A stretch of DNA of 64,000 bases from Nitrospirota bacterium (GTDB taxonomy: Bacteria > Nitrospirota > Thermodesulfovibrionia > Thermodesulfovibrionales > UBA1546). Below the pieces are notes generated by a model. That model had not been told where the DNA came from. It saw nothing but the letters and a program-made list of their open reading frames with translations, and ran no database searches. The stretch spans positions 4,003-68,002 of the forward strand of contig JACPZK010000004.1 of NCBI GenBank assembly GCA_016195565.1, read 5' to 3'. The position numbers and the translations under genes were made by a program. Shown piece after piece: positions 1 through 64,000 of the stretch; positions within the stretch are counted from its first letter, which is position 1, and every line of letters starts with the position of its first letter.

Positions 1-169
1 CGGCATAGGCGTTGTTGTATCCCCCCAATCCGCCATATTTACCGGAATTTTCCATCCATCCAAGCGCATCCATAAAGCCTATCCAGTCAGTGCGGCTCAC
101 ATTGTTGTTAATGAGCACATTATTATCCGTGTAAAAATTTTGTGTTTTGCTCCAAATAATATCGCCCAT
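1..169 (-). CDS. partial ORF (first 56 codons; continues past window start), unknown function
   Basis: ATG at 169-167 preceded by GGAG (180-177). Open to the window edge (MGDIIWSKTQNFYTDNN...). Starts 2 nt after the stop of 172..1095. Confidence 0.3.
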   Translation of the reverse strand, partial: MGDIIWSKTQNFYTDNNVLINNNVSRTDWIGFMDALGWMENSGKYGGLGGYNNAYA

Positions 170-171
170 GA

Positions 172-1095
172 TTATTCTCCTCCTTTAGTAAGTTCTGTTA
201 GATTGCATTGATTGTTAAGAAAAAAGTTTTTGCCGTCAGTGGTCAAAAATAATGGCCCCATCCAATATGGCAGTTCGCATTTTTTCTGGGTTGGCGGGAA
301 ACTCCAGTGTCCAAAAGTATCATCTCCCTCACGCACCCATAACGGTCTCATTGCGAAATACTTGCTGCCGTATGAATAAATAATTCCACCGCCATAAAAG
401 TAATCTTCTATTCCGTCGAAATTTGCATCAATTATAGCGTCAACTCTACCCCATAACAACTCCGGTGGAAACTTTGTGAGTGCTTTTAGCTTTCTTAAAA
501 TCTTAGATGCTTCTTCCTCGCTATACATTTTATCCAGCGACTTACCCTCGGCAATCCACATCCTCTGGTTGTCAGGATAAGGAATGCAGACATTTAACCT
601 GTTGTCAGCCAAAGTAAAACTATATCCTCGTGTAAAAGAAATGAAATCAAAATCCAACTCCTTGTGATTATCATACCGAATGGTCAGATAAATATCCCTC
701 GGAGCCACTTTTCCTTTTTTGATGATTTCAAATACTTTTTCTATCCCAATGCGCTCGGCACCTTCAAACACTGACAGATCGTAATCAAATCGTGGAAGGG
801 ATTTATCAATATGTATAAGAGCAAACGCCTCCCGTTCGTCTTTCTTTCCATTCTTGTAAAGATCATATCGGCTGTATCCAATCTTCTTTTCCTTATCTAT
901 CCACTCCACCTTCAAAAAGGCATCGCACATAGGGAATTTCTCTTTCAGTGCCTTGGGCGGGTTTTCCATAAACCCAATATTCTTGAAGACCAGTTTGGCG
1001 TTACTTTCACCTGCCTCTGCGGAGAAAGACTTTGCTGCTGCCATTGTAACGCTCAACATCAAAAGCATTATTCCTAAAATAAATTTATTATGCAT
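172..1095 (-). CDS. exported protein of unknown function
   Basis: 307-aa ORF with an N-terminal signal peptide (MHNKFILGIMLLMLSVTMAAA). I recognise no family. Confidence 0.55.
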   Translation of the reverse strand: MHNKFILGIMLLMLSVTMAAAKSFSAEAGESNAKLVFKNIGFMENPPKALKEKFPMCDAFLKVEWIDKEKKIGYSRYDLYKNGKKDEREAFALIHIDKSLPRFDYDLSVFEGAERIGIEKVFEIIKKGKVAPRDIYLTIRYDNHKELDFDFISFTRGYSFTLADNRLNVCIPYPDNQRMWIAEGKSLDKMYSEEEASKILRKLKALTKFPPELLWGRVDAIIDANFDGIEDYFYGGGIIYSYGSKYFAMRPLWVREGDDTFGHWSFPPTQKKCELPYWMGPLFLTTDGKNFFLNNQCNLTELTKGGE

Positions 1096-1178
1096 AGACT
1101 GTCCTCCTTATTTTCCATTTTGGCTTCATGCTTCATTATGATTTTCCCCCGTTTTATACCACATCTCTTTTATAAATA

Positions 1179-1213
1179 TCACCTGTCATTTTTGACAGGT
1201 CGCCTCAGGCGAC
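1179..1213. repeat. palindromic element ACCTGTCA-TTTT-TGACAGGT plus adjacent hairpin GTCGCC-TCA-GGCGAC
   Basis: Read directly. The same CCTGTCA..TGACAGG core recurs at 1328-1352, 54185-54202 and 57591-57612. Confidence 0.8.
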
Positions 1214-1327
1214 TCGCCGAGGAGAGTATCTTAAGCTGCCATTTTGAATGTTTCATAACCTTTTGCCTCTCGCCTATAGCCTCTTGCCTGTTACCTTTCG
1301 CCGTATTGAACCACATTTCTCTTTATT

Positions 1328-1352
1328 CCTGTCACCTCTCAAAAATGACAGG
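1328..1352. repeat. CCTGTCA-N11-TGACAGG hairpin, same family as 1181-1200
   Basis: Arms at 1328-1334 and 1346-1352 are perfect complements. Confidence 0.75.
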
Positions 1353-1409
1353 GGAGGTCTGGCATAGTTTTTGACTTGTTTTGCTCATACCTTGTGCTAT
1401 AATGTTTTT

Positions 1410-1643
1410 ATGAATACAACAGTTAGCGAAATAGACCATATCAAAGAAATGCTTCCTGTGCTTCCTGAAACAGCCCTGCACGAACTCAGGACATTTGTTG
1501 ACTATCTTGCCGATAGGGAACGGAGGCGTAAGGAACTGGTTGAGCGGGTATTGAAAGCGGAAAAGAGCCCTGAGACGATAAGATGCGCTACTCCTGATGA
1601 ATTTATTCAGGCCATTATGAGCGCTGATAATGTGGAAAATTGA
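1410..1643 (+). CDS. putative antitoxin of a type II TA pair
   Basis: Small ORF overlapping the downstream RelE-like toxin by 14 nt. I prefer the ATG at 1410 (MNTTVSEIDH...) over the TTG at 1371. TATAAT at 1398-1403 lies only 6 nt upstream, so the transcript may be leaderless. Confidence 0.5.
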   Translation: MNTTVSEIDHIKEMLPVLPETALHELRTFVDYLADRERRRKELVERVLKAEKSPETIRCATPDEFIQAIMSADNVEN

Positions 1644-1830
1644 TCCCGACAAGACTTTTCTGCGGCGCGCCAACAATCCTTTTGACCCAACGCTGCATAC
1701 ACATGCCCTCACAGGAGAACTCAAAGGCAAGTACGCCTGTTCGCTAACCCATGAGTTAAGGGTTGTATTTAAGCTACATGACGACATTGTTCATCTCCTT
1801 GATATCGGCACCCATGATGAAGTATATTAA
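1630..1830 (+). CDS. RelE/ParE-superfamily toxin, unusually short (66 aa)
   Basis: C-terminal motif HALTGELKGKYACSLTHELRVVFKLHDDIVHLLDIGTHDEVY is typical of the RelE/YafQ/YoeB-like toxin fold. It parallels the second toxin at 46107..46388. Confidence 0.65.
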   Translation: MWKIDPDKTFLRRANNPFDPTLHTHALTGELKGKYACSLTHELRVVFKLHDDIVHLLDIGTHDEVY

Positions 1831-1836
1831 TCTCTT

Positions 1837-2208
1837 ATGAAATATCAATCTATTATGTTATACAGGAAGTGGTATTTCCTGTTTTTCATACTTTGCTTGT
1901 ACGGATGCGCATCTCCAATATACGTTAAAGATCATGCCAGGAACTGGATAGCAAGGCCGTTATCAGAACTTAAACAGGCAATGAAGAGTCCTGATTCGTA
2001 TGCTTCAAAGAGCGGGTGGAAAGAAACTACTTACCAGCTTGCCAATGGGAATTCTGTGTATATCGAGCCTTTTAGCGAGGATTGTTTTATACACTGGGAA
2101 ATAAGTCCGAGAGGTACAATTATTCGCTACCGTGCCGTAGGAAGCGGTTGTGCGCAGGAGTCGAGACCTGACAGTTTCATACGGACGGTTACGCCTCCCC
2201 CACAGTAG
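1837..2208 (+). CDS. small lipoprotein, unknown function
   Basis: Signal peptide with lipobox (FILCLYGC|ASP). Confidence 0.5.
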   Translation: MKYQSIMLYRKWYFLFFILCLYGCASPIYVKDHARNWIARPLSELKQAMKSPDSYASKSGWKETTYQLANGNSVYIEPFSEDCFIHWEISPRGTIIRYRAVGSGCAQESRPDSFIRTVTPPPQ

Positions 2209-2209
2209 T

Positions 2210-2234
2210 AAAGCAAAAAATATTTCTGCTTTTT
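2210..2234. terminator. possible bidirectional hairpin between convergent genes
   Basis: AAAGCA (2210-2215) pairs with TGCTTT (2227-2232), followed by TT. The stem is short, so this is weak. Confidence 0.3.
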
Positions 2235-2241
2235 CGTGCTT

Positions 2242-5034
2242 CTATTTAATAGCATTTGATGCGGTTTGTATATACGGGCAGTAGGCGCGTTCGTGGCAGT
2301 TTCTGCAGGTCTGTTCATTCAATGGAAGGGCCGTAAAATCTCCTTTTCTTAAATCCGAAACTGTTTCTTCGAGATACTTGAGGCAGGTCTCTATGTAATC
2401 ATCCATTGTGTTGCTATCTTTTTTCCCGGGCACCCAGGTGATTTTGGTGTCTTTGACAGAGTATATGCCTGCGCGGTTTACTTTGAATCCGAGGGATTTC
2501 ATCAAAGCCGCATAAAGGAACAACTGAAGGCTTGCGCCTTTATTCACAATCTCTGTCCTGCTGAGCTGTGCTGCGCCTGTTTTGTAGTCAATGAGTTCAA
2601 CTTCATTTTCATTGTTTTCTGAACTTTCAACTTTCAACTTTTCACTTTTCACTTTTTTATCTATTCTGTCTATCTTCCCTCTGAGCTTTATATTTTTTAG
2701 GACCTCTCCTTCGACGGGAGCTTCAGCCTTCATAAACGAATATCCCTCGTCTCTGAGTTCGCTTTCAATCTCATAGATTTCAGGAAGGATGGAAAGGAAT
2801 GAATCCCTTATGAAATTTTTCCAGTAGTTTTCAAGAGGTTTTTCATCAAGCAGTTTTCCAAGGATTTTTTCTGCCTCTGCCTTCATCTCATCAAGGCCTG
2901 CAAAGGGTTTTGCCATTAACTCCGCCATGATTTCATGGATTATTGTGCCGAGAAGCATTGCCTCAATCTCATATTCTTTTGTTTCTGAAGGTTCAAGCCT
3001 GAGAATCTTTTCTATGAAGAATTTCCTGTGGCAGGCCCTGTATGAATCTATGTCTGTAACCCGTATCTTTGAGTTTTCGCCGAACTGTTTTTTTATCAGC
3101 CTGCTTTTGACGCCTATCTCTTTTATATGTGTTGAGAGTGGAATCTCCGTATTTCTCAGGAGTTCTTCTTCCCTGCACAGGATTCCAGGTATCTTCTCTG
3201 CGGCCTCAGCTTTCCACGGCAGGAAAGGCGAGGGCAGGAAAAGCCTGTCCGCCTCCATTGCAGGATAGGAGAGGTGGAGGTTTTTTGACGGCAGCGCTGC
3301 TGTCAGCCGCCGGAATATAAACTGCTGAAGGTTCAGGTATTGCTTCATATTAACAAGGCCTAATTTTGTCTTAACATTGTCAGGCAAAAGAAGGTCTATC
3401 TCAGGCATGGAAGGCAAATCTCCGTCTTTCAGTCCCCCGAGGTATAGATATTCAGGCTCTGCGCCGCGCAGTTCAAAGAAACCTGAAACCTGCACGCCTT
3501 CTCCTTCCGCCTCTTTCTCTGAAGTATTCAGGATATATCTGAGGCTGTCAATGAATTCCCGCAAACCGCCTCTGCCGACATCTGTAAGCATGAGATTGTC
3601 TATGAGGGACAGCTCTTTCAAATCTTTTAGAGGTTCTGAGACCTGTTCTTTGGTGTCTGCATCTTCTGTATCAGAGAAATCCAACTCTGAAAGAAGTTTG
3701 TGGAGAGCTTCTGATATCTGCTTGAAGGTCCCTCTGTCTTTCAGGGATTCAAGGGGGTTGAGTTTTTTAAATACCCACTTAAACTCTTTCTCAATCTCAG
3801 GGAGAACATCTCTTAGTGCAGGGCTCTTAACATTCGACAATGTTTTTGATAAGCCCAGCCATGAGTTTTTGCCTTTGATTATCCCTGAGTAAAGCGATAT
3901 CTGCGGAATCCATTCCCTGAATATGGCCGACATCTTCTTGAAATGCGGGGATGTAAGGAACCGCGAAAATGGAAGCCTTGGATAGTCGTCTGCGACTGAT
4001 TCAAGCATTGCTGTGAGGGCAAGGTAAGGCTCTGTCTTTCCTAATGGTTTTGAGATGGAGAACATGCAGGGGATGCCGTATCTCTTGAATACCCTCTGTA
4101 CAATGTCATGATAAACATGCAGTTTGGGAAATGCGAGAATTATTTTATCTAAAGACCTGCACCTGCCTGATATGAACAGGTTTTTGATGTGCCGTGCAAT
4201 GCCCTCAACCTCTTCGTCTATTCCCGGATATGAGACATATGACAGCCTTTTTTCTGATGACGGCAGGGGAATGGCCGCCTCAGAGCCGGAAGAGTGTGTT
4301 TCAATGCTAAAGTTATTCTTGATAAAATCGTCAAAACTATTTGTTATTGAAGTAAAATTATCATCATGTGGAATTGAGATAAGAGTTGTCTCCGTCTGCT
4401 CAATCAGGCTCTTCAGGATAAGCTCTTCTGAGGGTGTGATCTCGTAAAATCCGTCAAGAATAAGGATGGCAGGGCAGTAATTATAACCGCTTATAATAGC
4501 AGGGCACTCTGCCATGACATCGTTTTCATCAATGAGATCCTGCGCAGCCAGCGTTTCCTGATATTTCCTGAAGATTTCAATTGTCTCCATTGCCCTTTTT
4601 GAGCCTTCTTCAGGGACGTTGAGTTCTTCAAACACGCTTTTGAGTTCTTTGTTAATGACCTCAATGTCTTTGCAAGGGAAATACTGCTTTATCTCATCAA
4701 TAAAGCTGCTTATGATTGAGGAGAAGCCAAGGCCTTTGCCTGAAAGCCTTGAGATGATGATGGGTATAATTGATCCGGATAGCGGGGTTTTATTTCCATG
4801 GAGAGAGTAGAGTTTCTTTGAGAGCTGTTTTATCGTCATCATCTCAGGCGGGATGTAAGTGTTTTTTGTCAGCTTATGAAAAATCCTCTGGCTCTCTCTT
4901 ATTTTCCACGGGGTAGGGGAGAGGCAGAGGATTCCGGAATAATCATTGCCCTTTGTTTTTGAGAGGGCTGTTTTCAGCAGGTCTTCTGTAAAGCCTCTTC
5001 TGCTAAAAGGGACATAAAAAACCTTCACCTGCAT
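2242..5034 (-). CDS. AddB/RexB-like PD-(D/E)XK nuclease family protein with C-terminal Fe-S Cys motif
   Basis: 930 aa. Nuclease motifs GKIDRID ... LIDYKTG. Four-Cys pattern (SYRAC ... CRNCHERAYC, i.e. C..CX2CX5C) as in AddB/Cas4-type nucleases. No Walker A at the N-terminus. No addA partner is adjacent. Confidence 0.65.
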   Translation of the reverse strand: MQVKVFYVPFSRRGFTEDLLKTALSKTKGNDYSGILCLSPTPWKIRESQRIFHKLTKNTYIPPEMMTIKQLSKKLYSLHGNKTPLSGSIIPIIISRLSGKGLGFSSIISSFIDEIKQYFPCKDIEVINKELKSVFEELNVPEEGSKRAMETIEIFRKYQETLAAQDLIDENDVMAECPAIISGYNYCPAILILDGFYEITPSEELILKSLIEQTETTLISIPHDDNFTSITNSFDDFIKNNFSIETHSSGSEAAIPLPSSEKRLSYVSYPGIDEEVEGIARHIKNLFISGRCRSLDKIILAFPKLHVYHDIVQRVFKRYGIPCMFSISKPLGKTEPYLALTAMLESVADDYPRLPFSRFLTSPHFKKMSAIFREWIPQISLYSGIIKGKNSWLGLSKTLSNVKSPALRDVLPEIEKEFKWVFKKLNPLESLKDRGTFKQISEALHKLLSELDFSDTEDADTKEQVSEPLKDLKELSLIDNLMLTDVGRGGLREFIDSLRYILNTSEKEAEGEGVQVSGFFELRGAEPEYLYLGGLKDGDLPSMPEIDLLLPDNVKTKLGLVNMKQYLNLQQFIFRRLTAALPSKNLHLSYPAMEADRLFLPSPFLPWKAEAAEKIPGILCREEELLRNTEIPLSTHIKEIGVKSRLIKKQFGENSKIRVTDIDSYRACHRKFFIEKILRLEPSETKEYEIEAMLLGTIIHEIMAELMAKPFAGLDEMKAEAEKILGKLLDEKPLENYWKNFIRDSFLSILPEIYEIESELRDEGYSFMKAEAPVEGEVLKNIKLRGKIDRIDKKVKSEKLKVESSENNENEVELIDYKTGAAQLSRTEIVNKGASLQLFLYAALMKSLGFKVNRAGIYSVKDTKITWVPGKKDSNTMDDYIETCLKYLEETVSDLRKGDFTALPLNEQTCRNCHERAYCPYIQTASNAIK
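2621..2657. repeat. AAAGT-unit dispersed repeat, in frame inside the AddB-like gene
   Basis: Plus strand reads gaactttcaactttcaacttttcacttttcactttttt. In gene orientation it encodes KVKSEKLKVESSE, between the IDRID and DYK nuclease motifs. Confidence 0.85.
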
Positions 5035-6275
5035 TACGTTCTGTATTCTGCGTTGACTCTTATATATTCCTCTGTCAGGTCGCAGGTAAGCACCTTTGCA
5101 GAGGCAGCGCCTTTGTTCAGGTTTATCAGTATGCTGACTTCGCTGTTGTTTTTCAGATAACTATTCGCATCTGCGTCTTTTCCTGCGCCTGTGCCTTTAT
5201 TTACCACCTTGATATTTCCTAAATGAATGTCTACGTTTTCGTCATTGAATTTTATGCCTGAATATCCGAGCGCAGCCATAATCCGTCCCCAGTTTGCATC
5301 ATTTCCGTAAACTGCTGTCTTTACGAGATTGGAATTTGCAACAGAGAATGCAGCCTTTTCCGCCTCTTTCTCATTATCTGCGCCTTCAACCTCTATCGTG
5401 ATTAATTTTGTGGCTCCTTCTCCGTCTTTAACGATAAGCCTTGAAAGTTCGTATGTAATATCATCAAGGGCCTTTTTAAAGATTTTATAGGATGCAGAGT
5501 TCTCTTTGATTTCAGAATTGCCCAGCATTCCGTTAGCCATTATCAGCGCCGTGTCATTTGTGGACATATCGCCGTCTATTGTTATCCTGTTAAATGATTT
5601 CCTCACAGAATCTTTTAGAGCCTTGCTTAGCGCTCTTTTTTCTACCGAGATATCAGTCATGATGAAACATAGCATTGTTGCCATATTCGGGGCTATCATG
5701 CCGGCGCCCTTGCATATGCCTGCAATGGTTCCTGTCCTGTTTTTGATTTTTATCTTTTTTGTGATAACCTTCGGAAATGTGTCTGTTGTCATTATTGCGG
5801 ATGCGGCGTCACGAAGAGTGTGCCTGCCAAGATTGGCTGTGAGCATGGGAATTACCGCTTTTATCTTTTCCATGGGCATCGGTGTTCCGATGACGCCTGT
5901 TGAACAGACATAGACGAGGGAAGGTTTTATCTTCAGGTTTTTTGCCGTGAGCGACGCTGTCTCAGCGGCATCCTTTATTCCTTTTCTGCCTGAGCAGGCA
6001 TTTGCATTTCAGCTGTTTACGATGATTGCCTGTCCCCTTCCTGATTTAATCCTTTCCATGTCAAGTTTTACCGGAGCTGCCTTTACCCTGTTTGTTGTAA
6101 AGGCCCCTGCGACGTTTGCCTCTGTCTTCGAATAGATTAGTGCGATGTCTTTTCTGCCCGGCTTTTTGATTGCGGCTTCTCCGGCGGAGAACAGAAAACC
6201 TTCTGGGATATGTGTCTTGTCTTTATTCTTTAGCATTGCACCTATTTTATCATATTTATAATGCATTAAAGACAT
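5034..6275 (-). pseudogene. argJ: argJ (glutamate N-acetyltransferase / amino-acid acetyltransferase) interrupted by one in-frame TGA
   Basis: ORFs 6009..6275 and 5034..5879 are in the same frame (1242 nt in total). Reading through gives ...IIVNS*NANACSGRKGIKDAAE..., where the stop (6009-6011) replaces the Gly of the conserved ArgJ motif VNSGNANACTG. Downstream ArgJ motifs (ATMLCFIMTD, NDTALIMANG) are intact. Confidence 0.8.
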
Positions 6276-6328
6276 TTCATTTCCATAAGTATGTTTTTTA
6301 TAATCATGATTGTGTAAGATAATATCTG

Positions 6329-7558
6329 ATGAGAGAAAATTCGGGATGGATAAAAATGTTTTCCGTGATTAAGGATAAAATCACCACCGGGTTCTCCGTA
6401 TTCTGGCACTCAGTTAAATCTTTTATTAAAAACGATAATTCTTCTGCGGCTGCCTCGCTTGCTTATTACTCGCTTTTCGCGTTGATTCCGCTGCTGCTCT
6501 TGCTGTTTTTTGCTCTCAGTTTCTTTATAACATCCTCCAAGGCTATTATGCAAAAGCTTACCATACTCATCAGCCAGTTTATTCCTTATTACAGCGAGAC
6601 CATACTTAATGAGGTTTACACACTGGCAAGGCATAAGGGCATGTGGAAGATAATAAGCCTGGTGGCGCTTCTGTGGATGTTAATGCCGCTGATGAGCGCT
6701 CTGAGAACTGTATTTTATAATATTTTTAAGGTTGAAAAAAGACCGTCTTTTTTGAAGACTAATATTCTGGATCTCAGCGTAATACTGCTTACATTGTCTC
6801 TTCTTGTTGTTGTCAGTTTCTCAAATGTGGCGTTTAAGAGATTTCTTGTTCTTGGCGGCAGCACACTCCCTTACGATATTGCATCTTACCTCCTTACTGC
6901 TGCTGTAATATCAATATTTTACCTTGTTTTCATACCCGTAAGGGTTCCATTCTCATATATATTTGCGGGCTCAGTGCTTACAACATTGCTGTGGGGGATA
7001 ATCAGGCCGTTATTCGGTCTTCTGCTTACGTATAACCCTCAGTACGGTATCACCTTCGGCTCATTAAAGGCGCTGTTTATCATTATTATATGGATATATT
7101 ACTCGTTCAGCGTGCTTCTCTTCGGAACAGAACTAATCGCCAATCTAAGGAGAAAAGACGTTCTGCTGCTGCGCGGGCTGTTTTATGAAACACAGACTGA
7201 CAGGAGAACACAAAAGCTTAAAAGAAAGTTCGGGCGGGATTATAAAGCAGGAGAGATTATATTTGAGGAAGGAGAAAAAGGCAGCGAGATGTTTTATATT
7301 CTCTCCGGCAGTGTGAGGCTGATTAAAAAAGAGCAGACGCTGAGAATTATGCGGAAGGGTGAATACTTCGGAGAGATGGCGCTATTAATCGGGACCTCGA
7401 GGACGACAAGCGCACGGGCAGAGGAGGACAACACTTCTCTTGCCGTTATAACCCCTGAGAACTTTGAAATGCTTCTAAGGGAAGAGCCGAAGATAGCGAT
7501 TTCATTTTTAAAGGAACTTGCTCACAGGCTTAAGAAGACAAATGAAATTCTGCAGTAA
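6329..7558 (+). CDS. YihY/BrkB-family membrane protein fused to a C-terminal cyclic-nucleotide-binding domain
   Basis: Multi-TM N-terminal region typical of YihY/BrkB. The C-terminal ~120 aa carry a cNMP-binding signature (EGEKGSEMFYILSGSV...GEYFGEMALL). The start may instead be the internal ATG near 6356. Confidence 0.65.
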   Translation: MRENSGWIKMFSVIKDKITTGFSVFWHSVKSFIKNDNSSAAASLAYYSLFALIPLLLLLFFALSFFITSSKAIMQKLTILISQFIPYYSETILNEVYTLARHKGMWKIISLVALLWMLMPLMSALRTVFYNIFKVEKRPSFLKTNILDLSVILLTLSLLVVVSFSNVAFKRFLVLGGSTLPYDIASYLLTAAVISIFYLVFIPVRVPFSYIFAGSVLTTLLWGIIRPLFGLLLTYNPQYGITFGSLKALFIIIIWIYYSFSVLLFGTELIANLRRKDVLLLRGLFYETQTDRRTQKLKRKFGRDYKAGEIIFEEGEKGSEMFYILSGSVRLIKKEQTLRIMRKGEYFGEMALLIGTSRTTSARAEEDNTSLAVITPENFEMLLREEPKIAISFLKELAHRLKKTNEILQ

Positions 7559-7637
7559 CTCCTTGATGAAAATATATTTGATTTTCTGTATCATAAGGCT
7601 TGCCATTAGACAACAGGACGGAGGAAAAGGGGCGTAG

Positions 7638-8345
7638 ATGGAATTAAACTCTTCCGCAGGAAAAGACAAAAGCGCACTGATAGAAAGACTTCTCAAAGAG
7701 CTTCCTGTTTTTAAAAGCCTTTCGAATAATTATCTGAGCCGTATTGCAAAGGATTTCATTGTCTTTCAGGCCAAAAAGGGTGAAACGGTATTTTATCAGT
7801 CTGACAGCAGCACAGACCTTTACATAGTTCTTGACGGCGCAGTAAGGGCATCGCTACTAAATCAGGAGGGGCAGGAGCTTGTTCTTGCGACCTTTGATAA
7901 GGGGGACTTTTTCGGCGAGATGAGCCTTCTTGACGGAAAACCGAGGTCTGCCACGATGATAGCAGTGGAGGACTCGGCGCTCGGAATGCTGAAGAGGGAG
8001 AGGTTTCTTTCTGCGGTCAAAAACGACCCCATGATTGCCATTGACCTTCTCTCCGCTGTAGTGCAGAGGCTGAGAATGGCAGACGGTATGATAGAATCCT
8101 TAGCGTTTCTGGATGTCAGCCAGAGACTGATGAAATTGCTTCTGCAGATAGCAAAGGCAGAAGGCGAAAAAGACAAGAGCGGCTTTTTCAGGATAAAAAA
8201 GCTCACCCACAAGGAGCTTGCAGCCCGCACAGGCGCATCAAGAGAGGCCATATCCAAGGTTATAAAAGTGCTTGCTTTCAAGGATGTTGTGAGAGAAGAA
8301 GGGGATTGCTTGCTTATCTCTCCTGAAGCAGAAAGCGGGATGTAA
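7638..8345 (+). CDS. Crp/Fnr-family transcriptional regulator
   Basis: cNMP-binding domain (GDFFGEMSLLDGKPRSAT) plus a C-terminal HTH (THKELAARTGASREAISKVIKVL). Confidence 0.85.
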   Translation: MELNSSAGKDKSALIERLLKELPVFKSLSNNYLSRIAKDFIVFQAKKGETVFYQSDSSTDLYIVLDGAVRASLLNQEGQELVLATFDKGDFFGEMSLLDGKPRSATMIAVEDSALGMLKRERFLSAVKNDPMIAIDLLSAVVQRLRMADGMIESLAFLDVSQRLMKLLLQIAKAEGEKDKSGFFRIKKLTHKELAARTGASREAISKVIKVLAFKDVVREEGDCLLISPEAESGM

Positions 8346-8350
8346 AAATG

Positions 8351-8409
8351 GTGAATTTTCACTTGACAGCGCAGCCTTATACCTTTACACTTTGATATAT
8401 AGTGTAAAG
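8351..8409 (+). promoter_or_regulatory. candidate promoter/operator upstream of the exported-protein block
   Basis: Palindrome GTGAA-TT-TTCAC (8351-8362). TTGACA (8363-8368), 17-nt spacer, TACACT (8386-8391). 9-bp inverted repeat CTTTACACT/AGTGTAAAG (8383-8391 / 8401-8409) overlaps the -10. Confidence 0.35.
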
Positions 8410-8491
8410 ATGTCTTCCGGTCTCATTTTAATGGGTTAAGTTCTAAATTCTTGCAAAGATAAATAAAGTAAAAACAGGGAGGTATCGTCGA

Positions 8492-9661
8492 GTGGGCAGA
8501 AAAATGATAGCTGTATTCCTTTTCGTATTTATTTTTTATGTCTCTGTTAATATTGCCGAGTGTTTTGCTGAATTAGAATGCGTTGATGCAGAGGGCGAGG
8601 CTGTTATTGTGAACAACGATGTGCCGTCTGCAAAAGCAGAGGCAATAGCAAGGGCAAAATGGAGCGCGATAGAGCAGGCGGTGGGTGTTGAGGTTAAGGC
8701 GCAGAGCGTGGTTCAGAATATGACGCTTGTTGACGATGCTGTAAGCAAACAGATAAGAGGCGTTATCTCTGGCTTCAAAGAGCTTGCCAAAGAAACGCGG
8801 AAAGATACCTTTTGGGTCAGGATAAATGCATGTGTTGAACCTTTAAAGGCTCAGGATGCACTTATGTCATTAGCCCTGAATAATTCCTTAGTGGTTTTTA
8901 TTCCTGCAAGGAAACCAAAGGTCGTAAGCGAACATAGCAGCAAGCACAGCACTTCTCTTCAGACGGCTGATGAATATGATGAGACAAACATCCTTTCAGA
9001 AAAATTAATTGGAAAACTTATAGAGCAGGGCTATCAGGTTGTTGATGTGGCTCCAACTCATGCAATGGATGCCGCTGATATCGAAAAGGCGGTGAAGTCC
9101 GGGAATTATATGACAGTGAGGTCTTTGATGTATAAGTTTCTTTCAAATGTCCTGCTTATCGGGAAGATTGATTATACTATCTCAACAAAAAAGGGGGAGG
9201 ATATCGGTTATGGCATTTCCATGCCGTTTCACAATGTCACTGTCAGGCTTACTTACAGGCTGATTACCAGAGATAAGGCAGGCAAGAATATTATTCTTCA
9301 GGCAGGCGCTGAAGAAGCAAAGGGACTGGCAATGAGCGTGGAGGATGCAACTGAGAAGGGTTTGCAGGCGCTCCAGGAAAAGATCACCCCGATTGTGTTA
9401 GAAGCCCTGTCAAAGCACATTAAAGGCGCTTCAAAGAAAATATCCTTTACAGCAAAGGACGTATCAGATATAAGCGTGAATTTCCAGATAAAGGAGATAT
9501 TGCAGAACACCGCGTGGGTTACCTCAGTCGAGGAAAAGAAACTCGGGGAATTTCTGGTTGGTTATCCGGAAAATATAGTTTATCTTATAAACAGCCTTGT
9601 CCAGAAAGGATTCAGACTCACGAACTTTACTAATTTGTCTGTGACAATGGAATACAGGTAA
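8492..9661 (+). CDS. exported protein, N-terminal LPP20/FlgP-like region (tentative)
   Basis: GTG start 9 nt after GGGAGG. Signal peptide present. The pattern AEGEAVIVNNDVPSAKAEAIARAKWSAIEQAVGVEV resembles LPP20-type lipoprotein domains. Confidence 0.45.
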   Translation: MGRKMIAVFLFVFIFYVSVNIAECFAELECVDAEGEAVIVNNDVPSAKAEAIARAKWSAIEQAVGVEVKAQSVVQNMTLVDDAVSKQIRGVISGFKELAKETRKDTFWVRINACVEPLKAQDALMSLALNNSLVVFIPARKPKVVSEHSSKHSTSLQTADEYDETNILSEKLIGKLIEQGYQVVDVAPTHAMDAADIEKAVKSGNYMTVRSLMYKFLSNVLLIGKIDYTISTKKGEDIGYGISMPFHNVTVRLTYRLITRDKAGKNIILQAGAEEAKGLAMSVEDATEKGLQALQEKITPIVLEALSKHIKGASKKISFTAKDVSDISVNFQIKEILQNTAWVTSVEEKKLGEFLVGYPENIVYLINSLVQKGFRLTNFTNLSVTMEYR

Positions 9662-9702
9662 TTCATAAACTTACAGGCCTGATTTAATTAAGGGGGGATT
9701 GC

Positions 9703-10671
9703 ATGAGAAAAGTATTTATCAGTTTTCTGGTTGTTGCCATTATATGTATTAGTGCTTTTACATCCGAGGCGGCAAAGAAAAAAGTAGCGGTTCTGGATTT
9801 TGAGTACGGGACAATAAGGGACCGGTGGTGGCCCGGAGACTGGGATATAGGTAAAGGCATATCAGATATGATGGTAACGCAGCTTGTAAAAGACGGCACT
9901 TTTTCAGTGATAGAGAGAAAACAGATTGAAAAGGTAATCAGCGAGCAAAAACTCGGAGCCAGCGGCCTGGTTGATGTTTCAACTGCAGCTCAAATCGGTA
10001 AAATCCTTGGTGTTAAGTATGTGATTCTGGGAAGCATTACCCAGTTCGGCATTGATACTAAAAATATTGATACCGGCGGCTTTGGAAGGATGTTTGGGCT
10101 TGGAGCAGATGTAGGTGTATCAACTGCTGTTGCTACTGTATATATTGATGCAAGAATGATTGATACTACAACTGCTGAGATAGTTGCTGTAGCTGAGGGC
10201 AAGGCTTCGGAAAGCAAAAGCAATGTGAAAATTTTTGCAAGTGATCGGCATCGGGGATACGGCCACGTGGCAATCGGCAGTTCAGGATTTGATGGTACCA
10301 TTCTTGGACAGACCACGCGCAAGTGTGTAGAAGATGTAGTAAAGCAACTTTCAGGAAAGACGACCGGCGCGGGAACATCTGGAGGAGCAATAAAAACAAA
10401 GGTGGCTGATACTGATGCCGGGTCAAAGACAGTTTATATAGCCGCAGGCAGCGGCGAGGGGATAACAGTCGGCCAGACCTTGTATGTTGTTAAGGTAAAG
10501 AAAGAGATAAAGGATCCTGAAACAGGAGAGGTTATAAAAAGGGTGGTAGAGACAACGGCAGAGATGGAAGTGACCGAGGTTGACAATAAATCCGCAACTG
10601 CTACAATTGTAAAAGGAAACATAAATGACATAAAGATAGGAGACAATGTCAGTTCTACACCTTCACTTTAA
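9703..10671 (+). CDS. CsgG-family (curli assembly/transport component-like) exported protein
   Basis: Signal peptide. KKKVAVLDFEY..GKGISDMMVTQLVKDGTFSVIERKQIEKVISEQ..GVKYVILGSITQFG..GLGADVG..VYIDARMIDTTTAEIV matches the CsgG family pattern. An extra C-terminal beta-rich domain follows. Confidence 0.7.
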   Translation: MRKVFISFLVVAIICISAFTSEAAKKKVAVLDFEYGTIRDRWWPGDWDIGKGISDMMVTQLVKDGTFSVIERKQIEKVISEQKLGASGLVDVSTAAQIGKILGVKYVILGSITQFGIDTKNIDTGGFGRMFGLGADVGVSTAVATVYIDARMIDTTTAEIVAVAEGKASESKSNVKIFASDRHRGYGHVAIGSSGFDGTILGQTTRKCVEDVVKQLSGKTTGAGTSGGAIKTKVADTDAGSKTVYIAAGSGEGITVGQTLYVVKVKKEIKDPETGEVIKRVVETTAEMEVTEVDNKSATATIVKGNINDIKIGDNVSSTPSL

Positions 10672-10694
10672 AACAACAAAACAAAGGCATTACA

Positions 10695-10964
10695 ATGAAC
10701 AAAAATGATAAAGAGGAATTGACTATACTGAGAATGTTATCAATACTCGCATTGCTTTTATTAGCATCTGTCGCATGTGCGCCGCCAGCTATTAAGACCA
10801 CTGCCCTTATGCCTGCAAAGTTTCATGAAGCTGCACAGTTAAAGGAAGTGGCTGTATTGCCTTTTGAAGGTGAGAGGGGAAGAGAGTTTTCAGCTGAAAT
10901 TGAAGGAGTTCTGGCAGGCGTAAACATTGGTGATAAACAATATTTTTCTTTGGCAGATAGCTAA
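10695..10964 (+). CDS. short lipoprotein ORF, possibly a truncated CsgG/LpoB-like N-terminal fragment
   Basis: Lipobox (LLLASVAC). Contains the EVAVLPFEGERG motif shared with neighbouring genes but ends after 89 aa. Confidence 0.35.
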   Translation: MNKNDKEELTILRMLSILALLLLASVACAPPAIKTTALMPAKFHEAAQLKEVAVLPFEGERGREFSAEIEGVLAGVNIGDKQYFSLADS

Positions 10965-11142
10965 AAAACAGGAAAAATCGCCAGTTTAATTGACCTGAAA
11001 GGCGGTGTTTTTGTCGCTTTATAGAAACTTTTAAGGCGGAGGTGAATTTTACCTTTACATATATTGCTGTTAGTGGTAAATAGTAAGAAGAGACGATGCT
11101 AATGCTATTAATAACTTTAACGACAAAACGAAGGAGGTAGGT

Positions 11143-12354
11143 ATGAAAGGCTGTATGAGAGTTCTGTTTATGGTTTTTATTCTTGCGTTTGTTTCTTCGT
11201 GCGGGAAGCAGGTTGCTAAATGCACGGACCCGACCGACAATCCGTCTCACCACTATTTAATGGGGATGCAGGCGCTGGAGGAGAAAAAAATTGATGTTGC
11301 GCAGAGCAAGTTTGAAAGGGCTAATTTTTGCGATGAAAAGTTCTCTCCTGCCCATGACGGTCTTGCCATTGTTTCAGCTTACAAGACTAAACAACAGGCT
11401 GACGCAGCATTTAAAAAAGTAGAGACTGAAAAGGCGATGGAACACCTCAAAAAAGCAGGCAAGCTTGCGGAAAGCGCTGAGGATAAATTTGACCACCTTG
11501 TGGCAACGATGAGAGTATACAGCGCCATTAAACCAACAAAAGACTGGCTGAAGACAGCAGAGGACGCTTTCAGCGATATTCGCGATCTGAAGGTTGAAGA
11601 AAAGAAGCTGACTTATTATCAGGGCAAAGAGGCTGCGGATTATTTTATGGGCAAGGCATATCTTAATGCATTAGAGTTCAGGCAGGCAAGAGATAAGTTT
11701 GCCGATGTCCTCAATGCAAAGAGAGAAGGCAAATGGAATGAGAAGGCTGATAAGGCGCATAAGCGAGTAGACAAGATAGTCCGCGCTATGGCAGGCATTA
11801 CGGTAGGCGATGTCGGCAAGCAGATAGCTGTTAAAGATTCAGTCACAAGGGCAGACCTTGCGGCGCTTCTTATTGTTGAGATGAAACTTGACAAGCTTTT
11901 TGCAGGACGCATCCCGGTAAAATCACAGATTGACAAAATGAAGGCAGAGTTTACGCCGGCAGATGTGCTTAACCATCCATTTAAGGAAGAGGTGCTTACA
12001 ATAATGAAGTGGAAGGTAAGGGGGCTTGAGCCGAAGTTTGACGAGACTACGAAGGCATATCTCTTTAAACCGTCGGATGTTGTAAAAAGAGGCGAAATGG
12101 CATTGATACTTGAAGACGTATTAATTAAACTCACAGGCAAAGAGGAACTTGCCACTGCATTTTTCGGACAGGATACATCACCGTTTCCTGATGTGAGAAA
12201 AACATCGCCGTTCTATAATGCTGTTATGAATATGACAACAAAAGGTATTATGGAAGGCGAGCTTTCAGGCGAGTTCAGGATAGATGCTCCTGTTGACGGA
12301 GCAGAAGCTATTCTTGCAATGAGAGTTTTAAAGCAGAGGATGAACATTTATTAG
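11143..12354 (+). CDS. lipoprotein with TPR-like N-terminal part and SLH (S-layer homology)-like C-terminal repeats
   Basis: Lipobox (AFVSSC|GK). The C-terminus has three SLH-like units (VTRADLAALLIVEM; VVKRGEMALILEDV; FPDVRKTSPFYNAVMNMTTKGIMEG..PVDGAEAILAMRVL). Confidence 0.55.
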   Translation: MKGCMRVLFMVFILAFVSSCGKQVAKCTDPTDNPSHHYLMGMQALEEKKIDVAQSKFERANFCDEKFSPAHDGLAIVSAYKTKQQADAAFKKVETEKAMEHLKKAGKLAESAEDKFDHLVATMRVYSAIKPTKDWLKTAEDAFSDIRDLKVEEKKLTYYQGKEAADYFMGKAYLNALEFRQARDKFADVLNAKREGKWNEKADKAHKRVDKIVRAMAGITVGDVGKQIAVKDSVTRADLAALLIVEMKLDKLFAGRIPVKSQIDKMKAEFTPADVLNHPFKEEVLTIMKWKVRGLEPKFDETTKAYLFKPSDVVKRGEMALILEDVLIKLTGKEELATAFFGQDTSPFPDVRKTSPFYNAVMNMTTKGIMEGELSGEFRIDAPVDGAEAILAMRVLKQRMNIY

Positions 12355-12361
12355 CATTAAA

Positions 12362-12428
12362 TTAAAAGTTGGAAGTTGAAAATGAAAAGTTTTAAAACTC
12401 TTAATTCTAAACTTTTAACTCTTAACTT
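12362..12428. repeat. AAAGT-unit dispersed repeat in inverted configuration (intergenic)
   Basis: ttaaaagttggaagttgaaaatgaaaagtt is followed by its imperfect reverse complement aactcttaattctaaacttttaactcttaactt. It could fold as a long hairpin after gene 11143..12354. Confidence 0.8.
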
Positions 12429-12446
12429 AAATAAAAGGAGGACGAT

Positions 12447-13457
12447 ATGAAACATAAGAGATGGCTTATCGGAGCGTTGATTTTACTCATTGGACTTGGA
12501 GGCATAGCTGTTGCCCAGCAATACCCGATGGATCAAATGGGAGGACAGCAGCCGCCTCAACAGCCTCCCCAGTCAGGCACTGTTCAGGTTGACGCAAGTT
12601 TTACTGCTGCAAATGAGTGGCTGAGCAAGAATAATCTTTCTTTAACCGGCAGCGCTGCAGGCAGGGATGACAATGCTGCTTTCAGTCAGGAAATGATCTT
12701 GTTTTACGGCGAGGCGTATGGCAATCCTGCGCATACTAATATCGCGCAAAGGGGAGGCATGGCTAAAAGGGCAGCAGTAGTTGTCGCTCAGAGATCGCTT
12801 GCAGAATATATGAACGGCTTTGCGATTGTCGGCGATACGCTGGTTAAAGACGGCGTAGCACAGTATGATGTAATCAGGTCTGCTGTTGCTGGGTTCATAA
12901 AAGGCATGCAGGTAGTATTTCAGGATTACAGCCCAGAGAAAGATACTGCCATTGCCATAATCAAGGTAGGAATGCACGGGCCGGATGGTTTTGCAACCAG
13001 CGTGTATAAAAAGATGTTTGTGTCCGAAAAAAAGATGGACCCCCAATTCGTAAAGGCTATTCATGAGGTAGACGGCAAACCTGCACCTAACTTTAAGGCA
13101 GCGGTAGTGCCTATTGAAAGTTACGATGGACTTATAATTGACGCTACTGAGCAGAACTTCAGGCCTGCCCTGATAAACAGGGTGTTCACTCCCAAGGGAG
13201 AACTGCTTTACGATCCATCAAAGATAAGCCAGAAAGTGCTTGTTGAGCAGGGATGCGGCGAATATACAAACAGTGTGGACAAGGCAAAGGCTGCGCTTGA
13301 TTCAAGAGGCGTAAAAAACCCTCTTATTATTAAGGCAGTAGGCACGGTTAGCGTGTCTGACCTTCAGGTCTCCGATGATGACGCAGTGAGTATCTTTTCG
13401 GCAAACCAAAAGAAAGGTTTTTTTGCAAGCGCGAAGGTAGCATTTGTGTTGAAATAA
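12447..13457 (+). CDS. exported protein, LPP20-like central region (tentative)
   Basis: Signal peptide. Q/P-rich linker. MAKRAAVVVAQRSLAEYMNGFAIVGDTLVKDG resembles LPP20-type domains. Confidence 0.4.
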   Translation: MKHKRWLIGALILLIGLGGIAVAQQYPMDQMGGQQPPQQPPQSGTVQVDASFTAANEWLSKNNLSLTGSAAGRDDNAAFSQEMILFYGEAYGNPAHTNIAQRGGMAKRAAVVVAQRSLAEYMNGFAIVGDTLVKDGVAQYDVIRSAVAGFIKGMQVVFQDYSPEKDTAIAIIKVGMHGPDGFATSVYKKMFVSEKKMDPQFVKAIHEVDGKPAPNFKAAVVPIESYDGLIIDATEQNFRPALINRVFTPKGELLYDPSKISQKVLVEQGCGEYTNSVDKAKAALDSRGVKNPLIIKAVGTVSVSDLQVSDDDAVSIFSANQKKGFFASAKVAFVLK

Positions 13458-13504
13458 ATAACGTTAAAGAGTCAACCCCGAGCTGATCGGGGCATGGGTT
13501 TAAG

Positions 13505-13541
13505 CATGAGTGACAGACGATTAGAGCGTCTGTCACTCATG
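13505..13541. terminator. perfect 15-bp-stem hairpin (possible terminator or RNA element)
   Basis: CATGAGTGACAGACG (13505-13519), 7-nt loop, CGTCTGTCACTCATG (13527-13541). Preceded by a smaller hairpin CCCCGA..TCGGGG (13477-13493). No T-tract follows. Confidence 0.4.
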
Positions 13542-13575
13542 ACGTTATGGGGATTCTTTAGGAGGTAAAAGGCTG

Positions 13576-15240
13576 ATGGCTATCTTAATAATATTCCTAT
13601 GCATGGTTGCAGTTTTTTCTCCCCTGCCGTGTTCAGCCAAGACCCTTATTCTTGACGGAGATCTGGAAAGCGGGATAAAGATGTCCCAGCAGATCAGCTT
13701 TGACGTCCAGCAGAGCGTAAAATCATTAACTTTTAAATTTGCTCTTCCGACTGAATTTTCCAATAAGGCAACGTCACAGGGTGTTGACAGCCTGAATATA
13801 AAATTTACGCCTGAACCGGTATCAGTTACAGATGATATAGATAAATTCGGCAACAGGTTTAAAAAAGTCAGGTGGGAGAACCTTAATCAGCGCGTCAATA
13901 TTACAATATCATTCAATGCCCGCATAAAAGCGGAACTGCGTTCAATGGAGAGCACCGCCCCGTTCCCTTTAAACGGAATATCAGGCAATGACGCTGTATT
14001 TCTCAAGCCGACACAGATGGTGCAAAGCGACAATGAAGAAATAATGGCCCTCTCAAGGAGGCTTACAGGCAATGCAAGGACCACTCACGATGCCGTGAAC
14101 GCAATACTTAACTGGGTAGCTGACAATGTGAAGTACACTTACAACCCTCCTCAATACGATGCGATACACACGATGAAAACAGGCAAGGGCAATTGCCAGA
14201 ACTTTGCGCATCTCTCAATGGCATTGCTAAGAGCCGCAGGCATTCCCTCCAGAATTGTCGGCGGCATCAGCCTTAAACGCCAGTGGAAGGTCCCTGTTGA
14301 AAACGGTTATCTTGTGCAGGATATGGGGCAGGGCGGACATGCATGGATGGAGATATTCTTTCCTGATTTAGGATGGCTTTCCTATGATCCCCAGCAGTCA
14401 AGGCAGTTTACTTCAACAAGGCATATCAAACAGACGCACGGACTGGATTCAAAGGATATTAATGACTCATGGTCAGCGTCTCCCTATCTGCCGAAATACA
14501 GCGAGGACATAGAAGCTGTATTTAATAACGACAACATCAATATAAAACTAAGGTCTTCAAAGAGCGCTCCCGTATCTTATATAATGAGCAATAATCTCAT
14601 GGCAAAAACAATCGCCCCTGAAAAACCACTGCCGCCGATTCCTAAACCTGAACCGCCTGTGACAAGGCCGGAACCTCCGGTTAAGCCTTCCCCTAAAAAG
14701 AAAGGCATTATCGAATTCGGCAATACGGACTTTCCAACACTTGTTGATGCCTATCAAACTGTTGGAAATGTTGCTACAAGGATTCTTGATAAAGAGACTG
14801 CCGAGTATGTAACATCACGGTATATTTATGCACAGGCGTTTACCGTGACTGATACGATGACAATGTATGAAGTGTCTCTTGCCATGCGAAAATTCGGAGG
14901 CGACGGCACGCTCTATATTGATATTGTTAAGGATGAAAATGGGAAGCCAGGTTTTGCCGGAGAAAGATCGCTGCCTGTTTTCCTTGGAAACATAAAGTTC
15001 CGTCCGGGTTATTACTGGATAGATTTTGTATTTGCTAAAGCTAATGAGCCGTCGCCTGTTCTTAAGCCGGGCAAATACTGGATAATACTCAGGCATTCAG
15101 GAGAGGCGATAGTAAACTGGTTTTATATTCCCGGCAATGCTTATGGGGACGGAGACGATACGCGTTCAACTGTTAAGGGCTATAAATGGGAAGACCTGCT
15201 GAATTACGACTTCGTGTTTAAGGTGAGGGGGAAAATATAA
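13576..15240 (+). CDS. exported transglutaminase-like cysteine protease superfamily protein
   Basis: Signal peptide. Transglutaminase core motif GKGNCQNFAHLSMALLRAAGIPSRIV ... GGHAWMEIFFPDLGWLSYDP (Cys-His-Asp). Pro-rich linker PEKPLPPIPKPEPPVTRPEPPVKP. Confidence 0.8.
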   Translation: MAILIIFLCMVAVFSPLPCSAKTLILDGDLESGIKMSQQISFDVQQSVKSLTFKFALPTEFSNKATSQGVDSLNIKFTPEPVSVTDDIDKFGNRFKKVRWENLNQRVNITISFNARIKAELRSMESTAPFPLNGISGNDAVFLKPTQMVQSDNEEIMALSRRLTGNARTTHDAVNAILNWVADNVKYTYNPPQYDAIHTMKTGKGNCQNFAHLSMALLRAAGIPSRIVGGISLKRQWKVPVENGYLVQDMGQGGHAWMEIFFPDLGWLSYDPQQSRQFTSTRHIKQTHGLDSKDINDSWSASPYLPKYSEDIEAVFNNDNINIKLRSSKSAPVSYIMSNNLMAKTIAPEKPLPPIPKPEPPVTRPEPPVKPSPKKKGIIEFGNTDFPTLVDAYQTVGNVATRILDKETAEYVTSRYIYAQAFTVTDTMTMYEVSLAMRKFGGDGTLYIDIVKDENGKPGFAGERSLPVFLGNIKFRPGYYWIDFVFAKANEPSPVLKPGKYWIILRHSGEAIVNWFYIPGNAYGDGDDTRSTVKGYKWEDLLNYDFVFKVRGKI

Positions 15241-15282
15241 TGAAACAATCATGTCTCAAGGAGAGACAAAGAGCAATGAAAG

Positions 15283-15420
15283 TGTCATTGCGAGGAGCGA
15301 GATTCCTCACTTGTCATTGCGAGACTCACAAAGTGAGACGAAGCAATCTCAAAACAGGTTCGGAACAGGCTCCGCAGTCTTTAGATGCGAGATTGCCACG
15401 CCTTCGGCTCGCAATGACAA
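15283..15420. repeat. MITE/REP-like element with GTCATTGCGAG terminal inverted repeats
   Basis: GTCATTGCGAG at 15283 and again at 15313. The complement CTCGCAATGAC is near 15407-15417. An internal hairpin CTCAC-AAA-GTGAG is present. A related copy lies at 39218-39309. Confidence 0.7.
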
Positions 15421-15425
15421 GTTAG

Positions 15426-15890
15426 ATGTATTTTCAGATGAAAATACTCAGTATACTGGCTGTTTTTGTTTTTTTCATGCTTTCGGCAGACGCCCTGTCT
15501 GCTGAGAAGGCGCAGAAACAAAACCCGCCCCTGTCCAAAGAAGAAATTCAGAAGTTAAGAGATATAGCAGTGATTATCGCGGAAGAAATAACAAGAAGAA
15601 ACATAAAGTCTGTTACAATAATAGATTTTAAAGACATTGAAGGCAATCCCTCAAAAAGAGGGAAAACAGTTGCTGCTGAATTCCGAAAGCAGATGGAGGC
15701 TTTAGGCAAGGCAAATTTTACGGTTAAGGACAGCGGCGGAGGCGCTTTGGTTACGGGAATGTTTCTTCCGTTTAAGGGCGGCGATAAATGGAGGCTGGAC
15801 ATAAAAGTCATAGAAGCTTTGTCGCCTGACAACAGGCTTATTACCTCTTACAGCGGGTTTTTCAGAAAAACAAAAGGGGTGAAAAAATGA
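15426..15890 (+). CDS. exported protein, unknown function (FlgO/TolB-N-like pattern, tentative)
   Basis: Signal peptide. IKSVTIIDFKDIEGNPSKRGKTVAAEFRKQMEAL resembles the N-terminal module seen in neighbouring CsgG/DUF799-like proteins. Confidence 0.4.
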   Translation: MYFQMKILSILAVFVFFMLSADALSAEKAQKQNPPLSKEEIQKLRDIAVIIAEEITRRNIKSVTIIDFKDIEGNPSKRGKTVAAEFRKQMEALGKANFTVKDSGGGALVTGMFLPFKGGDKWRLDIKVIEALSPDNRLITSYSGFFRKTKGVKK

Positions 15891-18172
15891 AAAATATATT
15901 GTCAGTCTCATCAATCCTATTTGTTTTAATATTCCTTTCATCATGCGCGCCGACACAGGAGATAAAAAAAGACACGCCTGAAGCACAGGCTGTTGCAGAA
16001 GAAGAACTTCCAAGAATCGTTGCAGTCCTGCCATTTCAGAACGATACAGAGGAAAGAGGCATAGCAAATCAGGTCAGGAAAGCATTTTACAACCATTTCA
16101 GTTCCAAACCTTACAGAGATATTGAGCCCTCAATCCTTGATGAAAAAATCGTGCATCTGGAAAAAGCTACAGGCAAAACTGTTCTTGAACTGAAACCTGC
16201 TGAGGTATGCCAATCGCTCGGATGTGACGGGCTGGTATATGGCAGGATCACTGACTTTAAAAAAGTTTACGCTGCTGTTTATTCCCAACTCGGTGTGGAA
16301 GCAGAGGTATGGATAGTGAATACAAAAACAGGGAAAGAGGTATTAAGGTTAAAGGACGCTGTGAGATACCACGAAGGCGGAGTTCCACTATCTCCGCTTG
16401 GAATAATAATGACTGCTGTGTCTACAGCTATGAATCTCAGGGAGATTCAGCAAGTAAGGCTGGTAAGTGAGCTTGCTTACAAGTTAAATGAAAAGATACC
16501 TTCTCCGTCAGGAATGGCCGCTGAGGACAGGCCTGTAATTAAGGAAGTGCTGACTAATATAAAAGAAGGGCCGTTCGGAAAAGGCAAGATAATCAGGGCA
16601 GGGCTTGAAGGCGACAAGTCAATGGTGGCAATGTTTGACATAGGCAATTACAAAAAGAACATTCCGATGAAAGAGGTAAAACCCGGCATCTATACCGGAG
16701 AATACCTTGTGCTGCCCGGAGATAACATAAAAGACATGCCCATCGTTGCTACGCTGAAAAAACCCGGCGGATATGAAAGCCAGTGGATGGATGTAAGCGG
16801 TTTTGTGACGATTGATACCACTCCGCCCCCTCAGGTCAAGGGCGTGAAGGCGAAAGGATTTCACGACAGGATTGAGCTTGCATGGGAGCCGTTAAAGGAC
16901 ATATCCGACCTCGCAGGTTATAAGGTCTTAAGAAGCGAGCAGCCTCTAAGCGGATATGCTGAGATAGCTAAAGTAGAAGTCAGTATTTTTGAAGATAAAA
17001 CAGCCAAGCCTGATAAGATTTATTATTACAGGGTTTCGGCATTTGACCTGACAGGCAATGAATCAGACCTGCAGGACCCTCTCAGGGCCTCTCTCGTATC
17101 CAAAGAACCTGTCCCGCTTTCAGGCGAGCTTAAAAAAGATACTGTTCTTTCGGGAAATTATATTGTGAAAAACAGCCTCACAGTCCCCAAGGGTTTATCG
17201 CTGACGATAGAGCCCGAAACGCTGATTATGTTTGATGAGAATGCATCTCTCAATGTTTATGGCAAAATGATTGCAAGCGGAAAGGAATCTCCTGTTGAAC
17301 TTATACCCGCAGGAGATAAAAAGTGGAAGGGCATAACCGCTGATGGAGCCAATATCGCGGTCAGCGGTTTCCGCATTAAAGGCGCAGCAACTGCAATGCT
17401 TTTGCGAAACACAGAGGGCTCAATGGAAAACGGTGTAATCACAGGCAGCAATATCGGAGTTTCTGTCTCGGGCACACCCTCTGTTGCAATGAAAGGCTTA
17501 ACAATCTCAGGCAATAAAACAGGGATTGAGCTTCAACAGACAGATGCAAAGGTTCTTCAGGCAAACATCTTTCAGAATGCCGAAGGCATCCGCATAAAGG
17601 GATTTTCAGGAGAGATAAAAGACAATAACATCGTTGACAATGAGAAGAACATCTCATCCGAATCAAACATAAAAATTGGCGCAAACTATCTCGGCTCCAT
17701 AAACGTAGATGAGATGAGAATAAAAGGAATCAGCTTAACAAAGACGTATGACAATAAAGTTCCTGACGGCAAGATTGTGGATGCTATTTTCAACCCCTAT
17801 GCGCTTCTAAACAATGAGGAACGCCAGAAAAAGGCAACGGAATTTCTTATTGAGGCAGGCAGCTATTTCAGGCAGAGGAATTACGGCAAGGCAGTAACGC
17901 TTTTTGAAGAAGCATTAAAGGCATTCCCGACTGCTGATACATATTATTACATTGCGCTTTGTTATCAGGAGATGAAGGAAGATGAGAAGGCTCTGAAATA
18001 TTTAAAAGAAGGCGTTGAGAAGTTCCCGAAAGATTCCACGCTCCAAAAATCCCTCGGCCTTATGTATTACCAGAAGGGCAGGGATGCAGAGGCCAAGAAG
18101 GCATTTGAAGAAGTCCTGCGGCTGAGCCCCGAAGACAGACAGGTTAAATTCATGCTTGAGAGGATGAAGTAA
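15887..18172 (+). CDS. multidomain lipoprotein: DUF799/GNA1162-like N-terminus, FN3-like, beta-helix-like repeats, C-terminal TPR
   Basis: ATGA overlap with the upstream gene. Lipobox (IFLSSC|AP). RIVAVLPFQNDTEERGIANQVRKAFYNHF..GCDGLVYGRITDF. FN3-like segment (GYKVLRSEQPLSGY..YYYRVSAFDLTGNES). TPR at the end (YYYIALCYQEMKEDEKALKYLKEG). Confidence 0.55.
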   Translation: MKNILSVSSILFVLIFLSSCAPTQEIKKDTPEAQAVAEEELPRIVAVLPFQNDTEERGIANQVRKAFYNHFSSKPYRDIEPSILDEKIVHLEKATGKTVLELKPAEVCQSLGCDGLVYGRITDFKKVYAAVYSQLGVEAEVWIVNTKTGKEVLRLKDAVRYHEGGVPLSPLGIIMTAVSTAMNLREIQQVRLVSELAYKLNEKIPSPSGMAAEDRPVIKEVLTNIKEGPFGKGKIIRAGLEGDKSMVAMFDIGNYKKNIPMKEVKPGIYTGEYLVLPGDNIKDMPIVATLKKPGGYESQWMDVSGFVTIDTTPPPQVKGVKAKGFHDRIELAWEPLKDISDLAGYKVLRSEQPLSGYAEIAKVEVSIFEDKTAKPDKIYYYRVSAFDLTGNESDLQDPLRASLVSKEPVPLSGELKKDTVLSGNYIVKNSLTVPKGLSLTIEPETLIMFDENASLNVYGKMIASGKESPVELIPAGDKKWKGITADGANIAVSGFRIKGAATAMLLRNTEGSMENGVITGSNIGVSVSGTPSVAMKGLTISGNKTGIELQQTDAKVLQANIFQNAEGIRIKGFSGEIKDNNIVDNEKNISSESNIKIGANYLGSINVDEMRIKGISLTKTYDNKVPDGKIVDAIFNPYALLNNEERQKKATEFLIEAGSYFRQRNYGKAVTLFEEALKAFPTADTYYYIALCYQEMKEDEKALKYLKEGVEKFPKDSTLQKSLGLMYYQKGRDAEAKKAFEEVLRLSPEDRQVKFMLERMK

Positions 18173-18297
18173 TAGAAGTTCAACGGAGATGCAATCAAGG
18201 CAGAATACCCAATCCGTTCTACTGGGCGGTGTTTATATTGCATGGTGAGGGATAGTTGTTTTCAGTTATCAATAGATAAATGAACGAGGAGGGTGCG

Positions 18298-19908
18298 ATG
18301 AACAGAACTATTTTTTCAGCCGCTATTCTGATTTTTTCTTTTGTGTTTTTAAGTAATGCATGGGCATCTCCTGCAGAGATAGAGAGTGTCCCGAAAATCC
18401 AGAACATTGTCCTTTATCCGGACAGCGCAATGATAAAGAAGGAGACGGTCTTTATGGTTAAGAAAGGCGAAAATATCATAAGGATTTCCGGATTGACTGT
18501 AAATTTAACGGACGAATCGGTTCAGGTGAATATTAAGGACAAGGCTGCTGTCAGGATATCCGATGTCAAGGTTGAAAAGACATATCTCCAGAAGACAATG
18601 CAGGACAAGATACAAAAGCTCCAGTCGAGGCTTGAAAGTATTAATGAGCTTATAAAGGAACACTCAAATGAAATCTCCGCAATAAACAGTTCCATCGAAT
18701 TTTTAAAGAAGACAGTTCCATTCCCCCAAAACCAGAAGGTTACACAATCCGAGGTCGAAGGACATGCTAAGTTTATCGAAAAATCTTTATCGGCAAGCTA
18801 CGACAGGACTGCAAAACTTGAAAATAAAATAAAGAAGCTTAATGAAGAAAAGAGGGCAGTGGAAAATGAGCTTAAAACCCTAAGCTCATCAAGGGATGAA
18901 AGCAAAACAATCGTGATCAATCTGCTTTCGAATGCAGACAGGGAAATTAATCTTGGGCTTTCCTACATTGTTGCAAATGCAGGCTGGTCTCCGCAGTACG
19001 ATGTAAGGGCTGACTCTGCCACAGGAAAGATTGATATTGTGTGTTTTGCAGTCATAACCCAGTCTACAGGTGAGGACTGGAAGAATGCGAATATCGAGAT
19101 ATCAACAGCAAGGCCTTCTTATGGGCCTCCTCCGGAACTTTCCGCATGGTATGTGGATATTTACAAGCCGAGGCCTTCAAGCTATAAATATAAAAAGGCT
19201 GTTAAAAGTGAAGACTTAATGATGGCGGAGAAAGTATTTGAGGCAGCTCCGGAACAGCAATTCGAAGAGCCGAAGATAAAGGCAGAGGCCACATCATTCA
19301 GCTTTATAATCCCGGGCAAGGTCAATATTCCATCAGACAACCAGCCGCACAGGATATTAATCGCATCCTCATCCAAAGAGGCTAAACTCGACTATTATGC
19401 AGCGCCGAAGCTCTCAAGACACGCGCATTTAAGGGCAGGACTTAAAAACCCGCTTCCGTTTCCAATCTTCTCAGGGCAGATGAGTATATTTTTAGATGAA
19501 CGCTTTGTGAATACAACATCTGTTAATAAGCAGATTCTTCCTGACGAGGACATGAGCCTGTCGCTCGGCATCGATGAAGGTATTAAGATAGAGAAAAAGC
19601 TCCTGAAGAAATTTACCGAATATTCCGGAGTGTTTTCAAAAGATACTCAGATAAACTACGAATATGCTATTGACATTGTCAGCAGCAAAGACAAAGAAAT
19701 CGGAATTAATATCCGAGATAATTTTCCTGTCTCAAAGAATGAGCAGATAAAGATTGCCCTTGAATCTCCCAAAAAAGAAGATGCAAAAATCTCCGACGAG
19801 GGGATAATATCATGGGAGTTAAGGCTTAAGCCCAATGAGAAGAAAACCCTGAAAATAAAATTCAGGGTCGAGCATCCGAAGGACTTGAAGATTACCGGAT
19901 TGGAGTAG
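18298..19908 (+). CDS. exported DUF4139-family protein (mucoidy-inhibitor MuiA-like)
   Basis: ATG at 18298 follows GAGGAGGG. Signal peptide. Coiled-coil region, then GWSPQYDVRADSATGKIDI, typical of DUF4140/DUF4139 proteins. Confidence 0.65.
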   Translation: MNRTIFSAAILIFSFVFLSNAWASPAEIESVPKIQNIVLYPDSAMIKKETVFMVKKGENIIRISGLTVNLTDESVQVNIKDKAAVRISDVKVEKTYLQKTMQDKIQKLQSRLESINELIKEHSNEISAINSSIEFLKKTVPFPQNQKVTQSEVEGHAKFIEKSLSASYDRTAKLENKIKKLNEEKRAVENELKTLSSSRDESKTIVINLLSNADREINLGLSYIVANAGWSPQYDVRADSATGKIDIVCFAVITQSTGEDWKNANIEISTARPSYGPPPELSAWYVDIYKPRPSSYKYKKAVKSEDLMMAEKVFEAAPEQQFEEPKIKAEATSFSFIIPGKVNIPSDNQPHRILIASSSKEAKLDYYAAPKLSRHAHLRAGLKNPLPFPIFSGQMSIFLDERFVNTTSVNKQILPDEDMSLSLGIDEGIKIEKKLLKKFTEYSGVFSKDTQINYEYAIDIVSSKDKEIGINIRDNFPVSKNEQIKIALESPKKEDAKISDEGIISWELRLKPNEKKTLKIKFRVEHPKDLKITGLE

Positions 19909-19940
19909 GGTGCGAGTATTGGGGGAGGGAGGGAAATAAT

Positions 19941-20252
19941 ATGAACCCGAAGTTCGTCAAGACATTTGTTTGGGCTGCGGTAATCAGCATTTTACTCGGC
20001 ATGGCTGTTATGTCCCCTGCCGGCAGCTTTTTTCTCTACTCAGTTGCAGTGCTTTTTGCTGCAATTCCGACAATCTTTGGCACTAAGAGAACGCGTACTG
20101 CAGCCATCGTGATATTGGCTCTATCCATTGCCTTGCTTGCCGTAACATATCCGAAATTTAATATTGAAATGACGAAATATAGAGAGCGTGCTCATAAGAA
20201 GTCTTCAGAGGGCTCGGCAGTGCCGACTCATCCGCAACAAGGGAGCAGGTAA
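19941..20252 (+). CDS. small integral membrane protein
   Basis: 103 aa with predicted hydrophobic helices. RBS GGGAGGGAGGG upstream. Confidence 0.5.
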   Translation: MNPKFVKTFVWAAVISILLGMAVMSPAGSFFLYSVAVLFAAIPTIFGTKRTRTAAIVILALSIALLAVTYPKFNIEMTKYRERAHKKSSEGSAVPTHPQQGSR

Positions 20253-20405
20253 ACACTGAGATATTTGTGCAGACGGGATATTATTGAGGTGGGATAATAA
20301 GCCTTAAACAGTCTTTTGCTGTAAGGATTTTTAATAGCAGATTTAATCAAACAAAAAGAGTGAGCGGGTTATGAAATTAGAGAAAGTCGCAATGTGAAAA
20401 TTACC

Positions 20406-20434
20406 TTTACCTATGAGAATAGTGCTGATATAAT
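20406..20434 (+). promoter_or_regulatory. candidate sigma70-type promoter for 20458..21447
   Basis: TTTACC (20406-20411), 17-nt spacer, TATAAT (20429-20434). Preceded by TGTGAAAATTACC, similar to 11042-11053. Confidence 0.4.
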
Positions 20435-20457
20435 TTGGTTCAAAAAAGAGATGCACT

Positions 20458-21447
20458 ATGAATAGAAAGATATTTATAAGCCTTTTTCTCTTTACGTTTT
20501 TCTTAACCCCTACCTTTGCCTCTGAAAAGCAGGAAAGTCCCGTAAAACCTGAAAATATTGTTTATGAAAAATACATATCAGAGGGTAATTTTTTTGTTGT
20601 ATTGATCCCTAAAGGATGGGGCAAAAAAGAAAAGGATTTTTCACACGCTTACACAAGAACAGGGGATAAGGTATTCGGAGTAGAGCTTTCCGGACCGCAT
20701 AATGCTGCTGGCTGTGTTCCAGTAGAAAAAGTACATGGATCTGGAGGTGAGGTTATCCAAATAAAGCAGGGAAATGTCGGCACTTTCCATGAACTCCGGA
20801 TAGGTGTCACAAATATAATTAAAGCTGATTATCTTGATGAGGCTGGCATAAAAAAGCATGGTTTAATAGCTATATTGACATTATTTATTGAAGGGAATCC
20901 CCCGCAAGAAAAGGACTTTAAAGTTCATGCGGGGCAAAAGATAATAATGGATAAATACTTAGTGTATGTGGAAGAAATACGAGGAACTGTTAAAGGCTTA
21001 GTAATATTGCGGATAGAAGAGATTTCTAAATCTCCGTATAAAGACGAGGCCCGCCTGACAATCTCCGTTTTGTATTATGAGTACGGACAGTTTTTTAAAA
21101 GTTATGAGAGATATATCAACCTCAAAATAGGGACTTTCACACGCCTCGCCCCGGAAAAAGATGTCTATATTACAAATACGGCAGTGGCGGGAAGGGAGGC
21201 TAAAAAGTTTGAGATTGAAACATTTGAACTTATTCCCCTGCCTTTTAATCCGCCTGATTTCAAGGAAGGCATCATATATGAAATTGTCCCGCCTTCAAGG
21301 AAAGTTACAGTCATAGAAAGATACATTGTAATCCCTGTTGAGAAAGGTTTTTATGTATTGAACTACAGGGCATCGCCTGATATTGCAAAAAGTATTGAAG
21401 GGATATTTGAAAAGGTTTTAAACTCTTTTGAACCATTGATAAAATGA
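20458..21447 (+). CDS. exported protein of unknown function
   Basis: Signal peptide (FLFTFFLTPTFA|SEK). I recognise no family. Confidence 0.5.
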   Translation: MNRKIFISLFLFTFFLTPTFASEKQESPVKPENIVYEKYISEGNFFVVLIPKGWGKKEKDFSHAYTRTGDKVFGVELSGPHNAAGCVPVEKVHGSGGEVIQIKQGNVGTFHELRIGVTNIIKADYLDEAGIKKHGLIAILTLFIEGNPPQEKDFKVHAGQKIIMDKYLVYVEEIRGTVKGLVILRIEEISKSPYKDEARLTISVLYYEYGQFFKSYERYINLKIGTFTRLAPEKDVYITNTAVAGREAKKFEIETFELIPLPFNPPDFKEGIIYEIVPPSRKVTVIERYIVIPVEKGFYVLNYRASPDIAKSIEGIFEKVLNSFEPLIK

Positions 21448-21486
21448 AAAAATTATACGGCTGGGAAATTTTTCATGGGAGGGGAT

Positions 21487-24400
21487 ATGCTTAGATTTAA
21501 GAATTTATTCCGCTTTTTATCAGTCTGGTTTTGGGTTATTGCCATATTGTCAATCAGCCATGTTGCTGTCTCTGCCGCTGAAAAGCCTGAGATTTTTGTG
21601 CAGATGGGACATACAAAAAGAGTTAACTCTGTAGCCTTTTCTCCTGATGGTAAATATGCCTTGTCAGGGAGTTGGGATAAAACCCTCAAGCTATGGGAGA
21701 TTGCATCCGGGAGGGAAGTGCGTACTTTTTACGGGACAGAGAAAGTGACCTCCATAGCCGTAAGTCCGAACGGAAAGTATGTCATTTCGGGAGATGAAGA
21801 TAGAGGAAAAAATCTAAAACTATGGGACATGGCGTCAGGGAAGAGGATAAGGACTTTCAGCGGGGATATACATAGAGATACCGACTATATACAAGATACC
21901 GACAATGTCATCTTCAGCCCTGATGGGAAGCATGTGTTATCAGGAGGTGAAAACCTTAACTTATGGGATATTGCATCAGGAAAAAAATTGCGGACTTTTA
22001 GAAATGCTAACAAGGATAACGCTAGAATTGTTTCAATAGTCATAAGTCCAGACGGCAGGTATGTAATTTCTGGGAGCAGGTACAACGGCCAAGTGCAAAT
22101 GCCGGACGGAACGTTTACTAACGCAAAGAGTAGTGATAACACCATCGGAATATGGGATATCGTCACAGGTGAAAAGATAAGAGCCTTTAACGGGGGTAAG
22201 GGTTGGGTTACAGCGATAGCCATAAGCCCAGATGGAAAGCATGTTATTTCGGGGGACTATGAAGATAGCGCCAGGATGTGGGACATCGCCACAGGCAGAC
22301 AGGTTAAAGCATTCAATGTGGAAGGGGTTTCCTCTATAGCTGTAAGCCCGGACGGTAAATATGCCCTATTCGGCGGCGTCATGAATATCAGGCTCTGGGA
22401 TATTGAAAAAGACAGGGAGATAAAAACCTTCAGCGGACATAGTGGTTGGGTTCGGTCTGTCGCCTTCAGTCCTGATGGAAAGTATGCGCTTTCGGGGAGT
22501 GATGATAACGCCCCCATGCTATGGGATATTGCATCCGGCAAAGAATTAAGGAGCTTTGGCGGATATACGCAACAAGTTGCCTCAGTATCGCCAAGCGCAG
22601 TTGGCAAGAAAATTCTCATAGGTCAGGAAGTTGGTTTGCTGAATCTCTGGGACATTTCAAACGGCAGGCAGATCAAAACAATCAAACACACCCTTGGTGT
22701 TCGTGCTGTGGCAATCAGCCGCGATGGCACGTATGCTGCGGCAGGCGGGTGGGATTTTCCAGAAAGCTCTTCGACCATCAAACTCTGGAACATTACAACA
22801 GGCAGGGAAATACAGACTTTGAAAAAAGCAGGGGTGTATCACTGGGCTCGCCCTGTGGCAATAAGCCCTGGCAATAAGGATATTTTTTGGTCGGTTGGCT
22901 CCACGCTCATGTTATCGGATATTGCAACAGGGAAAGAAATAAAGACATACAGTGGTGGACACAAAGCAGAAATCCAATATGCAATGATGAGTGCTGATGG
23001 CAGATATGCCATTTCTAACGATGGTCTGGCGCTTAACATCTGGGATGTCTCTACGGGCAAAGCAATAAAAACTTTTGATAATAAAAATTGGGGATATCAA
23101 GGGACTTTTAGTTCAGACGGAAAGAACGTCCTCTTGATGGGTTTCGATTACGATAAAAGCAACAAGCTCATCTTCAAAATTTGGGATATTCCGACAAACA
23201 GAGAAATAAGCACATCGGCGGTGCAATACGACTCTAAAATCAAAACTGGTAATATCGACTTATTAGCCATGAGTCACGATGGCAGATTCGCACTTTGGTC
23301 GGAGAACATGACCTTGTACCTTTGTGAAATCTCGACCGGAAAAGTGCTAAGAACTTTATCCGGGCATGTGAACCGAATATCCTTCATAGGCATAAGTCCT
23401 GATGATAAGCATGTGTACTCCGGAAGTTATGACGGCACAACCCGCCTCTGGGACATCTCCACCGGCAAAGAACTCGCCCAGTTCATCAGTTTCACCGACA
23501 GCGAATGGGTTATCATCACCCCTGAAGGCTATTTCAACGCCTCACCGAATGGCGCCAAGCATCTCAATGTCCGTGTTGGCAACAATGTTTATTCCATAGA
23601 CAACTTTTATGAAAAGTTCTTTAATCCTGTTTATGTTGCCTCTGTGCTACAGGGCAAAAAGGTTGAGGCGGTTGCAGATATAAGGAAAGGAATCTTAACG
23701 CCTCCTGATGTCAAGATTACCTCTCCTGAGCCGAACACATCATTCAGCACAGACACTGTGACAATAACCGTCTCTGCGAAGGATACAGGTGGCGGTATTG
23801 ATGAGATACGGCTTTATCATAATGGCAAGGCAATTGGCGAAGATACGAGGGCTGTAAAGATCGTTCCAAAAGGCAGCGAAACAATAAAGACATACACAGT
23901 TGCCCTCGTTGATGGACTTAACACATTCAGGGCAACTGCATTCAGCAAAGACAGGACAGAATCAAACCCGTATGAACTCATGGTAAAACTCACAGCGCCA
24001 TCAAAAGAGGTCAACCTTTATATCCTTGCAGTTGGCATAAATAAATACAAAAACCCTGCGTTGAACTTAAACTATGCAGAGCCTGACGCGCGGGGGATTG
24101 TGAATTTCTTCAGAGAAAAGGGCGGACTATTTAAAAAGGTCACTGTCATTGAGATATATGATGAGAAAGCCACCAGAGAGACGATAATCTCAAAGTTAAA
24201 GCAATTGCAAAACACCCAGCCGCAGGATGCAGTGCTGATATATCTTGCAGGACATGGCGAAAGCATTGGCGACAAATGGTATTTTATTCCCCATGAACTC
24301 ACATATCCTGAAAGAGAGGAGGACGTAAAGACAAAGGGAATATCATCGGATGAATTTTCAGGCTATATAAAAAATATAACTGCACAAAAGATGCTCGTCT

Positions 24401-24750
24401 TGATTGATGCGTGCAAGTCAGGAGCAGTGCTTGTGGCATTCAGGGGTTTTGAGGACAGGAAGGCTCTATCGCAGTTGTCAAGGTCAACAGGTGTGCATAT
24501 AATAGCAGCATCATCCAAAGACCAGTTTGCGGCAGAGGTAAAAGAACTCGGTCATGGGGTATTCACATACACCCTCCTTGAGGGATTAAAGGGCAAGGCA
24601 GCAGGCAAAGGTGAGACTGTTACAGTGAGAAAACTGATGGGATATATAGAAGAAAAACTGCCTGACATAACGAAGAAATACAAACAGGAGGCGCAATTTC
24701 CAGTAGTTGACTCAAAGGGAATGGATTTTCCGTTGGTAATAGTAAAATAG
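21487..24750 (+). CDS. exported WD40-repeat / caspase-like (peptidase C14) protein
   Basis: ATG at 21487 after GGGAGGGG. Signal peptide. More than 12 WD40 units (..SPDGKY.LSGS.D.T.KLWDI.SG.E.RTF). Ig-like segment. C14 domain with the His/Cys dyad (IYLAGHGES ... LVLIDACKSGA). Confidence 0.85.
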   Translation: MLRFKNLFRFLSVWFWVIAILSISHVAVSAAEKPEIFVQMGHTKRVNSVAFSPDGKYALSGSWDKTLKLWEIASGREVRTFYGTEKVTSIAVSPNGKYVISGDEDRGKNLKLWDMASGKRIRTFSGDIHRDTDYIQDTDNVIFSPDGKHVLSGGENLNLWDIASGKKLRTFRNANKDNARIVSIVISPDGRYVISGSRYNGQVQMPDGTFTNAKSSDNTIGIWDIVTGEKIRAFNGGKGWVTAIAISPDGKHVISGDYEDSARMWDIATGRQVKAFNVEGVSSIAVSPDGKYALFGGVMNIRLWDIEKDREIKTFSGHSGWVRSVAFSPDGKYALSGSDDNAPMLWDIASGKELRSFGGYTQQVASVSPSAVGKKILIGQEVGLLNLWDISNGRQIKTIKHTLGVRAVAISRDGTYAAAGGWDFPESSSTIKLWNITTGREIQTLKKAGVYHWARPVAISPGNKDIFWSVGSTLMLSDIATGKEIKTYSGGHKAEIQYAMMSADGRYAISNDGLALNIWDVSTGKAIKTFDNKNWGYQGTFSSDGKNVLLMGFDYDKSNKLIFKIWDIPTNREISTSAVQYDSKIKTGNIDLLAMSHDGRFALWSENMTLYLCEISTGKVLRTLSGHVNRISFIGISPDDKHVYSGSYDGTTRLWDISTGKELAQFISFTDSEWVIITPEGYFNASPNGAKHLNVRVGNNVYSIDNFYEKFFNPVYVASVLQGKKVEAVADIRKGILTPPDVKITSPEPNTSFSTDTVTITVSAKDTGGGIDEIRLYHNGKAIGEDTRAVKIVPKGSETIKTYTVALVDGLNTFRATAFSKDRTESNPYELMVKLTAPSKEVNLYILAVGINKYKNPALNLNYAEPDARGIVNFFREKGGLFKKVTVIEIYDEKATRETIISKLKQLQNTQPQDAVLIYLAGHGESIGDKWYFIPHELTYPEREEDVKTKGISSDEFSGYIKNITAQKMLVLIDACKSGAVLVAFRGFEDRKALSQLSRSTGVHIIAASSKDQFAAEVKELGHGVFTYTLLEGLKGKAAGKGETVTVRKLMGYIEEKLPDITKKYKQEAQFPVVDSKGMDFPLVIVK

Positions 24751-24769
24751 AACTGAAGGAGGTTGCGTT

Positions 24770-25621
24770 ATGCTAAAAATATTTATTTCAGCGATTTTGA
24801 GTTTATTTCTATTCTCTAACCTTTACGCTGCACAATCAACAATCATTGAATCAGAAGGCTATGCATGCATGGGCGAGGATAAATCAATGAAGCAGACAGA
24901 GCATGCCGCTATGGCAGATGCAAAGGATAAAGCGGCAAAAAATGCAGCCACTTATATCAAGGGCGAGACAAAGGTAAAAGACTCACAGTTAGTTAAGGAC
25001 ATCATTGAGGCTTATAACAACGCTACAGTTGTAGTTGATAAGGAACTTGAAAAGGGCTGGTACACTGACCCCTCATTAGGCAAATGTTACAAGGTAAAGA
25101 TAAAGGCAAATGTCATACCTGATGAAAATGCAATGAAAAGAATCTCTCAGGGAACCACAGATGATCCCTCTGCGCCTTTAAATGTACAGGTATGGACAGA
25201 TAAAAAGGAATACAAGGAAGGCGATAAGATTAAGATTTACATGAGAGGCAATAAGCCGTTTTATGCAAAGGTTATCTATAAGGAGACAACCGGAAACCTA
25301 ATCCAGATTTTACCAAACCCTTACAGGAAGGATAACTACTTTAACGGCGGTGTTATTTATGAAATCCCCTCAGGCAATGACAAATTTGAACTTGAGGTGA
25401 ACCCTCCTTTCGGCGAGGAAAGCATTATGATATACGCAAGCGTCTCTCAGCTTGGAGATTTAGATCTGAAAAAAGAGGGCGGCGTCTATCAGGTAAAAAC
25501 TAAGCCAAAAGATATAGGCATAAAGACAAGAAGCGTTAAAGTTAAGGAAGTCACAGAAGGGAAAACCCAGCAGGCAGCAGATTATTCTGAGGGGGAAGTT
25601 GTGGTAAAAACAGGGAAGTAA
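24770..25621 (+). CDS. exported protein with LPP20-like N-terminus and DUF4384-like C-terminal domain
   Basis: Signal peptide. VQVWTDKKEYKEGDKIKIYMRGNKPFYAKVIYKETTGNLIQILPNPY matches the DUF4384 pattern, a domain often associated with bacterial caspase proteins. Confidence 0.6.
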   Translation: MLKIFISAILSLFLFSNLYAAQSTIIESEGYACMGEDKSMKQTEHAAMADAKDKAAKNAATYIKGETKVKDSQLVKDIIEAYNNATVVVDKELEKGWYTDPSLGKCYKVKIKANVIPDENAMKRISQGTTDDPSAPLNVQVWTDKKEYKEGDKIKIYMRGNKPFYAKVIYKETTGNLIQILPNPYRKDNYFNGGVIYEIPSGNDKFELEVNPPFGEESIMIYASVSQLGDLDLKKEGGVYQVKTKPKDIGIKTRSVKVKEVTEGKTQQAADYSEGEVVVKTGK

Positions 25622-25753
25622 CAGTATGCTGCTGCTATTCGGGCATAATTTTGTGGTTTTGAAGGATGTCCTATAAAAGGGAAAGTTTCTACGATATTCT
25701 GAAAAGAAGAATGTCTTAAACTATCTATAAACCTCTAACTTAAGGAGGGTGAA

Positions 25754-28291
25754 ATGAAAACATTCAAAAAAATAACCATGCCAAGAATCGTGTTAATCAC
25801 TTCAATTCTGTTCCTTACCTCATGCGCAATGGCAACGGCAGTCCCGGAGATCTATTTAAAGCAGAGCGATTTAAAGATGGAGCTCAACAAAGAGGCTTAC
25901 GGCATAGATACAATGTATGTTTCAAAAGATGGAAAGTATATGCTAACTGGGAGTATGGGAGATGTTTTAACGGGACTCGGATTATCATCAAAGAGGGCTT
26001 CAATGCGGCTATGGGATCTGACAGAGGGAAAGCAGCTTCTAATGAAACCTACGTCGTCTGAACGAATGCACTCAGTTGCTCTATCGTCTGACAGCAGATA
26101 TTCTGTGACTGGCGGGTTGGCTACAGTTCATGGTTGGCAATCAAAACAGGCAGCTATTCTTGAAATATGGGATATTGCTAATAGCGTTTTATTAAAAGAT
26201 TTTAAAGATTTGCATGGTTCAGTAGTCAGCAGTGTGAATTTTTCTCCTGACGGGAGATATTTGCTTGCCACCGCAGGAACTGATATTCATCTGATTGACA
26301 CAAAAACATGGAACATAGTCAGGACAATGAGTTATAAGTATCAAAAGTCATATTTTTCCTCTCCATATTTTTCCTCTCCATATTTTTCCTCTGGAGTCGC
26401 AACATTTTCCCCGGATGGAAAGTTCATTCTTTCGGGAGGACTGGATGCGGTAGTCCGATTGTGGGATGTTGAAACGGGAAGAGAGATCAGGCAGTTCCAC
26501 GGGCATAAAAAAGGAATGTGGGGGGGTGTTAGTGCTGTTGCCTTTACTACTGACCGTTATGCGCTGACAAGCGGTTGGCATGACGATAATGTCATGCTCT
26601 GGGACATCAAGACAGGTGTTGAAGTTAGGCGATTTTCAGGATTTGAAAGTTATATGTTTACATACGTGTCCGGGCTTGCACTTTCTCCTGACGGCAAGCA
26701 TGTGTTGATTGAGGGTTTTCCACTAAAGATTTGGGATATTCAAACGGGAGAAGGGTTGACAGATCTTAATTATATATGGAAAGGGATGAAAACTGCGAGT
26801 ATTGGAAAAGCCCAGTATCATCCCAACGGACAGCATATTTTATTAACGTGGGGTGAACCCGCAGTTAGGATTTTCGATATCAAAACCGGCGAGGAAATAG
26901 CAGTCTTTATAGGCTTCGAAGACGGCGAGTGGCTAACAATTACAAGCGAGGGGTACTACAACGCTTCAGAGAAAGGCGCCCAGTATCTGACTGTTAAGAT
27001 GGGTGATAAAGACTACATGGTCGAGAGTTTTTATGACGTCTTTTACCGTCCCGATGTTGTTACAGCCAAGTTGAGGGGGGATGACATAAGCGGTCTGATA
27101 ACTATTACAATGAAAGACGCAATCAAAAGCCCTCCGCCTGTAGTTGAGATTAGCCCGATTGCGTCATCTCCAACATCTCCAAAGGCAAAAGTCTGCTACA
27201 AGGCAAAAAGCACAGGTGGAGGCATTGGAGAGATAAGGCTCTTTCATAATGGAAAACTTATCGAATCAGACGGCTACTACAAAGAAACGGCAAAGACATC
27301 AGACAAGATGCAATTAGCACAAATAAACAGCAAAACAATCTATGAAGACATGCGGAGCGTCAAAATAAAAGGCATAGGAGAGATAAGCCCGATAAAGAGC
27401 AAGACAAAAGGAGAACAATTTGAAGCCTGCAAAGAAGTGGACGCAATAGCAGGAGAAAACGAGATAAGCATAACAGCCTTTAATAAAGACAATACAGTAC
27501 AGGGCTACATGCAGACAGTAAAATTCAACTCAACAATAAAACAGGAGGACGCTAATCTTTATATCCTTTCAATAGGCATAGACCAGTATAGGGACAACAG
27601 TGTCGCCCTAAAATATGCGGCAAGGGATGCAAAAGACATTGGAGAAAAACTGATGAGACAATCAGCGACATTATACAAGCCTCAGAATATTCATTACGAG
27701 CTTCTTGCTGACAATATGGCCACAAAGGCAAACACAATAAGCAAAATAAACGATCTTTCAAAGATAATCAAACCCACAGACAGCTTCATTCTCTTCGTAG
27801 CAGGACACGGAATACTTTTACAAAACCAGTACTACATGCTAACCAGCGAATATGACGGAAATGTAAATGAAGGCACAATGATAAGTTCAAATGAAATAGT
27901 TGAAATATCCAAGAAAATAAAATCCCTCTCACAGTTATTCATCTTTGACACATGCCATGCAGGAGGCGTGGATTATATCGTGAGCGGATTATATGATGCA
28001 AGGATGTCAGTGCTTGCAAAGAAGATGGGGCTTCACATATACGCATCAGCCAATTCAAAAGAGCAGGCAATGGACGGGTATCAGGGGAATGGTTTATTCA
28101 CCTATACTCTACTTGACGGATTAAACAATAATAAAAATGCAGACAAAAACAAAGACAACAAAATCTCGCTCACAGAACTTGGAGAATACTCAAAACAGAC
28201 CACAACAGATATATCAAAAAAGATTGGGCATGCACAGACGCCTCTAATCATAAACTTTGGAAAGGACAATACGGTTTATAATTTGAGATGA
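25754..28291 (+). CDS. WD40-repeat / caspase-like (peptidase C14) lipoprotein, paralog of 21487..24750
   Basis: Lipobox (LFLTSC|AMA). WD40 units. The linker motif GEWLTITSEGYYNAS parallels SEWVIITPEGYFNAS in the paralog. C14 dyad present (LFVAGHGIL ... LFIFDTCHAGG). Confidence 0.85.
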   Translation: MKTFKKITMPRIVLITSILFLTSCAMATAVPEIYLKQSDLKMELNKEAYGIDTMYVSKDGKYMLTGSMGDVLTGLGLSSKRASMRLWDLTEGKQLLMKPTSSERMHSVALSSDSRYSVTGGLATVHGWQSKQAAILEIWDIANSVLLKDFKDLHGSVVSSVNFSPDGRYLLATAGTDIHLIDTKTWNIVRTMSYKYQKSYFSSPYFSSPYFSSGVATFSPDGKFILSGGLDAVVRLWDVETGREIRQFHGHKKGMWGGVSAVAFTTDRYALTSGWHDDNVMLWDIKTGVEVRRFSGFESYMFTYVSGLALSPDGKHVLIEGFPLKIWDIQTGEGLTDLNYIWKGMKTASIGKAQYHPNGQHILLTWGEPAVRIFDIKTGEEIAVFIGFEDGEWLTITSEGYYNASEKGAQYLTVKMGDKDYMVESFYDVFYRPDVVTAKLRGDDISGLITITMKDAIKSPPPVVEISPIASSPTSPKAKVCYKAKSTGGGIGEIRLFHNGKLIESDGYYKETAKTSDKMQLAQINSKTIYEDMRSVKIKGIGEISPIKSKTKGEQFEACKEVDAIAGENEISITAFNKDNTVQGYMQTVKFNSTIKQEDANLYILSIGIDQYRDNSVALKYAARDAKDIGEKLMRQSATLYKPQNIHYELLADNMATKANTISKINDLSKIIKPTDSFILFVAGHGILLQNQYYMLTSEYDGNVNEGTMISSNEIVEISKKIKSLSQLFIFDTCHAGGVDYIVSGLYDARMSVLAKKMGLHIYASANSKEQAMDGYQGNGLFTYTLLDGLNNNKNADKNKDNKISLTELGEYSKQTTTDISKKIGHAQTPLIINFGKDNTVYNLR
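26349..26393 (+). repeat. 3 x 15-bp perfect tandem repeat inside the WD40-caspase gene
   Basis: The unit catatttttcctctc occurs three times and encodes (S)YFSSPYFSSPYFSSG. Confidence 0.9.
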
Positions 28292-28346
28292 GGATATCAA
28301 ACTATTGCAAATGCATTGAAGGCAGATGCGAATGGGGTAAAAAGGA

Positions 28347-29117
28347 ATGAAAACAAAAAGGATAACTGAGAGTATTCTTGACACAATACTTTATCTTTCC
28401 GGACTTTTCAATTTAATCCTTAATGCATTTAAAAATCTTCCTTCCCTTAGAATCGGCCCTGTGCGCACTGTTTTCTTCAGGCAGATATATTTTGCCGGAA
28501 TTGAGACTTTAGGCAAGATGATAATCATAGGGCTGTTAATCGGGATTGTCATAATAAGCCAGATTACAAGCCTCATAGGCGTCGGAAGAGGAGAGCTTAT
28601 AGGGAAAATACTGGTTTGGGTTGTAATCAGAGAGTTAGGCCCATTATTCGCAGCAATAGTAGTGATTGCAAGAAGCGTTACCGCAATATCCGCAGAACTT
28701 GGCTCCATGAATGCGCAGGGCGAGGTTGCAAGCATTGAAATGATGGGCATAGACCCTGAGCGATACCTGATAATGCCAAGGATTATTGCGCTTACATTGT
28801 CAGCGGTCATGCTGACTTTTTATTTTGAACTTGCAGCCATACTCGGAGGCATAACTGTCACATCGCTATTCTGGGGCATTCCATTTGAGCAGCATACTAC
28901 AGGGATACTGTCTTCCCTGACCATCCCGGAGTTATCCGCATCTCTTGTGAAAAGCCTTTTGTTCGGGCTGGTAATCTCAGCAGTAAGCTGTTCTCAGGGG
29001 CTCAAGGTCAGCGGAAGCATAACCAAAATACCACAGGCAACAACAAAGGCGACAATGCAGAGCCTGTTTTTTGTGTTTATCTTTGATGGTATAATAACCC
29101 TTATATTTTTCCTATGA
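28347..29117 (+). CDS. mlaE: MlaE/YrbE-family ABC transporter permease
   Basis: 256 aa, multi-TM, with MlaE-like motifs (FFRQIYFAGIETLGKMIIIG...RELGPLFAAIVVIARS). Confidence 0.8.
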   Translation: MKTKRITESILDTILYLSGLFNLILNAFKNLPSLRIGPVRTVFFRQIYFAGIETLGKMIIIGLLIGIVIISQITSLIGVGRGELIGKILVWVVIRELGPLFAAIVVIARSVTAISAELGSMNAQGEVASIEMMGIDPERYLIMPRIIALTLSAVMLTFYFELAAILGGITVTSLFWGIPFEQHTTGILSSLTIPELSASLVKSLLFGLVISAVSCSQGLKVSGSITKIPQATTKATMQSLFFVFIFDGIITLIFFL

Positions 29118-29770
29118 TTACACTTGAATGTGCAAGCCTTAAGGGATTTTTAGATTGCGCTTCACTGGCTATCTCCGGTGGAAAGGCCTGTGTTGTTTTG
29201 ACAGAAACCGAGTTCGAGAAAAACCTTCTCCTGAGAATATTCACAGGGCTGACAAGGCTGGATTCAGGCAAGATTTTTATTTTTGAAAAAGAGGTATCAT
29301 CTTTTTCATCCGGCGAGCTCAATGCCGCGAGGAAAAGAATGGGCATTGTCTTGAACAATGGAGGGCTTATAAGCAATCTCAAGGTCTGGGAAAACATAAT
29401 GCTGCCCTTGTCTTATCATTCATCCTTATCACATCATGACATGGACGAGAAAATGATAAGCATTTTGGGTAAAATAGGCTATGACGATGACCTGACAATA
29501 CTTCCGGGCCCTTTGCCTGTTTACAAAAAGAGGCTTGCAGGGTTTGCAAGGGCCATGCTTATGGAACCTGATTTGATTATCTACGATTCAGTTTTTGAAG
29601 GCTTAAGTCCTGATATCAGAAGTAAAGTGCTGGAAACCATTACTGCGTTCCAGCGTCAAAAAGAGGGCAGGGCATCTCTGTTTTTTGACATGGACGAAGG
29701 GTTGCCGGATTATATCAGAGCAGACAGCATTTACACATTAAAGAAGGGGAAATTTTATGAAAGAAACTGA
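29114..29770 (+). CDS. MlaF-like ABC ATPase homolog with degenerate nucleotide-binding motifs
   Basis: ATGA overlap with mlaE. ABC-like scaffold, but TETEFEKN sits at the Walker A position, LPVYK at the LSGG signature, LIIYDSV at Walker B (no catalytic Glu), and DMDEG at the H-loop. Confidence 0.6.
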   Translation: MITLECASLKGFLDCASLAISGGKACVVLTETEFEKNLLLRIFTGLTRLDSGKIFIFEKEVSSFSSGELNAARKRMGIVLNNGGLISNLKVWENIMLPLSYHSSLSHHDMDEKMISILGKIGYDDDLTILPGPLPVYKKRLAGFARAMLMEPDLIIYDSVFEGLSPDIRSKVLETITAFQRQKEGRASLFFDMDEGLPDYIRADSIYTLKKGKFYERN

Positions 29771-30671
29771 CCCGAGATTCCTAAGGCTGACAGGAAAAGT
29801 AGGATTGTTTTTTATTATTGCAGCCGCAGGCATAATAGCTACTGTGGTTTTTATTGGAATTGAACGCGGCGTCTTTACGGCTAAATACAGGATTAATTTT
29901 ACGGTTGATAAAGGCACGGGATTTTTTGAGGGCATGCCTGTCAAGCTTTCAGGATTTAAGATCGGTAAAATAGATTCCATGTCGCTTGATGAAAATGCAA
30001 AGGTTAAAGTCACCCTTTTAATCAATAAGAAATACAGTAAATGGATACGGCAGGATTCAAAGGCAATGCTTACGAAAGAAGGCTTCATAGGCGAGGGTGT
30101 TATAGACATTAGCGTGGGCAGTACTAATAAGCCTGTTATCGGAGACGGAGGCATTATCCAGAATGAGAAGGCAAGGGGACTTGATGAAATTGCGGAAGAG
30201 ATGCGTCCGGTAATAGGCGAAATTAAAGATATCATAACCTATATAAATGATCCGAAGGGCGACATTAAGCAGACCCTTTCAAACCTTAAAACATTGTCTT
30301 CCGGCCTTAATGCAACAAAGGAAAATGCTGACAAGCTTTTAAAGAACGCTGACAGTAATATTTCAGGCGTTTCGTCTGATGCTTCAAAAGCCCTTAAAAA
30401 TATTGATAAAACTGTTTCGTCTATGAACGATAAAATAAATCCTGTAATCGATAAACTTAACAGGACCATGGACCATGCAGAGAAAACAACAGCAAACCTT
30501 AAGGATGCGGTGGAAAAAGCAGCTCCGAAAGTGCCGCCGCTTTTAAATAAAGGCGAGGACGCACTGAGCGACACCAGTGAAGTTGTAAAGTCTTTAAAGC
30601 AGATATGGCCTATACGCCTCTTTATTGAAAAGCCAAAGGACAGCCTTATTCATGGAGACAGCTATGAATAG
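29757..30671 (+). CDS. mlaD: MlaD/MCE-domain protein
   Basis: N-terminal TM helix. MCE domain (FEGMPVKLSGFKIGKIDSMSL...). Extended coiled C-terminus. Confidence 0.75.
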   Translation: MKETDPRFLRLTGKVGLFFIIAAAGIIATVVFIGIERGVFTAKYRINFTVDKGTGFFEGMPVKLSGFKIGKIDSMSLDENAKVKVTLLINKKYSKWIRQDSKAMLTKEGFIGEGVIDISVGSTNKPVIGDGGIIQNEKARGLDEIAEEMRPVIGEIKDIITYINDPKGDIKQTLSNLKTLSSGLNATKENADKLLKNADSNISGVSSDASKALKNIDKTVSSMNDKINPVIDKLNRTMDHAEKTTANLKDAVEKAAPKVPPLLNKGEDALSDTSEVVKSLKQIWPIRLFIEKPKDSLIHGDSYE

Positions 30672-31635
30672 CAGCCGGCAAGAGATAGTTAAAAGTTTAA
30701 AGTTGAAAATTAAAAGTTCAAAACTTAAGGCTGTTTGCTGTTTGCTGTTTGCTGTCTACTGTCTACTTCTGATTGGCTGCAGTGGCGCTCAAACCCAAAC
30801 ATTGTCCGCCGTTAATCTGAGGGCAATTGAATACAACCAGAACGCAGCGAAGGCTGTGGAAAAAGGCGATTATGAAAAGGCATTGGCTTATTACATGGAA
30901 GCCCTGAAGATAAACCGTTCAATTGAAAATACAGAGGGAATAGCCGTTAACCTTATAAACATAGCTGTGCTATATCAGAAAAAAGGGAATCCCTCAAACG
31001 CACATGAATTTGTAGATATAGCTTTTTCCATGCCTGATATAAGCAATGAAATCAGGTCAGATGCAGCGTATGAGAAGGCAAGGATTTATCTAAAGGAGAA
31101 AAATGCTGCGAAGGCAAAGGAGTGGGTTAATAAGTCTTTGTCCGTGGATAAAGGGCTCCGCGAGGGAAGCAGATGGAATCTGATGGGAAGAATTTCCTTC
31201 GCAGAAGGCAAATACGACGAAGCTGCTGCAATGGCAAATACCGCGCTTAACCTCAACAGGGAAAACAAGCAAAGGGCTGAAGAGTCAAATTCTTTAAGGC
31301 TGATGGCTGAGATAAATGCTCAGAAGGGCCTTTATTGGGAATCAAGAGAGTTATACAAAAAATCACTTGAGATTGATAAGGAGCTCGGAGACAGCAAAAA
31401 AATTGCCACGACTCTCAGGGGAATAGGAATGCTTTCTTTAAAACAGGGGCATTTTCAGGATGCCGCAATTTTTTATTTGAGGGCTTATGATGTCAGCAGC
31501 AACGCCGGGGATACGGAAGGGACATCAGAGGCGCTGGATTCCCTGTCAGATGCATACCGGAAATCAGACGATGATAAAAAGGCAGAGGAAATTTTGAAAA
31601 AGAAAGCCAATCTCGAAAAAGAGAAAAAGAAATAG
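30664..31635 (+). CDS. TPR-repeat lipoprotein
   Basis: ATG at 30664 overlaps the mlaD stop. Lipobox (LLLIGC|SG). Several TPR units ([16 protein letters not shown]..). Lys-rich tail. Confidence 0.7.
30688..30768 (+). repeat. AAAGT-unit repeat followed by a 7-bp tandem array, together encoding the signal peptide
   Basis: gttaaaagtttaaagttgaaaattaaaagttcaaaacttaag (30688-30729) is followed by ctgtttg x3 and ctgtcta x2 (30731-30765). Translated: [14 protein letters not shown] + [13 protein letters not shown]. Confidence 0.85.
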
Positions 31636-31642
31636 ATTCCAG

Positions 31643-32401
31643 ATGAGATTTGATGTAATTACAATCTTTCCTGATATCTTTAATGCCTACCTCAATGCCA
31701 GCATCCTTAAGAGAGCAGCAGAAAGAAATATTATTGAAGTAAAGGTCCATAATCTGAGGGATTTCACGACTGACAGGCACAGAACTGTGGATGATTATCC
31801 TTATGGCGGCGGGCCGGGCATGGTGATGAAGCCCGAGCCGTTCTTCAGCGCGGTGGAGCATATTAAATCCGACGGCATTCCAAGGCGCGTTGTTATGCTG
31901 ACGCCACAGGGGAAGACATTTAGTCAGGATATGGCGCTTTCTATGTCCGGACAAAATCAAAATATGATTCTTATATGCGGCAGGTATGAGGCTATAGATG
32001 AAAGGGTAAGAAGTCTTGTTGATGAGGAGATTTCCATAGGCGATTATGTATTGACTGGCGGAGAACTGCCTGCTTTGGTTATAATAGACAGTATTGTTAG
32101 GCTTATCCCGGGCGTGCTTGGAGATGAGCGCTCTGCTGAAGAAGAATCATTTGCATGCGGCGGGATACTTGAATATCCGCATTACACAAGGCCTCCTGAT
32201 TTCAGAGGGCTTAAGGTGCCTGAGGTTTTGTTGTCAGGAAATCACAAGGCAATATCTCAGTGGAGAAGAAAAGAGGCTTTAAGATTAACCATTGTCAGAA
32301 GGCCTGATCTTATGTCCCAATATGTATCGGGGTTGAAAGACGAGGATAATAAATTGGTTTCGGAAATAAAGGAGGAAGAAAAAAAACATGAATATGATTG
32401 A
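31643..32401 (+). CDS. trmD: tRNA (guanine37-N1)-methyltransferase
   Basis: [13 protein letters not shown]..., [30 protein letters not shown] are canonical TrmD motifs. Confidence 0.95.
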
Positions 32402-32750
32402 ATCAATTGAAAGAGGATACATGAAAGAAGTTCCCGCATTCAATGTCGGCGATACTGTCAAGGTATCCGTAAAAGTTGTTGAAGGAGACAAAGAAAGGCT
32501 CCAGCCTTTTGAGGGCGTTGTTATCGCAAGGCGCGGCGGCGGAACAAGAGAGTCTTTTATGGTCAGAAAGATATCTTTTGGCATCGGAGTTGAAAGGATA
32601 TTTCCGCTGTATTCTCCAAACATAGATAAGATTGAAGTAATTAAACAGGGTTCGGTAAGAAGGGCTAAGCTTTACTACCTGCGAGGTAAAAAAGGCAAGG
32701 GCACACGCATAAAAGAGAAAGAAAGAGAATTTGTACAGCAAAAGGCTTAA
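32388..32750 (+). CDS. rplS: 50S ribosomal protein L19
   Basis: [35 protein letters not shown] is conserved L19 sequence. Position downstream of trmD is typical. Confidence 0.95.
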
Positions 32751-33367
32751 TGAATATCTTCCTGTATGATGAATCCCTGAGGCAAAAGGGGTTTTGCAGG
32801 ATTGCCGGGATAGATGAGGCAGGAAGGGGGCCATTGGCAGGTCCTGTTGTGGCTTCTGCCGTGGTCATGCCTGACGGTAAAACAATAAAGGGACTGCGGG
32901 ATTCAAAGAAAGTTCCTGAAGCCGAAAGAGAAAGCCTGTTTGACGATATAATGGGTTGCTGCCTTGACGTCGGCGTAGGGATAGTAGATGCCGGGGAGAT
33001 AGACAAGATTAACATTCTCAGAGCTACAAAGCATGCGATGGAAAAGGCAATAAAAGCCCTCTCAGCAGAACCTGACCTTTTACTTATAGATGCCGTGAAG
33101 CTGCCCCAGGTGCATATTAAGCAAATTTGTCCGATAAAGGGGGAATCTGTCAGCGCCTCTATCGCAGCAGCATCTATCGTCGCAAAAGTAACAAGAGACA
33201 GGCTGATGCAGCAATATCACGAAATCTACCCTGAATACGGCTTCGAGAAGCATAAAGGATACTGCACAAAAGAACATATGGAAAAATTACTCAGCTATGG
33301 GCCTTGCCCTATTCACAGAAAAAGCTTTGATAAGGTAATGGATTTAGCACTGCCATTCGGGCAATAA
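32750..33367 (+). CDS. rnhB: ribonuclease HII
   Basis: IAGIDEAGRGPLAGPVV and DSKKV motifs. The size fits. Confidence 0.95.
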   Translation: MNIFLYDESLRQKGFCRIAGIDEAGRGPLAGPVVASAVVMPDGKTIKGLRDSKKVPEAERESLFDDIMGCCLDVGVGIVDAGEIDKINILRATKHAMEKAIKALSAEPDLLLIDAVKLPQVHIKQICPIKGESVSASIAAASIVAKVTRDRLMQQYHEIYPEYGFEKHKGYCTKEHMEKLLSYGPCPIHRKSFDKVMDLALPFGQ

Positions 33368-33450
33368 AAGTGTTTAGTATCAGTGAATAGTGCCAGTAGT
33401 TTTCTGAACACTGACACCAAAAACTGACACTGGCAGAATGAGAGGGTATT

Positions 33451-34101
33451 ATGGAACAGGAAAGAATAGATGAAGCGTTAGAGCTTATATGGTTGCTTGA
33501 AGAAGAGGGGCGCACGGAGTTCAACAGGTTTAAATTAAACTCCGATGATGTTAATTTTGATGAGATGGTTAATGAGATGATAAAAAGCAATCTTATCCTT
33601 CTTAAAGAAGACAAGGTTGGATTCACAGAAAAAGGCCGTATGCTCGCAAAAGGACTCATCCGCAGGCATCGTCTTGCAGAACAGCTCTTTACTGATGTTT
33701 TTGAGCTTCCTGAAACCGCTGTTGATGCTGACGCATGCAAGATGGAACACATCCTTAGCGAAGAATTGACAGAAAGCGTCTGCACTTTTCTTGGACATCC
33801 TCCAAAATGCCCTCATGGAAAGCCGATACCAAGAGGCGAATGCTGCAAGAAATATAAAATAGAAATAGAACCGCTGGTTGTCAGGCTGACTGACTTTGAG
33901 GTCGGGCTGAAAGGAAGGATAGTTTTTATAGTATCAGCCGAAACATCAAGGCTTAACAGGCTCAGCTCTATGGGCATAATTGCCGGAAGCGTAATAAAGT
34001 TACTGCAAAAAAAACCCTCCCTTGTTATTCAGGTTGAAGAAACGGCAATCGCAATAGATCCTGACATTGCAAAAGAGATATACGTTAAAAAAACCTCCTG
34101 A
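33451..34101 (+). CDS. DtxR/MntR-family metal-dependent transcriptional regulator with FeoA-like C-terminal domain
   Basis: RRHRLAEQLFTDVF...DADACKMEHILSEEL...HPPKCPHGKPIP is a DtxR-type metal-binding/dimerisation region. The C-terminal SH3-like FeoA segment reads RLNRLSSMGIIAGSVIKL. Confidence 0.85.
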   Translation: MEQERIDEALELIWLLEEEGRTEFNRFKLNSDDVNFDEMVNEMIKSNLILLKEDKVGFTEKGRMLAKGLIRRHRLAEQLFTDVFELPETAVDADACKMEHILSEELTESVCTFLGHPPKCPHGKPIPRGECCKKYKIEIEPLVVRLTDFEVGLKGRIVFIVSAETSRLNRLSSMGIIAGSVIKLLQKKPSLVIQVEETAIAIDPDIAKEIYVKKTS

Positions 34102-34333
34102 TACAGAAGGAGGCTATGCCTGTTTTTCGGCAATATTAAACTACCATTTCAATGGTGCAGATGTTATACGATATATCAGCCTCTTACAAATTCTCATGCG
34201 GGGCTATCCGCTCCACTTCGTAGAGACTTCAGCCCCTATTCTGACAGACCCGTGAATCTTGCCTCAATCCAAACACAGCCTCCTTATTCATGCCTGCCTT
34301 GCTACAGGTTCATCCCGCATGTTAAATTTTAAG

Positions 34334-35632
34334 ATGCAGCGAAAAGTGCATATTCATACATTCGGATGCCAGATGAATGTCCATGATTCTGAGAAAATGG
34401 CCGGCATTCTTAAGGCTGAAGGCTATATCAAGGCTGCAAATGCAGAAGATGCAGACCTCATAATCTTTAATACCTGCAGTATAAGGCAGAAGGCAGAACA
34501 AAAATTCAGAAGCGAACTCGGAAGGATAAAATTATTAAAAACCAAAAACCCGCTGCTTAAGATAGCTGTTGCGGGCTGCATTGCACAGCAGAGGGGGAGG
34601 GATATACTTAAAAAGAGCCCTCATGTGGATTATGTATTCGGCCCGCAGAATATCCACAAATTAGGCGCTATGTTAACAACAAATGCTATGGTTTGCATTG
34701 AAGATAACCCAGAGATTCAACACACCGACCTTCCTGCAGAGAGAAAGGAAAATGTTAAGGCATGGGTCTCCATAATGTACGGATGTAATAATTTTTGCAG
34801 TTATTGCATAGTGCCTTATACGCGGGGCAGAGAAAGGAGCAGGCCCAGTCAAAATATATATAAAGAAATACATGAGCTGGCTGAAAAAGGATTTAAGGAA
34901 GTAACTCTTCTCGGACAAAATGTTAACTCTTATAATAGCGATACTAATTTCCCCGGACTCCTGAGGAAAATAGACACCATAAAAGGGGTTGAGAGGATAA
35001 GGTTTGTCACATCACACCCCCGGGACCTTTCTGATGAACTGATTTTATGCATTAAGGAATTGCCAAAAACCTGTGAACATATTCACCTGCCGCTCCAGTC
35101 AGGTTCAAGCAGAATACTCAAGCTTATGAACAGGGGATATACCTATGAGGACTACATTGAAAAGGTCAGAAAACTCAAAGAAAGTATCCCACAGATTGCA
35201 ATAACAACAGACCTTATTGCAGGTTTTCCCTTCGAAACGGACAATGACCATTCCATGACCATTAAAGCCTTAAGAAGCATTGAATTTGACGGCATTTTTG
35301 CTTTTAAATTTTCTCCACGACAAGGGACAAAAGCCGCAGAGATGGAAGGAAGCATTAATGAGGAGATAACGTCGCAGCGGCTCAATGATATACTCGGGCT
35401 TCAGGACGACATTACTCTAAGTAAGAATGAGGCGCTCAAGGGAACACTTCAGGAAGTGCTTGTTGAGGGTGCAAGCAAAACAGACAAGAGAAAGATAACA
35501 GGCAGAACAAGGACAAACAAGATAGTTAATTTTGAGGGTGATGAGGCGTTCACTGGCTGTTTAGTTAATGTTGAGATTAGAACAGCGATGAGGCACTCTC
35601 TTGAAGGCAGGCTCACAAGTCAAAGCCGATAA
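34334..35632 (+). CDS. miaB: tRNA-2-methylthio-N6-dimethylallyladenosine synthase
   Basis: HIHTFGCQMN (UPF0004 domain), radical SAM CNNFCSYCIVP, C-terminal TRAM. The ATG at 34334 (MQRKVHIH) is more plausible than the upstream ATG at 34259. Confidence 0.95.
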   Translation: MQRKVHIHTFGCQMNVHDSEKMAGILKAEGYIKAANAEDADLIIFNTCSIRQKAEQKFRSELGRIKLLKTKNPLLKIAVAGCIAQQRGRDILKKSPHVDYVFGPQNIHKLGAMLTTNAMVCIEDNPEIQHTDLPAERKENVKAWVSIMYGCNNFCSYCIVPYTRGRERSRPSQNIYKEIHELAEKGFKEVTLLGQNVNSYNSDTNFPGLLRKIDTIKGVERIRFVTSHPRDLSDELILCIKELPKTCEHIHLPLQSGSSRILKLMNRGYTYEDYIEKVRKLKESIPQIAITTDLIAGFPFETDNDHSMTIKALRSIEFDGIFAFKFSPRQGTKAAEMEGSINEEITSQRLNDILGLQDDITLSKNEALKGTLQEVLVEGASKTDKRKITGRTRTNKIVNFEGDEAFTGCLVNVEIRTAMRHSLEGRLTSQSR

Positions 35633-36167
35633 TACCCACAAAGGTGCGTGTCTTGATTTAAAACCTAAAGTAAAACATTCAGAACTTCTTGAAACTATTT
35701 TAAAACAAACAACAATAAGGTATCTCAAAAATGTTCTAATAGAAGAGAACAATATGAAGGGTACATGCTCCGGGACAACAGGTAATCACTTGAAAGTTAT
35801 CGTGCCCATTGATAACCATTCTCGCGGATCCCTTATTACTGTAAGGATTCAGAGCATTCAAGAGGGTAAGCTTATCGGCATCCCAATCTTTTGTCACAAC
35901 TAATTGATTCTAAAGGTATTTCAGCCTGCCTAAAACTCGTTCATATCCGTAGAAACCTATACAGACATTGACCTGAGCCCCGCTACATATCGTCTTAATA
36001 ACAACTTATCAACAACCTTTGTTTATAGCGTATGTCCGATAAGATATATTATGTTAAATTAACATAAACACAAAACCATAGGGTATCCTATAGTGGGGTT
36101 GATCGTGCGAGGCATGGAGTTATATGAAGGCTCCCCTGTCTTGTTAAGGAAGTGTTTTGTAATTGCC

Positions 36168-37292
36168 TTAAATTTCAATAAGTTCGTAGTCTCTGCTTCC
36201 AAGCCCCAGCCTCCCAGCCTCCTCTATCTGCATGCGGTAAGGCTTCCTTGAAAGCTTAAAAAGAATATCCTTGGTTTGCCTTCCTTGCTTTCCAGGCGCG
36301 ATTGCCGCTGATTGCGGTAAGGGCTTTGCCTTTAAGAGTATATCAGTCGTTGCCTGCTCAATTGCCACTATGTCATCAGAGACAAGAATTCCCTGATCCT
36401 GCATGACCGGCACATCAGCAGCCGGCATGCAATCACATTCAGGCTGTATTTCTGTAAGGAAGTTTATATAAATCACTTTATTAGGCTTGAACGTACTTAA
36501 AACAGCCAAAGCAGCTTCTGCGAGGGCCTTCATGAATCTTTCATCATCTCCCGGCAGCATCAAGGCGCCTTCCGGACAAACCCTGGTGCACCTGCCGCAC
36601 CTCCAGCAGTCATCTTCGTTATAGCCAAACATTTCGTTTTCGAACTTTATCAGTTCAAGAGGGCAGGTTTCTTCGCATTGAAGACAGAGCGCACATTTTT
36701 CTTCATCCCAAAGTAACCTGCCCTCACCTATTGTATGCATTGCGCCCCTTCCGCACTTCCATCCGCAGTGTCGATGACTGGAACTTATCCCTCCCATGGC
36801 AACGTTTTTAATTGCACCGGCATAGCCTGCCTGAATATGCCCCTTTACATGTGAACAAACGACCATTGCGGGAACATCATAGATAAGGCTTGCAACTGCT
36901 ATTTCACCAAGAATTTCGCCTGCTTTAACCATTATATTATCATTGCCGTAAAGTCCGTCACCAAGCACAACAGGCGCTCCAACTGAGAGTGAATTTATTC
37001 CGTTCTGGTTTGCGACTTCAAGATAATCCAGTCCTTTTATACGTACCGTATCTGTCACAAAAGGCTTTGCATCTATACCCTTCAAAGCATCCACAACCTT
37101 TCTCAAAAATACAGGTCTTACAACCCTGTGGGCGCCTTCTGAACCGAAATGAGTTTTCACTGCTATCCATTCATCCTTATTAAAATGTGCCGAAAGATTA
37201 ATTTCCTTAAGCACCCGTTCGAGTTTGCCGGGCATGCTGTCAGCATACTTCCATTTTTTTACTCTTGCTGATGCAAAATAGACCTTTGACAT
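36168..37292 (-). CDS. DUF362-domain protein with 2x[4Fe-4S] ferredoxin-type insert
   Basis: MSKVYFA...IAVKTHFGSEG..PVFLRKVVDALKGIDAKPFVTDT is DUF362-like. Ferredoxin motifs are CALCLQCEETCP and CWRCGRCTRVCP. Confidence 0.75.
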   Translation of the reverse strand: MSKVYFASARVKKWKYADSMPGKLERVLKEINLSAHFNKDEWIAVKTHFGSEGAHRVVRPVFLRKVVDALKGIDAKPFVTDTVRIKGLDYLEVANQNGINSLSVGAPVVLGDGLYGNDNIMVKAGEILGEIAVASLIYDVPAMVVCSHVKGHIQAGYAGAIKNVAMGGISSSHRHCGWKCGRGAMHTIGEGRLLWDEEKCALCLQCEETCPLELIKFENEMFGYNEDDCWRCGRCTRVCPEGALMLPGDDERFMKALAEAALAVLSTFKPNKVIYINFLTEIQPECDCMPAADVPVMQDQGILVSDDIVAIEQATTDILLKAKPLPQSAAIAPGKQGRQTKDILFKLSRKPYRMQIEEAGRLGLGSRDYELIEI

Positions 37293-37299
37293 TTTCCCC

Positions 37300-37554
37300 T
37301 CATTTCACAAGCTTATTATAAATATAGCCGATCAGCACTGCGCTCACAAAGCCATCAGCAAAACCATAGAGCAGCCCAAGAAAACTTCCAAGCGGAGTTA
37401 TGCTGTAACCCGGATATATGGATTGCGCAAGAACTTCCAGAAAAAGTTTGCCGTGGCCTGTGTAATAGGAAATCCATGTTGTTATAAACAGCGAAACGCC
37501 CCAGACTGATCCAAGCGCAGCTCCGAGTGCAATCGGTCTTAATTTCATATGCAC
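37300..37554 (-). CDS. small membrane protein
   Basis: 84 aa with three hydrophobic segments. Lies between nadE and the DUF362 gene on the same strand. Confidence 0.45.
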   Translation of the reverse strand: MHMKLRPIALGAALGSVWGVSLFITTWISYYTGHGKLFLEVLAQSIYPGYSITPLGSFLGLLYGFADGFVSAVLIGYIYNKLVK

Positions 37555-37574
37555 CTCAATTTTTACCCTCTATC

Positions 37575-39206
37575 TTAATAACTCCGGTACTTATTTGTTA
37601 TCGGGAACCGCCTGTCTTTGCCGAATGCCCGCGGTGTTATTTTTATTCCCGGAGGAGACTGCCTTCTTTTATATTCACTCCTGTCTATCATCTCTATGAC
37701 CTTCCTTGTGCACTCAATATCGCATCCTGAAGGCAATATATCCTCAAAACTTTTGTCGTCTTCAACATATGCCTTGAGTATGGGATCAAGCACAGGATAC
37801 GGAGGCAGAGAATCCGTGTCCTTCTGATCAGGCCTCAGTTCTGCTGAAGGTTCTTTCCAAAGCACCCTCTCAGAGATTAGCGCCCTCCCCTCATTAGAAT
37901 TTTTCCATTTGCAAAGTTCATATACAAGGGTCTTAGGCACGTCTTTTATAACTGCAAAACCTCCTGCCATATCTCCGTAAAGTGTAGCATATCCGACGCT
38001 CATTTCAGACTTATTCCCTGTTGTCAGAACAAGCCGTCCGAATTTATTGGAAAATGCCATAAGTATATTCCCTCTTATTCTCGCCTGAAGGTTCTCTTCT
38101 GTTTTATCTTCAGGAAGCCCTTTGAATTGCATTTTAAGACTTTCACGATAAACTTCAAATATATTGCTGATAGGCGCCTCAATTATTTTAATGCCGAGAC
38201 TTCTGGCGAGTTCATAAGCATCTTCCCTGCTTTCTTTCGACGTATACGGAGACGGCATAAAGATACCTGAAACATTTTCTCTGCCTATGGCGTCAACTGC
38301 AATTGCAGCAACGAGTGCAGAGTCAACTCCGCCGCTTAAACCTATTACAACTTGTTTAAAATCATTCTTTACCGCATAATCTCTGGTGCCTAAAACAAGC
38401 GCTTTATAAACCTCTTCTTCAAATCCCCCCTCGCCCCCCTTTTCTAAAGGGGGGATGGGGGGATTATAACCGTCCAATGCTATCTCTGAGATAATCATCT
38501 CTTCTTCAAACTGTTTTCCTCTGACTATAATCGCTCCTGTTTTATCAGTTATAAAGCTCCCTCCGTCAAAAACAAGTTCGTCCTGCCCTCCGACTGTATT
38601 TAGATATGCGATTACTATTTTATTGTCAGATGCCCTTTCAGAAATCATCTTTTCCCTTAAATGTGCCTTGCCCATATGATACGGGGAAGCATTTATATTC
38701 AAAATGACCTCAGCGCCTGCAAGAGCCTGATACTTTGCAGGGCCTTCGGGATACCATATATCCTCACAAATATTCACTCCGATATTTATATCCTCAATTC
38801 TATAGACAGGGGTTTCGTTCCCTGCCCTGAAGTATCTGTATTCGTCAAAGACCCCATAGTTTGGAAGAAACACCTTGTGGTACACGCCAATCATCTTGCA
38901 GTTCCGGATTATTGCTGCAGCGTTGTAAAGAATGCTGTCTTTTCTGTCAACAAAGCCGACAACAGCCGCTATATCTTTCGTATTTTCAATAACCATGCTT
39001 AATGCCTCAAGGTTATCGTCTATGAAATGGCGCTTCAGGAGAAGGTCTTCAGGGGGGTAACCCGTAATTGACAGTTCGGGGAATATAACGAGAGAAGATT
39101 TCTTTTCCCTTGCCTTCCGGATGTAATCGCAAATCTTTAAGACATTGCCTTCAATGCCGCCGACAGTAGGATTAATCTGGGCAAGGGCAATTCTGATTCT
39201 CTTCAT
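37575..39206 (-). CDS. nadE: glutamine-dependent NAD+ synthetase
   Basis: N-terminal CN-hydrolase domain ([15 protein letters not shown]; [12 protein letters not shown]). C-terminal NAD synthetase domain ([12 protein letters not shown]). Confidence 0.95.
38423..38464. repeat. 42-nt C6/G6 two-tier palindromic element inserted in frame in the nadE interdomain linker
   Basis: atcccccctcgccccccttttctaaaggggggatggggggat. The C6 runs at 38425-30 and 38434-39 pair with the G6 runs at 38449-54 and 38457-62. It encodes [14 protein letters not shown]. Confidence 0.85.
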
Positions 39207-39217
39207 CTCTCTCCTCT

Positions 39218-39309
39218 GTCATTCCGAGGTCATTTCGACCGAGGAATCTAATTATTCAGCGCACCAATATCATGGTTTAAGATTGCTTCGGCTTCGCCTC
39301 GCAATGACA
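39218..39309. repeat. MITE/REP-like element, same family as 15283-15420
   Basis: GTCATTCCGAGG at 39218 and CCTCGCAATGAC ending at 39309 (1 mismatch as an inverted repeat). Shares CTTCGGCT.CGC.TCGCAATGAC with the first copy. Confidence 0.7.
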
Positions 39310-39355
39310 TTTACACCTTTACTCAATGATAATTTGAAGCGCTTCCATTTGTAAA

Positions 39356-39389
39356 CCCCGTTTAGAAAACAATTGTTTTTCTAACGGGG
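39356..39389. other. near-perfect long hairpin in a divergent intergenic region
   Basis: CCCCGTTTAGAAAACA / TGTTTTTCTAACGGGG, about 14-15 bp with one bulge. It lies between the nadE (-) and TauE (+) gene starts, so it is not a terminator for either. Confidence 0.6.
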
Positions 39390-39412
39390 TAAAGCCGCAT
39401 AAAAATTTAAAG

Positions 39413-39449
39413 CAACTTTTAACTTCCAACTTCTAACTCTTAAGTTTTT
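39413..39449. repeat. AAAGT-unit dispersed repeat (reverse orientation, intergenic)
   Basis: aacttttaacttccaacttctaactcttaagttttt is the complement of AAAGT-type units. Confidence 0.8.
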
Positions 39450-39463
39450 ATGTATAATACCCC

Positions 39464-40423
39464 ATGGATTTTTTGGACATGCTGTTTCCTGTCTCCGGCG
39501 TGAAGACTAACATTCTATTGCCGCCGCTTATTGCAATGGTTATTTCATTCTTCACCTCAATGGCAGGCATATCAGGCGCATTCCTTCTTCTTCCCTTCCA
39601 GATGAGTGTGCTTAATTACACTGCTCCATCAGTGAGCGGGACAAATCATGTCTTTAACATCTTTGCGATTCCAAGCGGTGTTTATCGTTACATTAAGGAA
39701 GGCAGAATGGCGTGGCCGTTGACATGGGTGATAATTGCAGGCACTCTGCCGGGAGTATTTCTCGGTTTTCATGTGAGGGTTTTGTATCTCCCCGATCCAA
39801 AAGCATTTAAGTTTTTTGTTGGGTGCGTATTACTTTATATCGGAAGCCGCCTGCTTAAAGAATTCATAGGTAAAGGCAAAATAAAACCTTCTGCTGCAAA
39901 GGCCCTTGAAAAAAAGTTTAAACAGCAGCAAAGTTCAAGACTAACAGCAGGCATCCCGTCTCATGCGGTTGTAAAGACAAAACATATATCATTAAAAAAG
40001 ATTGAATATGAGTTCTGGGGCGAAATTTTCTCATTTAACCCTATTGTCGTATTTATTCTGTCATTTGTTGTGGGAATAATCGGAGGAGCTTACGGCATCG
40101 GAGGCGGCGCAATTATTGCTCCTTTCTGTATTTCATTGCTGCACCTGCCTGCATATACGATTGCAGGCGCTACTTTAATGGGAACATTTATGACATCAAT
40201 TGCAGGAGCATTGTTTTACAGTATTCCGCTGATAGTGAATAACACCTCCTCAATGCCTGACTGGCCTTTGGGCATTCTGTTTGGCATTGGCGGGTTTGCA
40301 GGCATGTATATCGGAGCGCGCCTTCAGAAATTTGTTCCGCAGCAGCTTATTAAGATAGTATTAGGACTGATAATTATTTTCCTGTCAATCAGATACATTC
40401 TGCAGTTTTTTGCATTTTTTTGA
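39464..40423 (+). CDS. TauE/SafE (TSUP) family anion exporter permease
   Basis: Two-half membrane protein with a G-rich motif (VVGIIGGAYGIGGGAIIAPF), typical of TauE/SafE. Confidence 0.8.
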   Translation: MDFLDMLFPVSGVKTNILLPPLIAMVISFFTSMAGISGAFLLLPFQMSVLNYTAPSVSGTNHVFNIFAIPSGVYRYIKEGRMAWPLTWVIIAGTLPGVFLGFHVRVLYLPDPKAFKFFVGCVLLYIGSRLLKEFIGKGKIKPSAAKALEKKFKQQQSSRLTAGIPSHAVVKTKHISLKKIEYEFWGEIFSFNPIVVFILSFVVGIIGGAYGIGGGAIIAPFCISLLHLPAYTIAGATLMGTFMTSIAGALFYSIPLIVNNTSSMPDWPLGILFGIGGFAGMYIGARLQKFVPQQLIKIVLGLIIIFLSIRYILQFFAFF

Positions 40424-40457
40424 ATTCAGGCTGCATATCATGTAAAATATCAGTAAG

Positions 40458-41690
40458 ATGCCCTTAGCCAGAGAAGCTAAAATCTATAAAACATTTATGG
40501 TCTCCATAAGCCTGATGATTATTGCAGTCCTGTCAGGGATTTTTTTTATTACAACTGCAAGAACCCGACAGTTAATAGATGAGGAAAATGTAATAAGGGC
40601 CAGGACATTATTTAACAGTATAATTTTAACAAGAAAGTGGAATGCTAATCATGATGGAGTATACGTTGAAAAAAAGAAGGGGGATAAGTCTAATCCATAT
40701 TTAACAAGCCCTGACATCAAAACAACTGACGGAAAGGTTTATACAAAAAAGAATCCAGCCCTGATGACCCGCGAAATTTCTGAATATGCTGAAAAGGAAG
40801 GGCTGTTTAAATTTCATTTAACAAGCCTGAATCTCCTCAACCCTGCAAATAAGCCTGACGATTTTGAGACAAGGGCATTGTCATTATTTGAAAAGGGGAT
40901 AAACGAAACTTCCCATATTGAAAAGAAGAACGGCATAACATATTTCAGATATATGGCTCCGCTTTACATAGAGAAAGAATGTCTTCAGTGCCATTCAGCT
41001 CAGGGCTATAAGATAGGCGAAGTGAGAGGCGGCATCAGTATAACCTTTGATATTAAGAATATTCGCAGTAAGTTAGAAACCTATGCGAGCATTTTCGGTC
41101 TGCTGTCCGCATCTTTCCTTTTGGGGCTTATCTTTTTCTTTACAGCGCGGTTAATAAAGAAAACTTCGGAAATTCAGCAGCGATTCGAACACCTGGCTAT
41201 TACAGACGGGCTGACAGGAATATTTAACAGAAGACACATAATGACAAGGTTTAATGAGGAATTCGAAAGAGCACAAAGGCTTAAGAAAAAACTGGGATGC
41301 ATCATGATTGATATAGACAGGTTCAAATCCATAAATGATGAGTTCGGTCATCTTGTCGGAGATGAGGTATTGAGAGAAGTTTCAGTCCGTATAAAGAATT
41401 CCATCCGAATTTATGACGTCTTAGGCCGTTACGGCGGGGAAGAGTTTTTGATTGTATTGCCTGATACAGATTTTGATAATACAAGGAGCCTTGCTGAAAG
41501 AATAAGGGAAAATGTAAAAGCAGATATGTTTTTAGCGGCAGATATGCCTTTGCATATCCATATTACCATCAGCTTAGGCATTACGCGCATGACAGATGGG
41601 GACAGATCTATAGACGATATCATAAAGAGAGCGGACGAAGGACTGTATAAAGCAAAAAACAGAGGAAGAGACAGAGTTGAATGGCTTTAA
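40458..41690 (+). CDS. diguanylate cyclase (GGDEF) with N-terminal DUF3365-type heme-c (CLQCH) sensor domain
   Basis: TM helix. KECLQCHSAQGYKIGEVRGGISI. GGDEF domain with RYGGEEF and an RxxD I-site (RIYD) 5 residues upstream. Confidence 0.85.
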   Translation: MPLAREAKIYKTFMVSISLMIIAVLSGIFFITTARTRQLIDEENVIRARTLFNSIILTRKWNANHDGVYVEKKKGDKSNPYLTSPDIKTTDGKVYTKKNPALMTREISEYAEKEGLFKFHLTSLNLLNPANKPDDFETRALSLFEKGINETSHIEKKNGITYFRYMAPLYIEKECLQCHSAQGYKIGEVRGGISITFDIKNIRSKLETYASIFGLLSASFLLGLIFFFTARLIKKTSEIQQRFEHLAITDGLTGIFNRRHIMTRFNEEFERAQRLKKKLGCIMIDIDRFKSINDEFGHLVGDEVLREVSVRIKNSIRIYDVLGRYGGEEFLIVLPDTDFDNTRSLAERIRENVKADMFLAADMPLHIHITISLGITRMTDGDRSIDDIIKRADEGLYKAKNRGRDRVEWL

Positions 41691-41774
41691 CTGAGGAATT
41701 CCTCCCAGTTTGAGTTGCCGACAAATCTTGTCTATAATAAGCAAGAACATTTACACACACAAGGAGGTGCTTTT

Positions 41775-41963
41775 ATGTTAAAAACTGTTGTTGACTGGGA
41801 TACATGTGTAGGGTGCGGCGCATGTGCAGAGGTCTGCCCTGAAGTCTTTCAACTTAGAGATGATAAGGTATGGGTTGTCGGACTGGACAAATGCAATACC
41901 TGCAATTGTCAGGAAGCTGCCGACATCTGTCCTGTTCAGGCAATAACCGTTACTGAGGAGTAA
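41775..41963 (+). CDS. small [4Fe-4S]/[3Fe-4S] ferredoxin
   Basis: MLKTVVDWDTCVGCGACAEVCPEVF...CPVQAI. The ATG at 41775 follows AAGGAGGTG. Confidence 0.8.
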   Translation: MLKTVVDWDTCVGCGACAEVCPEVFQLRDDKVWVVGLDKCNTCNCQEAADICPVQAITVTEE

Positions 41964-41974
41964 CCGGTAAAACT

Positions 41975-42574
41975 ATGAAGGTTATTGCATTTTTAGGAAG
42001 TCCGAGAAAGGACGGCAATACAGAGCTTCTGCTTAATGAAGCAATAAAGGGGATTATCGCCTCGGGGGACTCGGCTGGGCGAGAGATTCCCGGCTCTGCT
42101 GTGCAAATCTTTAACCTCAATCTCATGAAGATCTCTCCATGTCAGGACTGTGGAGGATGCGACGAGACAGGCAAATGCACTGTTGAAGACGAGATGTCTC
42201 AGATTTACAATACAATAAAAACTGCGGACAGAATCATCCTTGCATCGCCAATCTTTTTCTTCGGGCTAAGTGCGCAGACAAAGATAATGATTGACAGGTG
42301 TCAGGCATTCTGGTGCGAAAAGTATCTGCTCAAGAAACCAATCCCTGAAGGCAAATTCGGAAGGAAAGGGCTCTTATTGCTCGTAGGGGGCATGGAAAAA
42401 GAGGATGGGATTAAGTGTTCCGAGGCAACTGCAAAGGCATTTTTCAGAACCATCAGCGTGCCTGAACATAAGACGTTGAGTGTTCTTGGCGTTGACGCAA
42501 AAGGCGCAATACTTGGGCATCCCACTGCGCTTAAAGATGCATATGAGGCAGGAAAAGAACTGGTTAGGGGTTAA
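41975..42574 (+). CDS. flavodoxin-fold FMN reductase / iron-sulfur flavoprotein-like protein
   Basis: MKVIAFLGSPRKDGNTELL (NADPH-dependent FMN reductase fold) plus a Cys cluster, CQDCGGCDETGKC. Confidence 0.7.
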   Translation: MKVIAFLGSPRKDGNTELLLNEAIKGIIASGDSAGREIPGSAVQIFNLNLMKISPCQDCGGCDETGKCTVEDEMSQIYNTIKTADRIILASPIFFFGLSAQTKIMIDRCQAFWCEKYLLKKPIPEGKFGRKGLLLLVGGMEKEDGIKCSEATAKAFFRTISVPEHKTLSVLGVDAKGAILGHPTALKDAYEAGKELVRG

Positions 42575-43445
42575 CTCTCTTCCACCTTCTGTGTATCCAC
42601 AGCCATTCTGATGGATATTCTTTTACATACGCTTCAATAAAACCTGAAAACTTTTTTGTATCTTCAATAACCGCTTTCTCTTTATCTGCAATATCTGATA
42701 ATTTTACCTCCGGATAAATCGTTATTCTATGGCCTTTATCTGTTCTGTGAATAAATGCAGGCAGGACTGCTGCCCCAGTTTTTCTTGCTATGAGCGCCGG
42801 CATCTTTGTTATCCATGCCCCTCTTCCGAGAAAATCTATTACATACCCCTCATCTGAAAGCACAGCCTGATCCATCAGAATCCCTACGGAGCCGCCTTCT
42901 CTGAGCCTTTCAATAATATTCCGCAAAGCTCCTTTTTTATAAATGACACTGTTGCCGTACCTCTGTCTTGCCTTCTCTATAAATTTGTTTATATAAGGGT
43001 TATTGCTTCTTCTTGCCACTGCTGAAATGTCCAATAACTTGTAAGATGAGGCTATTGCCACGAGCTCCCAGTTCCCGCAGTGTCCTGTTATAAATAGAAT
43101 ACCTTTGCCCTCTGATTTGGTCTTGTATGCATTTTCAGCTCCCTCAATCTCTACAGCATCTATTATTTTTCTGCCTGCGCCGTAATATATTTTGATTATC
43201 TCGCTTAGAGACCTTCCTAAATTCCTGAAATTATTTCTGATTAGCTTTTCAGGCGTTTCCGTAATGCTGATCGCGTGAGATGATATTGAATTGCGGAGAT
43301 TTTCTATTGCGATCTTTCTTCTGCTTCTCCAGAGATAAAAAAGCAGAATACCGAGAAATTCTCCGAACTTAAGCGGAAATACTGCCAAGGGCACGGACAG
43401 CGCTACATAAAGACAAGCCTCAAGAAACCACGCCGTCCGTTTCAT
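42564..43445 (-). CDS. lysophospholipid/lipid A (LpxL/HtrB-like) acyltransferase
   Basis: N-terminal TM helix. HX4E acyltransferase motif (GHCGNWE). The size fits. Confidence 0.75.
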   Translation of the reverse strand: MKRTAWFLEACLYVALSVPLAVFPLKFGEFLGILLFYLWRSRRKIAIENLRNSISSHAISITETPEKLIRNNFRNLGRSLSEIIKIYYGAGRKIIDAVEIEGAENAYKTKSEGKGILFITGHCGNWELVAIASSYKLLDISAVARRSNNPYINKFIEKARQRYGNSVIYKKGALRNIIERLREGGSVGILMDQAVLSDEGYVIDFLGRGAWITKMPALIARKTGAAVLPAFIHRTDKGHRITIYPEVKLSDIADKEKAVIEDTKKFSGFIEAYVKEYPSEWLWIHRRWKRVNP

Positions 43446-45877
43446 GCGTTATTTTCTTTTTTGCCTTTCTCTTTTTCTTCTTCTTCCTCTTTTTCCTTCT
43501 TTCCCTTCAAGGCCTCTCTTATTTCTTCAAAGCGTTTTGCAACAAGGTAATTGATTGTGCCTTCCGGATAGGTTCCATCTTCCCTTAACTCGCCTGCAGG
43601 CAGGCCTGTGAGTATTTCAAGCCCTTCCTCAGCTCTGTTTATCGGGTATATTGTGAATTTTCCTGCCTTAACAGCATCAACCACATCCTTTTTTACCATC
43701 AGGTGTTTTACATTCCGCCTCGGTATTATGACACCGTGGCTTCCGTCAAGCCCTCTCAATCTGCACAACTCAAAGAATCCCTCTATCTTTTCATTTACAC
43801 CGCCTATTGGCTGGACCTCTCCGTTCTGGTCCATAGAGCCTGTAACCGCAATGCTTTGTTTTAACGGCACATTCGCAATACTGCTTAAAAGAACATACAG
43901 TTCTGCGCATGAAGCGCTGTCGCCCTCCACCATATCATAAAGCTGCTCAAATGTTATTGAGGCTGAAAGGCTTATTGGCTTTTTTGAAGCATATCTGCTG
44001 CCAAGGTAGTTCGTTATTATGAGTATTGCCTTTTCATGTATCCTGCCGCTCATCTTGGTTTCTCTTTCTATATTCACAACTCCTGCTTTTCCTGTGTATG
44101 TCGAGGCAGTTATCCTTGAGGGCTTGCCGAAACTGTAATCCCCGAGGTCAAGAACGGCAAGTCCGTTAACCTGTCCGGTTTTTTCTCCTGAGGTGTCAAC
44201 TATCAGTGTCCCCTCCGCAATCATTTCACGCATACGCTCTTCTATTCTGTTGTTTCTGTAAACCTTTTCGTTTATGGCTTTCTCCACATGCTCATTTGTA
44301 ACTGTCTTGCTTTTTGCCTTTAAGGCCCAATAGTTTGACTCAACGATAACGTCATTTATTTCGCTGAACTTTGACGAGAGTTTTTCCTGATGTTCCGCAA
44401 GTCTTGAGCCGTACTCCACAACCTTTGCAATGCCTGTCCTGTCAAAGGGCAGCAGCTTTTCCTCCTTGCATTTCGCCGCAACAAAGGATGCGTATTTTTG
44501 TATGTTTTCATCGGTCCTGTCCATCCTGCTGTCAAAGTCAGCCTTGACCTTAAACAGTTCCCTGTATTCTTCATCAAGGCTGTAAAGCAGATAATAAAGA
44601 TAGGGATTGCCGACAAGTATGATTTTAACGTTGAGCGGAATTGCCTCGGGCTTGAGGGTTGTTGTGGATATCAGCCTGTACTGTTCCCATACGTCTTCTA
44701 TTTTTACTTCCTTATTCCTTAAGGCGCGTTTCAGCGCATCATAGGCAAATATATTTCTCAGAAGGTCCAGGACATTGATGACTATATAACCTCCGTTTGC
44801 CCTGTGAAGCGAGCCGGCTTTTATCATTGAGAAATCCGTTATTGCAATCCCGTACTGTATCTTATGTTCTATTCTTCCAAAGAGATCGAAGTATGTCGGG
44901 TTGCTCTCGAATACACACGGCGCGCCTTTAGTCTCTCTATTGTTCACAAGGACATTAACTATGTACCTGGTAAATGTCGGTTCGGTTTTCGGCATCCTCA
45001 TAAATGGCAGCGCCGGCATTTGTTCCTCCGTCGTCTTAAAATCATCGAGGTGCGCAAGTATGTCTTCCTTAACGCCTTCAAGATACGCAGTTATCCTTTC
45101 ATGACTGCTATATTTGTTTTTCAGTTCGTCTATCAGATGTCCGACAGCAGAAAGCGCAGCCTCTCTCTCAAGCCTGGCAAGGAGGTCCTTGACAAGCTTC
45201 TCTCCGTCTCTCAATGTCCTGACAACATCATCAAGTCTGTCCTGAAGCATTTTGCCCAGCTCTTCTATTTTTTTTCTGGTTTTTTCATCCAGGGCTTCAA
45301 AATCTTCTTCCTTTAGCGGCTCTCCTGTTTTTTTGATAGGAACTATCAGTAAGCCGCTGACGGTCTTTCTTATAGAAAATCCTTTTGCTTGCGCCTCATC
45401 TTCGAGCTGAGAGAAAAGGTCTTTCTGTTTCTTTTGAAATTCCTCAAGAATAAGGTTTTTCTGCTTTTCATATTCTTTAGACTCAAAGACCTTTGGTATC
45501 TCAACCCTGAGCACATTAATAAGCTCATCCATGTCTTTCTGAAAGATTGCAGCGCTGCCCGGTTCAAGCGGCACAGCTATCGGAGCATCGGCATCCTTGA
45601 AGTTATAGACATAACACCAGTCAGACGGAACCGGTTCATTTATTGCCTGTTTGGACAGTATGGACTTGATTGTGGTCATCTTGCCTGTTCCGCTTTCGCC
45701 AAGGATAAATATGTTAAAGCCTCTATTGTTAAAGCCTATTCCAAAATCAAGCGCCCTTAATGCCCTCTCCTGCCCTATTGTTTCCTCAAAAAGAGACAAA
45801 TCGTCTGTAGTTTTGAACTTAAATATGTCCTGATTGCAGCATTTGTAAAGTTCATCAACGCTAAGTTTGTCAGGCAT
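43442..45877 (-). CDS. Lon-like AAA+ serine protease (Lon family, no canonical LonA N-domain)
   Basis: Walker A GESGTGKMT. C-terminal S16 protease domain with GDSASCA (Ser) and GGVNEKIEGF (Lys). The ATG at 45877 follows GGAGG. Acidic/Lys-rich tail. Confidence 0.85.
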   Translation of the reverse strand: MPDKLSVDELYKCCNQDIFKFKTTDDLSLFEETIGQERALRALDFGIGFNNRGFNIFILGESGTGKMTTIKSILSKQAINEPVPSDWCYVYNFKDADAPIAVPLEPGSAAIFQKDMDELINVLRVEIPKVFESKEYEKQKNLILEEFQKKQKDLFSQLEDEAQAKGFSIRKTVSGLLIVPIKKTGEPLKEEDFEALDEKTRKKIEELGKMLQDRLDDVVRTLRDGEKLVKDLLARLEREAALSAVGHLIDELKNKYSSHERITAYLEGVKEDILAHLDDFKTTEEQMPALPFMRMPKTEPTFTRYIVNVLVNNRETKGAPCVFESNPTYFDLFGRIEHKIQYGIAITDFSMIKAGSLHRANGGYIVINVLDLLRNIFAYDALKRALRNKEVKIEDVWEQYRLISTTTLKPEAIPLNVKIILVGNPYLYYLLYSLDEEYRELFKVKADFDSRMDRTDENIQKYASFVAAKCKEEKLLPFDRTGIAKVVEYGSRLAEHQEKLSSKFSEINDVIVESNYWALKAKSKTVTNEHVEKAINEKVYRNNRIEERMREMIAEGTLIVDTSGEKTGQVNGLAVLDLGDYSFGKPSRITASTYTGKAGVVNIERETKMSGRIHEKAILIITNYLGSRYASKKPISLSASITFEQLYDMVEGDSASCAELYVLLSSIANVPLKQSIAVTGSMDQNGEVQPIGGVNEKIEGFFELCRLRGLDGSHGVIIPRRNVKHLMVKKDVVDAVKAGKFTIYPINRAEEGLEILTGLPAGELREDGTYPEGTINYLVAKRFEEIREALKGKKEKEEEEEKEKGKKENNA

Positions 45878-45980
45878 TTTTACCTCCACGACAATGTCAG
45901 TTTATAGTATGTAATTTATTACTATGAACAATTTAGCACAAAAAAAAGTTTTAATAAAGAGATGATGATAATGTAGGCAT

Positions 45981-46100
45981 TTATCCCTTCCCCTCCACAA
46001 TCGCCATCTCCTCCGGCGTGAGGCTGTAGAGGGCATAGACCATTTCGTCAATCTGTTTTTCGAGGGCGGAGGTGTTGGCGCTGAGCGTGAACAACAGTGA
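45981..46100 (-). pseudogene. orphan 3' tail of a restriction-modification type DNA methyltransferase gene
   Basis: 39-codon open frame with no start: ...LEKQIDEMVYALYSLTPEEMAIVEGKG*. The motif IDxxVYxLYxLTxEExxIVE is the characteristic C-terminal end of type IIG / type I / BREX-type N6-adenine methyltransferases. It begins 7 nt after the toxin stop. Confidence 0.45.
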
Positions 46101-46106
46101 TCAGTA

Positions 46107-46388
46107 TTATCTTTTCCCATACAATTCATCATGACTCCCTACATCAAGCAGGACAACCTCTTTTTCCGATATAGCAACAGTCAGCGATACCCTGTATTTA
46201 TCATTTATGCTTACTGCCTGAATACCTTTTAGTTTTCCTCCGAGATGATGGTATTTAAGGTGCGGCTGAAAGGGATCTTTTTCAAGGTCGCGCAGAATAT
46301 CGGCAAGCCTTTTTCTCAATTCCGGATGGCGTTTTTTGAATTTCTCTCCTGAACGCGTAAAATGAGCAGTCCATGCAAGAGTGTACAT
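46107..46388 (-). CDS. RelE/ParE-superfamily toxin (type II TA)
   Basis: ...DPFQPHLKYHHLGGKLKGIQAVSINDKYRVSLTVAISEKEVVLLDVGSHDELY. Starts 3 nt downstream of the antitoxin gene. Confidence 0.8.
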   Translation of the reverse strand: MYTLAWTAHFTRSGEKFKKRHPELRKRLADILRDLEKDPFQPHLKYHHLGGKLKGIQAVSINDKYRVSLTVAISEKEVVLLDVGSHDELYGKR

Positions 46389-46391
46389 TCC

Positions 46392-46655
46392 TCAGTCTTC
46401 CAGTTTTAATTCTTTTATTAAATCTTTTGCAGTCCCGCGCTTAACCCTGCCTGCCTTTATATCCTCAAGCGATGCCCGGATGCGCGCATTATAGACCTCA
46501 TCCTCGGCCTCAAGTAATTCGCTGTAACGCTCTTCTGAGAGGACCACATACTGAGGCTGGTTGTTCTTGATGATGTGAACAGGGCCTTCTTTCAGGACTT
46601 CATCTACGGCTGAAATCCCCTTTCTTTTTATTTCCTGTGCAGCTAATGTATTCAT
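46392..46655 (-). CDS. Phd/YefM-family antitoxin
   Basis: 87 aa. GPVHIIKNNQPQYVVLSEERYSELLEAE is typical of Phd/YefM antitoxins. Confidence 0.8.
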   Translation of the reverse strand: MNTLAAQEIKRKGISAVDEVLKEGPVHIIKNNQPQYVVLSEERYSELLEAEDEVYNARIRASLEDIKAGRVKRGTAKDLIKELKLED

Positions 46656-47068
46656 ATCAATACTCCTTTCAATACCTTTTATGGTACTTATAATAGCTCA
46701 TCTTTTTACTACAGTCAACCCCATGTAAAAGTTCCATACAAATGCGACAGGCCCCCTTTCTGGATAAGGTAGTCAATCAGAGTCTCTATGAAGGATTGCG
46801 GATTCCAGCGACAAGGCCTCTCATTTCTGAATGGGCGGAATGATTCATGATTTCCGGGTGAAATGATTAACACCCTGCATCAGCCGCACCGCCGAAGACC
46901 AAAGACTGGAAAAGAAAAGCGGCTATTCGGCGTCGGGCTGGATGCCTTTGTTGTGCATGGCTTTATTATATTTTTTAATTCTATATTCTGGAGGTTGCAG
47001 TGGTATTTTCTAAATTGGGTCATCTGTGCTGCCATAGTGCGGATTGCAGGATACGACGATCTCATAGA

Positions 47069-47332
47069 TTAGATCGCCTCCCTAATCTGCATTGCGGCGC
47101 CTCTGGGCGCAAAGGGATACCATACCTTTCTTTTCATATCATAACTGAAAGGATAGTATTGTCCCTGCGCATTCCCTTTTGTAAATTGATTGTGGCAGAT
47201 AATATCAATTTCATCATTCCCGTCATCCCACGCCATGAAGGCGTTTGCATCAAATATCTTAAAGTATCTAAAATGGCCTCTTTGTTTCTTTAAATCCTGA
47301 GTAAAGATACAGCTATTACTTTCTGATGCCAT
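47069..47332 (-). CDS. hypothetical protein
   Basis: 87-aa ORF with an ATG start. I recognise no family. GGGAGG near its 3' end precedes a further doubtful ORF (46880..47065). Confidence 0.35.
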   Translation of the reverse strand: MASESNSCIFTQDLKKQRGHFRYFKIFDANAFMAWDDGNDEIDIICHNQFTKGNAQGQYYPFSYDMKRKVWYPFAPRGAAMQIREAI

Positions 47333-47490
47333 TTTTTATAGTTCTCTTATTTTCTTCTGATTTTCGCGCAACTGTTGATGAGTAGATTTTGTTGGCATTA
47401 CGATTATCCTTTTTTAATGGTTTTTAGTTTGCCGTTATTATGGCTACACAACAATGGATATCCGAACATTCCTCGAATGCAAATTAGCAT

Positions 47491-48417
47491 TTACGCCCTG
47501 GGATGATGCTCTGTATATACCTTCTTGATTCTGTCGGTTGAGACCTTAGTATATATCTGCGTTGTGGATATGTCCGAATGGCCGAGCATTTTCTGAACAG
47601 AGCGCAAATCTGCTCCGCCTTCGAGCAGGTGTGTTGCAAAGGAATGCCGCAAAGAATGAGGCGAAAGGTTGATGCCAATCTGTTTTCCGTATTTCTTAAT
47701 TGTCTGCCAGAAACGCTGCCTGGTCATTGCGCTGCCCCTGTTTGTGACAAAGAGATAGTCAGACTGCTTTTTCTTTAAGATGGCAGGCCTGAGTTCTTTT
47801 GTATATTTTTTAATTTTATCCGAAGCCCTTGAGTTTATCGGAACAAGCCTTTCCTTTGAGCCCTTGCCCATAATTCTCAGGAAGCCGGCTTCAAGGTTTA
47901 CATTATTATGCTTAAGAGAAACAAGTTCGCTGACACGGAGGCCCGAAGAATAAAGAATCTCCAGCATTGCCGTGTCCCTTAAAAATGTAGCGCTGCCTGT
48001 CCTGCTGTCAAGGAGAGATATGACGTCTTCAAGGCTTAGAGCTTTTGGAAGCCTTTCCCACTTTTTGGGCGTCTGAAGATTTTCTGAAGGATCTTCTTTA
48101 ATGATTTTTTCTATTATCATATATCTGCAAATGCCGCGCAGGGAGGATATAAATCTGCAGATACTGGTAGTTGAATATCCCTTGTCCTTCACATCACTCA
48201 GGAAATCTAAAATATCGGCTTTTGAGAAGGAGTCAAGCTCCTTGTTTTTTGAAGTCAGAAGCTTTTGAAACAACCCAATGTCTCTTGAATACGCCTCAAC
48301 CGTGTTTTGAGACAGCCCTCTTTCCACGGATAGGTAGATAAGGAACTCTTTTAATATCTTCACAAATACTGTCCCTCCGGTTTTTACCTCTCGGGCCTTA
48401 TGATAAATCCTTTTCAT
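47491..48417 (-). CDS. XerC/XerD-type tyrosine site-specific recombinase
   Basis: N-terminal SAM-like domain (LSQNTVEAYSRDIGLF). Catalytic region ...HSLRHSFATHLLEGGADLRSVQKMLGHSDISTTQIYTKV (R..HxxR..Y). Confidence 0.85.
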   Translation of the reverse strand: MKRIYHKAREVKTGGTVFVKILKEFLIYLSVERGLSQNTVEAYSRDIGLFQKLLTSKNKELDSFSKADILDFLSDVKDKGYSTTSICRFISSLRGICRYMIIEKIIKEDPSENLQTPKKWERLPKALSLEDVISLLDSRTGSATFLRDTAMLEILYSSGLRVSELVSLKHNNVNLEAGFLRIMGKGSKERLVPINSRASDKIKKYTKELRPAILKKKQSDYLFVTNRGSAMTRQRFWQTIKKYGKQIGINLSPHSLRHSFATHLLEGGADLRSVQKMLGHSDISTTQIYTKVSTDRIKKVYTEHHPRA

Positions 48418-48580
48418 TTTCTGCTGCTAATTTGTTATACTGTTTGACAATAAATGTCTTTACTTTTTATTATACATATACGGCAGGCAATTGCCACTAA
48501 CAGCGTCTAATACCATGACAGATATGAGATGGTATAGACGCTTTTTTGCCGGATAATAATGAGATTTGAGGTAATGCGGA

Positions 48581-49690
48581 ATGTGCAGGCTGGCTGCGAT
48601 AACATCAAATAAATATTTTTCTCCTATGGAGAATATCCTCGCCCTTGAAACGATGAAAGAAGGGCACGACGGCTCAGGGCTTGGACTTACGCTTAAAGGC
48701 CTCGGCGCTGAGTTCACGGAATTAAAGAAATACCCGATAATGTCAGGCATCTGCTCTAAAAAAGGCATCAAGGCGCTTGACGATTACATGAAAAAAAACG
48801 GGTTCAGGCTCAAGCATGTATGGACTCCAAAAATAAAACCGGTAAAAGGCATTGTCCCTCGGGATTACTACTTTGCGCGGGTTTATGATTATCCGTCTTC
48901 GTATAAGGATAAATCCTTTTCTGAAAAAGAAGGCCTTTTGATGAACACGCGGCTGGCCCTCAGAAAGATTGGCGAGTCTGACGAATCAATCTTTGTGTTC
49001 TCTTTTTATCCTGATGTTATTACCTTAAAAGAAGTAGGCGACCCTCTTGAGCTTGGTGAGTTCTTCGGGCTTGACAGAGACGGTTTAAAGGCAAAGATCA
49101 TATTTGCGCAGGGAAGGCAGAATACAAACTACCAGATATACCTTTATGCATGCCACCCATTCTTTATTCAGGGTTATTGCTCTATGACAAACGGAGAAAA
49201 TACTGCATTTGTTCCAATCAGAGAGTTTCTGACGAGCAGGGGATTTCCGGGCTATACAGGCTATAACAGCGACAGCGAGGTTTTCACGCATATACTTCAC
49301 TATACAGCAAGACAGTTGAATTACCCCTTAATCTACTACAAAGACGTGATTACACCCCTTAAGGCATCAGAGATGAAAACCAGAAAAGACAGCGGAGCGC
49401 TCAGGCTTATCAAACAGTCATTGAGGCCTCTTTGTATAGACGGGCCCAATATGGTTATCGGATTCACCCCTGACGGAACATGCTTTATGGTGCAGGATTC
49501 AAAGAAACTTCGTCCGGGTGTAGTTGCAGGCGCTAAGGGGAAATATGCGCTCATGTCAGAGGAATGCGGAGTGGACAAGGCTGTTCCGAAGAGAGATAAA
49601 TCCATGGATATCTTCCCTATGAAATACGATATGGTGATTATTGCACCCGGAGCAGAGGAGGTTAAGGTATGGAACCAGCTTCAGGGTTAA
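48581..49690 (+). CDS. glutamate synthase, class II glutamine amidotransferase subunit (archaeal-type split GltS, domain 1)
   Basis: Starts MCRLAAI (Cys1 Ntn nucleophile). First gene of three overlapping glutamate synthase-domain genes. Confidence 0.75.
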   Translation: MCRLAAITSNKYFSPMENILALETMKEGHDGSGLGLTLKGLGAEFTELKKYPIMSGICSKKGIKALDDYMKKNGFRLKHVWTPKIKPVKGIVPRDYYFARVYDYPSSYKDKSFSEKEGLLMNTRLALRKIGESDESIFVFSFYPDVITLKEVGDPLELGEFFGLDRDGLKAKIIFAQGRQNTNYQIYLYACHPFFIQGYCSMTNGENTAFVPIREFLTSRGFPGYTGYNSDSEVFTHILHYTARQLNYPLIYYKDVITPLKASEMKTRKDSGALRLIKQSLRPLCIDGPNMVIGFTPDGTCFMVQDSKKLRPGVVAGAKGKYALMSEECGVDKAVPKRDKSMDIFPMKYDMVIIAPGAEEVKVWNQLQG

Positions 49691-51336
49691 GGCTTGACCA
49701 CAATCACAAGCTTTCTTTAAGAGAATTTCCGTACATAATCCGCTGGCGTGATGACAGGTGCAAAAGATGCGGTCAGTGCACTGCGGTCTGCCCTGTAAAG
49801 GCAATAGAAGCAACTGTAAAAGTTCAGAGATATGTTCAGTCCGAAGGTCCTGTTCCTTCTCCAAAAGCAGAAAGAAAGGTCATCCAGATTGTTGAGCAGG
49901 TAACTGATATGGAAAGATATTGTACAGGCTGCGGGACCTGCACACTTGTTTGCCCCAATGAGGCAATAGAGCCTGAATTTAATCCTCAGAATAAATTCCT
50001 CCACTATAAAAATAAAGGCGGAGAGGGATACAAGAGAGGCGGAAGGAGAAACGATCCGGCCATCTCAACTCTGGACAGGCTTAAGTTCACAAGAATCTCA
50101 ATGCTTACCGACCCTGCGCTTGACGCTGGAAGGCATGAATTCCGCGTAAGGACTCTTTTGGGAAGGATACTTCCTCCTGAGGAGCTTCCATTAAAGATTG
50201 AAAACAACAAACTCTCCGTAAACAAGGACAGCGCAAAATTTATTCCGCCTGTGCGTGAGATATATCCCATAATGATCGGCAGCATGTCAATTGGCGCTCT
50301 TTCTCCCCCTATGTGGGAAGGCCTTGCAATGGGAGTTTCATACCTCAATGAAGTTGAGGGCATGCCTGTTGTAATGTGCTCCGGTGAAGGCGGAATGCCG
50401 CCGAGACTGCTGAAATCAAAATATCTTAAATACTTTATCATCCAGATTGCATCAGGTTATTTTGGATGGGATGAGATAATCCACGCCCTTCCCCACATGG
50501 TTGAGGACCCTGCCGCTATAGAAATTAAATATGGCCAGGGCGCAAAACCCGGTGACGGCGGGCTTCTGATGGCACAGAAGGTATTGAATCTCATAGCAAG
50601 CATTCGTGGTGTTCCCCAGTTTATTGATCTTGCTTCGCCTCCCACACACCAGACAAAGTACTCTATTGAGGAAGCGGTCGCAAAGATGATTCAGTCCATG
50701 TCAATGGCATGGGGATTCAGAGTGCCGGTGTATCCGAAAATCTCAGGCACAAGGACAGCAAGGGCAGTTCTCAATAATCTTGCAAGAAACCCATACGCTG
50801 CAGCCCTTTCAATCGACGGAGAAGACGGAGGAACAGGCGCAGCATACAATGTGTCTATGGACAAGATGGGGCATCCTATTGCCTCAAATCTAAGGGAATG
50901 CTATCTCGACCTCGTAAAACAGGGGAAACAAAATGAACTGCCTCTGATAGCAGCAGGAGGCGTGGGTAAAAAAGGAAATCTCGCGGCAAATGCGGCAGCG
51001 CTTATAATGCTCGGCGCATCTGCTGTTTCTATCGGAAAATACATAATGCAGGCAGCAGCAGCTTGTTTTGGGGATGAATACAACCGGTGCAACCTCTGCA
51101 ACACAGGCAAATGCCCGCGAGGAATCACAACTCAGGATCCGAAACTTTACAGGAGGCTTGACGCCGACAAAGTCGCGGAGCGCGTTGTAGAGACTTTCAA
51201 GGCGGCAGATGTTGAATTAAGAAAGATCTTTGCCCCCATGGGAAGAAGTACGGAGCTTCCAATAGGAATGTCAGACGGCCTAAGCACGGATGACAAGGCA
51301 ATGGCAGAGAGGCTGGGGATAAATTATGCGTGCTAA
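49669..51336 (+). CDS. glutamate synthase FMN-binding subunit with N-terminal 2x[4Fe-4S] ferredoxin domain
   Basis: CKRCGQCTAVCP and CTGCGTCTLVCP. GltS central-domain motifs (CSGEGGMPP; KYGQGAKPGDGGLL; SIDGEDGGTGAA). Confidence 0.85.
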   Translation: MEPASGLRLDHNHKLSLREFPYIIRWRDDRCKRCGQCTAVCPVKAIEATVKVQRYVQSEGPVPSPKAERKVIQIVEQVTDMERYCTGCGTCTLVCPNEAIEPEFNPQNKFLHYKNKGGEGYKRGGRRNDPAISTLDRLKFTRISMLTDPALDAGRHEFRVRTLLGRILPPEELPLKIENNKLSVNKDSAKFIPPVREIYPIMIGSMSIGALSPPMWEGLAMGVSYLNEVEGMPVVMCSGEGGMPPRLLKSKYLKYFIIQIASGYFGWDEIIHALPHMVEDPAAIEIKYGQGAKPGDGGLLMAQKVLNLIASIRGVPQFIDLASPPTHQTKYSIEEAVAKMIQSMSMAWGFRVPVYPKISGTRTARAVLNNLARNPYAAALSIDGEDGGTGAAYNVSMDKMGHPIASNLRECYLDLVKQGKQNELPLIAAGGVGKKGNLAANAAALIMLGASAVSIGKYIMQAAAACFGDEYNRCNLCNTGKCPRGITTQDPKLYRRLDADKVAERVVETFKAADVELRKIFAPMGRSTELPIGMSDGLSTDDKAMAERLGINYAC

Positions 51337-53722
51337 GAAGAAATTAAAAATTAAAAGTGAAAAGTTAAAAGTTAAGAAAAATATCTTAAACTCTCAACTA
51401 AAAGTTATAAAAATACACGGCACTATCAAAGGCAAGCGTGTTCCTTCACGTATCCTTGAGGAGCAGATACAGCAGGCTGTTCGTGATGGCGCAAGGCAAC
51501 TACACATAATCGCAGACGGCCAGCACGGCATAGGCGGCAGGATCTGGCCGAGGGGAGAGACTGTAAAGATAACTGTCGAAGGACCTGTAGGGCAGCGGCT
51601 TGGAAGCATGGGAATGCCGGGCACCGAGATTATTGTAAATGGAAGCGTCTCCGATGATGTGGGATGGCTTAACTGTGGCGCAAAGATAACCGTGCTTGGT
51701 GATGCAACTAACGGCGCATGGAATGCCGCTGCGCAGGGAACCCTGTATGTGCAGGGAAGCGGAGGCGCCAGATGCGACACCATGACAAAGCATAACCCGA
51801 GATTCGATCCTCCCCAGTCATGGTATTTCAGAGATGTCGGAGATTCATTTGCAGAATTTAAAGCCGGAGGCATTGCGATAATATGCAGTGTTAATCCGAG
51901 GAACCCCAAAAATATCATAGGCTACAGGCCATGTGTCGGAATGGTGGGCGGAACAATATATTTCAGGGGAACTATCCATGGCTACAGTGAAAAAGACGTA
52001 AAGCTCGTGGACCTGGCCCCTCAGGACTGGGACTGGCTAAAAACAAATATGAAACCATTCCTTAAGGCAATTGACAGGCAATCGCACTACAATGAACTTA
52101 CAAAGTCATCAGATGACTGGAAAAAACTTATTGCATATACACCGCAGGAAAAACGCGGCAAAAAATGGCTCAGGGTATCCCTTCCTGATTTCAGAAAAAA
52201 CATGTGGGATAAAGAAGTCGGCAGCGGCGGTATATTTGCGGAATACCTGAATCATGAACTCTCTTTATTGCCGTACATTACTACGGGAACTGACAGGCGT
52301 AACACGCCGATATGGGCCAATGAAAAGTTTGCTCCTCCATGCGCTTATGCATGCCCTACACATATTCCCTCGCACAAAAGGGCTTCATTAATCAGGCAGG
52401 GCAAACTTAAGGAGGCGCTTGAGCTTGTATTGCAATACAGTCCCCTGCCGGCAACTGTCTGCGGCGAGATATGCCCTAACCTCTGCATGCAGGCATGCAC
52501 ACGGGCAAGGCTTGATAAGCCTCTGGCAGTAGACAAACTCGGAGAATTGTCGCTTGACCTGCCTGTCCCTGAAAAAGCAGCTCCGACAGGGCATAAAATT
52601 GCTGTTATAGGCGGCGGCCCTGCCGGAATGAGCGCTGCATGGCAGCTTGCGTTGAAAGGGCATACTGTCGACCTCTATGAGTCAACAGGAAAGCTCGGCG
52701 GCAAGATTGAACTCTGCATTCCGAGAGAGAGACTTCCTCATGAGATACTTGAAAAAGAAATATCAAGGTTTAAAGAGCTTGGAGTGAACCTGCATCTGAA
52801 TACAAAGGTTGATAAAAATAAATTCAACGAAATCTATAAGGGTCATGAGGTTGTTGCCCTGGCATGCGGAGCACACCAGCCGAGAAAGATTTCATTCCCA
52901 GGCTCAGAGGATACGGTGTCAGCCTATGATTTCCTCAAAGACATAAACCTTGGGGAAAAACCTGAACTTAAAGGCAAGAAGGTTGTTGTTATAGGCGCTG
53001 GCAATGTCGGAATGGATGTAGCTTCAGAGGCTTACAACAGTGGCGCCGAATCAGTAGTTGCTGTTGATATCCAGAAACCCGCCGCGTTCGGCGAAGAGAT
53101 GCGGATAGCAATGGCAAAAGGAACTCAGGCGCTCTGGCCCAAGCTTACAGACAGATATGATAAAAAAGACAGGAAGCTTTTTTTCAAGGATGGTTCATCT
53201 ATTGATGCAGACTTTGTTGTGATGGCAATTGGAGATATGCCGCAATTGGATTTCCTTCCGCAATCTGTGCATACAGAAAAGGGGTGGATTCCTGTGAATG
53301 AGAACTACCAGACATCAGACGTAAAGGTCTTTGCCATAGGCGATGTGACAGGCCTTGGCCTTGTGACACACGCCATTGGCCATGGCAGGCTTGCGGCAGA
53401 CTACATAAACTACCAGATAATGCATGCCCCACGGTGGCCGGAAATAAAACAGCCGATAGCCTACGAGAGAATAAAAACAGAATACTACGATGCCTGCCGG
53501 GGAGATTTCCCGATTGAGAAGGAAGCAGAGAGGTGCATGTCCTGCGCTACATGCCGTGATTGCCGCATGTGCGAGGCAACATGCTACTGGCAGGCAATAA
53601 GCAGGGTTGAACATAAAGACGGCTCGTACGAATATATTGTTGACGATAACCTCTGCATAGGCTGCGGTTTCTGCGCAGGAATATGCCCATGCGGCGTATG
53701 GGAAATGGCGGAGAACGTTTAA
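51326..53722 (+). CDS. fusion of the glutamate synthase GXGXG domain with a GltD-like NAD(P)H-dependent FAD oxidoreductase and a C-terminal ferredoxin
   Basis: GXGXG region (IIADGQHGIGGRIW..VNGSVSDDVGWLNCGAKITVLGDATNG). GltD-like Fe-S region (CGEICPNLCMQAC). Dinucleotide folds (IAVIGGGPAGMSAA; VVVIGAGNVGMDVA). CMSCATCRDCRMC / CIGCGFCAGICP. Confidence 0.85.
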   Translation: MRAKKKLKIKSEKLKVKKNILNSQLKVIKIHGTIKGKRVPSRILEEQIQQAVRDGARQLHIIADGQHGIGGRIWPRGETVKITVEGPVGQRLGSMGMPGTEIIVNGSVSDDVGWLNCGAKITVLGDATNGAWNAAAQGTLYVQGSGGARCDTMTKHNPRFDPPQSWYFRDVGDSFAEFKAGGIAIICSVNPRNPKNIIGYRPCVGMVGGTIYFRGTIHGYSEKDVKLVDLAPQDWDWLKTNMKPFLKAIDRQSHYNELTKSSDDWKKLIAYTPQEKRGKKWLRVSLPDFRKNMWDKEVGSGGIFAEYLNHELSLLPYITTGTDRRNTPIWANEKFAPPCAYACPTHIPSHKRASLIRQGKLKEALELVLQYSPLPATVCGEICPNLCMQACTRARLDKPLAVDKLGELSLDLPVPEKAAPTGHKIAVIGGGPAGMSAAWQLALKGHTVDLYESTGKLGGKIELCIPRERLPHEILEKEISRFKELGVNLHLNTKVDKNKFNEIYKGHEVVALACGAHQPRKISFPGSEDTVSAYDFLKDINLGEKPELKGKKVVVIGAGNVGMDVASEAYNSGAESVVAVDIQKPAAFGEEMRIAMAKGTQALWPKLTDRYDKKDRKLFFKDGSSIDADFVVMAIGDMPQLDFLPQSVHTEKGWIPVNENYQTSDVKVFAIGDVTGLGLVTHAIGHGRLAADYINYQIMHAPRWPEIKQPIAYERIKTEYYDACRGDFPIEKEAERCMSCATCRDCRMCEATCYWQAISRVEHKDGSYEYIVDDNLCIGCGFCAGICPCGVWEMAENV
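51341..51407 (+). repeat. AAAGT-unit dispersed repeat, in frame at the 5' end of the GXGXG/GltD gene
   Basis: aaattaaaaattaaaagtgaaaagttaaaagttaag ... cttaaactctcaactaaaagtt encodes KLKIKSEKLKVKKNILNSQLKV. Confidence 0.85.
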
Positions 53723-53912
53723 CTTTGGTACTTAATAGAGGAATGATGAAGAGGCGCCTCCGCCTATAGAGCTGCAAGCTTTCCGCTGTTCATCCTTAAA
53801 CGTCTTTCTGTCTTTTTTTACTTTTTAGGCATCCCGTATTATCCCCCCCCTACTCCTTTCCTTTGTGATTCTTTATTTATGTACGTAAAAGTAAAGAATG
53901 TTTTTGAGATGT

Positions 53913-53962
53913 AGAATAATCCATACATTAGGATAATCCATACATAACATATGGATTATCCT
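53913..53962. promoter_or_regulatory. iteron/operator-like repeats: two direct copies plus a perfect 13-bp inverted repeat
   Basis: AGAATAATCCATACAT (53913-), AGGATAATCCATA (53930-53942), 7-nt spacer, TATGGATTATCCT (53950-53962). A partial copy AATCCATACA lies near 54022. Confidence 0.5.
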
Positions 53963-54160
53963 TAAAATTTCCTGTTAAAGGACTATCTTTTATTCGATTC
54001 TCTTAATCTCTACTGCATGAAAATCCATACAAAAGCCCCTTTAAGGTTAAGGCGCCTATCACAATATTCTAATTTAAAATCAAATACTTAAAGGATACTA
54101 TTTCTTTTGGCGTGCCTCTTGCTTATAAAGAAAAAACGGCTTAACTTAACATTAATACAA

Positions 54161-54274
54161 GGGAAAGGAATGTCAAAAAAAGCACCTGTCTTTTTTGACA
54201 GGCGACAATGAATCTCAGGATATGCTATAAGAAAGGATATCAACCCTTATTTTAAGGGTACATGAGATTCTTGA
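54161..54274 (+). repeat. 114-bp direct repeat, copy A
   Basis: Identical to 57569-57682 except for 3 substitutions. Contains the CCTGTC-T6-GACAGG hairpin and the ACCCTTA-TTT-TAAGGGT hairpin. Confidence 0.9.
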
Positions 54275-54464
54275 AAGAGACTTTTATAATCGGACAGCTT
54301 ATGAATACGGATATGGGTAACGCAGAGAATTACATCCCATTTAATTCGGCATTGAAACGCCTGCTCTCCAAGTGTGAAGGGGGTGATGAATACGGGAAGT
54401 AAAGGGTTTAGAGCAACCGACGATAACAAGTAAAACAAATTTTATAGTATAAGGAGGAAGTATA

Positions 54465-55748
54465 ATGAGACTCTATAAACTGAGAAATGCAGTTCTAATA
54501 CTGATGATGTTTTTTGTATTATCTCTTCTTTTTGTTTCTTTAGGGTACGCTGCCTCAGATCCCTCTATTAATGATTGGGGCACTCCTCCAGGAACACCAC
54601 CGCCTTGGCAGACAACGGATATCTGGGTAGATAATAATGGAAACGGAATACCTAATGAAGTGGGTGAGCCCTCAAAAGGGATTAAGAACAGGCTCTTTGC
54701 AAAAGTCAGAAACCTGGGCACAACTGCAGCGAACAACGTCACGGTGAGATTTGCTTACGCACCCTATGGAGCTTGGGGATGGTCCTCATACTCTGATTTC
54801 AAAGAGATCGCTGTTGTGACAGGCGTTAATCTAACTCAATCTGGTACTCCAGATGCAGAGAAGACGATAGAAGTTGAATGGGACTTGAGGGATCTATCTG
54901 AAAACAATGGAGGGATATGGGGTGGTTACACAGTAGGAGACTTTGACCACTTTTGTGTTTGGGTAAAAATAGAGTATCCCGGAGACTCTGATACAACAAA
55001 CAACAAGGCCAGGAACAATTTCACAAATGTCCAAACCGTTTTTGGCAAATCTTATTCAATGAAGTTTCTTGTTAAAAATCCTGAAAATAAAGATGCAGGC
55101 GCTGAATTAATTATTAAGGGTATACCTGAGAACTGGAGGTTTGCGATAGAAGGAGTCAAAGACTACAGAAAATTTGTGCTAAAGGCAGGGGAGTTTAAAT
55201 TGCTTACATTAACATTTACTCCGCCACAACAGCCCATTTCTGCAACACAGATAAAGCAGAATGTGGATATTTCTCTTAAGTTAGACAACAAGATTATTGG
55301 GGGTATCTCATTTGTGGCAACTGTGGAGAAAGAAAAGCCTATGGCATTTACTCCATCCGGTGGGGTCTTGAGTCCTTATTTGATAGGGACATTTGATATG
55401 AGGGATGAAGCAAGAACTGTCCTCCATATCATTAATCCAACAGCAAAAAATCTCAGGTTTATGGTGGCATTTTTTGATGATAACGAGAAGCCCCTCAAAT
55501 GTATCCACGATAAGCTGAGCCCTAATGATTTGTCAGAGATAGATGTGCGCAGATATAAGCTTCCAGCAAAATTCGGTGTTGTGAAGGTTGTCTCATTAAA
55601 TGAAAAAGAAGACATGCCAGAATTAGGAATAGTCGGATACCAAAGGCATTTCTTTAAAGGAATAGGAGCTACTGAAACTATATTGCAGCCTATCCCGGCA
55701 GAGGTATTGAAGGATGACCTTAAGTACATCTGGAAGATATGTAAGTAG
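54465..55748 (+). CDS. exported protein with CARDB-like domain
   Basis: Strong RBS and signal peptide. TTDIWVDNNGNG..NRLFAKVRNLGTTAANNVTVRFAY resembles CARDB-type adhesion/Ig-like domains. Confidence 0.5.
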   Translation: MRLYKLRNAVLILMMFFVLSLLFVSLGYAASDPSINDWGTPPGTPPPWQTTDIWVDNNGNGIPNEVGEPSKGIKNRLFAKVRNLGTTAANNVTVRFAYAPYGAWGWSSYSDFKEIAVVTGVNLTQSGTPDAEKTIEVEWDLRDLSENNGGIWGGYTVGDFDHFCVWVKIEYPGDSDTTNNKARNNFTNVQTVFGKSYSMKFLVKNPENKDAGAELIIKGIPENWRFAIEGVKDYRKFVLKAGEFKLLTLTFTPPQQPISATQIKQNVDISLKLDNKIIGGISFVATVEKEKPMAFTPSGGVLSPYLIGTFDMRDEARTVLHIINPTAKNLRFMVAFFDDNEKPLKCIHDKLSPNDLSEIDVRRYKLPAKFGVVKVVSLNEKEDMPELGIVGYQRHFFKGIGATETILQPIPAEVLKDDLKYIWKICK

Positions 55749-55789
55749 ATAACATCTCTTAATAAAATAGACAAAAAAGGGGGGTTAAC

Positions 55790-57124
55790 ATGGCTACATT
55801 CAATATCCAAGGAAAGGTTATAAACAAAGTCACAAAGCTGAGTGTTCCATATGCAAGGGTGAAAGTCTACGAGATAGACAAAGTTACCGCAGGATATAAA
55901 AGCGACTTTTTGACAGAAGGATTAACGGATTTAAATGGTGTATTCAATATAACCTTTACATGGCCTTATGATATATCTATTCCTGGTAATCGTCCGGATA
56001 TTATCTTTAAGGTAATCCAAAAAATAGATGGAGTCGATAAGATTATCTACAATGAAAATCCAGCCGCGCAGACAAGATGGAACATTGGAGATATCCTTTC
56101 TGTCACATTAGAAGCAGAAGATTGTATATCTATTATCCCTACACCTTCAGGAAGACCTTATGACACTCTATTCGTCTTTACAAGAGTAGGGGTTATCGGG
56201 GTTAACACCATTCACACTGTTGGAGCAGGAGCCAGCGGCTATGCCTATCCTGATATCGATCCAGCAGCGCCAAACAGCAGGGATGCAAATTCACCGTTTG
56301 GGTCTACCCTCGATATCGCGGGATGGTTCGGTCAGTTTACTGACACTGTTCGTTATAAGATACAGTATTCATCCGATGGTGTCACCTTTACCGATATTTC
56401 CGATCCGCTTTACAACAGCTACTACGAGTTTGATCCGAGCGGTGGAAACTGGATAACTATAGCCATGGGGCCATTTACTGAGGGCGGTCAAACAAATGTG
56501 TATAAGATGCCTTATGTTGAAAACCCAGGACAGCCATGGATATTTCCTGACCTTATCGCAAAATGGGATACAACAAAGGTATTGGACGGGCTGTATACTT
56601 TAAGGATACAGGGATTTAAGTGGAATGTATCACATACCACGTTAGTACCTTCTGTTGCACTATTAATTGACCCAAGCTATGGCACCTTGAAGCTGAGGAT
56701 AGATAACTCTCCGCCTGTATCAAAGATAAACGCTGAGACTGGTATTAAATATAACGGGGCCATTAAAAAAGTCTGCGACATAGTAGATTTCACATCGGGG
56801 GCGCTGAGTATAGAATTTGAGGCCAGTGACAGCAAAGGCCATCTCAGGGAGTATGTGCTCAATGCCATGTATGGGCATAACAACGCTGTATCCCCTATCC
56901 CTGCTAATGGAGCAGATAACTATTCAAACCATATAGGTCCCAGCAGGCAGTGGAACGGTGGGACGTTTACTGTCAATTATGACACAACAACTTACACCCC
57001 AGCAAAGATGCCCACATGTGCCTATCAGTTTCGTTTGGGTGTGACCAAGAGAACAACGAATGGATACGGACTTATTTATCCATGGGTAGAGGATACAATT
57101 CACATCACACTAAAGAGGCCATAG
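55790..57124 (+). CDS. hypothetical protein with N-terminal transthyretin/carboxypeptidase-regulatory-like fold (tentative)
   Basis: MATFNIQGKVINKV..ARVKVYEIDK...NGVFNITF..RPDIIFKV. No obvious signal peptide. Confidence 0.4.
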   Translation: MATFNIQGKVINKVTKLSVPYARVKVYEIDKVTAGYKSDFLTEGLTDLNGVFNITFTWPYDISIPGNRPDIIFKVIQKIDGVDKIIYNENPAAQTRWNIGDILSVTLEAEDCISIIPTPSGRPYDTLFVFTRVGVIGVNTIHTVGAGASGYAYPDIDPAAPNSRDANSPFGSTLDIAGWFGQFTDTVRYKIQYSSDGVTFTDISDPLYNSYYEFDPSGGNWITIAMGPFTEGGQTNVYKMPYVENPGQPWIFPDLIAKWDTTKVLDGLYTLRIQGFKWNVSHTTLVPSVALLIDPSYGTLKLRIDNSPPVSKINAETGIKYNGAIKKVCDIVDFTSGALSIEFEASDSKGHLREYVLNAMYGHNNAVSPIPANGADNYSNHIGPSRQWNGGTFTVNYDTTTYTPAKMPTCAYQFRLGVTKRTTNGYGLIYPWVEDTIHITLKRP

Positions 57125-57138
57125 AAAGGAGAAATGGT

Positions 57139-57552
57139 ATGAAAAAAATGACGGGATTATCTCGCACCAGCATCAAATGGTTTGCTGTTATCATTGCCGT
57201 GCTTTGTTTGAGTCTGTTGGCTGGGACGGGTGTATTTGCAGAAAACAAGGAGCGGCCCTGCGCGGATGATGTGGCAAAGTTCTGCAAAGACGTCCAGCCG
57301 GGCGGAGAAGGCATAGCGAAATGTTTAAAGGAACATGCAAACGAATTATCACCCGGCTGCAAGGAAAACATTGCTGCAACAAAACAGAAGATGCAGGCTT
57401 TTTCTGAAACGTGTAAAAATGATATGTCGAAATTCTGCAAAGATGTCAAGCCCGGGGGTGGTCAGATCTTACAATGTCTCAAACAACATGAAAGTGAACT
57501 TTCCCCTGAATGCAAAGCCAATTTGCCGACTTCGCCAATCCTGAAACGGTAA
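57139..57552 (+). CDS. exported cysteine-rich repeat protein (2 repeats)
   Basis: ATG at 57139 after AAAGGAG. Signal peptide. Two copies of C-x6-FC-x-DV-x-PGG-x5-CLK-x-H-x3-LSP-x-C. Confidence 0.65.
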   Translation: MKKMTGLSRTSIKWFAVIIAVLCLSLLAGTGVFAENKERPCADDVAKFCKDVQPGGEGIAKCLKEHANELSPGCKENIAATKQKMQAFSETCKNDMSKFCKDVKPGGGQILQCLKQHESELSPECKANLPTSPILKR

Positions 57553-57568
57553 TCTGATTTGATAGGCA

Positions 57569-57682
57569 GGGAAAGGAATGTCAAAAAAAGCACCTGTCAT
57601 TTTTGACAGGTGACGATGAATCTCAGGATATGCTATAAGAAAGGATATCAACCCTTATTTTAAGGGTACATGAGATTCTTGA
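57569..57682 (+). repeat. 114-bp direct repeat, copy B
   Basis: See 54161-54274. Here the hairpin is perfect (CACCTGTCA-TTTT-TGACAGGTG, 57591-57612). Confidence 0.9.
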
Positions 57683-57711
57683 CAATAAATAAGCTTATAA
57701 AGGTTAGCTTA

Positions 57712-58598
57712 ATGGAGGAAGATATGAGAAACGCTGATGAAAGGCGAGGCATGGGATGGCTCCCTGATTATCCTGATTTTCGGGATTATACAGAGGAGCA
57801 TGAAAATGTTAGTAAGATTATTACAGCAACAGGGGTTACAAAAAAGGCCATAAGCCTCCCCTCATCTGCGGATCTAAGGGCATGGTGCTCGCCTGTAGAG
57901 GATCAGGGCTCTCTTGGTTCCTGCACTGCCAATGCAGGGGTCGGTATGGTGGAATATTATGAGAAGAGGGCATTCGGCAGATATATTGATGCCTCACGAC
58001 TTTTCCTGTATAAAGCAACAAGGAACCTTCTTCACTGGACAGGTGATACGGGTGCATTTCTAAGAAGCACAATGGGCGCACTGGTTTTGTTTGGAGTCCC
58101 GCCAGAAGAATACTGGCCTTATAAGATAGCTGATTTTGATAATGAACCGCCTGCATTCTGCTACGCCTTTGCACAAAACTACCAGACCGTAAAATATTAC
58201 AGGCATGACCCACCTGCAACACCAAAGGATCTCTTATTAAACCGTATAAAAACCTACTTGCAGCAGGCCACCCCTCCATGTTTGGTTTTACAGTGTATAG
58301 TTCAATTGCACAGGCAGGCACGACAGGAAAAATCCCATATCCATGCAAAGGGGAAAAGATAGAGGGCGGGCATGCCATTGTTGCAGTCGGCTATGACGAT
58401 AAGATGAAGATTAAAAACACAGGACTGTGTGGAGTGGAGACAACTGGAGCGCTTCTCATAAGAAACTCCTGGGGCATGGGATGGGGAGACGCCGGCTACG
58501 GCTGGCTGCCTTATGAATATATCCTTAAAGGCCTTGCCGAAGACTTCTGGTCAGTATTGAAGAAGGAGTGGGTGGATACGGGGGAGTTTAAGGCGTAA
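57712..58598 (+). pseudogene. papain-family (C1) cysteine peptidase split by a -1 frameshift
   Basis: ORF 57670..58362 carries GWLPDYPDFRDY and the Gln/Cys motif VEDQGSLGSCTANAG. ORF 58278..58598 carries GGHAIVAVGYDD (His) and IRNSWG (Asn). The frames rejoin as IKTYL|AAGHPSMFGF if one nt is restored near 58260. Confidence 0.8.
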
Positions 58599-58641
58599 TG
58601 GAGAGATTTAAAATTTAAACAGCAACAAAAAGGAGGGTAAT

Positions 58642-59439
58642 ATGGAGATTATAATTCCAAGAAAGCATTTTGCTAAAGTGAAATTACTATTCTTGCTTTT
58701 GGCATGTGGAATCTTACTTTTAGCGAGAGCAGATTTCTCTTATGCAGTTACTAAGACAACAGTTGAGGAATTTTCTATTCCACTGCCGGGGCTAAAGCCG
58801 CAAGGTATTACATGGGATGGGAAACACCTCTGGGTTGTAGATGGAGAGACAAAAAAGGTTTATCGTTTGGATCCCCGTTCAGGCGCTATTCTTCAAACAT
58901 TCGCTGTAGATCTGAAAAAGCCTAAAGGTTTAGCCTTCGATGGAAAATCTATATGGGTTGCCGATGAAGAAACCATGAAAATTCATGCACTCGATCCTCA
59001 GAGCGGCCAAATCGTGAAAACCATACCGATGGAGATTTCTAAGGAAAAAGGTTTTAAATCCTTTGAGGGTATGACCTGGGATGGGAAGCATCTCTGGACA
59101 GCCATTTACGCTGGATTTTCGAGTTCCTTTAATCAAATAGATACAGAAAGTGGTCGGATTGTAAAGAGCATTTTTGCCGAATGTAACCCTCGGGGAATTG
59201 CATCAGATGGAAAATATATCTGGAGCATCTGCTATAACGGAGAAAATTTACCATCCAAGATTGATAAAAGGAAAATCCTTGAAAAAGAGCATGAGATGCT
59301 CCGTTCTCGCATGTTTATCAGAGATATCGAGGGAAGAGACCCCGTAGGACTGGCATACGATGGCAAGTATCTGTGGTATACAGACAGGCAATTAAAAAAG
59401 GCTTTTATGATTTACCCTGGAAATCTGGAAAAGAAATAA
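58642..59439 (+). CDS. exported beta-propeller repeat protein, glutaminyl-peptide cyclotransferase-like (tentative)
   Basis: Signal peptide. Five or so repeats of G(I/L/M)x(W/F/Y)DGK.(L/I)W..D...K.I..(L/I)DP.SG.I. The size (265 aa) and repeat style resemble bacterial/plant-type glutamine cyclotransferase propellers. Confidence 0.4.
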   Translation: MEIIIPRKHFAKVKLLFLLLACGILLLARADFSYAVTKTTVEEFSIPLPGLKPQGITWDGKHLWVVDGETKKVYRLDPRSGAILQTFAVDLKKPKGLAFDGKSIWVADEETMKIHALDPQSGQIVKTIPMEISKEKGFKSFEGMTWDGKHLWTAIYAGFSSSFNQIDTESGRIVKSIFAECNPRGIASDGKYIWSICYNGENLPSKIDKRKILEKEHEMLRSRMFIRDIEGRDPVGLAYDGKYLWYTDRQLKKAFMIYPGNLEKK

Positions 59440-59464
59440 CTAATCTTGAGAAAGGAGGCATGTC

Positions 59465-60319
59465 ATGGATAGGTTGATGAGAAACTTTATGCTTGGCATA
59501 ATAGGTCTATTTTTTGTTTTTTCTGTAGGGTGTGCCCAAAAATACGCAGTACTTATCAGTACAAATGAGGTAACTGCCGATGATACAGCTATTCATTCCG
59601 AATGGTGGTACGATTTAATTTTACAATACAAAATATTAAGAGAGAACGGCTTCAAAGACGACAAGATATATGTCCTTTATGGAAATGGGACTGATTTTGC
59701 TACTGCACATGCTGCCTACAATTCTACCACTCAGTTTGGTCATACAATTACAAATATGGCTGTCAATAAGGCCAATATCCAGTCTATATTCAATACCCTG
59801 AATGGTAAGGTTACGAGTAAGGATTATCTGTACGTATGGTGGATGGGTCATGGGGGAGGTTCCGGGCCGGGTTCCTGCAACCTCTCTATGTCTATCAGTA
59901 ATACAGGAGAGACAGTTACTGATACGGAACTGAGCACATATATTAATAATGTGTCAAATTATAAGAAGCGTTCGGTTGCTGTCATGACATGTCACTCTGG
60001 AGGAATGGTAGATAATATGAATACTGCGGGTAATAAAACTGTGGCCCTCACCTCTTCGACCTGCGCTCAAAACTCTTATGACGCTCCATCCACCTGCGAT
60101 GGTATTTTACATGCAGAATTTAATTACACATTGCCAAATGGTTTGCGTATGATAACTCCATGTGGTACAGCCGTTGGGTCGGACTACGATAGCAACGGTT
60201 ATGTATCATTATCAGAATCGTATCAATACAATACAGCAACTATGACTTCATCAACTCCCCAGATGGGTGATCCGGATAGCATTGCGACAACTACCTATAT
60301 CAAGAAAGATGAACCGTAG
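59465..60319 (+). CDS. legumain-like (peptidase C13 / clan CD) lipoprotein
   Basis: Lipobox (VFSVGC|AQ). KYAVLISTNE... His-Gly (YVWWMGHGGG) and Cys (VAVMTCHSGGM) in clan CD order. Confidence 0.55.
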   Translation: MDRLMRNFMLGIIGLFFVFSVGCAQKYAVLISTNEVTADDTAIHSEWWYDLILQYKILRENGFKDDKIYVLYGNGTDFATAHAAYNSTTQFGHTITNMAVNKANIQSIFNTLNGKVTSKDYLYVWWMGHGGGSGPGSCNLSMSISNTGETVTDTELSTYINNVSNYKKRSVAVMTCHSGGMVDNMNTAGNKTVALTSSTCAQNSYDAPSTCDGILHAEFNYTLPNGLRMITPCGTAVGSDYDSNGYVSLSESYQYNTATMTSSTPQMGDPDSIATTTYIKKDEP

Positions 60320-60388
60320 ATGATGATATGGCAGGAGATGCAGGCTATGTGACTGCCTTATGAATATGGATGAAAGGAGGTGATATTC

Positions 60389-60574
60389 ATGCCTAAAGGT
60401 GAAAAACCGACGTACAAAATTGCAAAGTACGACAGAGCTAATAAGTGTTCGTGTGATTGTGAATGTCAATTACCGGTTACCGTTACTGTCCTCTATAGCG
60501 GGAAAATAAGAACTCCAAAAGGTCTGTCAACTTTAAAAGCAGAGACGCCGGACATTACGATCTTAAGCGAGTAG
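60389..60574 (+). CDS. 61-aa Cys-rich peptide, candidate RiPP precursor
   Basis: AAAGGAGG lies 8 nt before the ATG. MPKGEKPTYKIAKYDRANKCSCDCECQLPVTVTVLYSGKIRTPKGLSTLKAETPDITILSE. The CSCDCEC patch is at 60446-60466. The stop lies 64 nt upstream of a radical SAM/SPASM gene carrying an RRE-like domain. Confidence 0.55.
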   Translation: MPKGEKPTYKIAKYDRANKCSCDCECQLPVTVTVLYSGKIRTPKGLSTLKAETPDITILSE

Positions 60575-60638
60575 TTGCAGAGGTCTGAGAGGGGCCTGAT
60601 TCCAGATCCCCTTTTAGACAAATAGGAGGATTTTGAGA

Positions 60639-61955
60639 ATGGAATCATTATTGTTACGCCGCGAGCCGTTCGGTGGAGTATTAGCGGAGCGAGAAGGAAC
60701 AAAAGTAAAGTTTCTTAATCACACAGGGTTTGAAATAACCTATGGGATTGCCAACGGCTGGTCGGAAGATGAAATAATCAATCACATCAAATCAAAATTC
60801 GATGTATCAAATATGCCTTTAGTCAAAAACGACATCAAAAAATTTCGCAGGATGGTCTCGAATATAAAAGATTGGGATTCCGGTGAAAGCCTTTGGAAAG
60901 ACCCGTCAGAAAATAAGGAATCCTCTCCTATTCCGGCACTATCCGCACCATTGGATTTATACTGGGAAGTTACCAAGCGATGCAATCTTTACTGTCGTCA
61001 TTGTTATAACGAATCAGGCAGTAGAGATTATGAGCCGAGCATGGAACAGATGCGTTCTGTCGTAAATGAGCTAAGTTCAACAAAACTGAGAAGCATTGCG
61101 ATATCGGGCGGTGAACCTTTGATGCGGAAAGACTTGCGGACGATTATCGGATGGCTTCGTCCCCTGGCGACAAATCTTGTATTAGCCACTAACGGAACTT
61201 TGATAGACGAACAGAGCGTTGCATGGATGGGAGAAATGATCAATGAAGTAAATTTAAGCCTAGACGCAGGCAATAAATCAGCATACGAACAATTTAGAGG
61301 TCGAAGGGGAACCTTTGATAAATGTCTTCGAGGACTGGATCTTTTAGTAGAACAAAAAGTCCCTGTTATAATCCAGACTACTATATCCAGATTCAACATA
61401 GATTCTCTCAAAGAGATTGCAACTTTGGCAATAGAGAGAGGCGCTACGGCCTGGATTGTACGGCTGCCCGTGTTCAGTGGTAGGGCTGCCCGAAATGAAG
61501 GTGATTTTCTCAGCCGGAATGAATTAATTGAAAAAGAGCCGCTCCTGTCCGAAATCAGATTACAATACCAATCAAAATTCGCAGACTTACAATTGGGGGT
61601 CAACTTCATGTGGAGTTATCAGGAACCTTATACTTATGTTCAGATAGAGGACAGGGCGATATCATGTTCCGCAGGAACTGTGGGCGTGCTTTTGACTGCA
61701 GAGGGTACATTAGCGCCTTGTCCCTTATTTTCGGGGACGGACTTCAAGTCCGACGCAGTCTGGAATGGTAACTTTCTTAAAGAATGGAAAACGGCTCGAT
61801 GCATGCAGACTATGCGCTCCCTTCGTTTAAATCAGATTGGGCAATGTTTCCATTGCGCACACTTCAAAGTAAAATGCAGCGCTGGATGCAGGGCCAAGTC
61901 TTATTTGAGTGGAGATTTATATTCAACAGATCCAGACTGCGGTTACTTGAACTAA
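60639..61955 (+). CDS. radical SAM/SPASM peptide-maturase-like enzyme with N-terminal PqqD-like (RRE) domain
   Basis: N-terminus RREPFGGVLAEREGTKVKFLNHTGFEI..GWSEDEIINHI is PqqD/RRE-like. CNLYCRHCY is the CX3CX2C motif. SPASM: CSAGTVGVLLTAEGTLAPC ... CFHCAHFKVKCSAGC. Confidence 0.85.
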   Translation: MESLLLRREPFGGVLAEREGTKVKFLNHTGFEITYGIANGWSEDEIINHIKSKFDVSNMPLVKNDIKKFRRMVSNIKDWDSGESLWKDPSENKESSPIPALSAPLDLYWEVTKRCNLYCRHCYNESGSRDYEPSMEQMRSVVNELSSTKLRSIAISGGEPLMRKDLRTIIGWLRPLATNLVLATNGTLIDEQSVAWMGEMINEVNLSLDAGNKSAYEQFRGRRGTFDKCLRGLDLLVEQKVPVIIQTTISRFNIDSLKEIATLAIERGATAWIVRLPVFSGRAARNEGDFLSRNELIEKEPLLSEIRLQYQSKFADLQLGVNFMWSYQEPYTYVQIEDRAISCSAGTVGVLLTAEGTLAPCPLFSGTDFKSDAVWNGNFLKEWKTARCMQTMRSLRLNQIGQCFHCAHFKVKCSAGCRAKSYLSGDLYSTDPDCGYLN

Positions 61956-62025
61956 AGACAATTTAAAAGGGCGATTAATCGACTATGAGCCAAAAAATAG
62001 GAACAGCGACCATTAATAAGAAACT

Positions 62026-62090
62026 GCCCGAACCGGCAGATAACAGAGTGCTTGAGTTTAACTCAAAGGCTACGCCCTTCTCAAACATTC
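62026..62090 (+). repeat. conserved hairpin repeat downstream of radical SAM gene 1 (copy 1)
   Basis: GCCCGAACCGGCAGATAACAGAGTGCTTGAGTTTAAC...CTCAAACATTC. Arms at 62045-62056 and 62080-62090 (one G-U, one mismatch). Homologous to 63923-63989. Confidence 0.8.
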
Positions 62091-62207
62091 GAACCGTTGT
62101 TGCAATTGGGGGCAGAGAGGGAGGAGGTGATAAATTTATTCCGTTATGGCGCTTTTTTGCTGTGTCATGAAGTAATCTGAATCAATTTGATTTCAAAGGA
62201 GGGCAAC

Positions 62208-62792
62208 ATGCAAAAAGATATACAGAAAAAGAAATGGACATCTCCCAAGAACGTTTATCGGACAAAATGGACAACGCGGTTAGATGCAAAAGTATCGGCT
62301 TCACCGGGAAAGCGGGTTGAAGTTAATCCATTAAAAGTTCTCCACCGCTTTGATGGAGGAATGGTATACGAGAGTGCCGGTAGAAAATTCTTGCTTACTG
62401 AAAACATTTTTGGTTCTTATCCCTTTCTCTTAGTTTTTGAGCTATCGGGAAAGGAAATTGAGGTAGAATCAACTTCTTTTCATGCCGTGCCAGAACGCAT
62501 GCTTAAAAGTATCGCGCCAGCGTGCGAAAAAATAGCCCTTAGCGCTAAGCTACCCGAATCTTTGCATAATGTGGAAGTGGACATAACGCCCATGTTAAGC
62601 CAAGTCGTCAAGCTGCCAAGTGGTGTGGAATTATCAAAAGCTATCCTGAAGCTTGGCAAAGGGCCTGAGGTGGCATGTGACTGCGATGTGGATGGGCCTT
62701 GCGGGTACTGCTGTGACACGTGCGATTGTGATACATGCAAGATTGAGGATATCGGAATAGATCCTATGGAAATAGTGATCAGGGGGCGATAG
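62208..62792 (+). CDS. 194-aa protein with C-terminal Cys/Asp-rich patch, candidate long-leader precursor or substrate
   Basis: ATG at 62208 after AAGGAGGG. The C-terminus reads ...EVACDCDVDGPCGYCCDTCDCDTCKIEDIGIDPMEIVIRGR, with 8 Cys and 6 Asp in 21 residues (62676-62738). The stop overlaps the GTG start of the next radical SAM gene. Confidence 0.55.
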   Translation: MQKDIQKKKWTSPKNVYRTKWTTRLDAKVSASPGKRVEVNPLKVLHRFDGGMVYESAGRKFLLTENIFGSYPFLLVFELSGKEIEVESTSFHAVPERMLKSIAPACEKIALSAKLPESLHNVEVDITPMLSQVVKLPSGVELSKAILKLGKGPEVACDCDVDGPCGYCCDTCDCDTCKIEDIGIDPMEIVIRGR

Positions 62793-63886
62793 TGGTCGAC
62801 TCATTGTTGACAGCGTCAGTACCAAACAAGCTCACTGTAATTTTGACACATAGATGCAATCAACGATGCGAGTTCTGTTTTGATGCATCTAATGTGATGT
62901 GCGCATCGAGAGGGGCCGATATGTCAATTGGGACAATGGAATGTATCGTAAAAATGTTGCGAAATTCTCTCCCTGAAAACATGCCATTCAATATCACCCT
63001 TTCCGGTGGAGAACCCACGCTTCATCCAAAGTTCCTAACTATGGTTGAAATTGTATCAGATGCCGGCTTCCCAGTGACCATTTTGACAAATGGTCAGCGC
63101 CTTGCCGATGTGAGCTTTATGAAAAAGGTGATGAAATTCAACCTATGGAACTTTCAATTTTCAATTGAAGGTGCTTCATCGGAGATTCATGACAAGAGGG
63201 TCGGTTGTAGAGGGGCATTCAAACGAACTGTTAAAGCTATCGAGAATGCGCGTGATTTTGGGGTTCGTTTTATCACAAATAGCACGATGACTAAGGCCTC
63301 TGTGAGAGAAATGTATTCTCTTATCGATTTTCTTGATCACCTTGGTGTCCCCAAAATGAACATCGGTAATACTCTTCCCGAATGTGCTGGTCACAACTGG
63401 GCTGTTATGATGCAGTATCCCACAGTTGTTGATATTGCAGAACATCTTACATTGTACGCGCTCACTAAACGAATCAGTTTTTCCTTCATAACGCCTTTAC
63501 CGATATGCCTAAAGGACAAACGTATAATTAGCAATCCATCCGTATGCTCAGCTGGAAGGGTTTCCATTGTGGCGGATGCTGACGGGACTCTGCGCCCTTG
63601 TTCTGTCTGTACCTCTGCAAAAGATGAAGCGCTTCGTATTCAGGATGTCAAAGATCTTAAGGAGATTTATCGCCGAATGGATTCAATAGTCTCGGATTTT
63701 GTCAAGATCGACATCCCGGATGAATGCCGAAAATGCGAGCGCATGAGTGAGTGCCGTGCAGCATGCCCTCTATATTGGAAGGCTAAAGGTGTGGCGCGAC
63801 CATCTCAGTGGTGTCAAGACACATCGGTTCTTGCATGTGAATATGATTCCCAAATGCCACAAAGTGCCGGACAATATTGCACTTGA
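62792..63886 (+). CDS. radical SAM/SPASM peptide-maturase-like enzyme (no N-terminal RRE)
   Basis: GTG start overlapping the upstream stop (taGTG). CNQRCEFCF is the CX3CX2C motif. SPASM: CSAGRVSIVADADGTLRPCSVC ... CRKCERMSECRAAC. Confidence 0.85.
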   Translation: MVDSLLTASVPNKLTVILTHRCNQRCEFCFDASNVMCASRGADMSIGTMECIVKMLRNSLPENMPFNITLSGGEPTLHPKFLTMVEIVSDAGFPVTILTNGQRLADVSFMKKVMKFNLWNFQFSIEGASSEIHDKRVGCRGAFKRTVKAIENARDFGVRFITNSTMTKASVREMYSLIDFLDHLGVPKMNIGNTLPECAGHNWAVMMQYPTVVDIAEHLTLYALTKRISFSFITPLPICLKDKRIISNPSVCSAGRVSIVADADGTLRPCSVCTSAKDEALRIQDVKDLKEIYRRMDSIVSDFVKIDIPDECRKCERMSECRAACPLYWKAKGVARPSQWCQDTSVLACEYDSQMPQSAGQYCT

Positions 63887-63922
63887 ACCTGAAGAGCGTG
63901 AAGAGGAGTCTAACAAAATAGT

Positions 63923-63989
63923 GCCCCAACGGCAGATAACAGAGTGCTTGAGTTTAACACCCAAAGGCTTAGCCCTTCTCAAGCACTCT
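63923..63989 (+). repeat. conserved hairpin repeat downstream of radical SAM gene 2 (copy 2)
   Basis: Perfect 12-bp stem AGAGTGCTTGAG (63941-63952) / CTCAAGCACTCT (63978-63989) with a 25-nt loop. Homologous to 62026-62090. Confidence 0.85.
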
Positions 63990-64000
63990 AAACGTTAGCC

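Follow-up and report, generated by a model that had tools for sequence, protein, structure and literature searches.

The 14 consecutive plus-strand ORFs at 8492-28291 of the analysed Nitrospirota DNA (a stretch of 64 kb, hereafter the window) are tentatively interpreted as the local version of an uncharacterised conserved envelope cluster of Nitrospirota (Thermodesulfovibrionales) and Desulfobacterota, which may form a non-flagellar, peptidoglycan-tethered ring or scaffold beneath the outer membrane. All 14 ORFs, found at the coordinates of the initial annotation, carried an N-terminal signal-like h-region with a mean Kyte-Doolittle value of at least 2.59, as called by a home-made heuristic (hydrophobicity, lipobox and cleavage site) used in place of SignalP. 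Lipoboxes were present in g03, g04, g08 and g14, and g10 was a protein with three TM segments, in agreement with the proposed block of exported and membrane proteins. The proposed number of 14 proteins has to be lowered, as one ORF, g03, is a gene remnant. Outside the block, approximately 9 of the 33 ORFs of the window scored for export with the same heuristic; several of these were multi-TM proteins or false positives.

The Pfam and NCBIfam searches matched CsgG, GNA1162/DUF799, SLH, Transglut_core and DUF4139, and the calls of an SLH lipoprotein (g04), a transglutaminase-like protein (g06), a DUF4139 protein (g09) and caspases (g12, g14) were confirmed by Pfam. The Pfam LPP20 model had zero matches, and the LPP20-like calls at 8492, 12447 and 24770 stand at the superfamily level, resting on matches to FlgP, FlgT_N and Lpp20. 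The idea of a CsgG, LPP20-like and DUF799 trio embedded in a larger envelope assembly was retained with respect to the domains and the conserved order, and revised with respect to a single uniform unit, its limits and its mechanism. The block consists of several parts, i.e., a cross-phylum core (g01-g08), a caspase sub-module, the sporadic g09 and an extra g14. Since caspase, DUF4384, MlaEFD-like and cyclic-nucleotide genes recur beside the core, the unit probably extends from approximately 6329 to 31635.

Table 1. Coordinates of the block ORFs (g01-g14) and of the flanking genes (u1, u2, d1-d4) in the window.
Gene	Product	Position	Strand	Basis
u2	BrkB/YihY-type membrane protein fused to cNMP-binding domain	6329..7558	+	Pfam
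u1	Crp/Fnr-type regulator	7638..8345	+	Pfam cNMP_binding and HTH_Crp_2
g01	exported FlgT-like protein	8492..9661	+	AF2 model, Foldseek, Pfam
g02	CsgG-family domain and FlgT_C domain	9703..10671	+	Pfam, AF2, Foldseek
g03	truncated lipoprotein remnant, 89 aa	10695..10964	+	N-terminus match to full-length genes
g04	SLH lipoprotein	11143..12354	+	lipobox FVSSC, Pfam SLH
g05	exported protein, FlgP-type SHS2 domain	12447..13457	+	family profile vs FlgP
g06	exported transglutaminase-like Cys-His-Asp enzyme	13576..15240	+	Pfam Transglut_core 4.6e-28
g07	small exported protein	15426..15890	+	overlaps g08 by 4 nt
g08	GNA1162/DUF799-like, NosD beta-helix and TPR lipoprotein	15887..18172	+	lipobox, Pfam
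g09	exported MuiA-family protein, DUF4140 and DUF4139	18280..19908	+	TIGR02231 1.4e-108
g10	103-aa protein, 3 TM segments	19941..20252	+	export/TM heuristic
g11	exported protein without known domain	20458..21447	+	no Pfam match
g12	exported WD40 propellers, Big_7 Ig and orthocaspase	21475..24750	+	Pfam
g13	exported SHS2/FlgT_N-like N-domain and DUF4384	24770..25621	+	Pfam, hhalign
g14	WD40 and orthocaspase lipoprotein	25754..28291	+	lipobox, Pfam
d1-d4	MlaE-like permease, short ABC ATPase, MlaD/MCE, TPR protein	28347..31635	+	Pfam

Gene order in two phyla

The use of g06 as a search anchor yielded 33 species-representative loci. The order g01-[CsgG-like]-g04-g05-g06(-g07-g08) was shared by more than 30 Nitrospirota and Desulfobacterota species, cultured Geobacteraceae among them; the gene order, proposed earlier as a check, is thus kept across two phyla. 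Among the 33 loci anchored on g06, g05 was present in 24, g04 in 23, g01 in 21, g07 in 16 and g08 in 15. A CsgG-like gene lay in the g01-g04 interval of all visible cases except two (L024 and L042), and very different paralogues filled this slot among the loci. Cultured Geomesophilobacter sediminis carried a four-gene operon (g01-CsgG-like-g04-g05), while Citrifermentans bremense and Geoanaerobacter pelophilus had the arrangement g01...g04-g05-g06-WD40-caspase-FecR-CHASE2 cyclase-PDE-MlaE, and L046 the order Crp-g04-g05-...-g06-FecR-CHASE2 cyclase. In the closest syntenic contig (L052), the genes g08-g09 remnant-g11-g12-g13-MlaE-ABC-MlaD-TPR formed a right half separated from g01-g07, which implies that parts of the cluster can work, or at any rate be maintained, on their own. 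The suggestion that CsgG, LPP20 and DUF799 genes cluster without an assigned function is in line with the literature for a widespread cluster of CsgG and two lipoproteins, one of them a GNA1162 homologue, whose role is not known (10.1101/2021.05.19.444899).

Core proteins and their flagellar relatives

The g01 protein comprised an SHS2/FlgT_N-like N-domain (approximately 8579-8830), a CsgG-like middle domain (approximately 8876-9430) and a small C-terminal alpha/beta domain. The ring interpretation draws on AF2 monomer models of medium quality (pLDDT 75 for g01, with a poor hairpin region of 43-49, and 77 for g02). In Foldseek, FlgT was placed first for both models, with CsgG behind. The best matches of g01 were FlgT structures (3w1e, 4.5e-8; 8z5n_0, 5.7e-8), followed at lower ranks by CsgG, GNA1162 and Lpp20 (5ok8, 1.8e-3); its Pfam FlgT_N score of 26.3 bits was slightly below GA (28.8), and many members of the g01 family carried PF16548. 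The g02 protein, which had a Sec signal, matched Pfam CsgG (PF03783, E=2.3e-37) and FlgT_C (4.5e-7), and its model matched FlgT (6.9e-16 and 3e-14), CsgG (2.3e-8), GNA1162, PelC and LpoB; the neighbours PelC, CsgG and GNA1162 are ring formers or accessory lipoproteins. The TM-scores of the Foldseek matches were low (0.2-0.4) because domain orientations differ.

The g05 protein combined an SHS2 domain (approximately 12684-12932) with a C-terminal domain (approximately 13089-13454) that is very strongly conserved and has no assigned fold, and its family included members in cultured Geobacteraceae. The family profile matched FlgP of C. jejuni (9hmf_C, 1.9e-12) and of Vibrio (8z5n_2, 1.1e-7), and the alignment ran without gaps across the ring-building hairpin segment of FlgP. 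FlgP, FlgT_N and Lpp20 share one SHS2 fold, in which the hairpin insert has been tied to ring formation (PMC12222027), and FlgT, FlgP and FlgO assemble into poreless rings that are anchored to the outer membrane (10.64898/2025.12.02.691832). Direct profile-profile comparison among the g01, g02 and g05 families returned nothing significant. Structurally, the three proteins are closest to FlgT and FlgP, which belong to the flagellar H-ring and basal disk, rather than to Lpp20 or the CsgG of curli systems; this makes a ring or scaffold the likely mechanism in place of a secretion channel. Unlike FlgP and CsgG, g05 and g02 are not lipoproteins. The core of the cluster resembles the outer-membrane anchoring rings of some flagella, but no flagellar genes turned up in those ORFs of the window that were scanned with Pfam.

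A curli- or HfaB-like type VIII secretion system, in which g02 would oligomerise into an outer-membrane channel, the remaining lipoproteins would be its periplasmic accessories and some protein or fibre would be exported, appears unlikely. The match to g02 spanned almost the whole Pfam CsgG model (positions 6-202 of 210), so g02 has the counterparts of both transmembrane hairpin segments of CsgG; unusually long strands were modelled at 106-123, 135-154 and 160-179, and the sources annotate the g02 family as CsgG/HfaB. By eye, we take a conserved GG.G..FG.GAD stretch to resemble the TM1 hairpin of E. coli CsgG. However, a lipobox was absent from g02 and from the family consensus, and non-lipidated CsgG remains a periplasmic pre-pore. 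Moreover, g02 scored 19 bits against the NCBIfam CsgG equivalog (cut-off 505), FlgT ranked far ahead of CsgG in Foldseek, the hairpin segments of the consensus were Gly-rich and not clearly amphipathic, the CsgG-like slot was variable or empty, and Pfam scanning of the block detected no CsgA, B, E, F or HfaA/D-like gene.

The caspase sub-module and the flanking genes

The His-Cys dyads of both orthocaspases were intact (g12, Peptidase_C14 1.2e-17, His925/Cys980; g14, 7e-14, His685/Cys734). The g10 gene preceded g11 in L057, L058 and L080 and lay beside it in L062 and L073. A g12-like WD40-caspase followed g11, its constant upstream partner, in 16 metagenome contigs (of those reaching beyond g11). 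A full-length g12 orthologue occurred in L013, and WD40-caspases followed g06 in Citrifermentans and Geoanaerobacter. In g13, DUF4384 (approximately 25208-25444, Pfam 5.9e-24) was preceded by an N-domain (approximately 24833-25138) that matched the g01 N-domain in hhalign (probability 95%, E=2.2e-8) as well as g05 (E=3.2e-5); by sequence comparison, the g13 and g01 N-domains are homologous. The g13 family counted 2008 representatives, and g13 followed g06 or g08 in seven loci from both phyla. L052 lacked g14 in the g13-d1 interval, and g14 is a lineage-specific extra copy, whereas g10-g11-g12(-g13) is a recurring but variable caspase sub-module.

Upstream of g01 in eight Nitrospirota loci lay u2 (Virul_fac_BrkB 9e-41, cNMP_binding 3e-20), which is probably a regulatory or effector partner of the cluster; u1 preceded the core in seven loci and lay immediately before g04 in L046. 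In the Desulfobacterota loci L031 and L035 the core was followed by equivalents of d1-d4, as was g13 in L052, and the Citrifermentans and Geoanaerobacter clusters ended with MlaE. These genes are probably further members of the cluster beyond its earlier-drawn limits.

It is quite unlikely that the whole is an extracytoplasmic caspase module for signalling or defence, in which exported WD40-orthocaspases would sense a periplasmic ligand or envelope damage, cleave targets and signal via the FecR/CHASE2-cyclase pair and, as cNMP receptors, Crp and BrkB-cNMP; the FlgT/FlgP/CsgG-like proteins would be substrates or a mere docking surface. The intact dyads, the export signals and the tight g11-g12 pairing agree with such a module, as do the caspase genes adjoining g06 or g08 in L013, L014, L027, L029, L044 and L047, the downstream FecR/CHASE2-cyclase pair of L044, L046 and L047, and Crp ahead of the core in the window and L046. 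In addition, orthocaspases are known to carry DUF4384, WD40 and CHASE2 as accessory domains (PMC7475262). Nevertheless, many loci (including L008, L020, L024 and L043) had the core without a caspase within 10 kb, PADLOC returned its generic caspase model and none of the known defence systems, and the window ORFs scanned with Pfam included no CHASE2-cyclase.

Remaining genes and the proposed envelope structure

The g03 remnant corresponds to the first quarter of a lipoprotein of 343-347 aa that contains a CsgG-like domain; it retained the lipobox and the VAVLPFE strand and shared 52-75% identity with the N-termini of intact genes in L007, L014, L015, L016 and L032; tblastn across the window did not recover the rest of the parent lipoprotein. 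The motif reported at four N-termini was exact in three (VAVLDFE in g02, VAVLPFE in g03 and VAVLPFQ in g08), and the g07 counterpart was degenerate (VTIIDFK). In the g02 model the motif falls on strand 26-30, the beta-strand with which the CsgG/GNA1162 fold begins. For g07, present each time next to g06 or g08, the Pfam, PDB and hhalign comparisons gave no match, including to this fold.

The gene g04 ranked among the best conserved in the cluster (63-95% identity across 23 loci). The N-terminal half of its product consists of helical repeats, and SLH repeats lie at the C-terminus (Pfam SLH 2.6e-15, residues 347-390; two more SLH-like motifs, TRAD and KRGE, by eye). In g06, residues C207, H255 and D271 of the enzyme domain were invariant, and a Pro-rich linker leads from this domain to a conserved one at the C-terminus. 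The g08 lipoprotein (53-94% identity in 15 loci) had a GNA1162-like domain at 31.5 bits, exceeding GA (25.9). Its described expansion was supported for the NosD beta-helix and TPR, and weakly for FN3 (no Pfam match; PDB FN3 domains at E=0.014-0.05).

An exopolysaccharide or matrix device, in which a PelC/GNA1162-type ring, beta-helix, TPR and MuiA proteins would guide, modify or anchor a surface polysaccharide, is very doubtful. PelC dodecamers and GNA1162 are fold neighbours of the g02 model, g08 unites GNA1162-like, NosD/pectate-lyase-like and TPR regions, the last resembling PgaA, BcsC and PrsT, and g09 is a member of the MuiA ('mucoidy inhibitor') family. Nonetheless, the NosD and TPR matches are generic, g09 was found in only two or three relatives (L007, L010 and, as a remnant, L052), and no glycosyltransferase, polymerase, flippase or beta-barrel porin was detected in the block or the examined syntenic loci. 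A polysaccharide-type role was earlier proposed for the Acinetobacter CsgG-lipoprotein cluster and HfaABD, and a PNAG-anchoring hypothesis has been put forward (10.1101/2021.05.19.444899). That unrelated leading-strand envelope genes were grouped by chance or convenience is highly improbable and, for g01-g08, largely refuted by synteny. In favour of such a grouping, most relatives lack g09, g10, g11 and g14, the right half lies apart in L052, g03 is decaying, and weak promoter-like (before g01, 8363-8391, and g11) and terminator-like (after g08) sites suggest several transcription units; the promoter and terminator scans of the block gave no excess over shuffled controls. Against it, the same five to seven genes keep their order in two phyla at 50-95% identity, caspase, DUF4384, MlaE and cNMP genes independently recur beside the core in distant genomes, and export signals are concentrated in the block.

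In the favoured ring or scaffold, g01, the CsgG-family protein (g02 or a paralogue) and g05 would oligomerise into ring or disk layers beneath the outer membrane, the FlgP-like SHS2 domain of g05 contributing the hairpin insert that builds flagellar basal-disk rings. The structure would be fixed to the outer membrane by the lipid of g04 and to the cell wall by its SLH repeats, with the GNA1162/PelC-type lipoprotein g08 as a peripheral scaffold and g06 cross-linking or trimming components. The variable protease sub-module (g10-g14) may be seated on this platform, where g13 could dock via its g01-like N-domain. The MlaEFD-like lipid transporter and cyclic-nucleotide signalling proteins (Crp and BrkB-cNMP here; the FecR/CHASE2-cyclase pair and a phosphodiesterase in Geobacteraceae) may be functionally coupled to the ring. 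The cluster represents a conserved, unstudied exported set in which a flagellar-ring-like core is joined by exported caspases, a transglutaminase-like enzyme and an anchor to the cell wall, and its physiological role may be outer-membrane support and envelope surveillance.

Gene content, export signals and conservation of the block

All 14 plus-strand ORFs claimed for the block in the initial annotation (g01-g14, 8492-28291) were present at the positions assigned to them. The window derives from a metagenome-assembled genome of Nitrospirota (Thermodesulfovibrionales type). The ORFs lie within an unbroken plus-strand gene run (6329-35632), with the minus-strand AddB and ArgJ genes upstream of it and TrmD, RNase HII and other housekeeping genes downstream. 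Export was called with a home-made heuristic based on h-region hydrophobicity, a lipobox pattern and small residues at -3/-1, not with SignalP. A signal-like N-terminal segment was assigned to 14 of 14 products, with lipoboxes in g03, g04, g08 and g14 and three membrane-spanning segments in g10, and the same heuristic scored approximately nine of the 33 ORFs in the rest of the window, several of these being polytopic membrane proteins. The enrichment of exported products in the block is real; however, one of the products counted, g03 (89 aa), comes from a deletion remnant. Its sequence shares 52-75% identity with the N-terminal ~90 residues of lipoproteins that measure 343-347 aa in relatives, and tblastn found no trace of the remainder in the window, which identifies it as a stump left after approximately 750 bp were deleted from the gene for a lipoprotein carrying a CsgG-like domain. 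The gene is intact in five related loci (L007, L014, L015, L016 and L032), and the deletion is identical in all six contigs of the window's population. An identical copy of the CsgG-family protein g02 was found on GCA_016178645.1 and in five groundwater read-set assemblies, its nearest named homologues being from Nitrospirota. An 84-aa ORF in the g06-g07 gap (15251-15505) was rejected as spurious because it overlaps the start of g07 and lacks support. Promoter and terminator scans of the block gave no excess over shuffled controls and were kept as weak hints only.

Conservation was assessed in one genome per species (GTDB) with an alignment of the transglutaminase-like g06 as the query. The scan returned 33 loci from Nitrospirota and Desulfobacterota (Geobacteraceae, Syntrophorhabdales), among which the FlgP-like g05 was found in 24, the SLH lipoprotein g04 in 23, the FlgT-like g01 in 21, the small exported protein g07 in 16 and the GNA1162/DUF799-like lipoprotein g08 in 15. 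The core usually keeps the window's order, at 50-95% identity, across the two phyla; gene order is thus conserved, and this synteny excludes a coincidental grouping for g01-g08. Wherever the interval from g01 to g04 is visible, it holds a CsgG-like gene, of the g02 type or of one of three divergent types, with two loci as exceptions. Cultured Geomesophilobacter sediminis has the bare set g01-CsgG-like-g04-g05. Citrifermentans bremense and Geoanaerobacter pelophilus have complete genomes; in both, g01 is followed by genes for an ECF sigma factor, an anti-sigma factor, a small protein and an M48/TPR peptidase, then by g04, g05, g06, a WD40-caspase, a small protein, FecR, a CHASE2-cyclase, a class II phosphodiesterase and MlaE. 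The anti-sigma factor of the Geobacteraceae insert is of the zf-HC2 type.

The genes flanking the block were also found to recur. In Nitrospirota, Crp-like and BrkB-cNMP genes lie upstream of the core in most loci. Another contig carries Crp-g04-g05-...-g06-FecR-CHASE2 cyclase. Two further loci of Desulfobacterota have genes of the d1-d4 type (MlaE, ABC ATPase, MlaD and a TPR protein) after the core. Since the Mla-like, Crp-like and BrkB-cNMP genes co-occur with the core, the functional neighbourhood is wider than 8492-28291; these limits were drawn too narrowly, and co-occurring genes place it at roughly 6329-31635. The right half of the block was more variable, but not random. Genes resembling g13, which encodes a DUF4384 protein, come after g06 or g08 in seven loci, from both phyla, and caspase genes are present in five. 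In a metagenome scan with g11, an orphan with no known domain, a g12-like WD40-caspase gene came next in 16 contigs, and g10 often preceded g11. A 51-kb contig (L052) carries g08, a remnant of the MuiA-family gene g09, g11, g12, g13, MlaE, ABC, MlaD and TPR genes, without the second WD40-caspase gene g14 and separately from g01-g07. The neighbourhood is modular: next to the core shared by both phyla (g01-g08) it has a caspase sub-module (g10-g14), a module for lipid transport, and regulatory genes of the cyclic-nucleotide or ECF kind.

Several further observations were made in the related loci. In several of them, an extra paralogous trio lies between g07 and g08, composed of a g01-like gene (28% identical), a gene for a ~660-aa TPR plus CsgG-like protein and one for a 730-750-aa g08-like protein; it is absent from the window. 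The g01, g04 and g05 products of Nitrospirota and Geobacteraceae (L031, L034, L036, L042, L043, L044) are 60-70% identical, which is high between phyla and points to lateral transfer or unusually strong constraint. The g11 gene looks composite, as most of its relatives are ~222 aa long and lack residues ~84-190, and this segment occurs as stand-alone ORFs of 130-136 aa (78-82% identical) on other metagenome contigs (L065-L069), in unrelated contexts.

Coordinates of features in the window and in related loci (L-numbers)
Feature	Location	Strand	Description
g03 stump	10695-11142	+	stump, then 178-nt non-coding gap
g05 C-terminal domain	13089-13454		residues ~215-336
g11	20458-21447		composite-looking
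d1	downstream of g14	+	MlaE, 1.5e-55 (Pfam)
d2	29114-29770	+	ABC ATPase, 218 aa, weak ABC_tran match (7.7e-8)
d3	downstream of g14	+	MlaD, 1.5e-13 (Pfam)
Diguanylate cyclase	40458-41690		Tll0287-like/GGDEF
LonC-like protease	43442-45889
Tyrosine recombinase	47491-48417
Second exported group	54465-63886		includes a 427-aa secreted protein without domain match
Lipoprotein gene	58642-59439		NHL/beta-propeller matches
Lipoprotein gene	59465-60319		Peptidase_C13
g11 composite evidence	L052 7173-7841
g11 composite evidence	L065 9920-10330
Geobacteraceae insert	L044 4242-8617		between g01 and g04
Geobacteraceae insert	L047 4065-8616		between g01 and g04
Extra trio	L015 12153-17727		between g07 and g08
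Extra trio	L038 9251-14687		between g07 and g08
Extra trio	L028 940-6700		between g07 and g08
Extra trio	L035 8491-13300		between g07 and g08

Domains shared with flagellar ring proteins

Domain searches bore out the assignment of CsgG, GNA1162/DUF799, SLH, Transglut_core, DUF4140/DUF4139 (MuiA family) and Peptidase_C14 domains, and likewise confirmed NosD, TPR, DUF4384 and WD40 domains in the block products. The FN3 domain named for g08 had no Pfam support and gave only weak PDB matches. The proteins g01, g05 and g13 had been called LPP20-like. Pfam LPP20 (PF02169) matched none of them at E<=10, even as isolated domains, and the label was therefore replaced by FlgP/FlgT_N (SHS2), the superfamily to which the matches below point. 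An SHS2-like fold is common to FlgP, Lpp20 and the FlgT N-domain, and ring formation is associated with a hairpin inserted after the helix and before the second strand (Drobnic et al., PMC12222027). A g05 profile built from 20 homologues matched FlgP of Campylobacter (9hmf_C, E=1.9e-12) and of Vibrio (8z5n_2, E=1.1e-7) in an ungapped alignment of 83 residues that covers the hairpin insert, g05 having a segment of equal length at that place. For the AlphaFold model of g01 (pLDDT 75), the best PDB match was FlgT (316-318 columns, E=4.5e-8), followed by CsgG, HpaA, GNA1162 and Lpp20 (5ok8, 1.8e-3); its Pfam FlgT_N score (26.3 bits) was just under the cut-off of 28.8, and FlgT_N is recorded in many members of the g01 family. 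The N-domain of g13 was matched by hhalign to that of g01 (probability 95%, E=2.2e-8) and more weakly to g05; the g13 family profile found nothing among PDB sequences, so that g13 is linked only via hhalign to the g01 family. When the family alignments of g01, g02 and g05, whose diversity is low (Neff about 2), were compared with each other by hhalign, no match was significant. Based on the FlgP profile matches, the FlgT fold match and the g13-g01 alignment, g01, g05 and g13 therefore appear to carry one superfamily domain, the nearest characterised relatives of which are flagellar ring proteins. Every database name of the g01 and g05 homologues is 'hypothetical protein' or a domain label.

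The signal of g05 is of type I (AVA/QQ), without a lipobox. Its C-terminal domain is the best-conserved stretch of the cluster, with a viral HU-like protein as the sole, marginal outside match (E=0.009). One g05 orthologue is named 'OmpA-like domain-containing' in UniRef, Pfam OmpA being unmatched, and two g05 paralogues occur in Citrifermentans and Geomonas.

The g02 protein matched Pfam CsgG (PF03783, E=2.3e-37) near its full length (model positions 6-202 of 210), and also FlgT_C (4.5e-7). Such a domain and fold, shared with curli CsgG and holdfast HfaB, could suit a curli-type (T8SS) secretion channel, but this reading is disfavoured. The signal of g02 ends ...AFTSEA/AKKK without a lipobox, and the consensus of 93 homologues has no conserved Cys. 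On the NCBIfam CsgG equivalog PRK15184 the protein scored 19.3 bits, far under the cut-off of 505, and its model (pLDDT 77) was nearer to FlgT (E=6.9e-16) than to CsgG (2.3e-8), with GNA1162, PelC, LpoB, HpaA and CT253 ranked lower. Neither curlin and CsgE/F-like genes (csgA/B/E/F) nor hfaA/D partners were found by Pfam among the 14 products and flanks, or in the annotated syntenic loci. The segments matching the CsgG membrane hairpins are of the right length, but they are Gly-rich, not clearly amphipathic, and modelled as long strands at low confidence (pLDDT 39-61). An Acidobacteriota homologue (42% identical) has a lone 193-aa upstream partner and no other cluster genes, so the g02 family is far wider than the cluster.

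A short motif reported at four N-termini, corresponding to the first strand of the CsgG/GNA1162 fold, was exact in g02, g03 and g08 but degenerate in g07. As g07 showed no relation to CsgG-like families by Pfam, PDB or hhalign, its VTIIDFK sequence was not accepted as evidence.

The closest known counterparts are the flagellar H-ring/basal-disk proteins and the orphan CsgG/LPP20/GNA1162 cluster. The Vibrio H-ring (FlgT, FlgP, FlgO) is resembled by g01, with FlgT N (SHS2) and M (CsgG-like) domains, by g02, with FlgT-M-like and FlgT_C domains (the FlgT architecture at fold level only), and by the CsgG/GNA1162-fold lipoproteins g03 and g08, FlgO probably belonging to the same fold group. The FlgP SHS2 domain of g05, with its ring-forming insert, is also shared with the Campylobacter basal disk (FlgP, FlgQ). 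In both systems the ring-type proteins are accompanied by a peptidoglycan-binding element, which would be SLH in the cluster and is the OmpA-like part of MotY in Vibrio. On the other hand, g05 is not lipidated, unlike the outer-membrane lipoproteins FlgP and FlgO; g05 and g01 have extra C-domains; the cluster adds a transglutaminase-like enzyme, WD40-caspases, DUF4384 and an Mla-like transporter; and single-sequence similarity is marginal.

With respect to the orphan clusters, the literature agrees that they are widespread without an assigned role (10.1101/2021.05.19.444899). As in the Neisseria NMB1162 region and Acinetobacter D1G37_12595-12605, the three domain families, LPP20 being represented at superfamily level only, are adjacent and all exported; the CsgG-like, FlgP/FlgT_N-like and GNA1162-type genes all lie within 8492-18172 on the plus strand, and their adjacency is conserved. 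The g08 protein scored 28.1 bits against GNA1162-like PF05643 (DUF799) at full length and 31.5 bits as the domain alone (GA 25.9). In contrast to the orphan clusters, the CsgG-like protein here is a non-lipoprotein carrying FlgT_C, the LPP20-like role is held by larger proteins with FlgP-like/FlgT_N-like domains, a beta-helix and TPR are joined to the GNA1162 domain, and at least four more conserved genes are present (g01, g04, g06 and g07).

Exported caspases, envelope enzymes and neighbouring genes

The g04 lipoprotein has an SLH domain (PF00395, 2.6e-15) at residues 347-390, with two more repeats recognised by eye only. Anchoring of g04 by SLH would depend on a ligand, either a pyruvylated secondary cell-wall polymer (CsaB) or peptidoglycan modified with polyamines. 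An invariant Cys-His-Asp triad is present in g06. The His-Cys dyad is kept in the Peptidase_C14 domains of both g12 (1.2e-17; AGHG at 925, DACKSG at 978) and g14 (7e-14; AGHG at 683, DTCHAG at 732). With this dyad, WD40 propellers and an association with DUF4384, they resemble bacterial orthocaspases, for which DUF4384 and WD40 are known accessory domains (PMC7475262). They differ in that g12 and g14 are wholly exported, one as a lipoprotein, that DUF4384 is found outside the caspases, in a protein where it is joined to an SHS2 domain, and that the genes lie within an envelope-structure cluster.

The genes for the MlaE permease, the ABC ATPase and the MlaD/MCE protein make up an Mla-like operon with overlapping reading frames (d1/d2, d2/d3 and d3/d4), and no MlaB, MlaC or MlaA family was found in the adjacent ORFs scanned. 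Farther downstream, a diguanylate cyclase, a LonC-like protease and a tyrosine recombinase gene showed no link to the block. In the second exported group, two radical-SAM genes come after those of the three exported proteins. Peptidase_C13 enzymes are legumain-like and belong to the same protease clan as caspases.

A putative ring or disk and its implications

CsgG, PelC and related small lipoproteins act as rings. The Vibrio H-ring comprises 26 copies of FlgT and 58 each of FlgP and FlgO in concentric, poreless rings, lipid-anchored to the inner face of the outer membrane (10.64898/2025.12.02.691832), and the Campylobacter basal disk is made by FlgP alone (PMC12222027). By analogy, our proposal is a set of ring- or disk-like layers beneath the outer membrane, formed by g01, g05 and the CsgG-family protein. 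The lipid of g04 would hold them to the membrane and its SLH domain would hold them to peptidoglycan, and g08 might contribute a lipoprotein ring domain with beta-helix and TPR arms. Cross-linking or processing of ring components could be performed by g06, the caspase sub-module may dock via the SHS2 domain of g13, and the recurrent CHASE2-cyclase, Crp and cNMP genes might report the state of the structure to the cytoplasm. We infer each of these steps from homology and gene context. The main weak points of the proposal are the medium quality of the monomer models, the non-lipidated g05 and g02, the lack of oligomer evidence and the separability of the modules.

A polysaccharide-handling device is suggested by the PelC, TPR, beta-helix and MuiA resemblances, and a related hypothesis exists for Acinetobacter (10.1101/2021.05.19.444899). 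The combination of a small alpha/beta lipoprotein fold with TPR recalls the PelC dodecamer and the PelB TPR scaffold of Pel polysaccharide export, in which PelC rings sit on the periplasmic side of the outer membrane; however, the PelC match is at fold level only, and no polysaccharide synthesis or porin genes lie beside the cluster. The right half of the block could possibly represent a caspase-centred signalling or defence system, but many loci have the core without caspases, and PADLOC recognised no known system, returning only a generic caspase model. A flagellar role was rejected, as there is no flagellar gene nearby: no flagellar family was detected among those ORFs of the 64-kb window that were scanned with Pfam, or in the annotated syntenic neighbourhoods. 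The H-ring and basal-disk proteins, by contrast, are encoded together with the flagellar LP-ring genes and assemble around the LP ring.

The ring or disk proposal can be extended, in a form that we consider improbable, to a hitherto unseen non-flagellar organelle. A peptidoglycan-anchored homologue of the H-ring/basal disk would then be the base on which an extracytoplasmic caspase pathway operates. Exported WD40-orthocaspases would detect an invader or damage to the envelope, cut targets in the ring or the envelope and signal inward via the CHASE2-cyclase and cNMP receptors, and the MCE transporter would remodel the outer membrane. If true, it would represent the kind of envelope complex that supplied the flagellar accessory rings.

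Literature searches found no paper describing the present gene combination, none on CHASE2, FecR and caspase together, and nothing relevant on exported WD40 orthocaspases. To our knowledge, rings of the FlgT, FlgP and FlgO type are known only as flagellar accessories. Here, a non-flagellar cluster joins such ring parts and orphan-lipoprotein parts to a cell-wall anchor and exported caspases, placing bacterial caspases in an unusual extracytoplasmic, structural setting. The cluster is a candidate ancestral source of the flagellar outer rings, and it offers the hypothesis that orphan lipoprotein clusters form outer-membrane-associated rings, not channels. The finding is descriptive, yet it yields a testable structural hypothesis in cultivable Geobacteraceae, as the presence of the cluster in cultured Citrifermentans bremense, Geoanaerobacter pelophilus and Geomesophilobacter sediminis opens it to genetics and cryo-tomography.

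Follow-up and report, generated by a model that had tools for sequence, protein, structure and literature searches.

Two predicted exported caspase-like proteases with replaceable WD40 regions and a DUF4384 partner: a putative cell-envelope module in a Nitrospirota bacterium

Three co-directional genes, A, B and C, in a 64,000-nucleotide stretch of contig JACPZK010000004.1 (the window) encode two WD40-linker-Ig-caspase proteins and, between them, a DUF4384 protein, and the trio is proposed to represent a widespread, unstudied cell-envelope module. On synteny, codon and incongruence analyses, on which the case rests, A-type proteins have evolved as mosaics in which the WD40 end was exchanged and the protease end kept. 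With a probability of about 0.45, the trio is read here as an extracytoplasmic sensor-protease system with swappable WD40 sensors and a constant partner, B. The genes were found where the original prediction had placed them, each preceded by a good Shine-Dalgarno sequence (Table 1). For A, a GGAGG lies 4 nt before the ATG at 21487, the start previously assumed, which appears likelier than the alternative in-frame ATG at 21475 (1091 aa).

Table 1. Positions of the features of the A-B-C locus in the window.
Feature	Position	Strand	Details
Segment non-homologous to GWF2_44_13	19910–23430	+	30-nt-window DNA identity, codon analysis
Gene A, predicted exported WD40-linker-Ig-caspase	21487–24750	+	1087 aa; ORF, RBS, Pfam WD40/Big_7/Peptidase_C14
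A, signal peptide	21487–21576	+	MLRFKNLFRFLSVWFWVIAILSISHVAVSA followed by AEKPEIF; n-h-c layout, VSA before mature end
A, WD40 region (variable, putative "sensor" part)	21577–23481	+	~14 blades, two propellers; Pfam WD40 and many propeller families
A, LINK domain	23482–23691	+	SEWVIITPEGYFNAS...FYEKFFNP, ~70 aa; HMM built here
A, Ig-like domain (Big_7)	23698–24006	+	PF17957, E 1.6e-11
A, Peptidase_C14 domain	24013–24747	+	PF00656, 62.9 bits (cut-off 21.4), E 4.8e-17
A, catalytic His923	24253–24255	+	numbered from ATG 21487; S1 Asp867, Asp974
A, catalytic Cys976	24412–24414	+
Gene B, predicted exported Lpp20-like + DUF4384 protein	24770–25621	+	283 aa; PF14326, E 5.9e-24
B, parts (residues)			signal peptide 1–20; Lpp20-like 21–126; DUF4384 sandwich 135–242; helix with Arg254; variable loop; terminal strand 270–283
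B, Arg254	25529–25531	+	invariant
B-C intergenic spacer	25622–25753	.	132 nt
Gene C, predicted lipoprotein WD40-linker-Ig-caspase	25754–28291	+	845 aa; ORF, RBS, Pfam WD40 and C14
C, parts (residues)			lipobox LTSC with Cys24; propeller 25–384; LINK 385–452; Ig with insertion 458–597; C14 601–845
C, catalytic His685	27806–27808	+	Asp625, Asp732
C, catalytic Cys734	27953–27955	+

The syntenic reference for A was Nitrospirae GWF2_44_13, the closest syntenic genome, whose flanking genes are 87–98% identical to those of the window, with 5–20% synonymous change and DNA about 92% identical. The linker-Ig-C14 part of A shares 96.9% of its amino acids with the syntenic orthologue (16.6% synonymous change), whereas the WD40 region shares 35%, with 56% synonymous change among the identical residues; being saturated at synonymous sites and so dissimilar, this region must have been replaced. 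In windows of 30 nt, DNA identity falls from 80–100% to 33–57% after the MuiA stop codon and returns to 77–97% from about 23430. The segment comprises two small ORFs (19941–20252 and 20458–21447), the signal peptide of A and almost all of its WD40 region and, as the two upstream ORFs are included, the swap may be due to an island of variable sequence and not to selection acting on the sensor. Two further homologues differ from A in opposite ways, one (L015) being 79% identical over the WD40 region and only 86% over the C-terminal module, the other (L009) 28% and 95%, respectively, which indicates incongruent histories of the two halves. The tandem paralogues of a third locus (L026) have C-terminal modules that are 82–90% identical and N-terminal regions that are 17–19% identical. 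Among 19 representatives, the median identity was 72% for the C-terminal module and 23% for the N-terminal region, the latter value alone being weak evidence because WD40 repeats evolve fast and align poorly. The combination of a constant effector with a divergent WD40 region, the most informative property of these proteins, had escaped the original prediction.

As had been expected, Pfam searches recognized WD40 and Peptidase_C14 domains in A and C and DUF4384 in B. A scored 223 bits against WD40 (PF00400) and contains about 13 SPDG-type blade motifs (14 regular-expression hits, of which two lie no more than 10 residues apart), and its Ig-like domain gave profile matches to the Ig/Fn3-like modules 3PDD and 9KVU. 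The LINK domain of A matched no family in the Pfam search, and with the HMM built here it was found to be conserved in 135 of 135 top representatives and in about 80 loci. The values for C were 65 bits (WD40) and E 2e-14 (Peptidase_C14). With 29% identity over an alignment of about 840 columns (E 1e-73), A and C are paralogues, and the linker motifs SEWVIITPEGYFNAS and GEWLTITSEGYYNAS and the AGHG and DAC/DTC motifs reported earlier were found in the pair. The common architecture previously described held for the linker, Ig and C14 parts but not for the double propeller, since C aligns to A only from the second propeller of A (residue 326) through the C terminus and has a single propeller of about 7–8 blades spanning 360 aa. 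The Ig segment of C, with a 36-aa insertion, had no match of its own in the Pfam search and was recognized only through its homology to A.

The predicted His/Cys dyad is intact, with GHG, DxC and the Asp of YAxxDA invariant in an alignment of 26 sequences including A and C, and these motifs align to NDA, HYSGHG and DSCHSG of the yeast metacaspase 4F6O. The two invariant Asp residues of the S1 pocket imply Arg/Lys specificity, and A and C would most likely cleave after Arg or Lys. The family is very large (3278 clusters at 50% identity, E ≤ 1e-30), a size missed earlier.

Export was called heuristically and from conservation across homologues. The N termini resemble type I signal peptides in A and B and carry the lipobox LTSC in C, features that are kept in homologues, the lipobox of C being found in its orthologues L005, L007 and L045. 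A signal peptide or lipobox was present in 79 of 92 complete homologues from many phyla, the remaining 13 including overshot starts and gene fragments, and hydrophobic, signal-peptide-like N termini were seen by eye in all 19 full-length metagenome representatives. The motif that follows the signal peptide of A, (A)EKPEIFVQ(L/M)GH, is kept in homologues of several phyla, and besides C, 13 homologues are lipoproteins. PDZ and thioredoxin domains, a typical equipment of periplasmic proteins, occur in one paralogue. The predicted exit of all three proteins from the cytoplasm thus agrees with export signals that are family-wide and no start-codon artefact, and A, B and C would act outside the cytoplasm; a periplasmic location is suggested, although A and B might travel beyond the periplasm. 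Family-wide export, the intact dyad and the synteny with DUF4384 make a role as cytoplasmic death effector unlikely, and the envelope proteolytic or signalling role originally favoured is a reasonable frame.

Gene B encodes a constant and well-conserved partner. Its AF2 model (pLDDT 82.5, pTM 0.76) gave Foldseek matches to Lpp20 (5OK8) and an alpha2-macroglobulin MG domain (2P9R), the DUF4384 fold matches being of modest significance (E 1e-3 to 1e-2) and the matched sandwich fold a common one. Arg254 was conserved in 65 of 65 sequences, and Cys33 and Cys106 covary (45 CC, 16 SS, 2 SC, one T/S and one A/S). In other proteins DUF4384 occurs in fusion with protease domains, those of caspases among them, and some Csx30 proteins, which Craspase cleaves, have it as their C-terminal domain (bioRxiv 10.1101/2022.08.17.504292; PMC6426788; PMC8283722). 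The association of DUF4384 with caspases, as proposed, was borne out by synteny with WD40-caspases in many unrelated genomes: a B-type gene was present in 23 of 79 caspase loci (flanks of up to 8 kb), directly adjacent in 14. Two further loci, L045 and L054, repeat the A-B-C order, as do L007 and L008, where extra genes separate B from C. When B-type proteins were taken as the starting point, five of seven adjoined a C14 gene, one of these encoding a C14-FGE-sulfatase and not a WD40-caspase; another had no C14 or FGE-sulfatase gene at a distance of up to 6 kb, and one more, without C14, had an FGE-sulfatase gene two genes downstream. B is not obligatory, since it lies near only about a third of the caspase loci and some B-type genes lack C14.

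In the B-C spacer, terminator and promoter signals did not exceed the background; at this position relatives carry inserted DUF433/DUF5615 or AbiEii genes. The trio had been thought to terminate a 20-kb envelope-protein block, but the strand continues with MlaE/F/D, a TPR protein, TrmD, RplS, RNase HII and a MiaB-like gene to about 35.6 kb, so the trio is not the end of the co-directional block. Nor did any finding mark the upstream 20-kb block as a single operon or as linked in function to the trio; the segment from MuiA to the last WD40 blade of A is entirely different in the closest relative. Envelope genes abound around the trio (CsgG-like, FlgT_N-like, SLH, transglutaminase, GNA1162-like, MuiA and MlaEFD).

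In the proposed mechanism, A and C would be Sec-exported C14 cysteine endopeptidases of the metacaspase/orthocaspase type, A soluble and C lipid-anchored. The linker-Ig-C14 half would be an "effector" under strong purifying selection, and the WD40 part an exchangeable protein-binding "sensor" that sets which proteins come to the protease or when it becomes active. B may dock on the C14 domain, be cut by it, or both, with Arg254, in D-[IT]-G-x-[KR]-T-R-[GS]-[VI]-K, as the candidate cleavage site. Recombination would swap the sensors while the effectors stay fixed, some genomes having tandem arrays of differing sensors on the same effector. Sensors swapped and arrayed in this manner suggest that variable proteins encountered in the envelope are the probable targets, which would point to surveillance or conflict-type recognition rather than to one fixed housekeeping substrate. 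Against this reading, no relatives were found in viral contigs.

It is possible, though doubtful, that A and C are instead housekeeping or regulatory envelope proteases that process fixed proteins of their own envelope (B, matrix or S-layer proteins, lipoprotein precursors), with the propellers in the part of a generic scaffold or gate known from prolyl oligopeptidase or Tricorn-type peptidases, and their divergence due to drift and incidental recombination. The richness of the neighbourhood in envelope genes, the flanking of the module by MuiA and MlaEFD in several relatives, the constancy of B and the PADLOC result (a generic caspase match only, with no known defence-system context) agree with this; a fixed substrate, however, leaves unexplained both the replacement of a whole sensor between genomes with about 92% identical flanks and the tandem arrays of one effector with varied propellers, and the upstream envelope genes are conserved beside the module in close relatives only. 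Secretion beyond the periplasm, for degradation of environmental proteins bound through the WD40 and Ig domains, or with these domains attaching to a surface, is improbable. Precedents exist among the clan CD cysteine peptidases, of which gingipains and clostripain are secreted, Big_7 Ig-like domains are common in surface enzymes, and one homologue occurs in the cultured Inhella proteolytica; against this stand the lipoproteins in the family, the close association with a conserved small protein, which is atypical of bulk degradation, and the absence of a T9SS/T1SS-type C-terminal secretion signal, the C14 domain running to the last residue.

The literature treats most of the WD40-orthocaspases described so far as cytoplasmic (PMC3501461, PMC5756287), which would suit programmed-cell-death or NLR-like effectors whose signal peptides were start-codon artefacts. 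This is hardly credible here, because untranslated DNA would not keep signal-like N termini and the post-cleavage motif across phyla despite divergence; the lipobox is kept in orthologues of C, and no STAND/NB-ARC NTPase domain was found with Pfam. Pseudo-orthocaspases are common in some phyla, and in an early survey the dyad was present in only 57% of Nitrospirae metacaspases (PMC3501461), but that A and C are non-catalytic binding scaffolds is very improbable, given that neither the His and Cys nor the two pocket Asp residues vary in these proteins or in any of the 24 other aligned homologues.

Among known systems, the WD40 orthocaspases of the Trichodesmium TeMC9 type (PMC3501461, PMC8283722) share with A and C the p20-like C14 domain, the His-Cys dyad and the acidic S1 pocket, WD40 being the commonest accessory domain of bacterial orthocaspases and DUF4384 also recurrent. 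A and C run the other way round, from an N-terminal WD40 region through LINK and Big_7 Ig domains to a C14 domain that closes the chain; they also carry a Sec signal or lipobox, have DUF4384 encoded by a neighbouring gene of its own, and show replacement of WD40 between close relatives. No single-sequence match to solved structures was found; the best profile matches, to the metacaspases Yca1 (4F6O), T. brucei MCA2 (4AFR), Arabidopsis MC4 (6W8S) and Geobacter GSU0716 (3BIJ), were weak (E 1e-5 to 1e-3) and limited to the p20-like half, with catalytic motifs and S1 Asp aligned, and these proteins lack WD40, Ig and signal peptide. The best NCBIfam match of the C14 domains (75 and 51 bits, cut-off 140) was the caspase of the EACC1 two-gene conflict system (Kaur et al. 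2020, PMC7159879), in which a small constant component likewise lies beside a caspase with a highly variable region; the trio lacks the EACC1 transmembrane protein, and the EACC1 caspase sits at the N terminus and faces the cytoplasm, unlike A and C, in which the N-terminal WD40 part varies and which are predicted to be exported. Craspase (type III-E CRISPR Cas7-11/Csx29) also acts as a caspase-like protease on a partner, Csx30, one group of which has DUF4384 as its C-terminal domain (bioRxiv 10.1101/2022.08.17.504292), but its protease is TPR-CHAT and not C14, cytoplasmic and RNA-activated, and the trio has no CRISPR context. DGR-diversified sensor-orthocaspases and STAND "antigen sensor" systems (PMC7517822, PMC10907252) similarly place a diversified binding domain on a constant caspase-type effector; they mutate C-type lectin domains through a retroelement, whereas A-type proteins, predicted to be exported and with no reverse transcriptase found nearby, exchange whole WD40 regions by recombination. 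Unlike Apaf-1, A has no NB-ARC ATPase or CARD, carries propellers and protease on one chain and would be extracytoplasmic, but it shares with the apoptosome two WD40 propellers functionally tied to a caspase-family protease.

Three plus-strand genes, here called A, B and C, occupy positions 21475–28291 of the window and encode two WD40-caspase (C14) paralogues, A and C, on either side of a DUF4384 protein, B. Peptidase_C14 (PF00656) was matched by both A (E 4.8e-17, 62.9 bits) and C (E 2e-14, 54.2 bits), above the curated cut-off of 21.4 bits, and WD40 was likewise above its Pfam cut-off, with 223.5 and 65.1 bits, respectively. A Big_7 Ig domain was found in A (E 1.6e-11), and DUF4384 (PF14326) was assigned to residues 147–225 of B (E 5.9e-24; 84.4 bits versus a cut-off of 27). 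The two caspases are related with an E value of 1e-73 and 29% identity, C being aligned from the second propeller of A (residues 326 onward) to the C terminus. About 14 blades, or two propellers, were counted in A and about 7–8, or one propeller, in C, enough repeats for closed propellers to be predicted in both. A linker motif (SEWVIITPEGYFNAS in A and GEWLTITSEGYYNAS in C) begins a conserved domain of ~70 residues without a Pfam family, named LINK here, and the chains of A and C are wholly occupied by WD40, LINK, Ig and C14. The original prediction, made from the sequence alone, had described exported WD40-caspases sharing a conserved linker and flanking a DUF4384 protein, and this core idea stands, as do its Pfam domains and its linker; the double propeller that it gave to C is a single one, matching the second propeller of A, and its claim that the trio ends a gene block does not hold. 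The spacers measure 19 nt (A–B), 132 nt (B–C) and 55 nt (C to the next gene). Simple scans found no promoter or terminator signal above shuffled background at A–B–C. The tandem repeat within C could be a slippage-prone site.

Coordinates of the caspase genes and neighbouring features in the window
Feature	Position	Strand	Length	Remarks
BrkB-like membrane protein fused to cNMP-binding domain, then Crp-family regulator	6329–8345			Head of co-directional run
FlgT_N-like	8492–9661	+		Upstream envelope set (8492–19908)
CsgG-like with FlgT_C	9703–10671	+		Upstream envelope set
SLH-domain protein	11143–12354	+		Upstream envelope set
Transglutaminase-like	13576–15240	+		Upstream envelope set
GNA1162-like + NosD + TPR	15887–18172	+		Upstream envelope set
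MuiA (DUF4140/DUF4139)	18280–19908	+		Upstream envelope set
Small ORF	19941–20252		103 aa	Membrane-like
Small ORF	20458–21447		329 aa	Exported; no family
A, WD40-caspase	21475–24750 (ORF)	+	1087 aa	Likelier start ATG 21487, 4 nt after GGAGG
B, DUF4384 protein	24770–25621	+	283 aa	AAGGAGG 8 nt upstream
B–C spacer	25622–25753			Empty
C, WD40-caspase	25754–28291	+	845 aa	AAGGAGG upstream
Tandem repeat in C	26349–26392			Perfect, 15-nt unit, 2.9 copies; encodes YFSSP three times in a WD40 blade
ORF	58642–59439			Weak NHL/propeller-like matches
ORF	59465–60319		284 aa	Peptidase_C13 (legumain-like), E 1e-6; weak match to the C14 HMM built here

The active site was evaluated in an alignment of A, C and 24 homologues (34–100% identity). 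The catalytic His and Cys and two Asp residues, one lying two positions ahead of the Cys and the other within YAxxDA, were found to be invariant in all 26 sequences, corresponding to H923, C976, D974 and D867 in A and to H685, C734, D732 and D625 in C. The predicted His-Cys dyad is thus intact in both proteins, within (S/A)GHG and DxC(H/K)(S/A)G motifs, and the two Asp residues represent an acidic S1 pocket of the metacaspase/orthocaspase type (C14B). In metacaspases, as in the structure of T. brucei MCA2, selection for Arg or Lys is made by an S1 pocket lined by these two residues. The same point has been made for orthocaspases (PMC6426788). Since the dyad is intact and both S1 residues are kept, A and C look, judging from sequence, catalytically competent and specific for Arg/Lys. 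The profile of the 26-sequence alignment matched Geobacter GSU0716 (3BIJ, E 1e-5) as well as the metacaspases Yca1, MCA2 and MC4, pairing xDA, AGHG and DaCkSG with NDA, SGHG and DSCHSG of Yca1, respectively. These profile matches to solved metacaspases and GSU0716 are the basis of a putative caspase-haemoglobinase fold; a single-sequence PDB search with the C14 domain of A gave no match, the metacaspases being reached by the family profile only. A-type proteins share a conserved F-R-G motif, located 10 residues past the catalytic Cys; by inference only, it is a candidate autoprocessing site.

The best NCBIfam model for both caspases was that of the EACC1-associated caspase (NF047832), with 75 bits for A and 50.8 bits for C. 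Membership was rejected, these scores being far under the 140-bit cut-off and the EACC1 partner missing: no single-TM EACC1 component was found 5' of A, where neither small ORF has a Pfam match (nor the 329-residue one an NCBIfam match), and the conserved neighbour of A is the DUF4384 protein in its place. An Apaf-1 or STAND apoptosome sensor was also discarded, since no NB-ARC or NACHT NTPase was found for A and C among the NCBIfam matches or the Pfam matches listed (best 25 of 50 and best 25 of 34).

Export was called by an in-house heuristic, by eye and by conservation in homologues, the criterion being either a lipobox [LVI][ASTVI][GAS]C or an n-h-c signal carrying a small-x-small cleavage site. 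Such signals were found in A (MLRFKNLFRFLSVWFWVIAILSISHVAVSA, cleaved before AEKPEIF), B (MLKIFISAILSLFLFSNLYA, cleaved before AQSTI) and C (MKTFKKITMPRIVLITSILFLTSC, containing a lipobox), in line with the predicted export of all three. Signal-like N termini were present in 79 of 92 complete homologous ORFs (~80 loci, many phyla), 14 of them with a lipobox; the other 13 include gene fragments and called starts that overshoot a downstream hydrophobic stretch. The motif (A)EKPEIFVQ(L/M)GH following cleavage is conserved in homologues, and the lipobox of C is kept in orthologues as LPSC, LVSC or LASC. Hydrophobic, signal-peptide-like N termini were also seen by eye in all 19 full-length representatives of an independent metagenome set. 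A downstream start, named in the original prediction as a possible refutation, would place these signals in an untranslated leader; this is unlikely, since a leader would not keep signal properties and both these and the mature motif are conserved. Candidate destinations of A, B and C are the periplasm, the outer membrane and the cell exterior. In B, Cys33 and Cys106 are mostly kept or lost together (45 CC, 16 SS, 2 SC, one T/S and one A/S), a covariation consistent with a disulfide. At L023, a homologous locus on a Smithellaceae chromosome, a tandem paralogue (2724–5753) carries PDZ and thioredoxin domains before WD40 and LINK-Ig-C14.

The window was compared with the Nitrospirae genome GWF2_44_13, its closest syntenic relative, synonymous change being counted among identical residues. 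Flanking genes showed amino acid identities of 87–98% with 5–20% synonymous change, and the LINK-Ig-C14 end of A (the C-module) showed similar values (96.9% and 16.6%, respectively), whereas the WD40 region presented only 35% identity with 56% synonymous change. DNA homology stops just after the MuiA stop codon (~19910) and resumes at ~23430, within the last WD40 blade of A, between flanks that are ~92% identical. It follows that ~3.5 kb was exchanged and did not diverge in place. The replaced stretch spans the two small ORFs, the signal peptide of A and almost the entire WD40 region, or sensor; GWF2_44_13 carries other small genes there, including one whose 500-aa product combines a B-like N-domain and TPR. 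The contrast is a general one. Among 42 homologues compared with A, C-modules were 66–95% identical, whereas full-length N regions were mostly 18–37% identical, with truncated ones lower. At locus L015 the N region and C-module show 79% and 86% identity to A, and at L009 28% and 95%, respectively, indicating that the two parts have incongruent histories. Gene C behaves likewise (N region 18–35%, C-module 79–83%), as do tandem paralogues at L026 (effector 82–90%, propellers 17–19%) and L041 (effector 77%, propellers 23%).

A search of a library of 50%-identity clusters gave 3278 matching representatives at E <= 1e-30. The best 150 of these matches included 135 newly returned proteins, every one of which has LINK and C14; C14 mostly extends to the end of the chain (a median of 1 residue follows it). 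In 19 full-length representatives the median identity was 72% for the C-module and 23% for the N region. The N regions were still WD40 in the ten most divergent of 85, which were scanned with Pfam. Differential loss of tandem paralogues was considered as a cause of the low WD40 identity and judged insufficient, since synonymous divergence of the C-module equals that of the flanks and the N region is saturated. The near-identical WD40 repeats of fungal NLRs were not found either, the DNA repeats being only 60–85% identical over 20–46 nt, so that entire regions are exchanged and repeats are not shuffled; unequal recombination within arrays is a plausible route for the swap. LINK-Ig-C14 is 76–86% identical between the window and loci L013, L016 and L018–L025, whose MAG labels are Desulfobacteraceae, Smithellaceae, Syntrophaceae or Edwardsbacteria; such identity across phyla, far above that expected, suggests horizontal transfer or mis-binning. 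The homologous protein representative P0084 and its relatives are WD40-LINK-Ig proteins ending after Ig, without C14; the example from Candidatus Kryptonium thompsoni has 467 aa and 23 member sequences, spread over 20 contigs. These proteins may be family members that naturally lack the protease.

The family of B is tight (~283 aa, more than 1500 matches). A first AF2 model, from 47 sequences of at least 61% identity, gave a pLDDT of 57 for the DUF4384 part, and the Foldseek matches of that part were discarded; a second, from 65 more diverse sequences, reached a pLDDT of 82.5 and a pTM of 0.76. In this model the alpha/beta N-domain bears a tentative resemblance to H. pylori Lpp20 (5OK8; Foldseek probability 0.99 but E ~0.015). 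It has no Pfam match in the window's own B, and FlgT_N (PF16548) is precomputed on four homologues. DUF4384 is modelled as a beta-sandwich, with the alpha2-macroglobulin MG domain (2P9R) as best small-domain match (probability 1.0, TM 0.58, rmsd 3.4 Å), at an E value of only 1e-3 to 1e-2 and with many Ig-like folds matching too; a profile of B gave only chance-level matches to PDB sequences. An alpha2-macroglobulin-type protease trap was rejected, because B has one MG-like sandwich only and neither a thioester nor further MG domains fit in its 283 residues. A short helix carries D-[IT]-G-x-[KR]-T-R-[GS]-[VI]-K, with Arg254 invariant in 65 of 65 sequences, and is followed in the model by a variable low-confidence loop and a confident terminal strand. 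Because Arg254 is invariant and lies in a flexible segment of a protein encoded beside a probably Arg-specific protease, it is a concrete candidate for cleavage or docking. DUF4384 has been reported fused to a trypsin-p20 protein in alphaproteobacteria (PMC6426788), and it ranks fifth in frequency among the accessory domains of cyanobacterial orthocaspases (PMC8283722).

With one genome per species scanned, the LINK-Ig-C14 module was found at 553 loci or more. With HMMs built here, a DUF4384 gene was detected in the available flank of 23 of 79 distinct caspase loci, within 150 nt of the caspase gene in 14 of the 23; where 3 kb or more was available on each side, 10 of 32 loci had one. The cultured Inhella proteolytica 1Y17 carries a homologue (L077), in whose flanks no B was seen. 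Five of seven B-type proteins adjoin a C14 gene, one of the five being a C14-FGE-sulfatase instead of a WD40-caspase. The association across phyla is real but facultative, and the synteny whose lack elsewhere was to count against the original prediction is present. GWF2_44_13 shows the order MuiA, three small genes, WD40-caspase, DUF4384 and MlaEFD, with no second caspase; in a Deltaproteobacteria MAG, DUF4384 is followed by a DUF433/DUF5615 pair and then by a C-type lipoprotein caspase; and a further MAG runs from an A-type C terminus through DUF4384, a small ORF, AbiEii and a C-type caspase to MlaEFD. The complete A-B-C order recurs at L045 and L054. The position of the B–C spacer is occupied in relatives (L005, 10977–11588; L045, 1908–2519; L007, 1316–2016) by a DUF433/DUF5615 toxin-antitoxin-like pair or AbiEii, which makes the spacer an apparent insertion point for small mobile modules. 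A B-type DUF4384 gene adjoins the C14-FGE-sulfatase protein at L089 (3704–6849) and lies two genes from a stand-alone FGE-sulfatase protein at L090 (6001–10614); the two domains seem to share contexts, as reported likewise for Ser/Thr kinases.

The role of bacterial caspase homologues has long been in question, and it is almost always discussed on the assumption that they act in cell death in the cytoplasm. Both WD40-orthocaspases and fusions of DUF4384 to caspases have been described (PMC8283722, PMC3501461), and an early survey noted that N-terminal helices of prokaryotic metacaspases 'might be signal peptides' and that metacaspase density is high in Nitrospirae (PMC3501461). No description was found in the literature of WD40-LINK-Ig-C14 proteins that are exported, of their pairing with an Lpp20-like/DUF4384 protein or of the replacement of their sensors. 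Parallels are seen in constant caspases paired with variable regions in cytoplasmic conflict systems (PMC7159879) and in DGR-diversified sensors fused to orthocaspases (PMC7517822, PMC10907252). The present family is very large (thousands of 50%-identity clusters) and spans Nitrospirota, Desulfobacterota, Elusimicrobiota, Acidobacteriota, Burkholderiales and other groups; it combines an exported, intact caspase-type protease with a conserved DUF4384 partner and a sensor exchanged between close relatives.

With a constant exported protease, a constant small partner and an exchangeable binding module, the layout is a better match to a sensor-effector design than to a housekeeping enzyme with one substrate. 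Taken further, A and C would belong to an extracytoplasmic, innate-immune-like repertoire of receptor proteases, in which the propellers may be swapped 'antigen' sensors for foreign proteins entering the envelope (possibly phage ejection or tail proteins, bacteriocins, or contact-dependent or T6SS effectors), ligand binding may switch on the constant caspase domain, and the caspase may cut B at Arg254, or the invader, giving an envelope response. This full reading is improbable as it stands (roughly 0.12). A housekeeping or regulatory envelope protease stays a serious rival, since the local context consists of envelope and housekeeping genes, PADLOC returned a generic caspase model only, no relatives of the module were found in viral contigs (for which a phage origin was also dropped) and the replaced segment holds other ORFs besides the sensor. 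If true, the repertoire would do in the periplasm what NLR/caspase and Craspase-Csx30 signalling do in the cytoplasm. More generally, the family would carry the immune logic of a variable sensor plus a constant protease to the cell envelope, and DUF4384 would gain a first functional hypothesis, tied to its presence in Craspase substrates.

Proteins of the Lpp20, GNA1162 and CsgG types often co-occur, and the putatively Lpp20-like N-domain of B lies downstream of GNA1162-like and CsgG-like genes in the window. MuiA and large TPR proteins recur near WD40-caspase/DUF4384 genes at L003 (1–4573), where the TPR protein is a TPR-CHAT, and at L091 (3031–12864), together with a CHASE2-guanylate cyclase. 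A BrkB-like fusion and a Crp-family regulator head the co-directional run. A second combination of a propeller with a clan-CD peptidase is encoded at 58642–60319, there as two genes.

Follow-up and report, generated by a model that had tools for sequence, protein, structure and literature searches.

Two adjacent gene pairs, each encoding a small Cys-rich protein and a radical SAM enzyme, lie near the end of a 64,000-nt stretch of DNA (the window) from a groundwater Nitrospirota genome. The pairs are unrelated to each other, both are previously unnamed, and both probably make cross-linked peptides. We consider it reasonably likely that the region consists of two independent cassettes of substrate and maturase, with the thioether chemistry proposed below, and not of one biosynthetic locus. 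Each pair is conserved singly in other microbes, and one of them reaches archaea. What the initial annotation described is borne out: all four ORFs are there with their Cys motifs, one pair separated by 64 nt and the other overlapping by 1 nt, within the following features.

59465..60319, + strand: Legumain-like (Peptidase_C13) protein 5' of module 1, a lineage-specific neighbour also found in the sister locus L084
60389..60574, + strand: candidate module 1 precursor (peptide 1), 61 aa; ORF with RBS, with homologous ORFs 5' of family enzymes
60583..60619, + strand: intergenic stem-loop, 12-bp stem, separating the precursor gene from the enzyme gene (−22.1 kcal/mol, z = −2.1)
60639..61955, + strand: candidate module 1 maturase (enzyme 1), 438 aa; RRE, radical SAM and SPASM
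62025..62099, + strand: left repeat copy, ~75 nt, bounding module 2; inverted repeat AGAGTGCTTGAG / CTCAAaCAtTCg with decayed 3' arm
62208..62792, + strand: module 2 protein of 194 aa, a candidate precursor or partner; GenBank MBI3376991.1, 'hypothetical protein'
62792..63886, + strand: module 2 radical SAM/SPASM enzyme (enzyme 2), 364 aa, no RRE; GenBank MBI3376992.1
63922..64000, + strand: right repeat copy with intact 12-bp inverted repeat, running off the end of the window

Module 1 is a conserved pair of a Cys-rich peptide and an RRE-bearing enzyme

The ORF of peptide 1 has its RBS, AAGGAGGTG, 8 nt ahead of the start codon ATG, and its TAG (60572-60574) is followed after 64 nt by the ATG of the 438-aa gene. 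The peptide starts with a conserved segment, KPxYKIAK, which is a putative leader strand. The core consists of C20-S-C22-D-C24-E-C26 (CSCDCEC, residues 20-26), the loop QLP and V30-T-V32-T-V34-L-Y36 (nt 60446-60496), and the motif PDITILSE stands at the C-terminus. A search of NCBI gave no named entry for the exact peptide, and neither it nor the 194-aa protein of module 2 matched a Pfam or NCBIfam family, in line with the earlier proposal of a candidate undescribed locus.

Inspection of the neighbourhoods of homologous enzymes revealed adjacent Cys-rich ORFs for both enzymes. For enzyme 1, a homologous ORF of 58-75 aa is located directly upstream in all 13 distinct family loci with upstream sequence. 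The family loci come from Nitrospirota, Rhodoplanes, another alphaproteobacterium, a Firmicutes-like genome, two archaeal contigs and untyped contigs. CxCxC is present in 13/13 ORFs immediately upstream at independent family loci, against a background of 0.39% among the 26,196 short ORFs of the retrieved loci (1.78 Mb). The HMM built for the peptide (pep1) matched loci of this enzyme family only (13 distinct loci), always in the same-strand ORF that immediately precedes the enzyme gene, and gave no significant match at ~155 other rSAM/SPASM loci (best other E = 3.9). The genes around the conserved pairs are otherwise unrelated between loci, and no conserved protease or exporter accompanies module 1. 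The Legumain-like gene is missing from module 1 family loci other than L084 and the window; its product is possibly a processing protease outside the conserved cassette. In 9 of 12 module 1 loci the stop codon of the peptide gene is followed by a comparably strong hairpin of unrelated sequence, and the stem-loop at 60583..60619 is possibly a transcript-stabilising or attenuating hairpin.

The GenBank record of enzyme 1 (MBI3376990.1) names it only 'radical SAM protein'. In an alignment of 30 family sequences, the radical SAM CX3CX2C (C115/C119/C122, nt 60981-61004) and seven SPASM Cys residues (C343, C361, C403, C406, C413, C417 and C434, nt 61665-61940) are invariant, which bears out the full Cys set noted initially. 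A PqqD-like RRE had also been claimed. Pfam PqqD did not match enzyme 1, but residues 1-75 (nt 60639-60863) are predicted as three strands and three helices in the RRE topology (pLDDT 85-96), and the family profile can be aligned over its whole length with SuiB and CteB, which both carry an RRE. The closest structures to the AF2 model (pLDDT 91, pTM 0.90) are SuiB (TM 0.70), CteB and SkfB, and these three RiPP maturases are the top matches of enzyme 1 over its full length in both sequence and fold.

We examined whether the small ORFs could have arisen by chance beside ordinary cofactor-biosynthesis radical SAM enzymes of the NirJ, AhbD, PqqE, MoaA or anSME type. The top raw NCBIfam scores of enzyme 1 are indeed those of NirJ2 (148.5 bits) and AhbD (146 bits), but both are far under their cut-offs of 500, and the matches begin at residue ~108, leaving out the RRE. 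PqqE (96.6 against a cut-off of 381) and MoaA (84 against 284 bits) are likewise far below, anSME is a weak PDB match only (E = 1.7e-12), and all curated NCBIfam cut-offs lie far above the scores of both enzymes. The adjacent genes include none for heme d1, PQQ or Moco, and the peptide ORFs are kept at the protein level across phyla and domains. The low scores, the pairing seen with the pep1 HMM and the co-occurrence of the module 2 genes in 6/6 loci (below) effectively refute this explanation, which we regard as vanishingly improbable.

Conserved residues of module 1 suggest a hairpin thioether ladder

We compared 16 module 1 peptides. C-x-C-x-C, a three-residue loop and then V-x-V-x-(V/Y) are invariant among them, an arrangement compatible with a hairpin though no proof of one. 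The interleaved residues differ among homologs (S/D/E/T/A/G/Q), giving cores such as CDCSC, CTCSC, CSCSC, CQCSC, CACGC and CGCGC, and several homologs have a core without any acidic residue. No conserved acceptor (Asp, Glu, Thr etc.) was found at a fixed spacing from the Cys donors. The alternation of Cys with acidic residues pointed out in the initial annotation is real in both cores of the window but is not kept in module 1 homologs, and the Cys-Asp/Glu thioethers proposed with it are not supported for module 1, where the conserved partner is the downstream V-x-V-x-V strand.

Six positions proximal to the catalytic site were located through the alignment with CteB and compared with StsB, SkfB, CteB, SuiB and PqqE only. 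Members of the enzyme 1 family (30 sequences) carry Y / [ST] / small (A/S/G) / S / [PAS] / [LIV] at these positions; the residues are Y,T,I,S,K,L in StsB, Y,T,F,S,Q,L in SkfB, F,F,T,S,H,Q in CteB, F,L,T,S,I,A in SuiB and S,S,I,S,H,A in PqqE. Four positions agree with StsB and SkfB. By this sequence comparison, enzyme 1 appears to resemble the sactisynthases StsB and SkfB and not the ranthisynthase CteB.

The closest characterised analogue of module 1 is the StsA/StsB hairpin sactipeptide (CxCxC…GxGxG), in which StsB forms Cys2-Gly15, Cys4-Gly13 and Cys6-Gly11 sactionines on CxCxCx4GxGxG (PMC10288494). A ladder of this kind fits module 1 better than Cys-Asp/Glu ranthionines. We infer that the 61-aa peptide, translated from its own strongly initiated ORF, would be bound through its conserved N-terminal strand by the RRE at the N-terminus of enzyme 1. 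The radical SAM cluster would generate a 5'-deoxyadenosyl radical that abstracts hydrogen from the V-x-V-x-V(/Y) strand. The carbon radicals would then be captured by Cys thiolates that the SPASM auxiliary clusters handle. The product would carry three nested thioether bridges, or four in this clade (C26-V30, C24-V32, C22-V34 and C20-Y36, or a register one residue off), which would lock a β-hairpin ladder as StsB does on StsA. The register is uncertain, since acceptor residues of sactipeptides need not be conserved, and the conserved Val residues could instead be merely the hydrophobic face of a small folded β-protein. Because no conserved protease or exporter is present, the product may stay a small cross-linked protein of ~6 kDa.

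Alternatively, both enzymes could be ranthisynthase-like, joining Cys sulfur to the β or γ carbons of the interleaved Asp/Glu of a CxCxC-type core. Consistent with this are the alternation of Cys with D/E in both window cores, weak matches to PapB, and the module 2 core, in which D158, D160, D162, D170 and D173 are invariant or nearly so and 'CD' dyads are kept even in the divergent L173 core. The interleaved residues are, however, S, T, A, G or Q in most module 1 homologs, the proximity residues of enzyme 1 appear closer to those of StsB and SkfB than to those of CteB, and the scores for PapB (NF047865; 76.7 and 69.6 bits against a cut-off of 340), SCIFF (TIGR03974; 65.3 bits against 425) and QhpD-type enzymes are far below their cut-offs. 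As an account of both enzymes we judge it unlikely.

Since V-x-V-x-V is conserved equally to CxCxC, we also considered that enzyme 1 modifies the conserved Val or another residue without forming thioethers, by cyclopropylglycine formation as in TvgB/TigE, epimerisation or C-C cross-linking, CxCxC being a metal-binding or docking site. There is precedent for RS-SPASM enzymes that act on Val (PMC10878394), and the PDB matches of enzyme 1 include the TigE structure 8vpo. TigE is nevertheless a far weaker match than SuiB, SkfB and CteB, the peptide has no TVGG-type repeat, and in characterised cases the invariant multi-Cys motifs found beside RRE-SPASM enzymes are thioether donors (PMC10288494). 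We regard such a modification as very unlikely and favour the thioether ladder for module 1.

Module 2 couples a globular protein with a Cys/Asp tail to an enzyme without an RRE

In the 194-aa protein, residues 35-152 form a confidently predicted folded α/β domain of ~120 aa with no fold match in PDB or BFVD, and the C-terminal tail is predicted to be disordered. The protein ends in ...ACDCDVDGPCGYCCDTCDCDTC followed by 17 residues. The tail core CDCDVDGPCGYCCDTCDC is almost invariant across the family, the near-invariant stretch being A156-CDCDVDGPCGYCCDTCDCDTC-177 (nt 62676-62738), although members share 36-97% overall identity. The extension after the core reported initially does exist here, but these 17 residues are clade-specific and most module 2 precursors terminate at ...CNSCY(L/N)CC.

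The TAG of this ORF overlaps the GTG of the 364-aa gene by 1 nt (TAGTG), so that enzyme 2 is translationally coupled to it, and the coupling is kept in module 2 relatives. The assignment of enzyme 2 to radical SAM/SPASM enzymes is upheld by an invariant CX3CX2C (C22/C26/C29) and a canonical SPASM pattern (C252-x12-G-x4-C270 ... C312-x2-C315-x5-C321-x3-C325, plus C239), with a sub-threshold Pfam SPASM score of 16.9 bits (cut-off 21.5). A search for an RRE in enzyme 2 found none. Precursor and enzyme occur 1:1 in 6/6 distinct loci, and on equal-sized contigs in at least nine clusters. The peptide-enzyme pairs of the initial annotation are therefore real for both modules, each being kept as a pair in other genomes. 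No conserved protease, exporter or immunity gene accompanies module 2.

The RRE-less enzyme, made 1:1 through translational coupling, may recognise the globular domain of the 194-aa protein and cross-link its disordered Cys/Asp tail through Cys-to-Asp or other thioethers; because the Asp residues are invariant, the linkage in module 2 may be Cys-Asp. For a secreted RiPP, the near-invariant core, the 1:1 coupling and the lack of a conserved protease or exporter are atypical, so a cofactor-like or metal-binding role would fit at least as well. These features, together with the globular domain, agree also with a model in which module 2 makes no peptide natural product. The 194-aa protein would then be a stable partner whose tail binds metal or Fe-S or becomes a protein-derived redox cofactor, and the cassette would give a metal or redox stress function on mobile elements. 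The cassette sits in surroundings that look like mobile elements; AhpC/thioredoxin-like genes lie nearby in two cases and a Cus/Czc-type RND pump in one. Yet characterised SPASM enzymes beside Cys-rich C-terminal tails are peptide cross-linkers, the tail is predicted disordered, and no metal-handling domain was detected with Pfam or NCBIfam; we hold this model to be somewhat unlikely.

Module 2 is bounded by direct repeats and independent of module 1

Module 2 in the window is a 1.9-kb indel between ~75-nt direct repeats. An exact 28-mer of the repeat is found at just two places, 62035-62062 and 63931-63958. In the sister locus L084, where enzyme 1 shares 94% identity, the repeat is single and module 2 is missing. 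At L001 a gene for a C39_2/C70-like cysteine peptidase lies downstream of the right repeat, and L172 is another module 2 insertion with a flanking 300-nt duplication. The searches made found no co-occurrence of the two families elsewhere. This, the absence in L084 and the direct-repeat bounds argue against the two tandem modules of one locus that had been proposed. Module 2 would move horizontally, being gained or lost between close strains via its flanking repeats.

Comparison with known families

Like StsA/StsB (also BlaA/BlaB; Precord et al. 2023, PMC10288494; NF045574), module 1 combines a putative CxCxC donor, a short loop and an alternating acceptor-type pattern with a radical SAM/SPASM maturase that uses an RRE, is MftC- or heme-synthase-like over its full length and appears to follow an active-site-proximal Y-[ST]-x-S-x-L. 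It differs in having VxVx(V/Y) after a three-residue loop instead of GxGxG after four residues, an RRE fused to the enzyme instead of the discrete StsC, a conserved 25-35-aa C-terminal extension of the peptide, and a distribution that includes archaea. Membership of the StsB family is rejected for both enzymes, whose NF045574 scores of 89.5 and 67.1 bits, for enzymes 1 and 2 respectively, are far below the cut-off of 625.

With SCIFF CteA-CteB and other ranthipeptides (PapA/PapB, QhpC/QhpD), module 1 shares the minimal pair of Cys-rich peptide and RRE-rSAM-SPASM enzyme and the lack of a dedicated protease or exporter, and the alignment with CteB covers the whole of enzyme 1. Module 1 lacks the SCIFF motif and conserved acidic or Thr acceptors, and its proximity residues are unlike those of CteB. 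PapB and SCIFF membership is rejected on the scores given above.

MftC (TIGR03962) is among the best NCBIfam matches (136.8 bits for enzyme 1 and 79 for enzyme 2; cut-off 265). The invariant core of module 2 recalls cofactor-type RiPPs such as mycofactocin, and its VDGPCGY may loosely resemble the IDGMCGVY end of MftA. Mycofactocin identity is rejected: scores are below 265, the peptides end in ...ILSE and ...IRGR (...CC in relatives) and not in the C-terminal Val-Tyr of mycofactocin, and no mftB/D/E/F genes were found near the modules.

The NHLP/Nif11 long-leader precursors resemble the module 2 protein in consisting mostly of a conserved N-terminal domain, followed by a short C-terminal core that in module 2 is putatively modified. 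Neither by sequence nor by fold does the module 2 domain match NHLP or Nif11, or anything in Pfam, PDB or BFVD, and the module 2 core is near-invariant whereas those of the NHLP/Nif11 types are hypervariable.

Two probable precursor-maturase gene pairs

The four ORFs described in the initial annotation were reproduced exactly in the window, with all their coordinates and features. They form two pairs: peptide 1 with enzyme 1 (module 1), and a 194-aa protein with enzyme 2 (module 2).

Features of the two modules in the window
60389-60574, peptide 1 gene (61 aa), with CSCDCEC at residues 20-26 and the ribosome-binding site AAGGAGGTG 8 nt upstream
60583-60619, stem-loop after the peptide 1 stop
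60639-61955, enzyme 1 gene (438 aa), after a 64-nt gap from peptide 1
62025-62099, first copy of a ~75-nt element, its left flank matching the sister locus L084
62208-62792, gene of the 194-aa protein, which ends in ACDCDVDGPCGYCCDTCDCDTC plus 17 residues
62792-63886, enzyme 2 gene (364 aa), its GTG start overlapping the stop of the 194-aa ORF by 1 nt
63922 to window end (64000), second copy of the ~75-nt element, its right flank matching L084

Radical_SAM and Fer4_12 of Pfam were matched in both enzymes, and no Pfam or NCBIfam model matched peptide 1 or the 194-aa protein. Dozens of radical SAM/SPASM models of NCBIfam also matched the enzymes, every one far under its curated cut-off. For enzyme 1 the top scores were those of NirJ2 (148.5, cut-off 500), AhbD (146, cut-off 500), and MftC (136.8, cut-off 265), and the StsB and PapB models gave 89.5 (cut-off 625) and 76.7 (cut-off 340), respectively. 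The GenBank entries MBI3376990-992, from a Nitrospirae/Nitrospirota MAG, are labelled only 'radical SAM protein' and 'hypothetical protein', and the exact peptide 1 sequence matched no named NCBI entry. A PADLOC search gave generic viperin-core matches only, and an Rfam search of 59000-64000 found nothing.

Enzyme 1 belongs to a well-delimited family, rSAM1. A database search placed about 47 full-length clusters below E = 1e-67; the next matches, generic SPASM proteins, came only at about 1e-42. The CX3CX2C motif and seven SPASM cysteines are invariant in the family alignment, and the N-terminal LRREPFGG...FLN is conserved. The AlphaFold model of enzyme 1 is confident (pLDDT 91, pTM 0.90), and in it residues 1-75 have the topology of an RRE, with three strands and then three helices. 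The top fold matches were SuiB (TM 0.70 over the full length), CteB, and SkfB, and the alignment of the family profile with SuiB spans positions 3-433. When the enzyme 1 alignment was used to scan collections of genomes and metagenomes, the true family was limited to L004 and L084 to L090; most other loci held generic SPASM enzymes, and these served as negative controls.

Module 1 as a conserved cassette in bacteria and archaea

A homologous ORF of 58-75 aa lies directly upstream of enzyme 1, on the same strand, in every rSAM1 locus for which upstream sequence is available. These loci are the window and L084, L086 to L090, L004 from an alphaproteobacterial MAG, L164, L165 and L168, the Rhodoplanes locus L166, and L167 and L169. 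L164 adjoins SpoIIR and is therefore Firmicutes-like, and L165 and L168, in which the pair lies among MCM, Spt4, eIF2-gamma, S24e/S27e, and S13/S4/S11 genes, are therefore archaeal. A profile built from 16 peptides matched only rSAM1 loci among 30,544 ORFs of 175 loci; nothing significant was found in about 155 other SPASM loci (best other E = 3.9). Short ORFs in general contain CxCxC at a background rate of 0.39%. Beyond the cassette itself, no gene is common to the rSAM1 neighbourhoods. In 9 of 12 rSAM1 loci a strong stem-loop follows the peptide stop codon, the stem-loop sequences being unrelated to one another, and in the remaining three the peptide-enzyme spacing is 8 nt or less, or the genes overlap. 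The named species Rhodoplanes tepidamans carries module 1 (enzyme WP_272775364.1, peptide WP_272775365.1).

In L165 (7650-9350) and L168 (7646-9350) the archaeal informational genes around module 1 encode MCM, Spt4, eIF2-gamma, ribosomal proteins, and TiaS. In L168 the gene caller overlooked the peptide and placed a 74-aa ORF on the other strand instead.

A phmmer search of peptide 1 against 1.84 billion representatives gave only four true small peptides. Large proteins matching through several stretches were rejected as DxDxD low-complexity repeats. Five of these (P0191, P0192, P0194, P0196, and P0197) are big DVDIDI-repeat proteins, and their scores are a compositional artefact in which DxDxD imitates CxDxE patterns. 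Such proteins should be filtered out in wider searches.

Lineage-specific genes around module 1

Only this Nitrospirota lineage has the C1, C13, and C39-like peptidase genes around module 1. Cysteine-peptidase-like genes of the C1, C13 legumain-like, and C39_2/C70-like types surround the module (57670-60319, and 6452-7072 of L001, a locus that continues past the window end), and a beta-propeller protein (58642-59439) is also beside it. These genes are present in the window and L084, and in no other rSAM1 locus. Eight more ORFs downstream in L001 had no Pfam or NCBIfam match. The papain-family (C1) gene at 57670-58598 is broken by a frameshift.

Fragments of the C1 peptidase gene
57670-58362, fragment with the catalytic-Cys region QGSLGSC
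58278-58598, fragment with GGHAIVAVGYDD, matching PF00112

An identical 106-aa call occurs in three independent assemblies (L001-L003), and the frameshift is therefore not a sequencing error of one assembly. On the 5' side of the peptidase genes lies a series of secreted proteins whose function is unknown (54465-57124), together with a secreted 137-aa protein (57139-57552) that carries two Cys_rich_FGFR (PF00839) repeats.

Module 2 as an independent cassette

In L084, where enzyme 1 is 94% identical, the C39_2/C70-like peptidase gene comes next, with no module 2 between. A single ~75-nt element with a 12-13-bp inverted repeat occupies the interval (about 7385-7460). In the window, with the sequence past its end taken from L001, the only two copies of this element bracket module 2 exactly. 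Given two bracketing copies against one in L084, with matching flanks, module 2 is either a 1.9-kb insertion in the window, or L084 lost it when the repeats recombined. The juxtaposition of the two modules is strain-specific. Thus the two pairs proposed initially are real, but the single tandem locus into which they had been joined is not: they are two independent cassettes, module 2 being absent from L084. A hairpin of 12-13 bp forms in the element (z about -4 in L084), whose ends, ...GATAAC/TAAC and GTTAGCC, are loosely like those of an integron attC site; this reading was rejected, the core-site match being poor (5/7 and 6/7).

Cluster relatives number 26 for the 194-aa protein and about 34 for enzyme 2, many on the same contigs, and the two genes are adjacent in all six distinct loci, mostly overlapping. 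The substrate-maturase relation is well supported for this pair as for that of module 1, and neither cassette has a conserved protease or exporter gene beside it. Enzyme 2 has the canonical SPASM Cys pattern and no RRE; its 21% identity to enzyme 1 makes the two no more than distant paralogs. In the 194-aa protein, residues 35-152 are predicted to fold confidently (pLDDT > 90) and residues 154-194 to be disordered. The domain had no match in Pfam or NCBIfam, nor by Foldseek in PDB or BFVD, and its identity as an RRE was rejected by profile comparison (probability 0.3%). Although family members are 36-97% identical overall, the core (A)CDCDVDGPCGYCCDTCDC shows little or no variation. Most members end in CNSCY(L/N)CC, whereas the window's clade has the 17-aa tail instead; a divergent member, L173, has another core and keeps 'CD' dyads. 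The core-bearing tail may carry Cys-Asp cross-links, or may itself serve as a cofactor or bind metal.

The contexts of module 2 resemble mobile elements, with T4SS and relaxase, PRTRC, toxin-antitoxin, AbiEii, and eCIS genes. AhpC/thioredoxin-like genes are near in two loci, and an RND metal-type pump in one. No relatives were found in IMG/VR. In the module 2 locus L172 a 300-nt direct repeat of 82% identity, a partial DUF932 gene duplicate (6770-7069 and 10068-10367), flanks the module 2 copy and an AraC-type regulator; the repeat is located inside a PRTRC/AbiEii/zeta-toxin mobile region. In L170 a 182-aa lipoprotein-like ORF (9392-9940) with its own Cys-rich C-terminus (CTCDASKCPCGCVPTWSGSNFVCPCYACYGGCITNC) lies directly 3' of the module 2 copy, followed by a 419-aa AhpC/thioredoxin-like gene.

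Inferred chemistry and comparison with known maturases

Four features are conserved in the alignment of the peptide 1 family. The N-terminal strand reads (K)xYx(I/V)A; C-x-C-x-C is invariant, and the window's clade adds a fourth Cys; V-(T/S/N)-V-x-(V/Y) comes after a loop of three residues; and the C-terminal motif is I-x-(V/I)-(L/I). From one Cys to the next the intervening residues vary (S, D, E, T, A, G or Q), and several homologs (CGCGC, CACGC, CSCSC, CQCSC) have no acidic residue. The Cys-to-Asp/Glu linkage first proposed for module 1 is therefore unsupported, and that mechanism should be replaced. A hairpin with the three-residue loop would make C26/V30, C24/V32, C22/V34, and C20/Y36 cross-strand neighbours. 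Comparison of Cys number with the downstream strand gave no clear signal of covariation.

In the literature on CxCxC and new sacti- and ranthipeptide classes, the one relevant paper found was Precord et al. 2023 (PMC10288494), which also speaks of 'six new groups'. There, the StsA core is CxCxCx4GxGxG, in which StsB installs three nested sactionines (Cys2-Gly15, Cys4-Gly13, and Cys6-Gly11), and full-length similarity of StsB points to MftC (PMC10288494). The six positions defined by proximity to the catalytic site (CteB F112, F152, T186, S210, H363, and Q364; PMC10288494) were transferred to 30 rSAM1 members through the CteB alignment.

Residues at proximity positions 1 to 6
rSAM1 family: Y (29/30); S or T (30/30); A, S, G or C; S (30/30); P, A or S; L, I or V
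StsB: Y, T, I, S, K, L
SkfB: Y, T, F, S, Q, L
CteB (PMC10288494): F, F, T, S, H, Q
SuiB: F, L, T, S, I, A
PqqE: S, S, I, S, H, A

From these residues, a Y-[ST]-x-S-x-L pattern appears to be common to the rSAM1 family and the two sactisynthases StsB and SkfB, which is a lead, not proof. The best model for module 1 is an StsB-like nested thioether hairpin, a putative chemistry in which the model fixes neither acceptor atom nor register.

Radical SAM/SPASM peptide maturases are a major source of new peptide chemistry, and the two cassettes make a genuine and useful genome-mining lead: the kind of enzyme is known, and the two precursor families are new. Both are rare (about 47 clusters for module 1 and 34 for module 2 at 90% identity among 5.8 billion clusters), and each has a clean conserved candidate substrate. 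Neither family has a name in Pfam or NCBIfam 20.0; 'undescribed' here means uncurated and uncharacterised, not never listed in published radical SAM RiPP surveys. Module 2 combines a new globular leader-type domain with an unusually invariant poly-Cys/Asp core, and its presence on mobile DNA raises the question of a selectable function. A bolder joint reading, which we consider improbable, takes both cassettes as new classes: module 1 would make a bacterial and archaeal thioether 'ladder' mini-protein with Cys-to-Val cross-strand bridges, and module 2 would be a mobile cassette turning the invariant CDCDVDGPCGYCCDTCDC tail of a protein whose fold has no match into a protein-derived redox or metal-binding cofactor. 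If true, the frequent location of module 1 amid housekeeping genes would imply a cellular, not an antibiotic, role. The R. tepidamans pair makes module 1 directly testable.

Among characterised systems StsA/StsB is the closest analogue of module 1, sharing CxCxC followed by an alternating pattern. Unlike the StsB family, enzyme 1 falls below the cut-off of the StsB model, and unlike StsA, the downstream strand of module 1 is Val-rich and its distribution reaches archaea. Module 1 thus carries the StsA idea of a CxCxC hairpin over to archaea and to an acceptor strand rich in Val.
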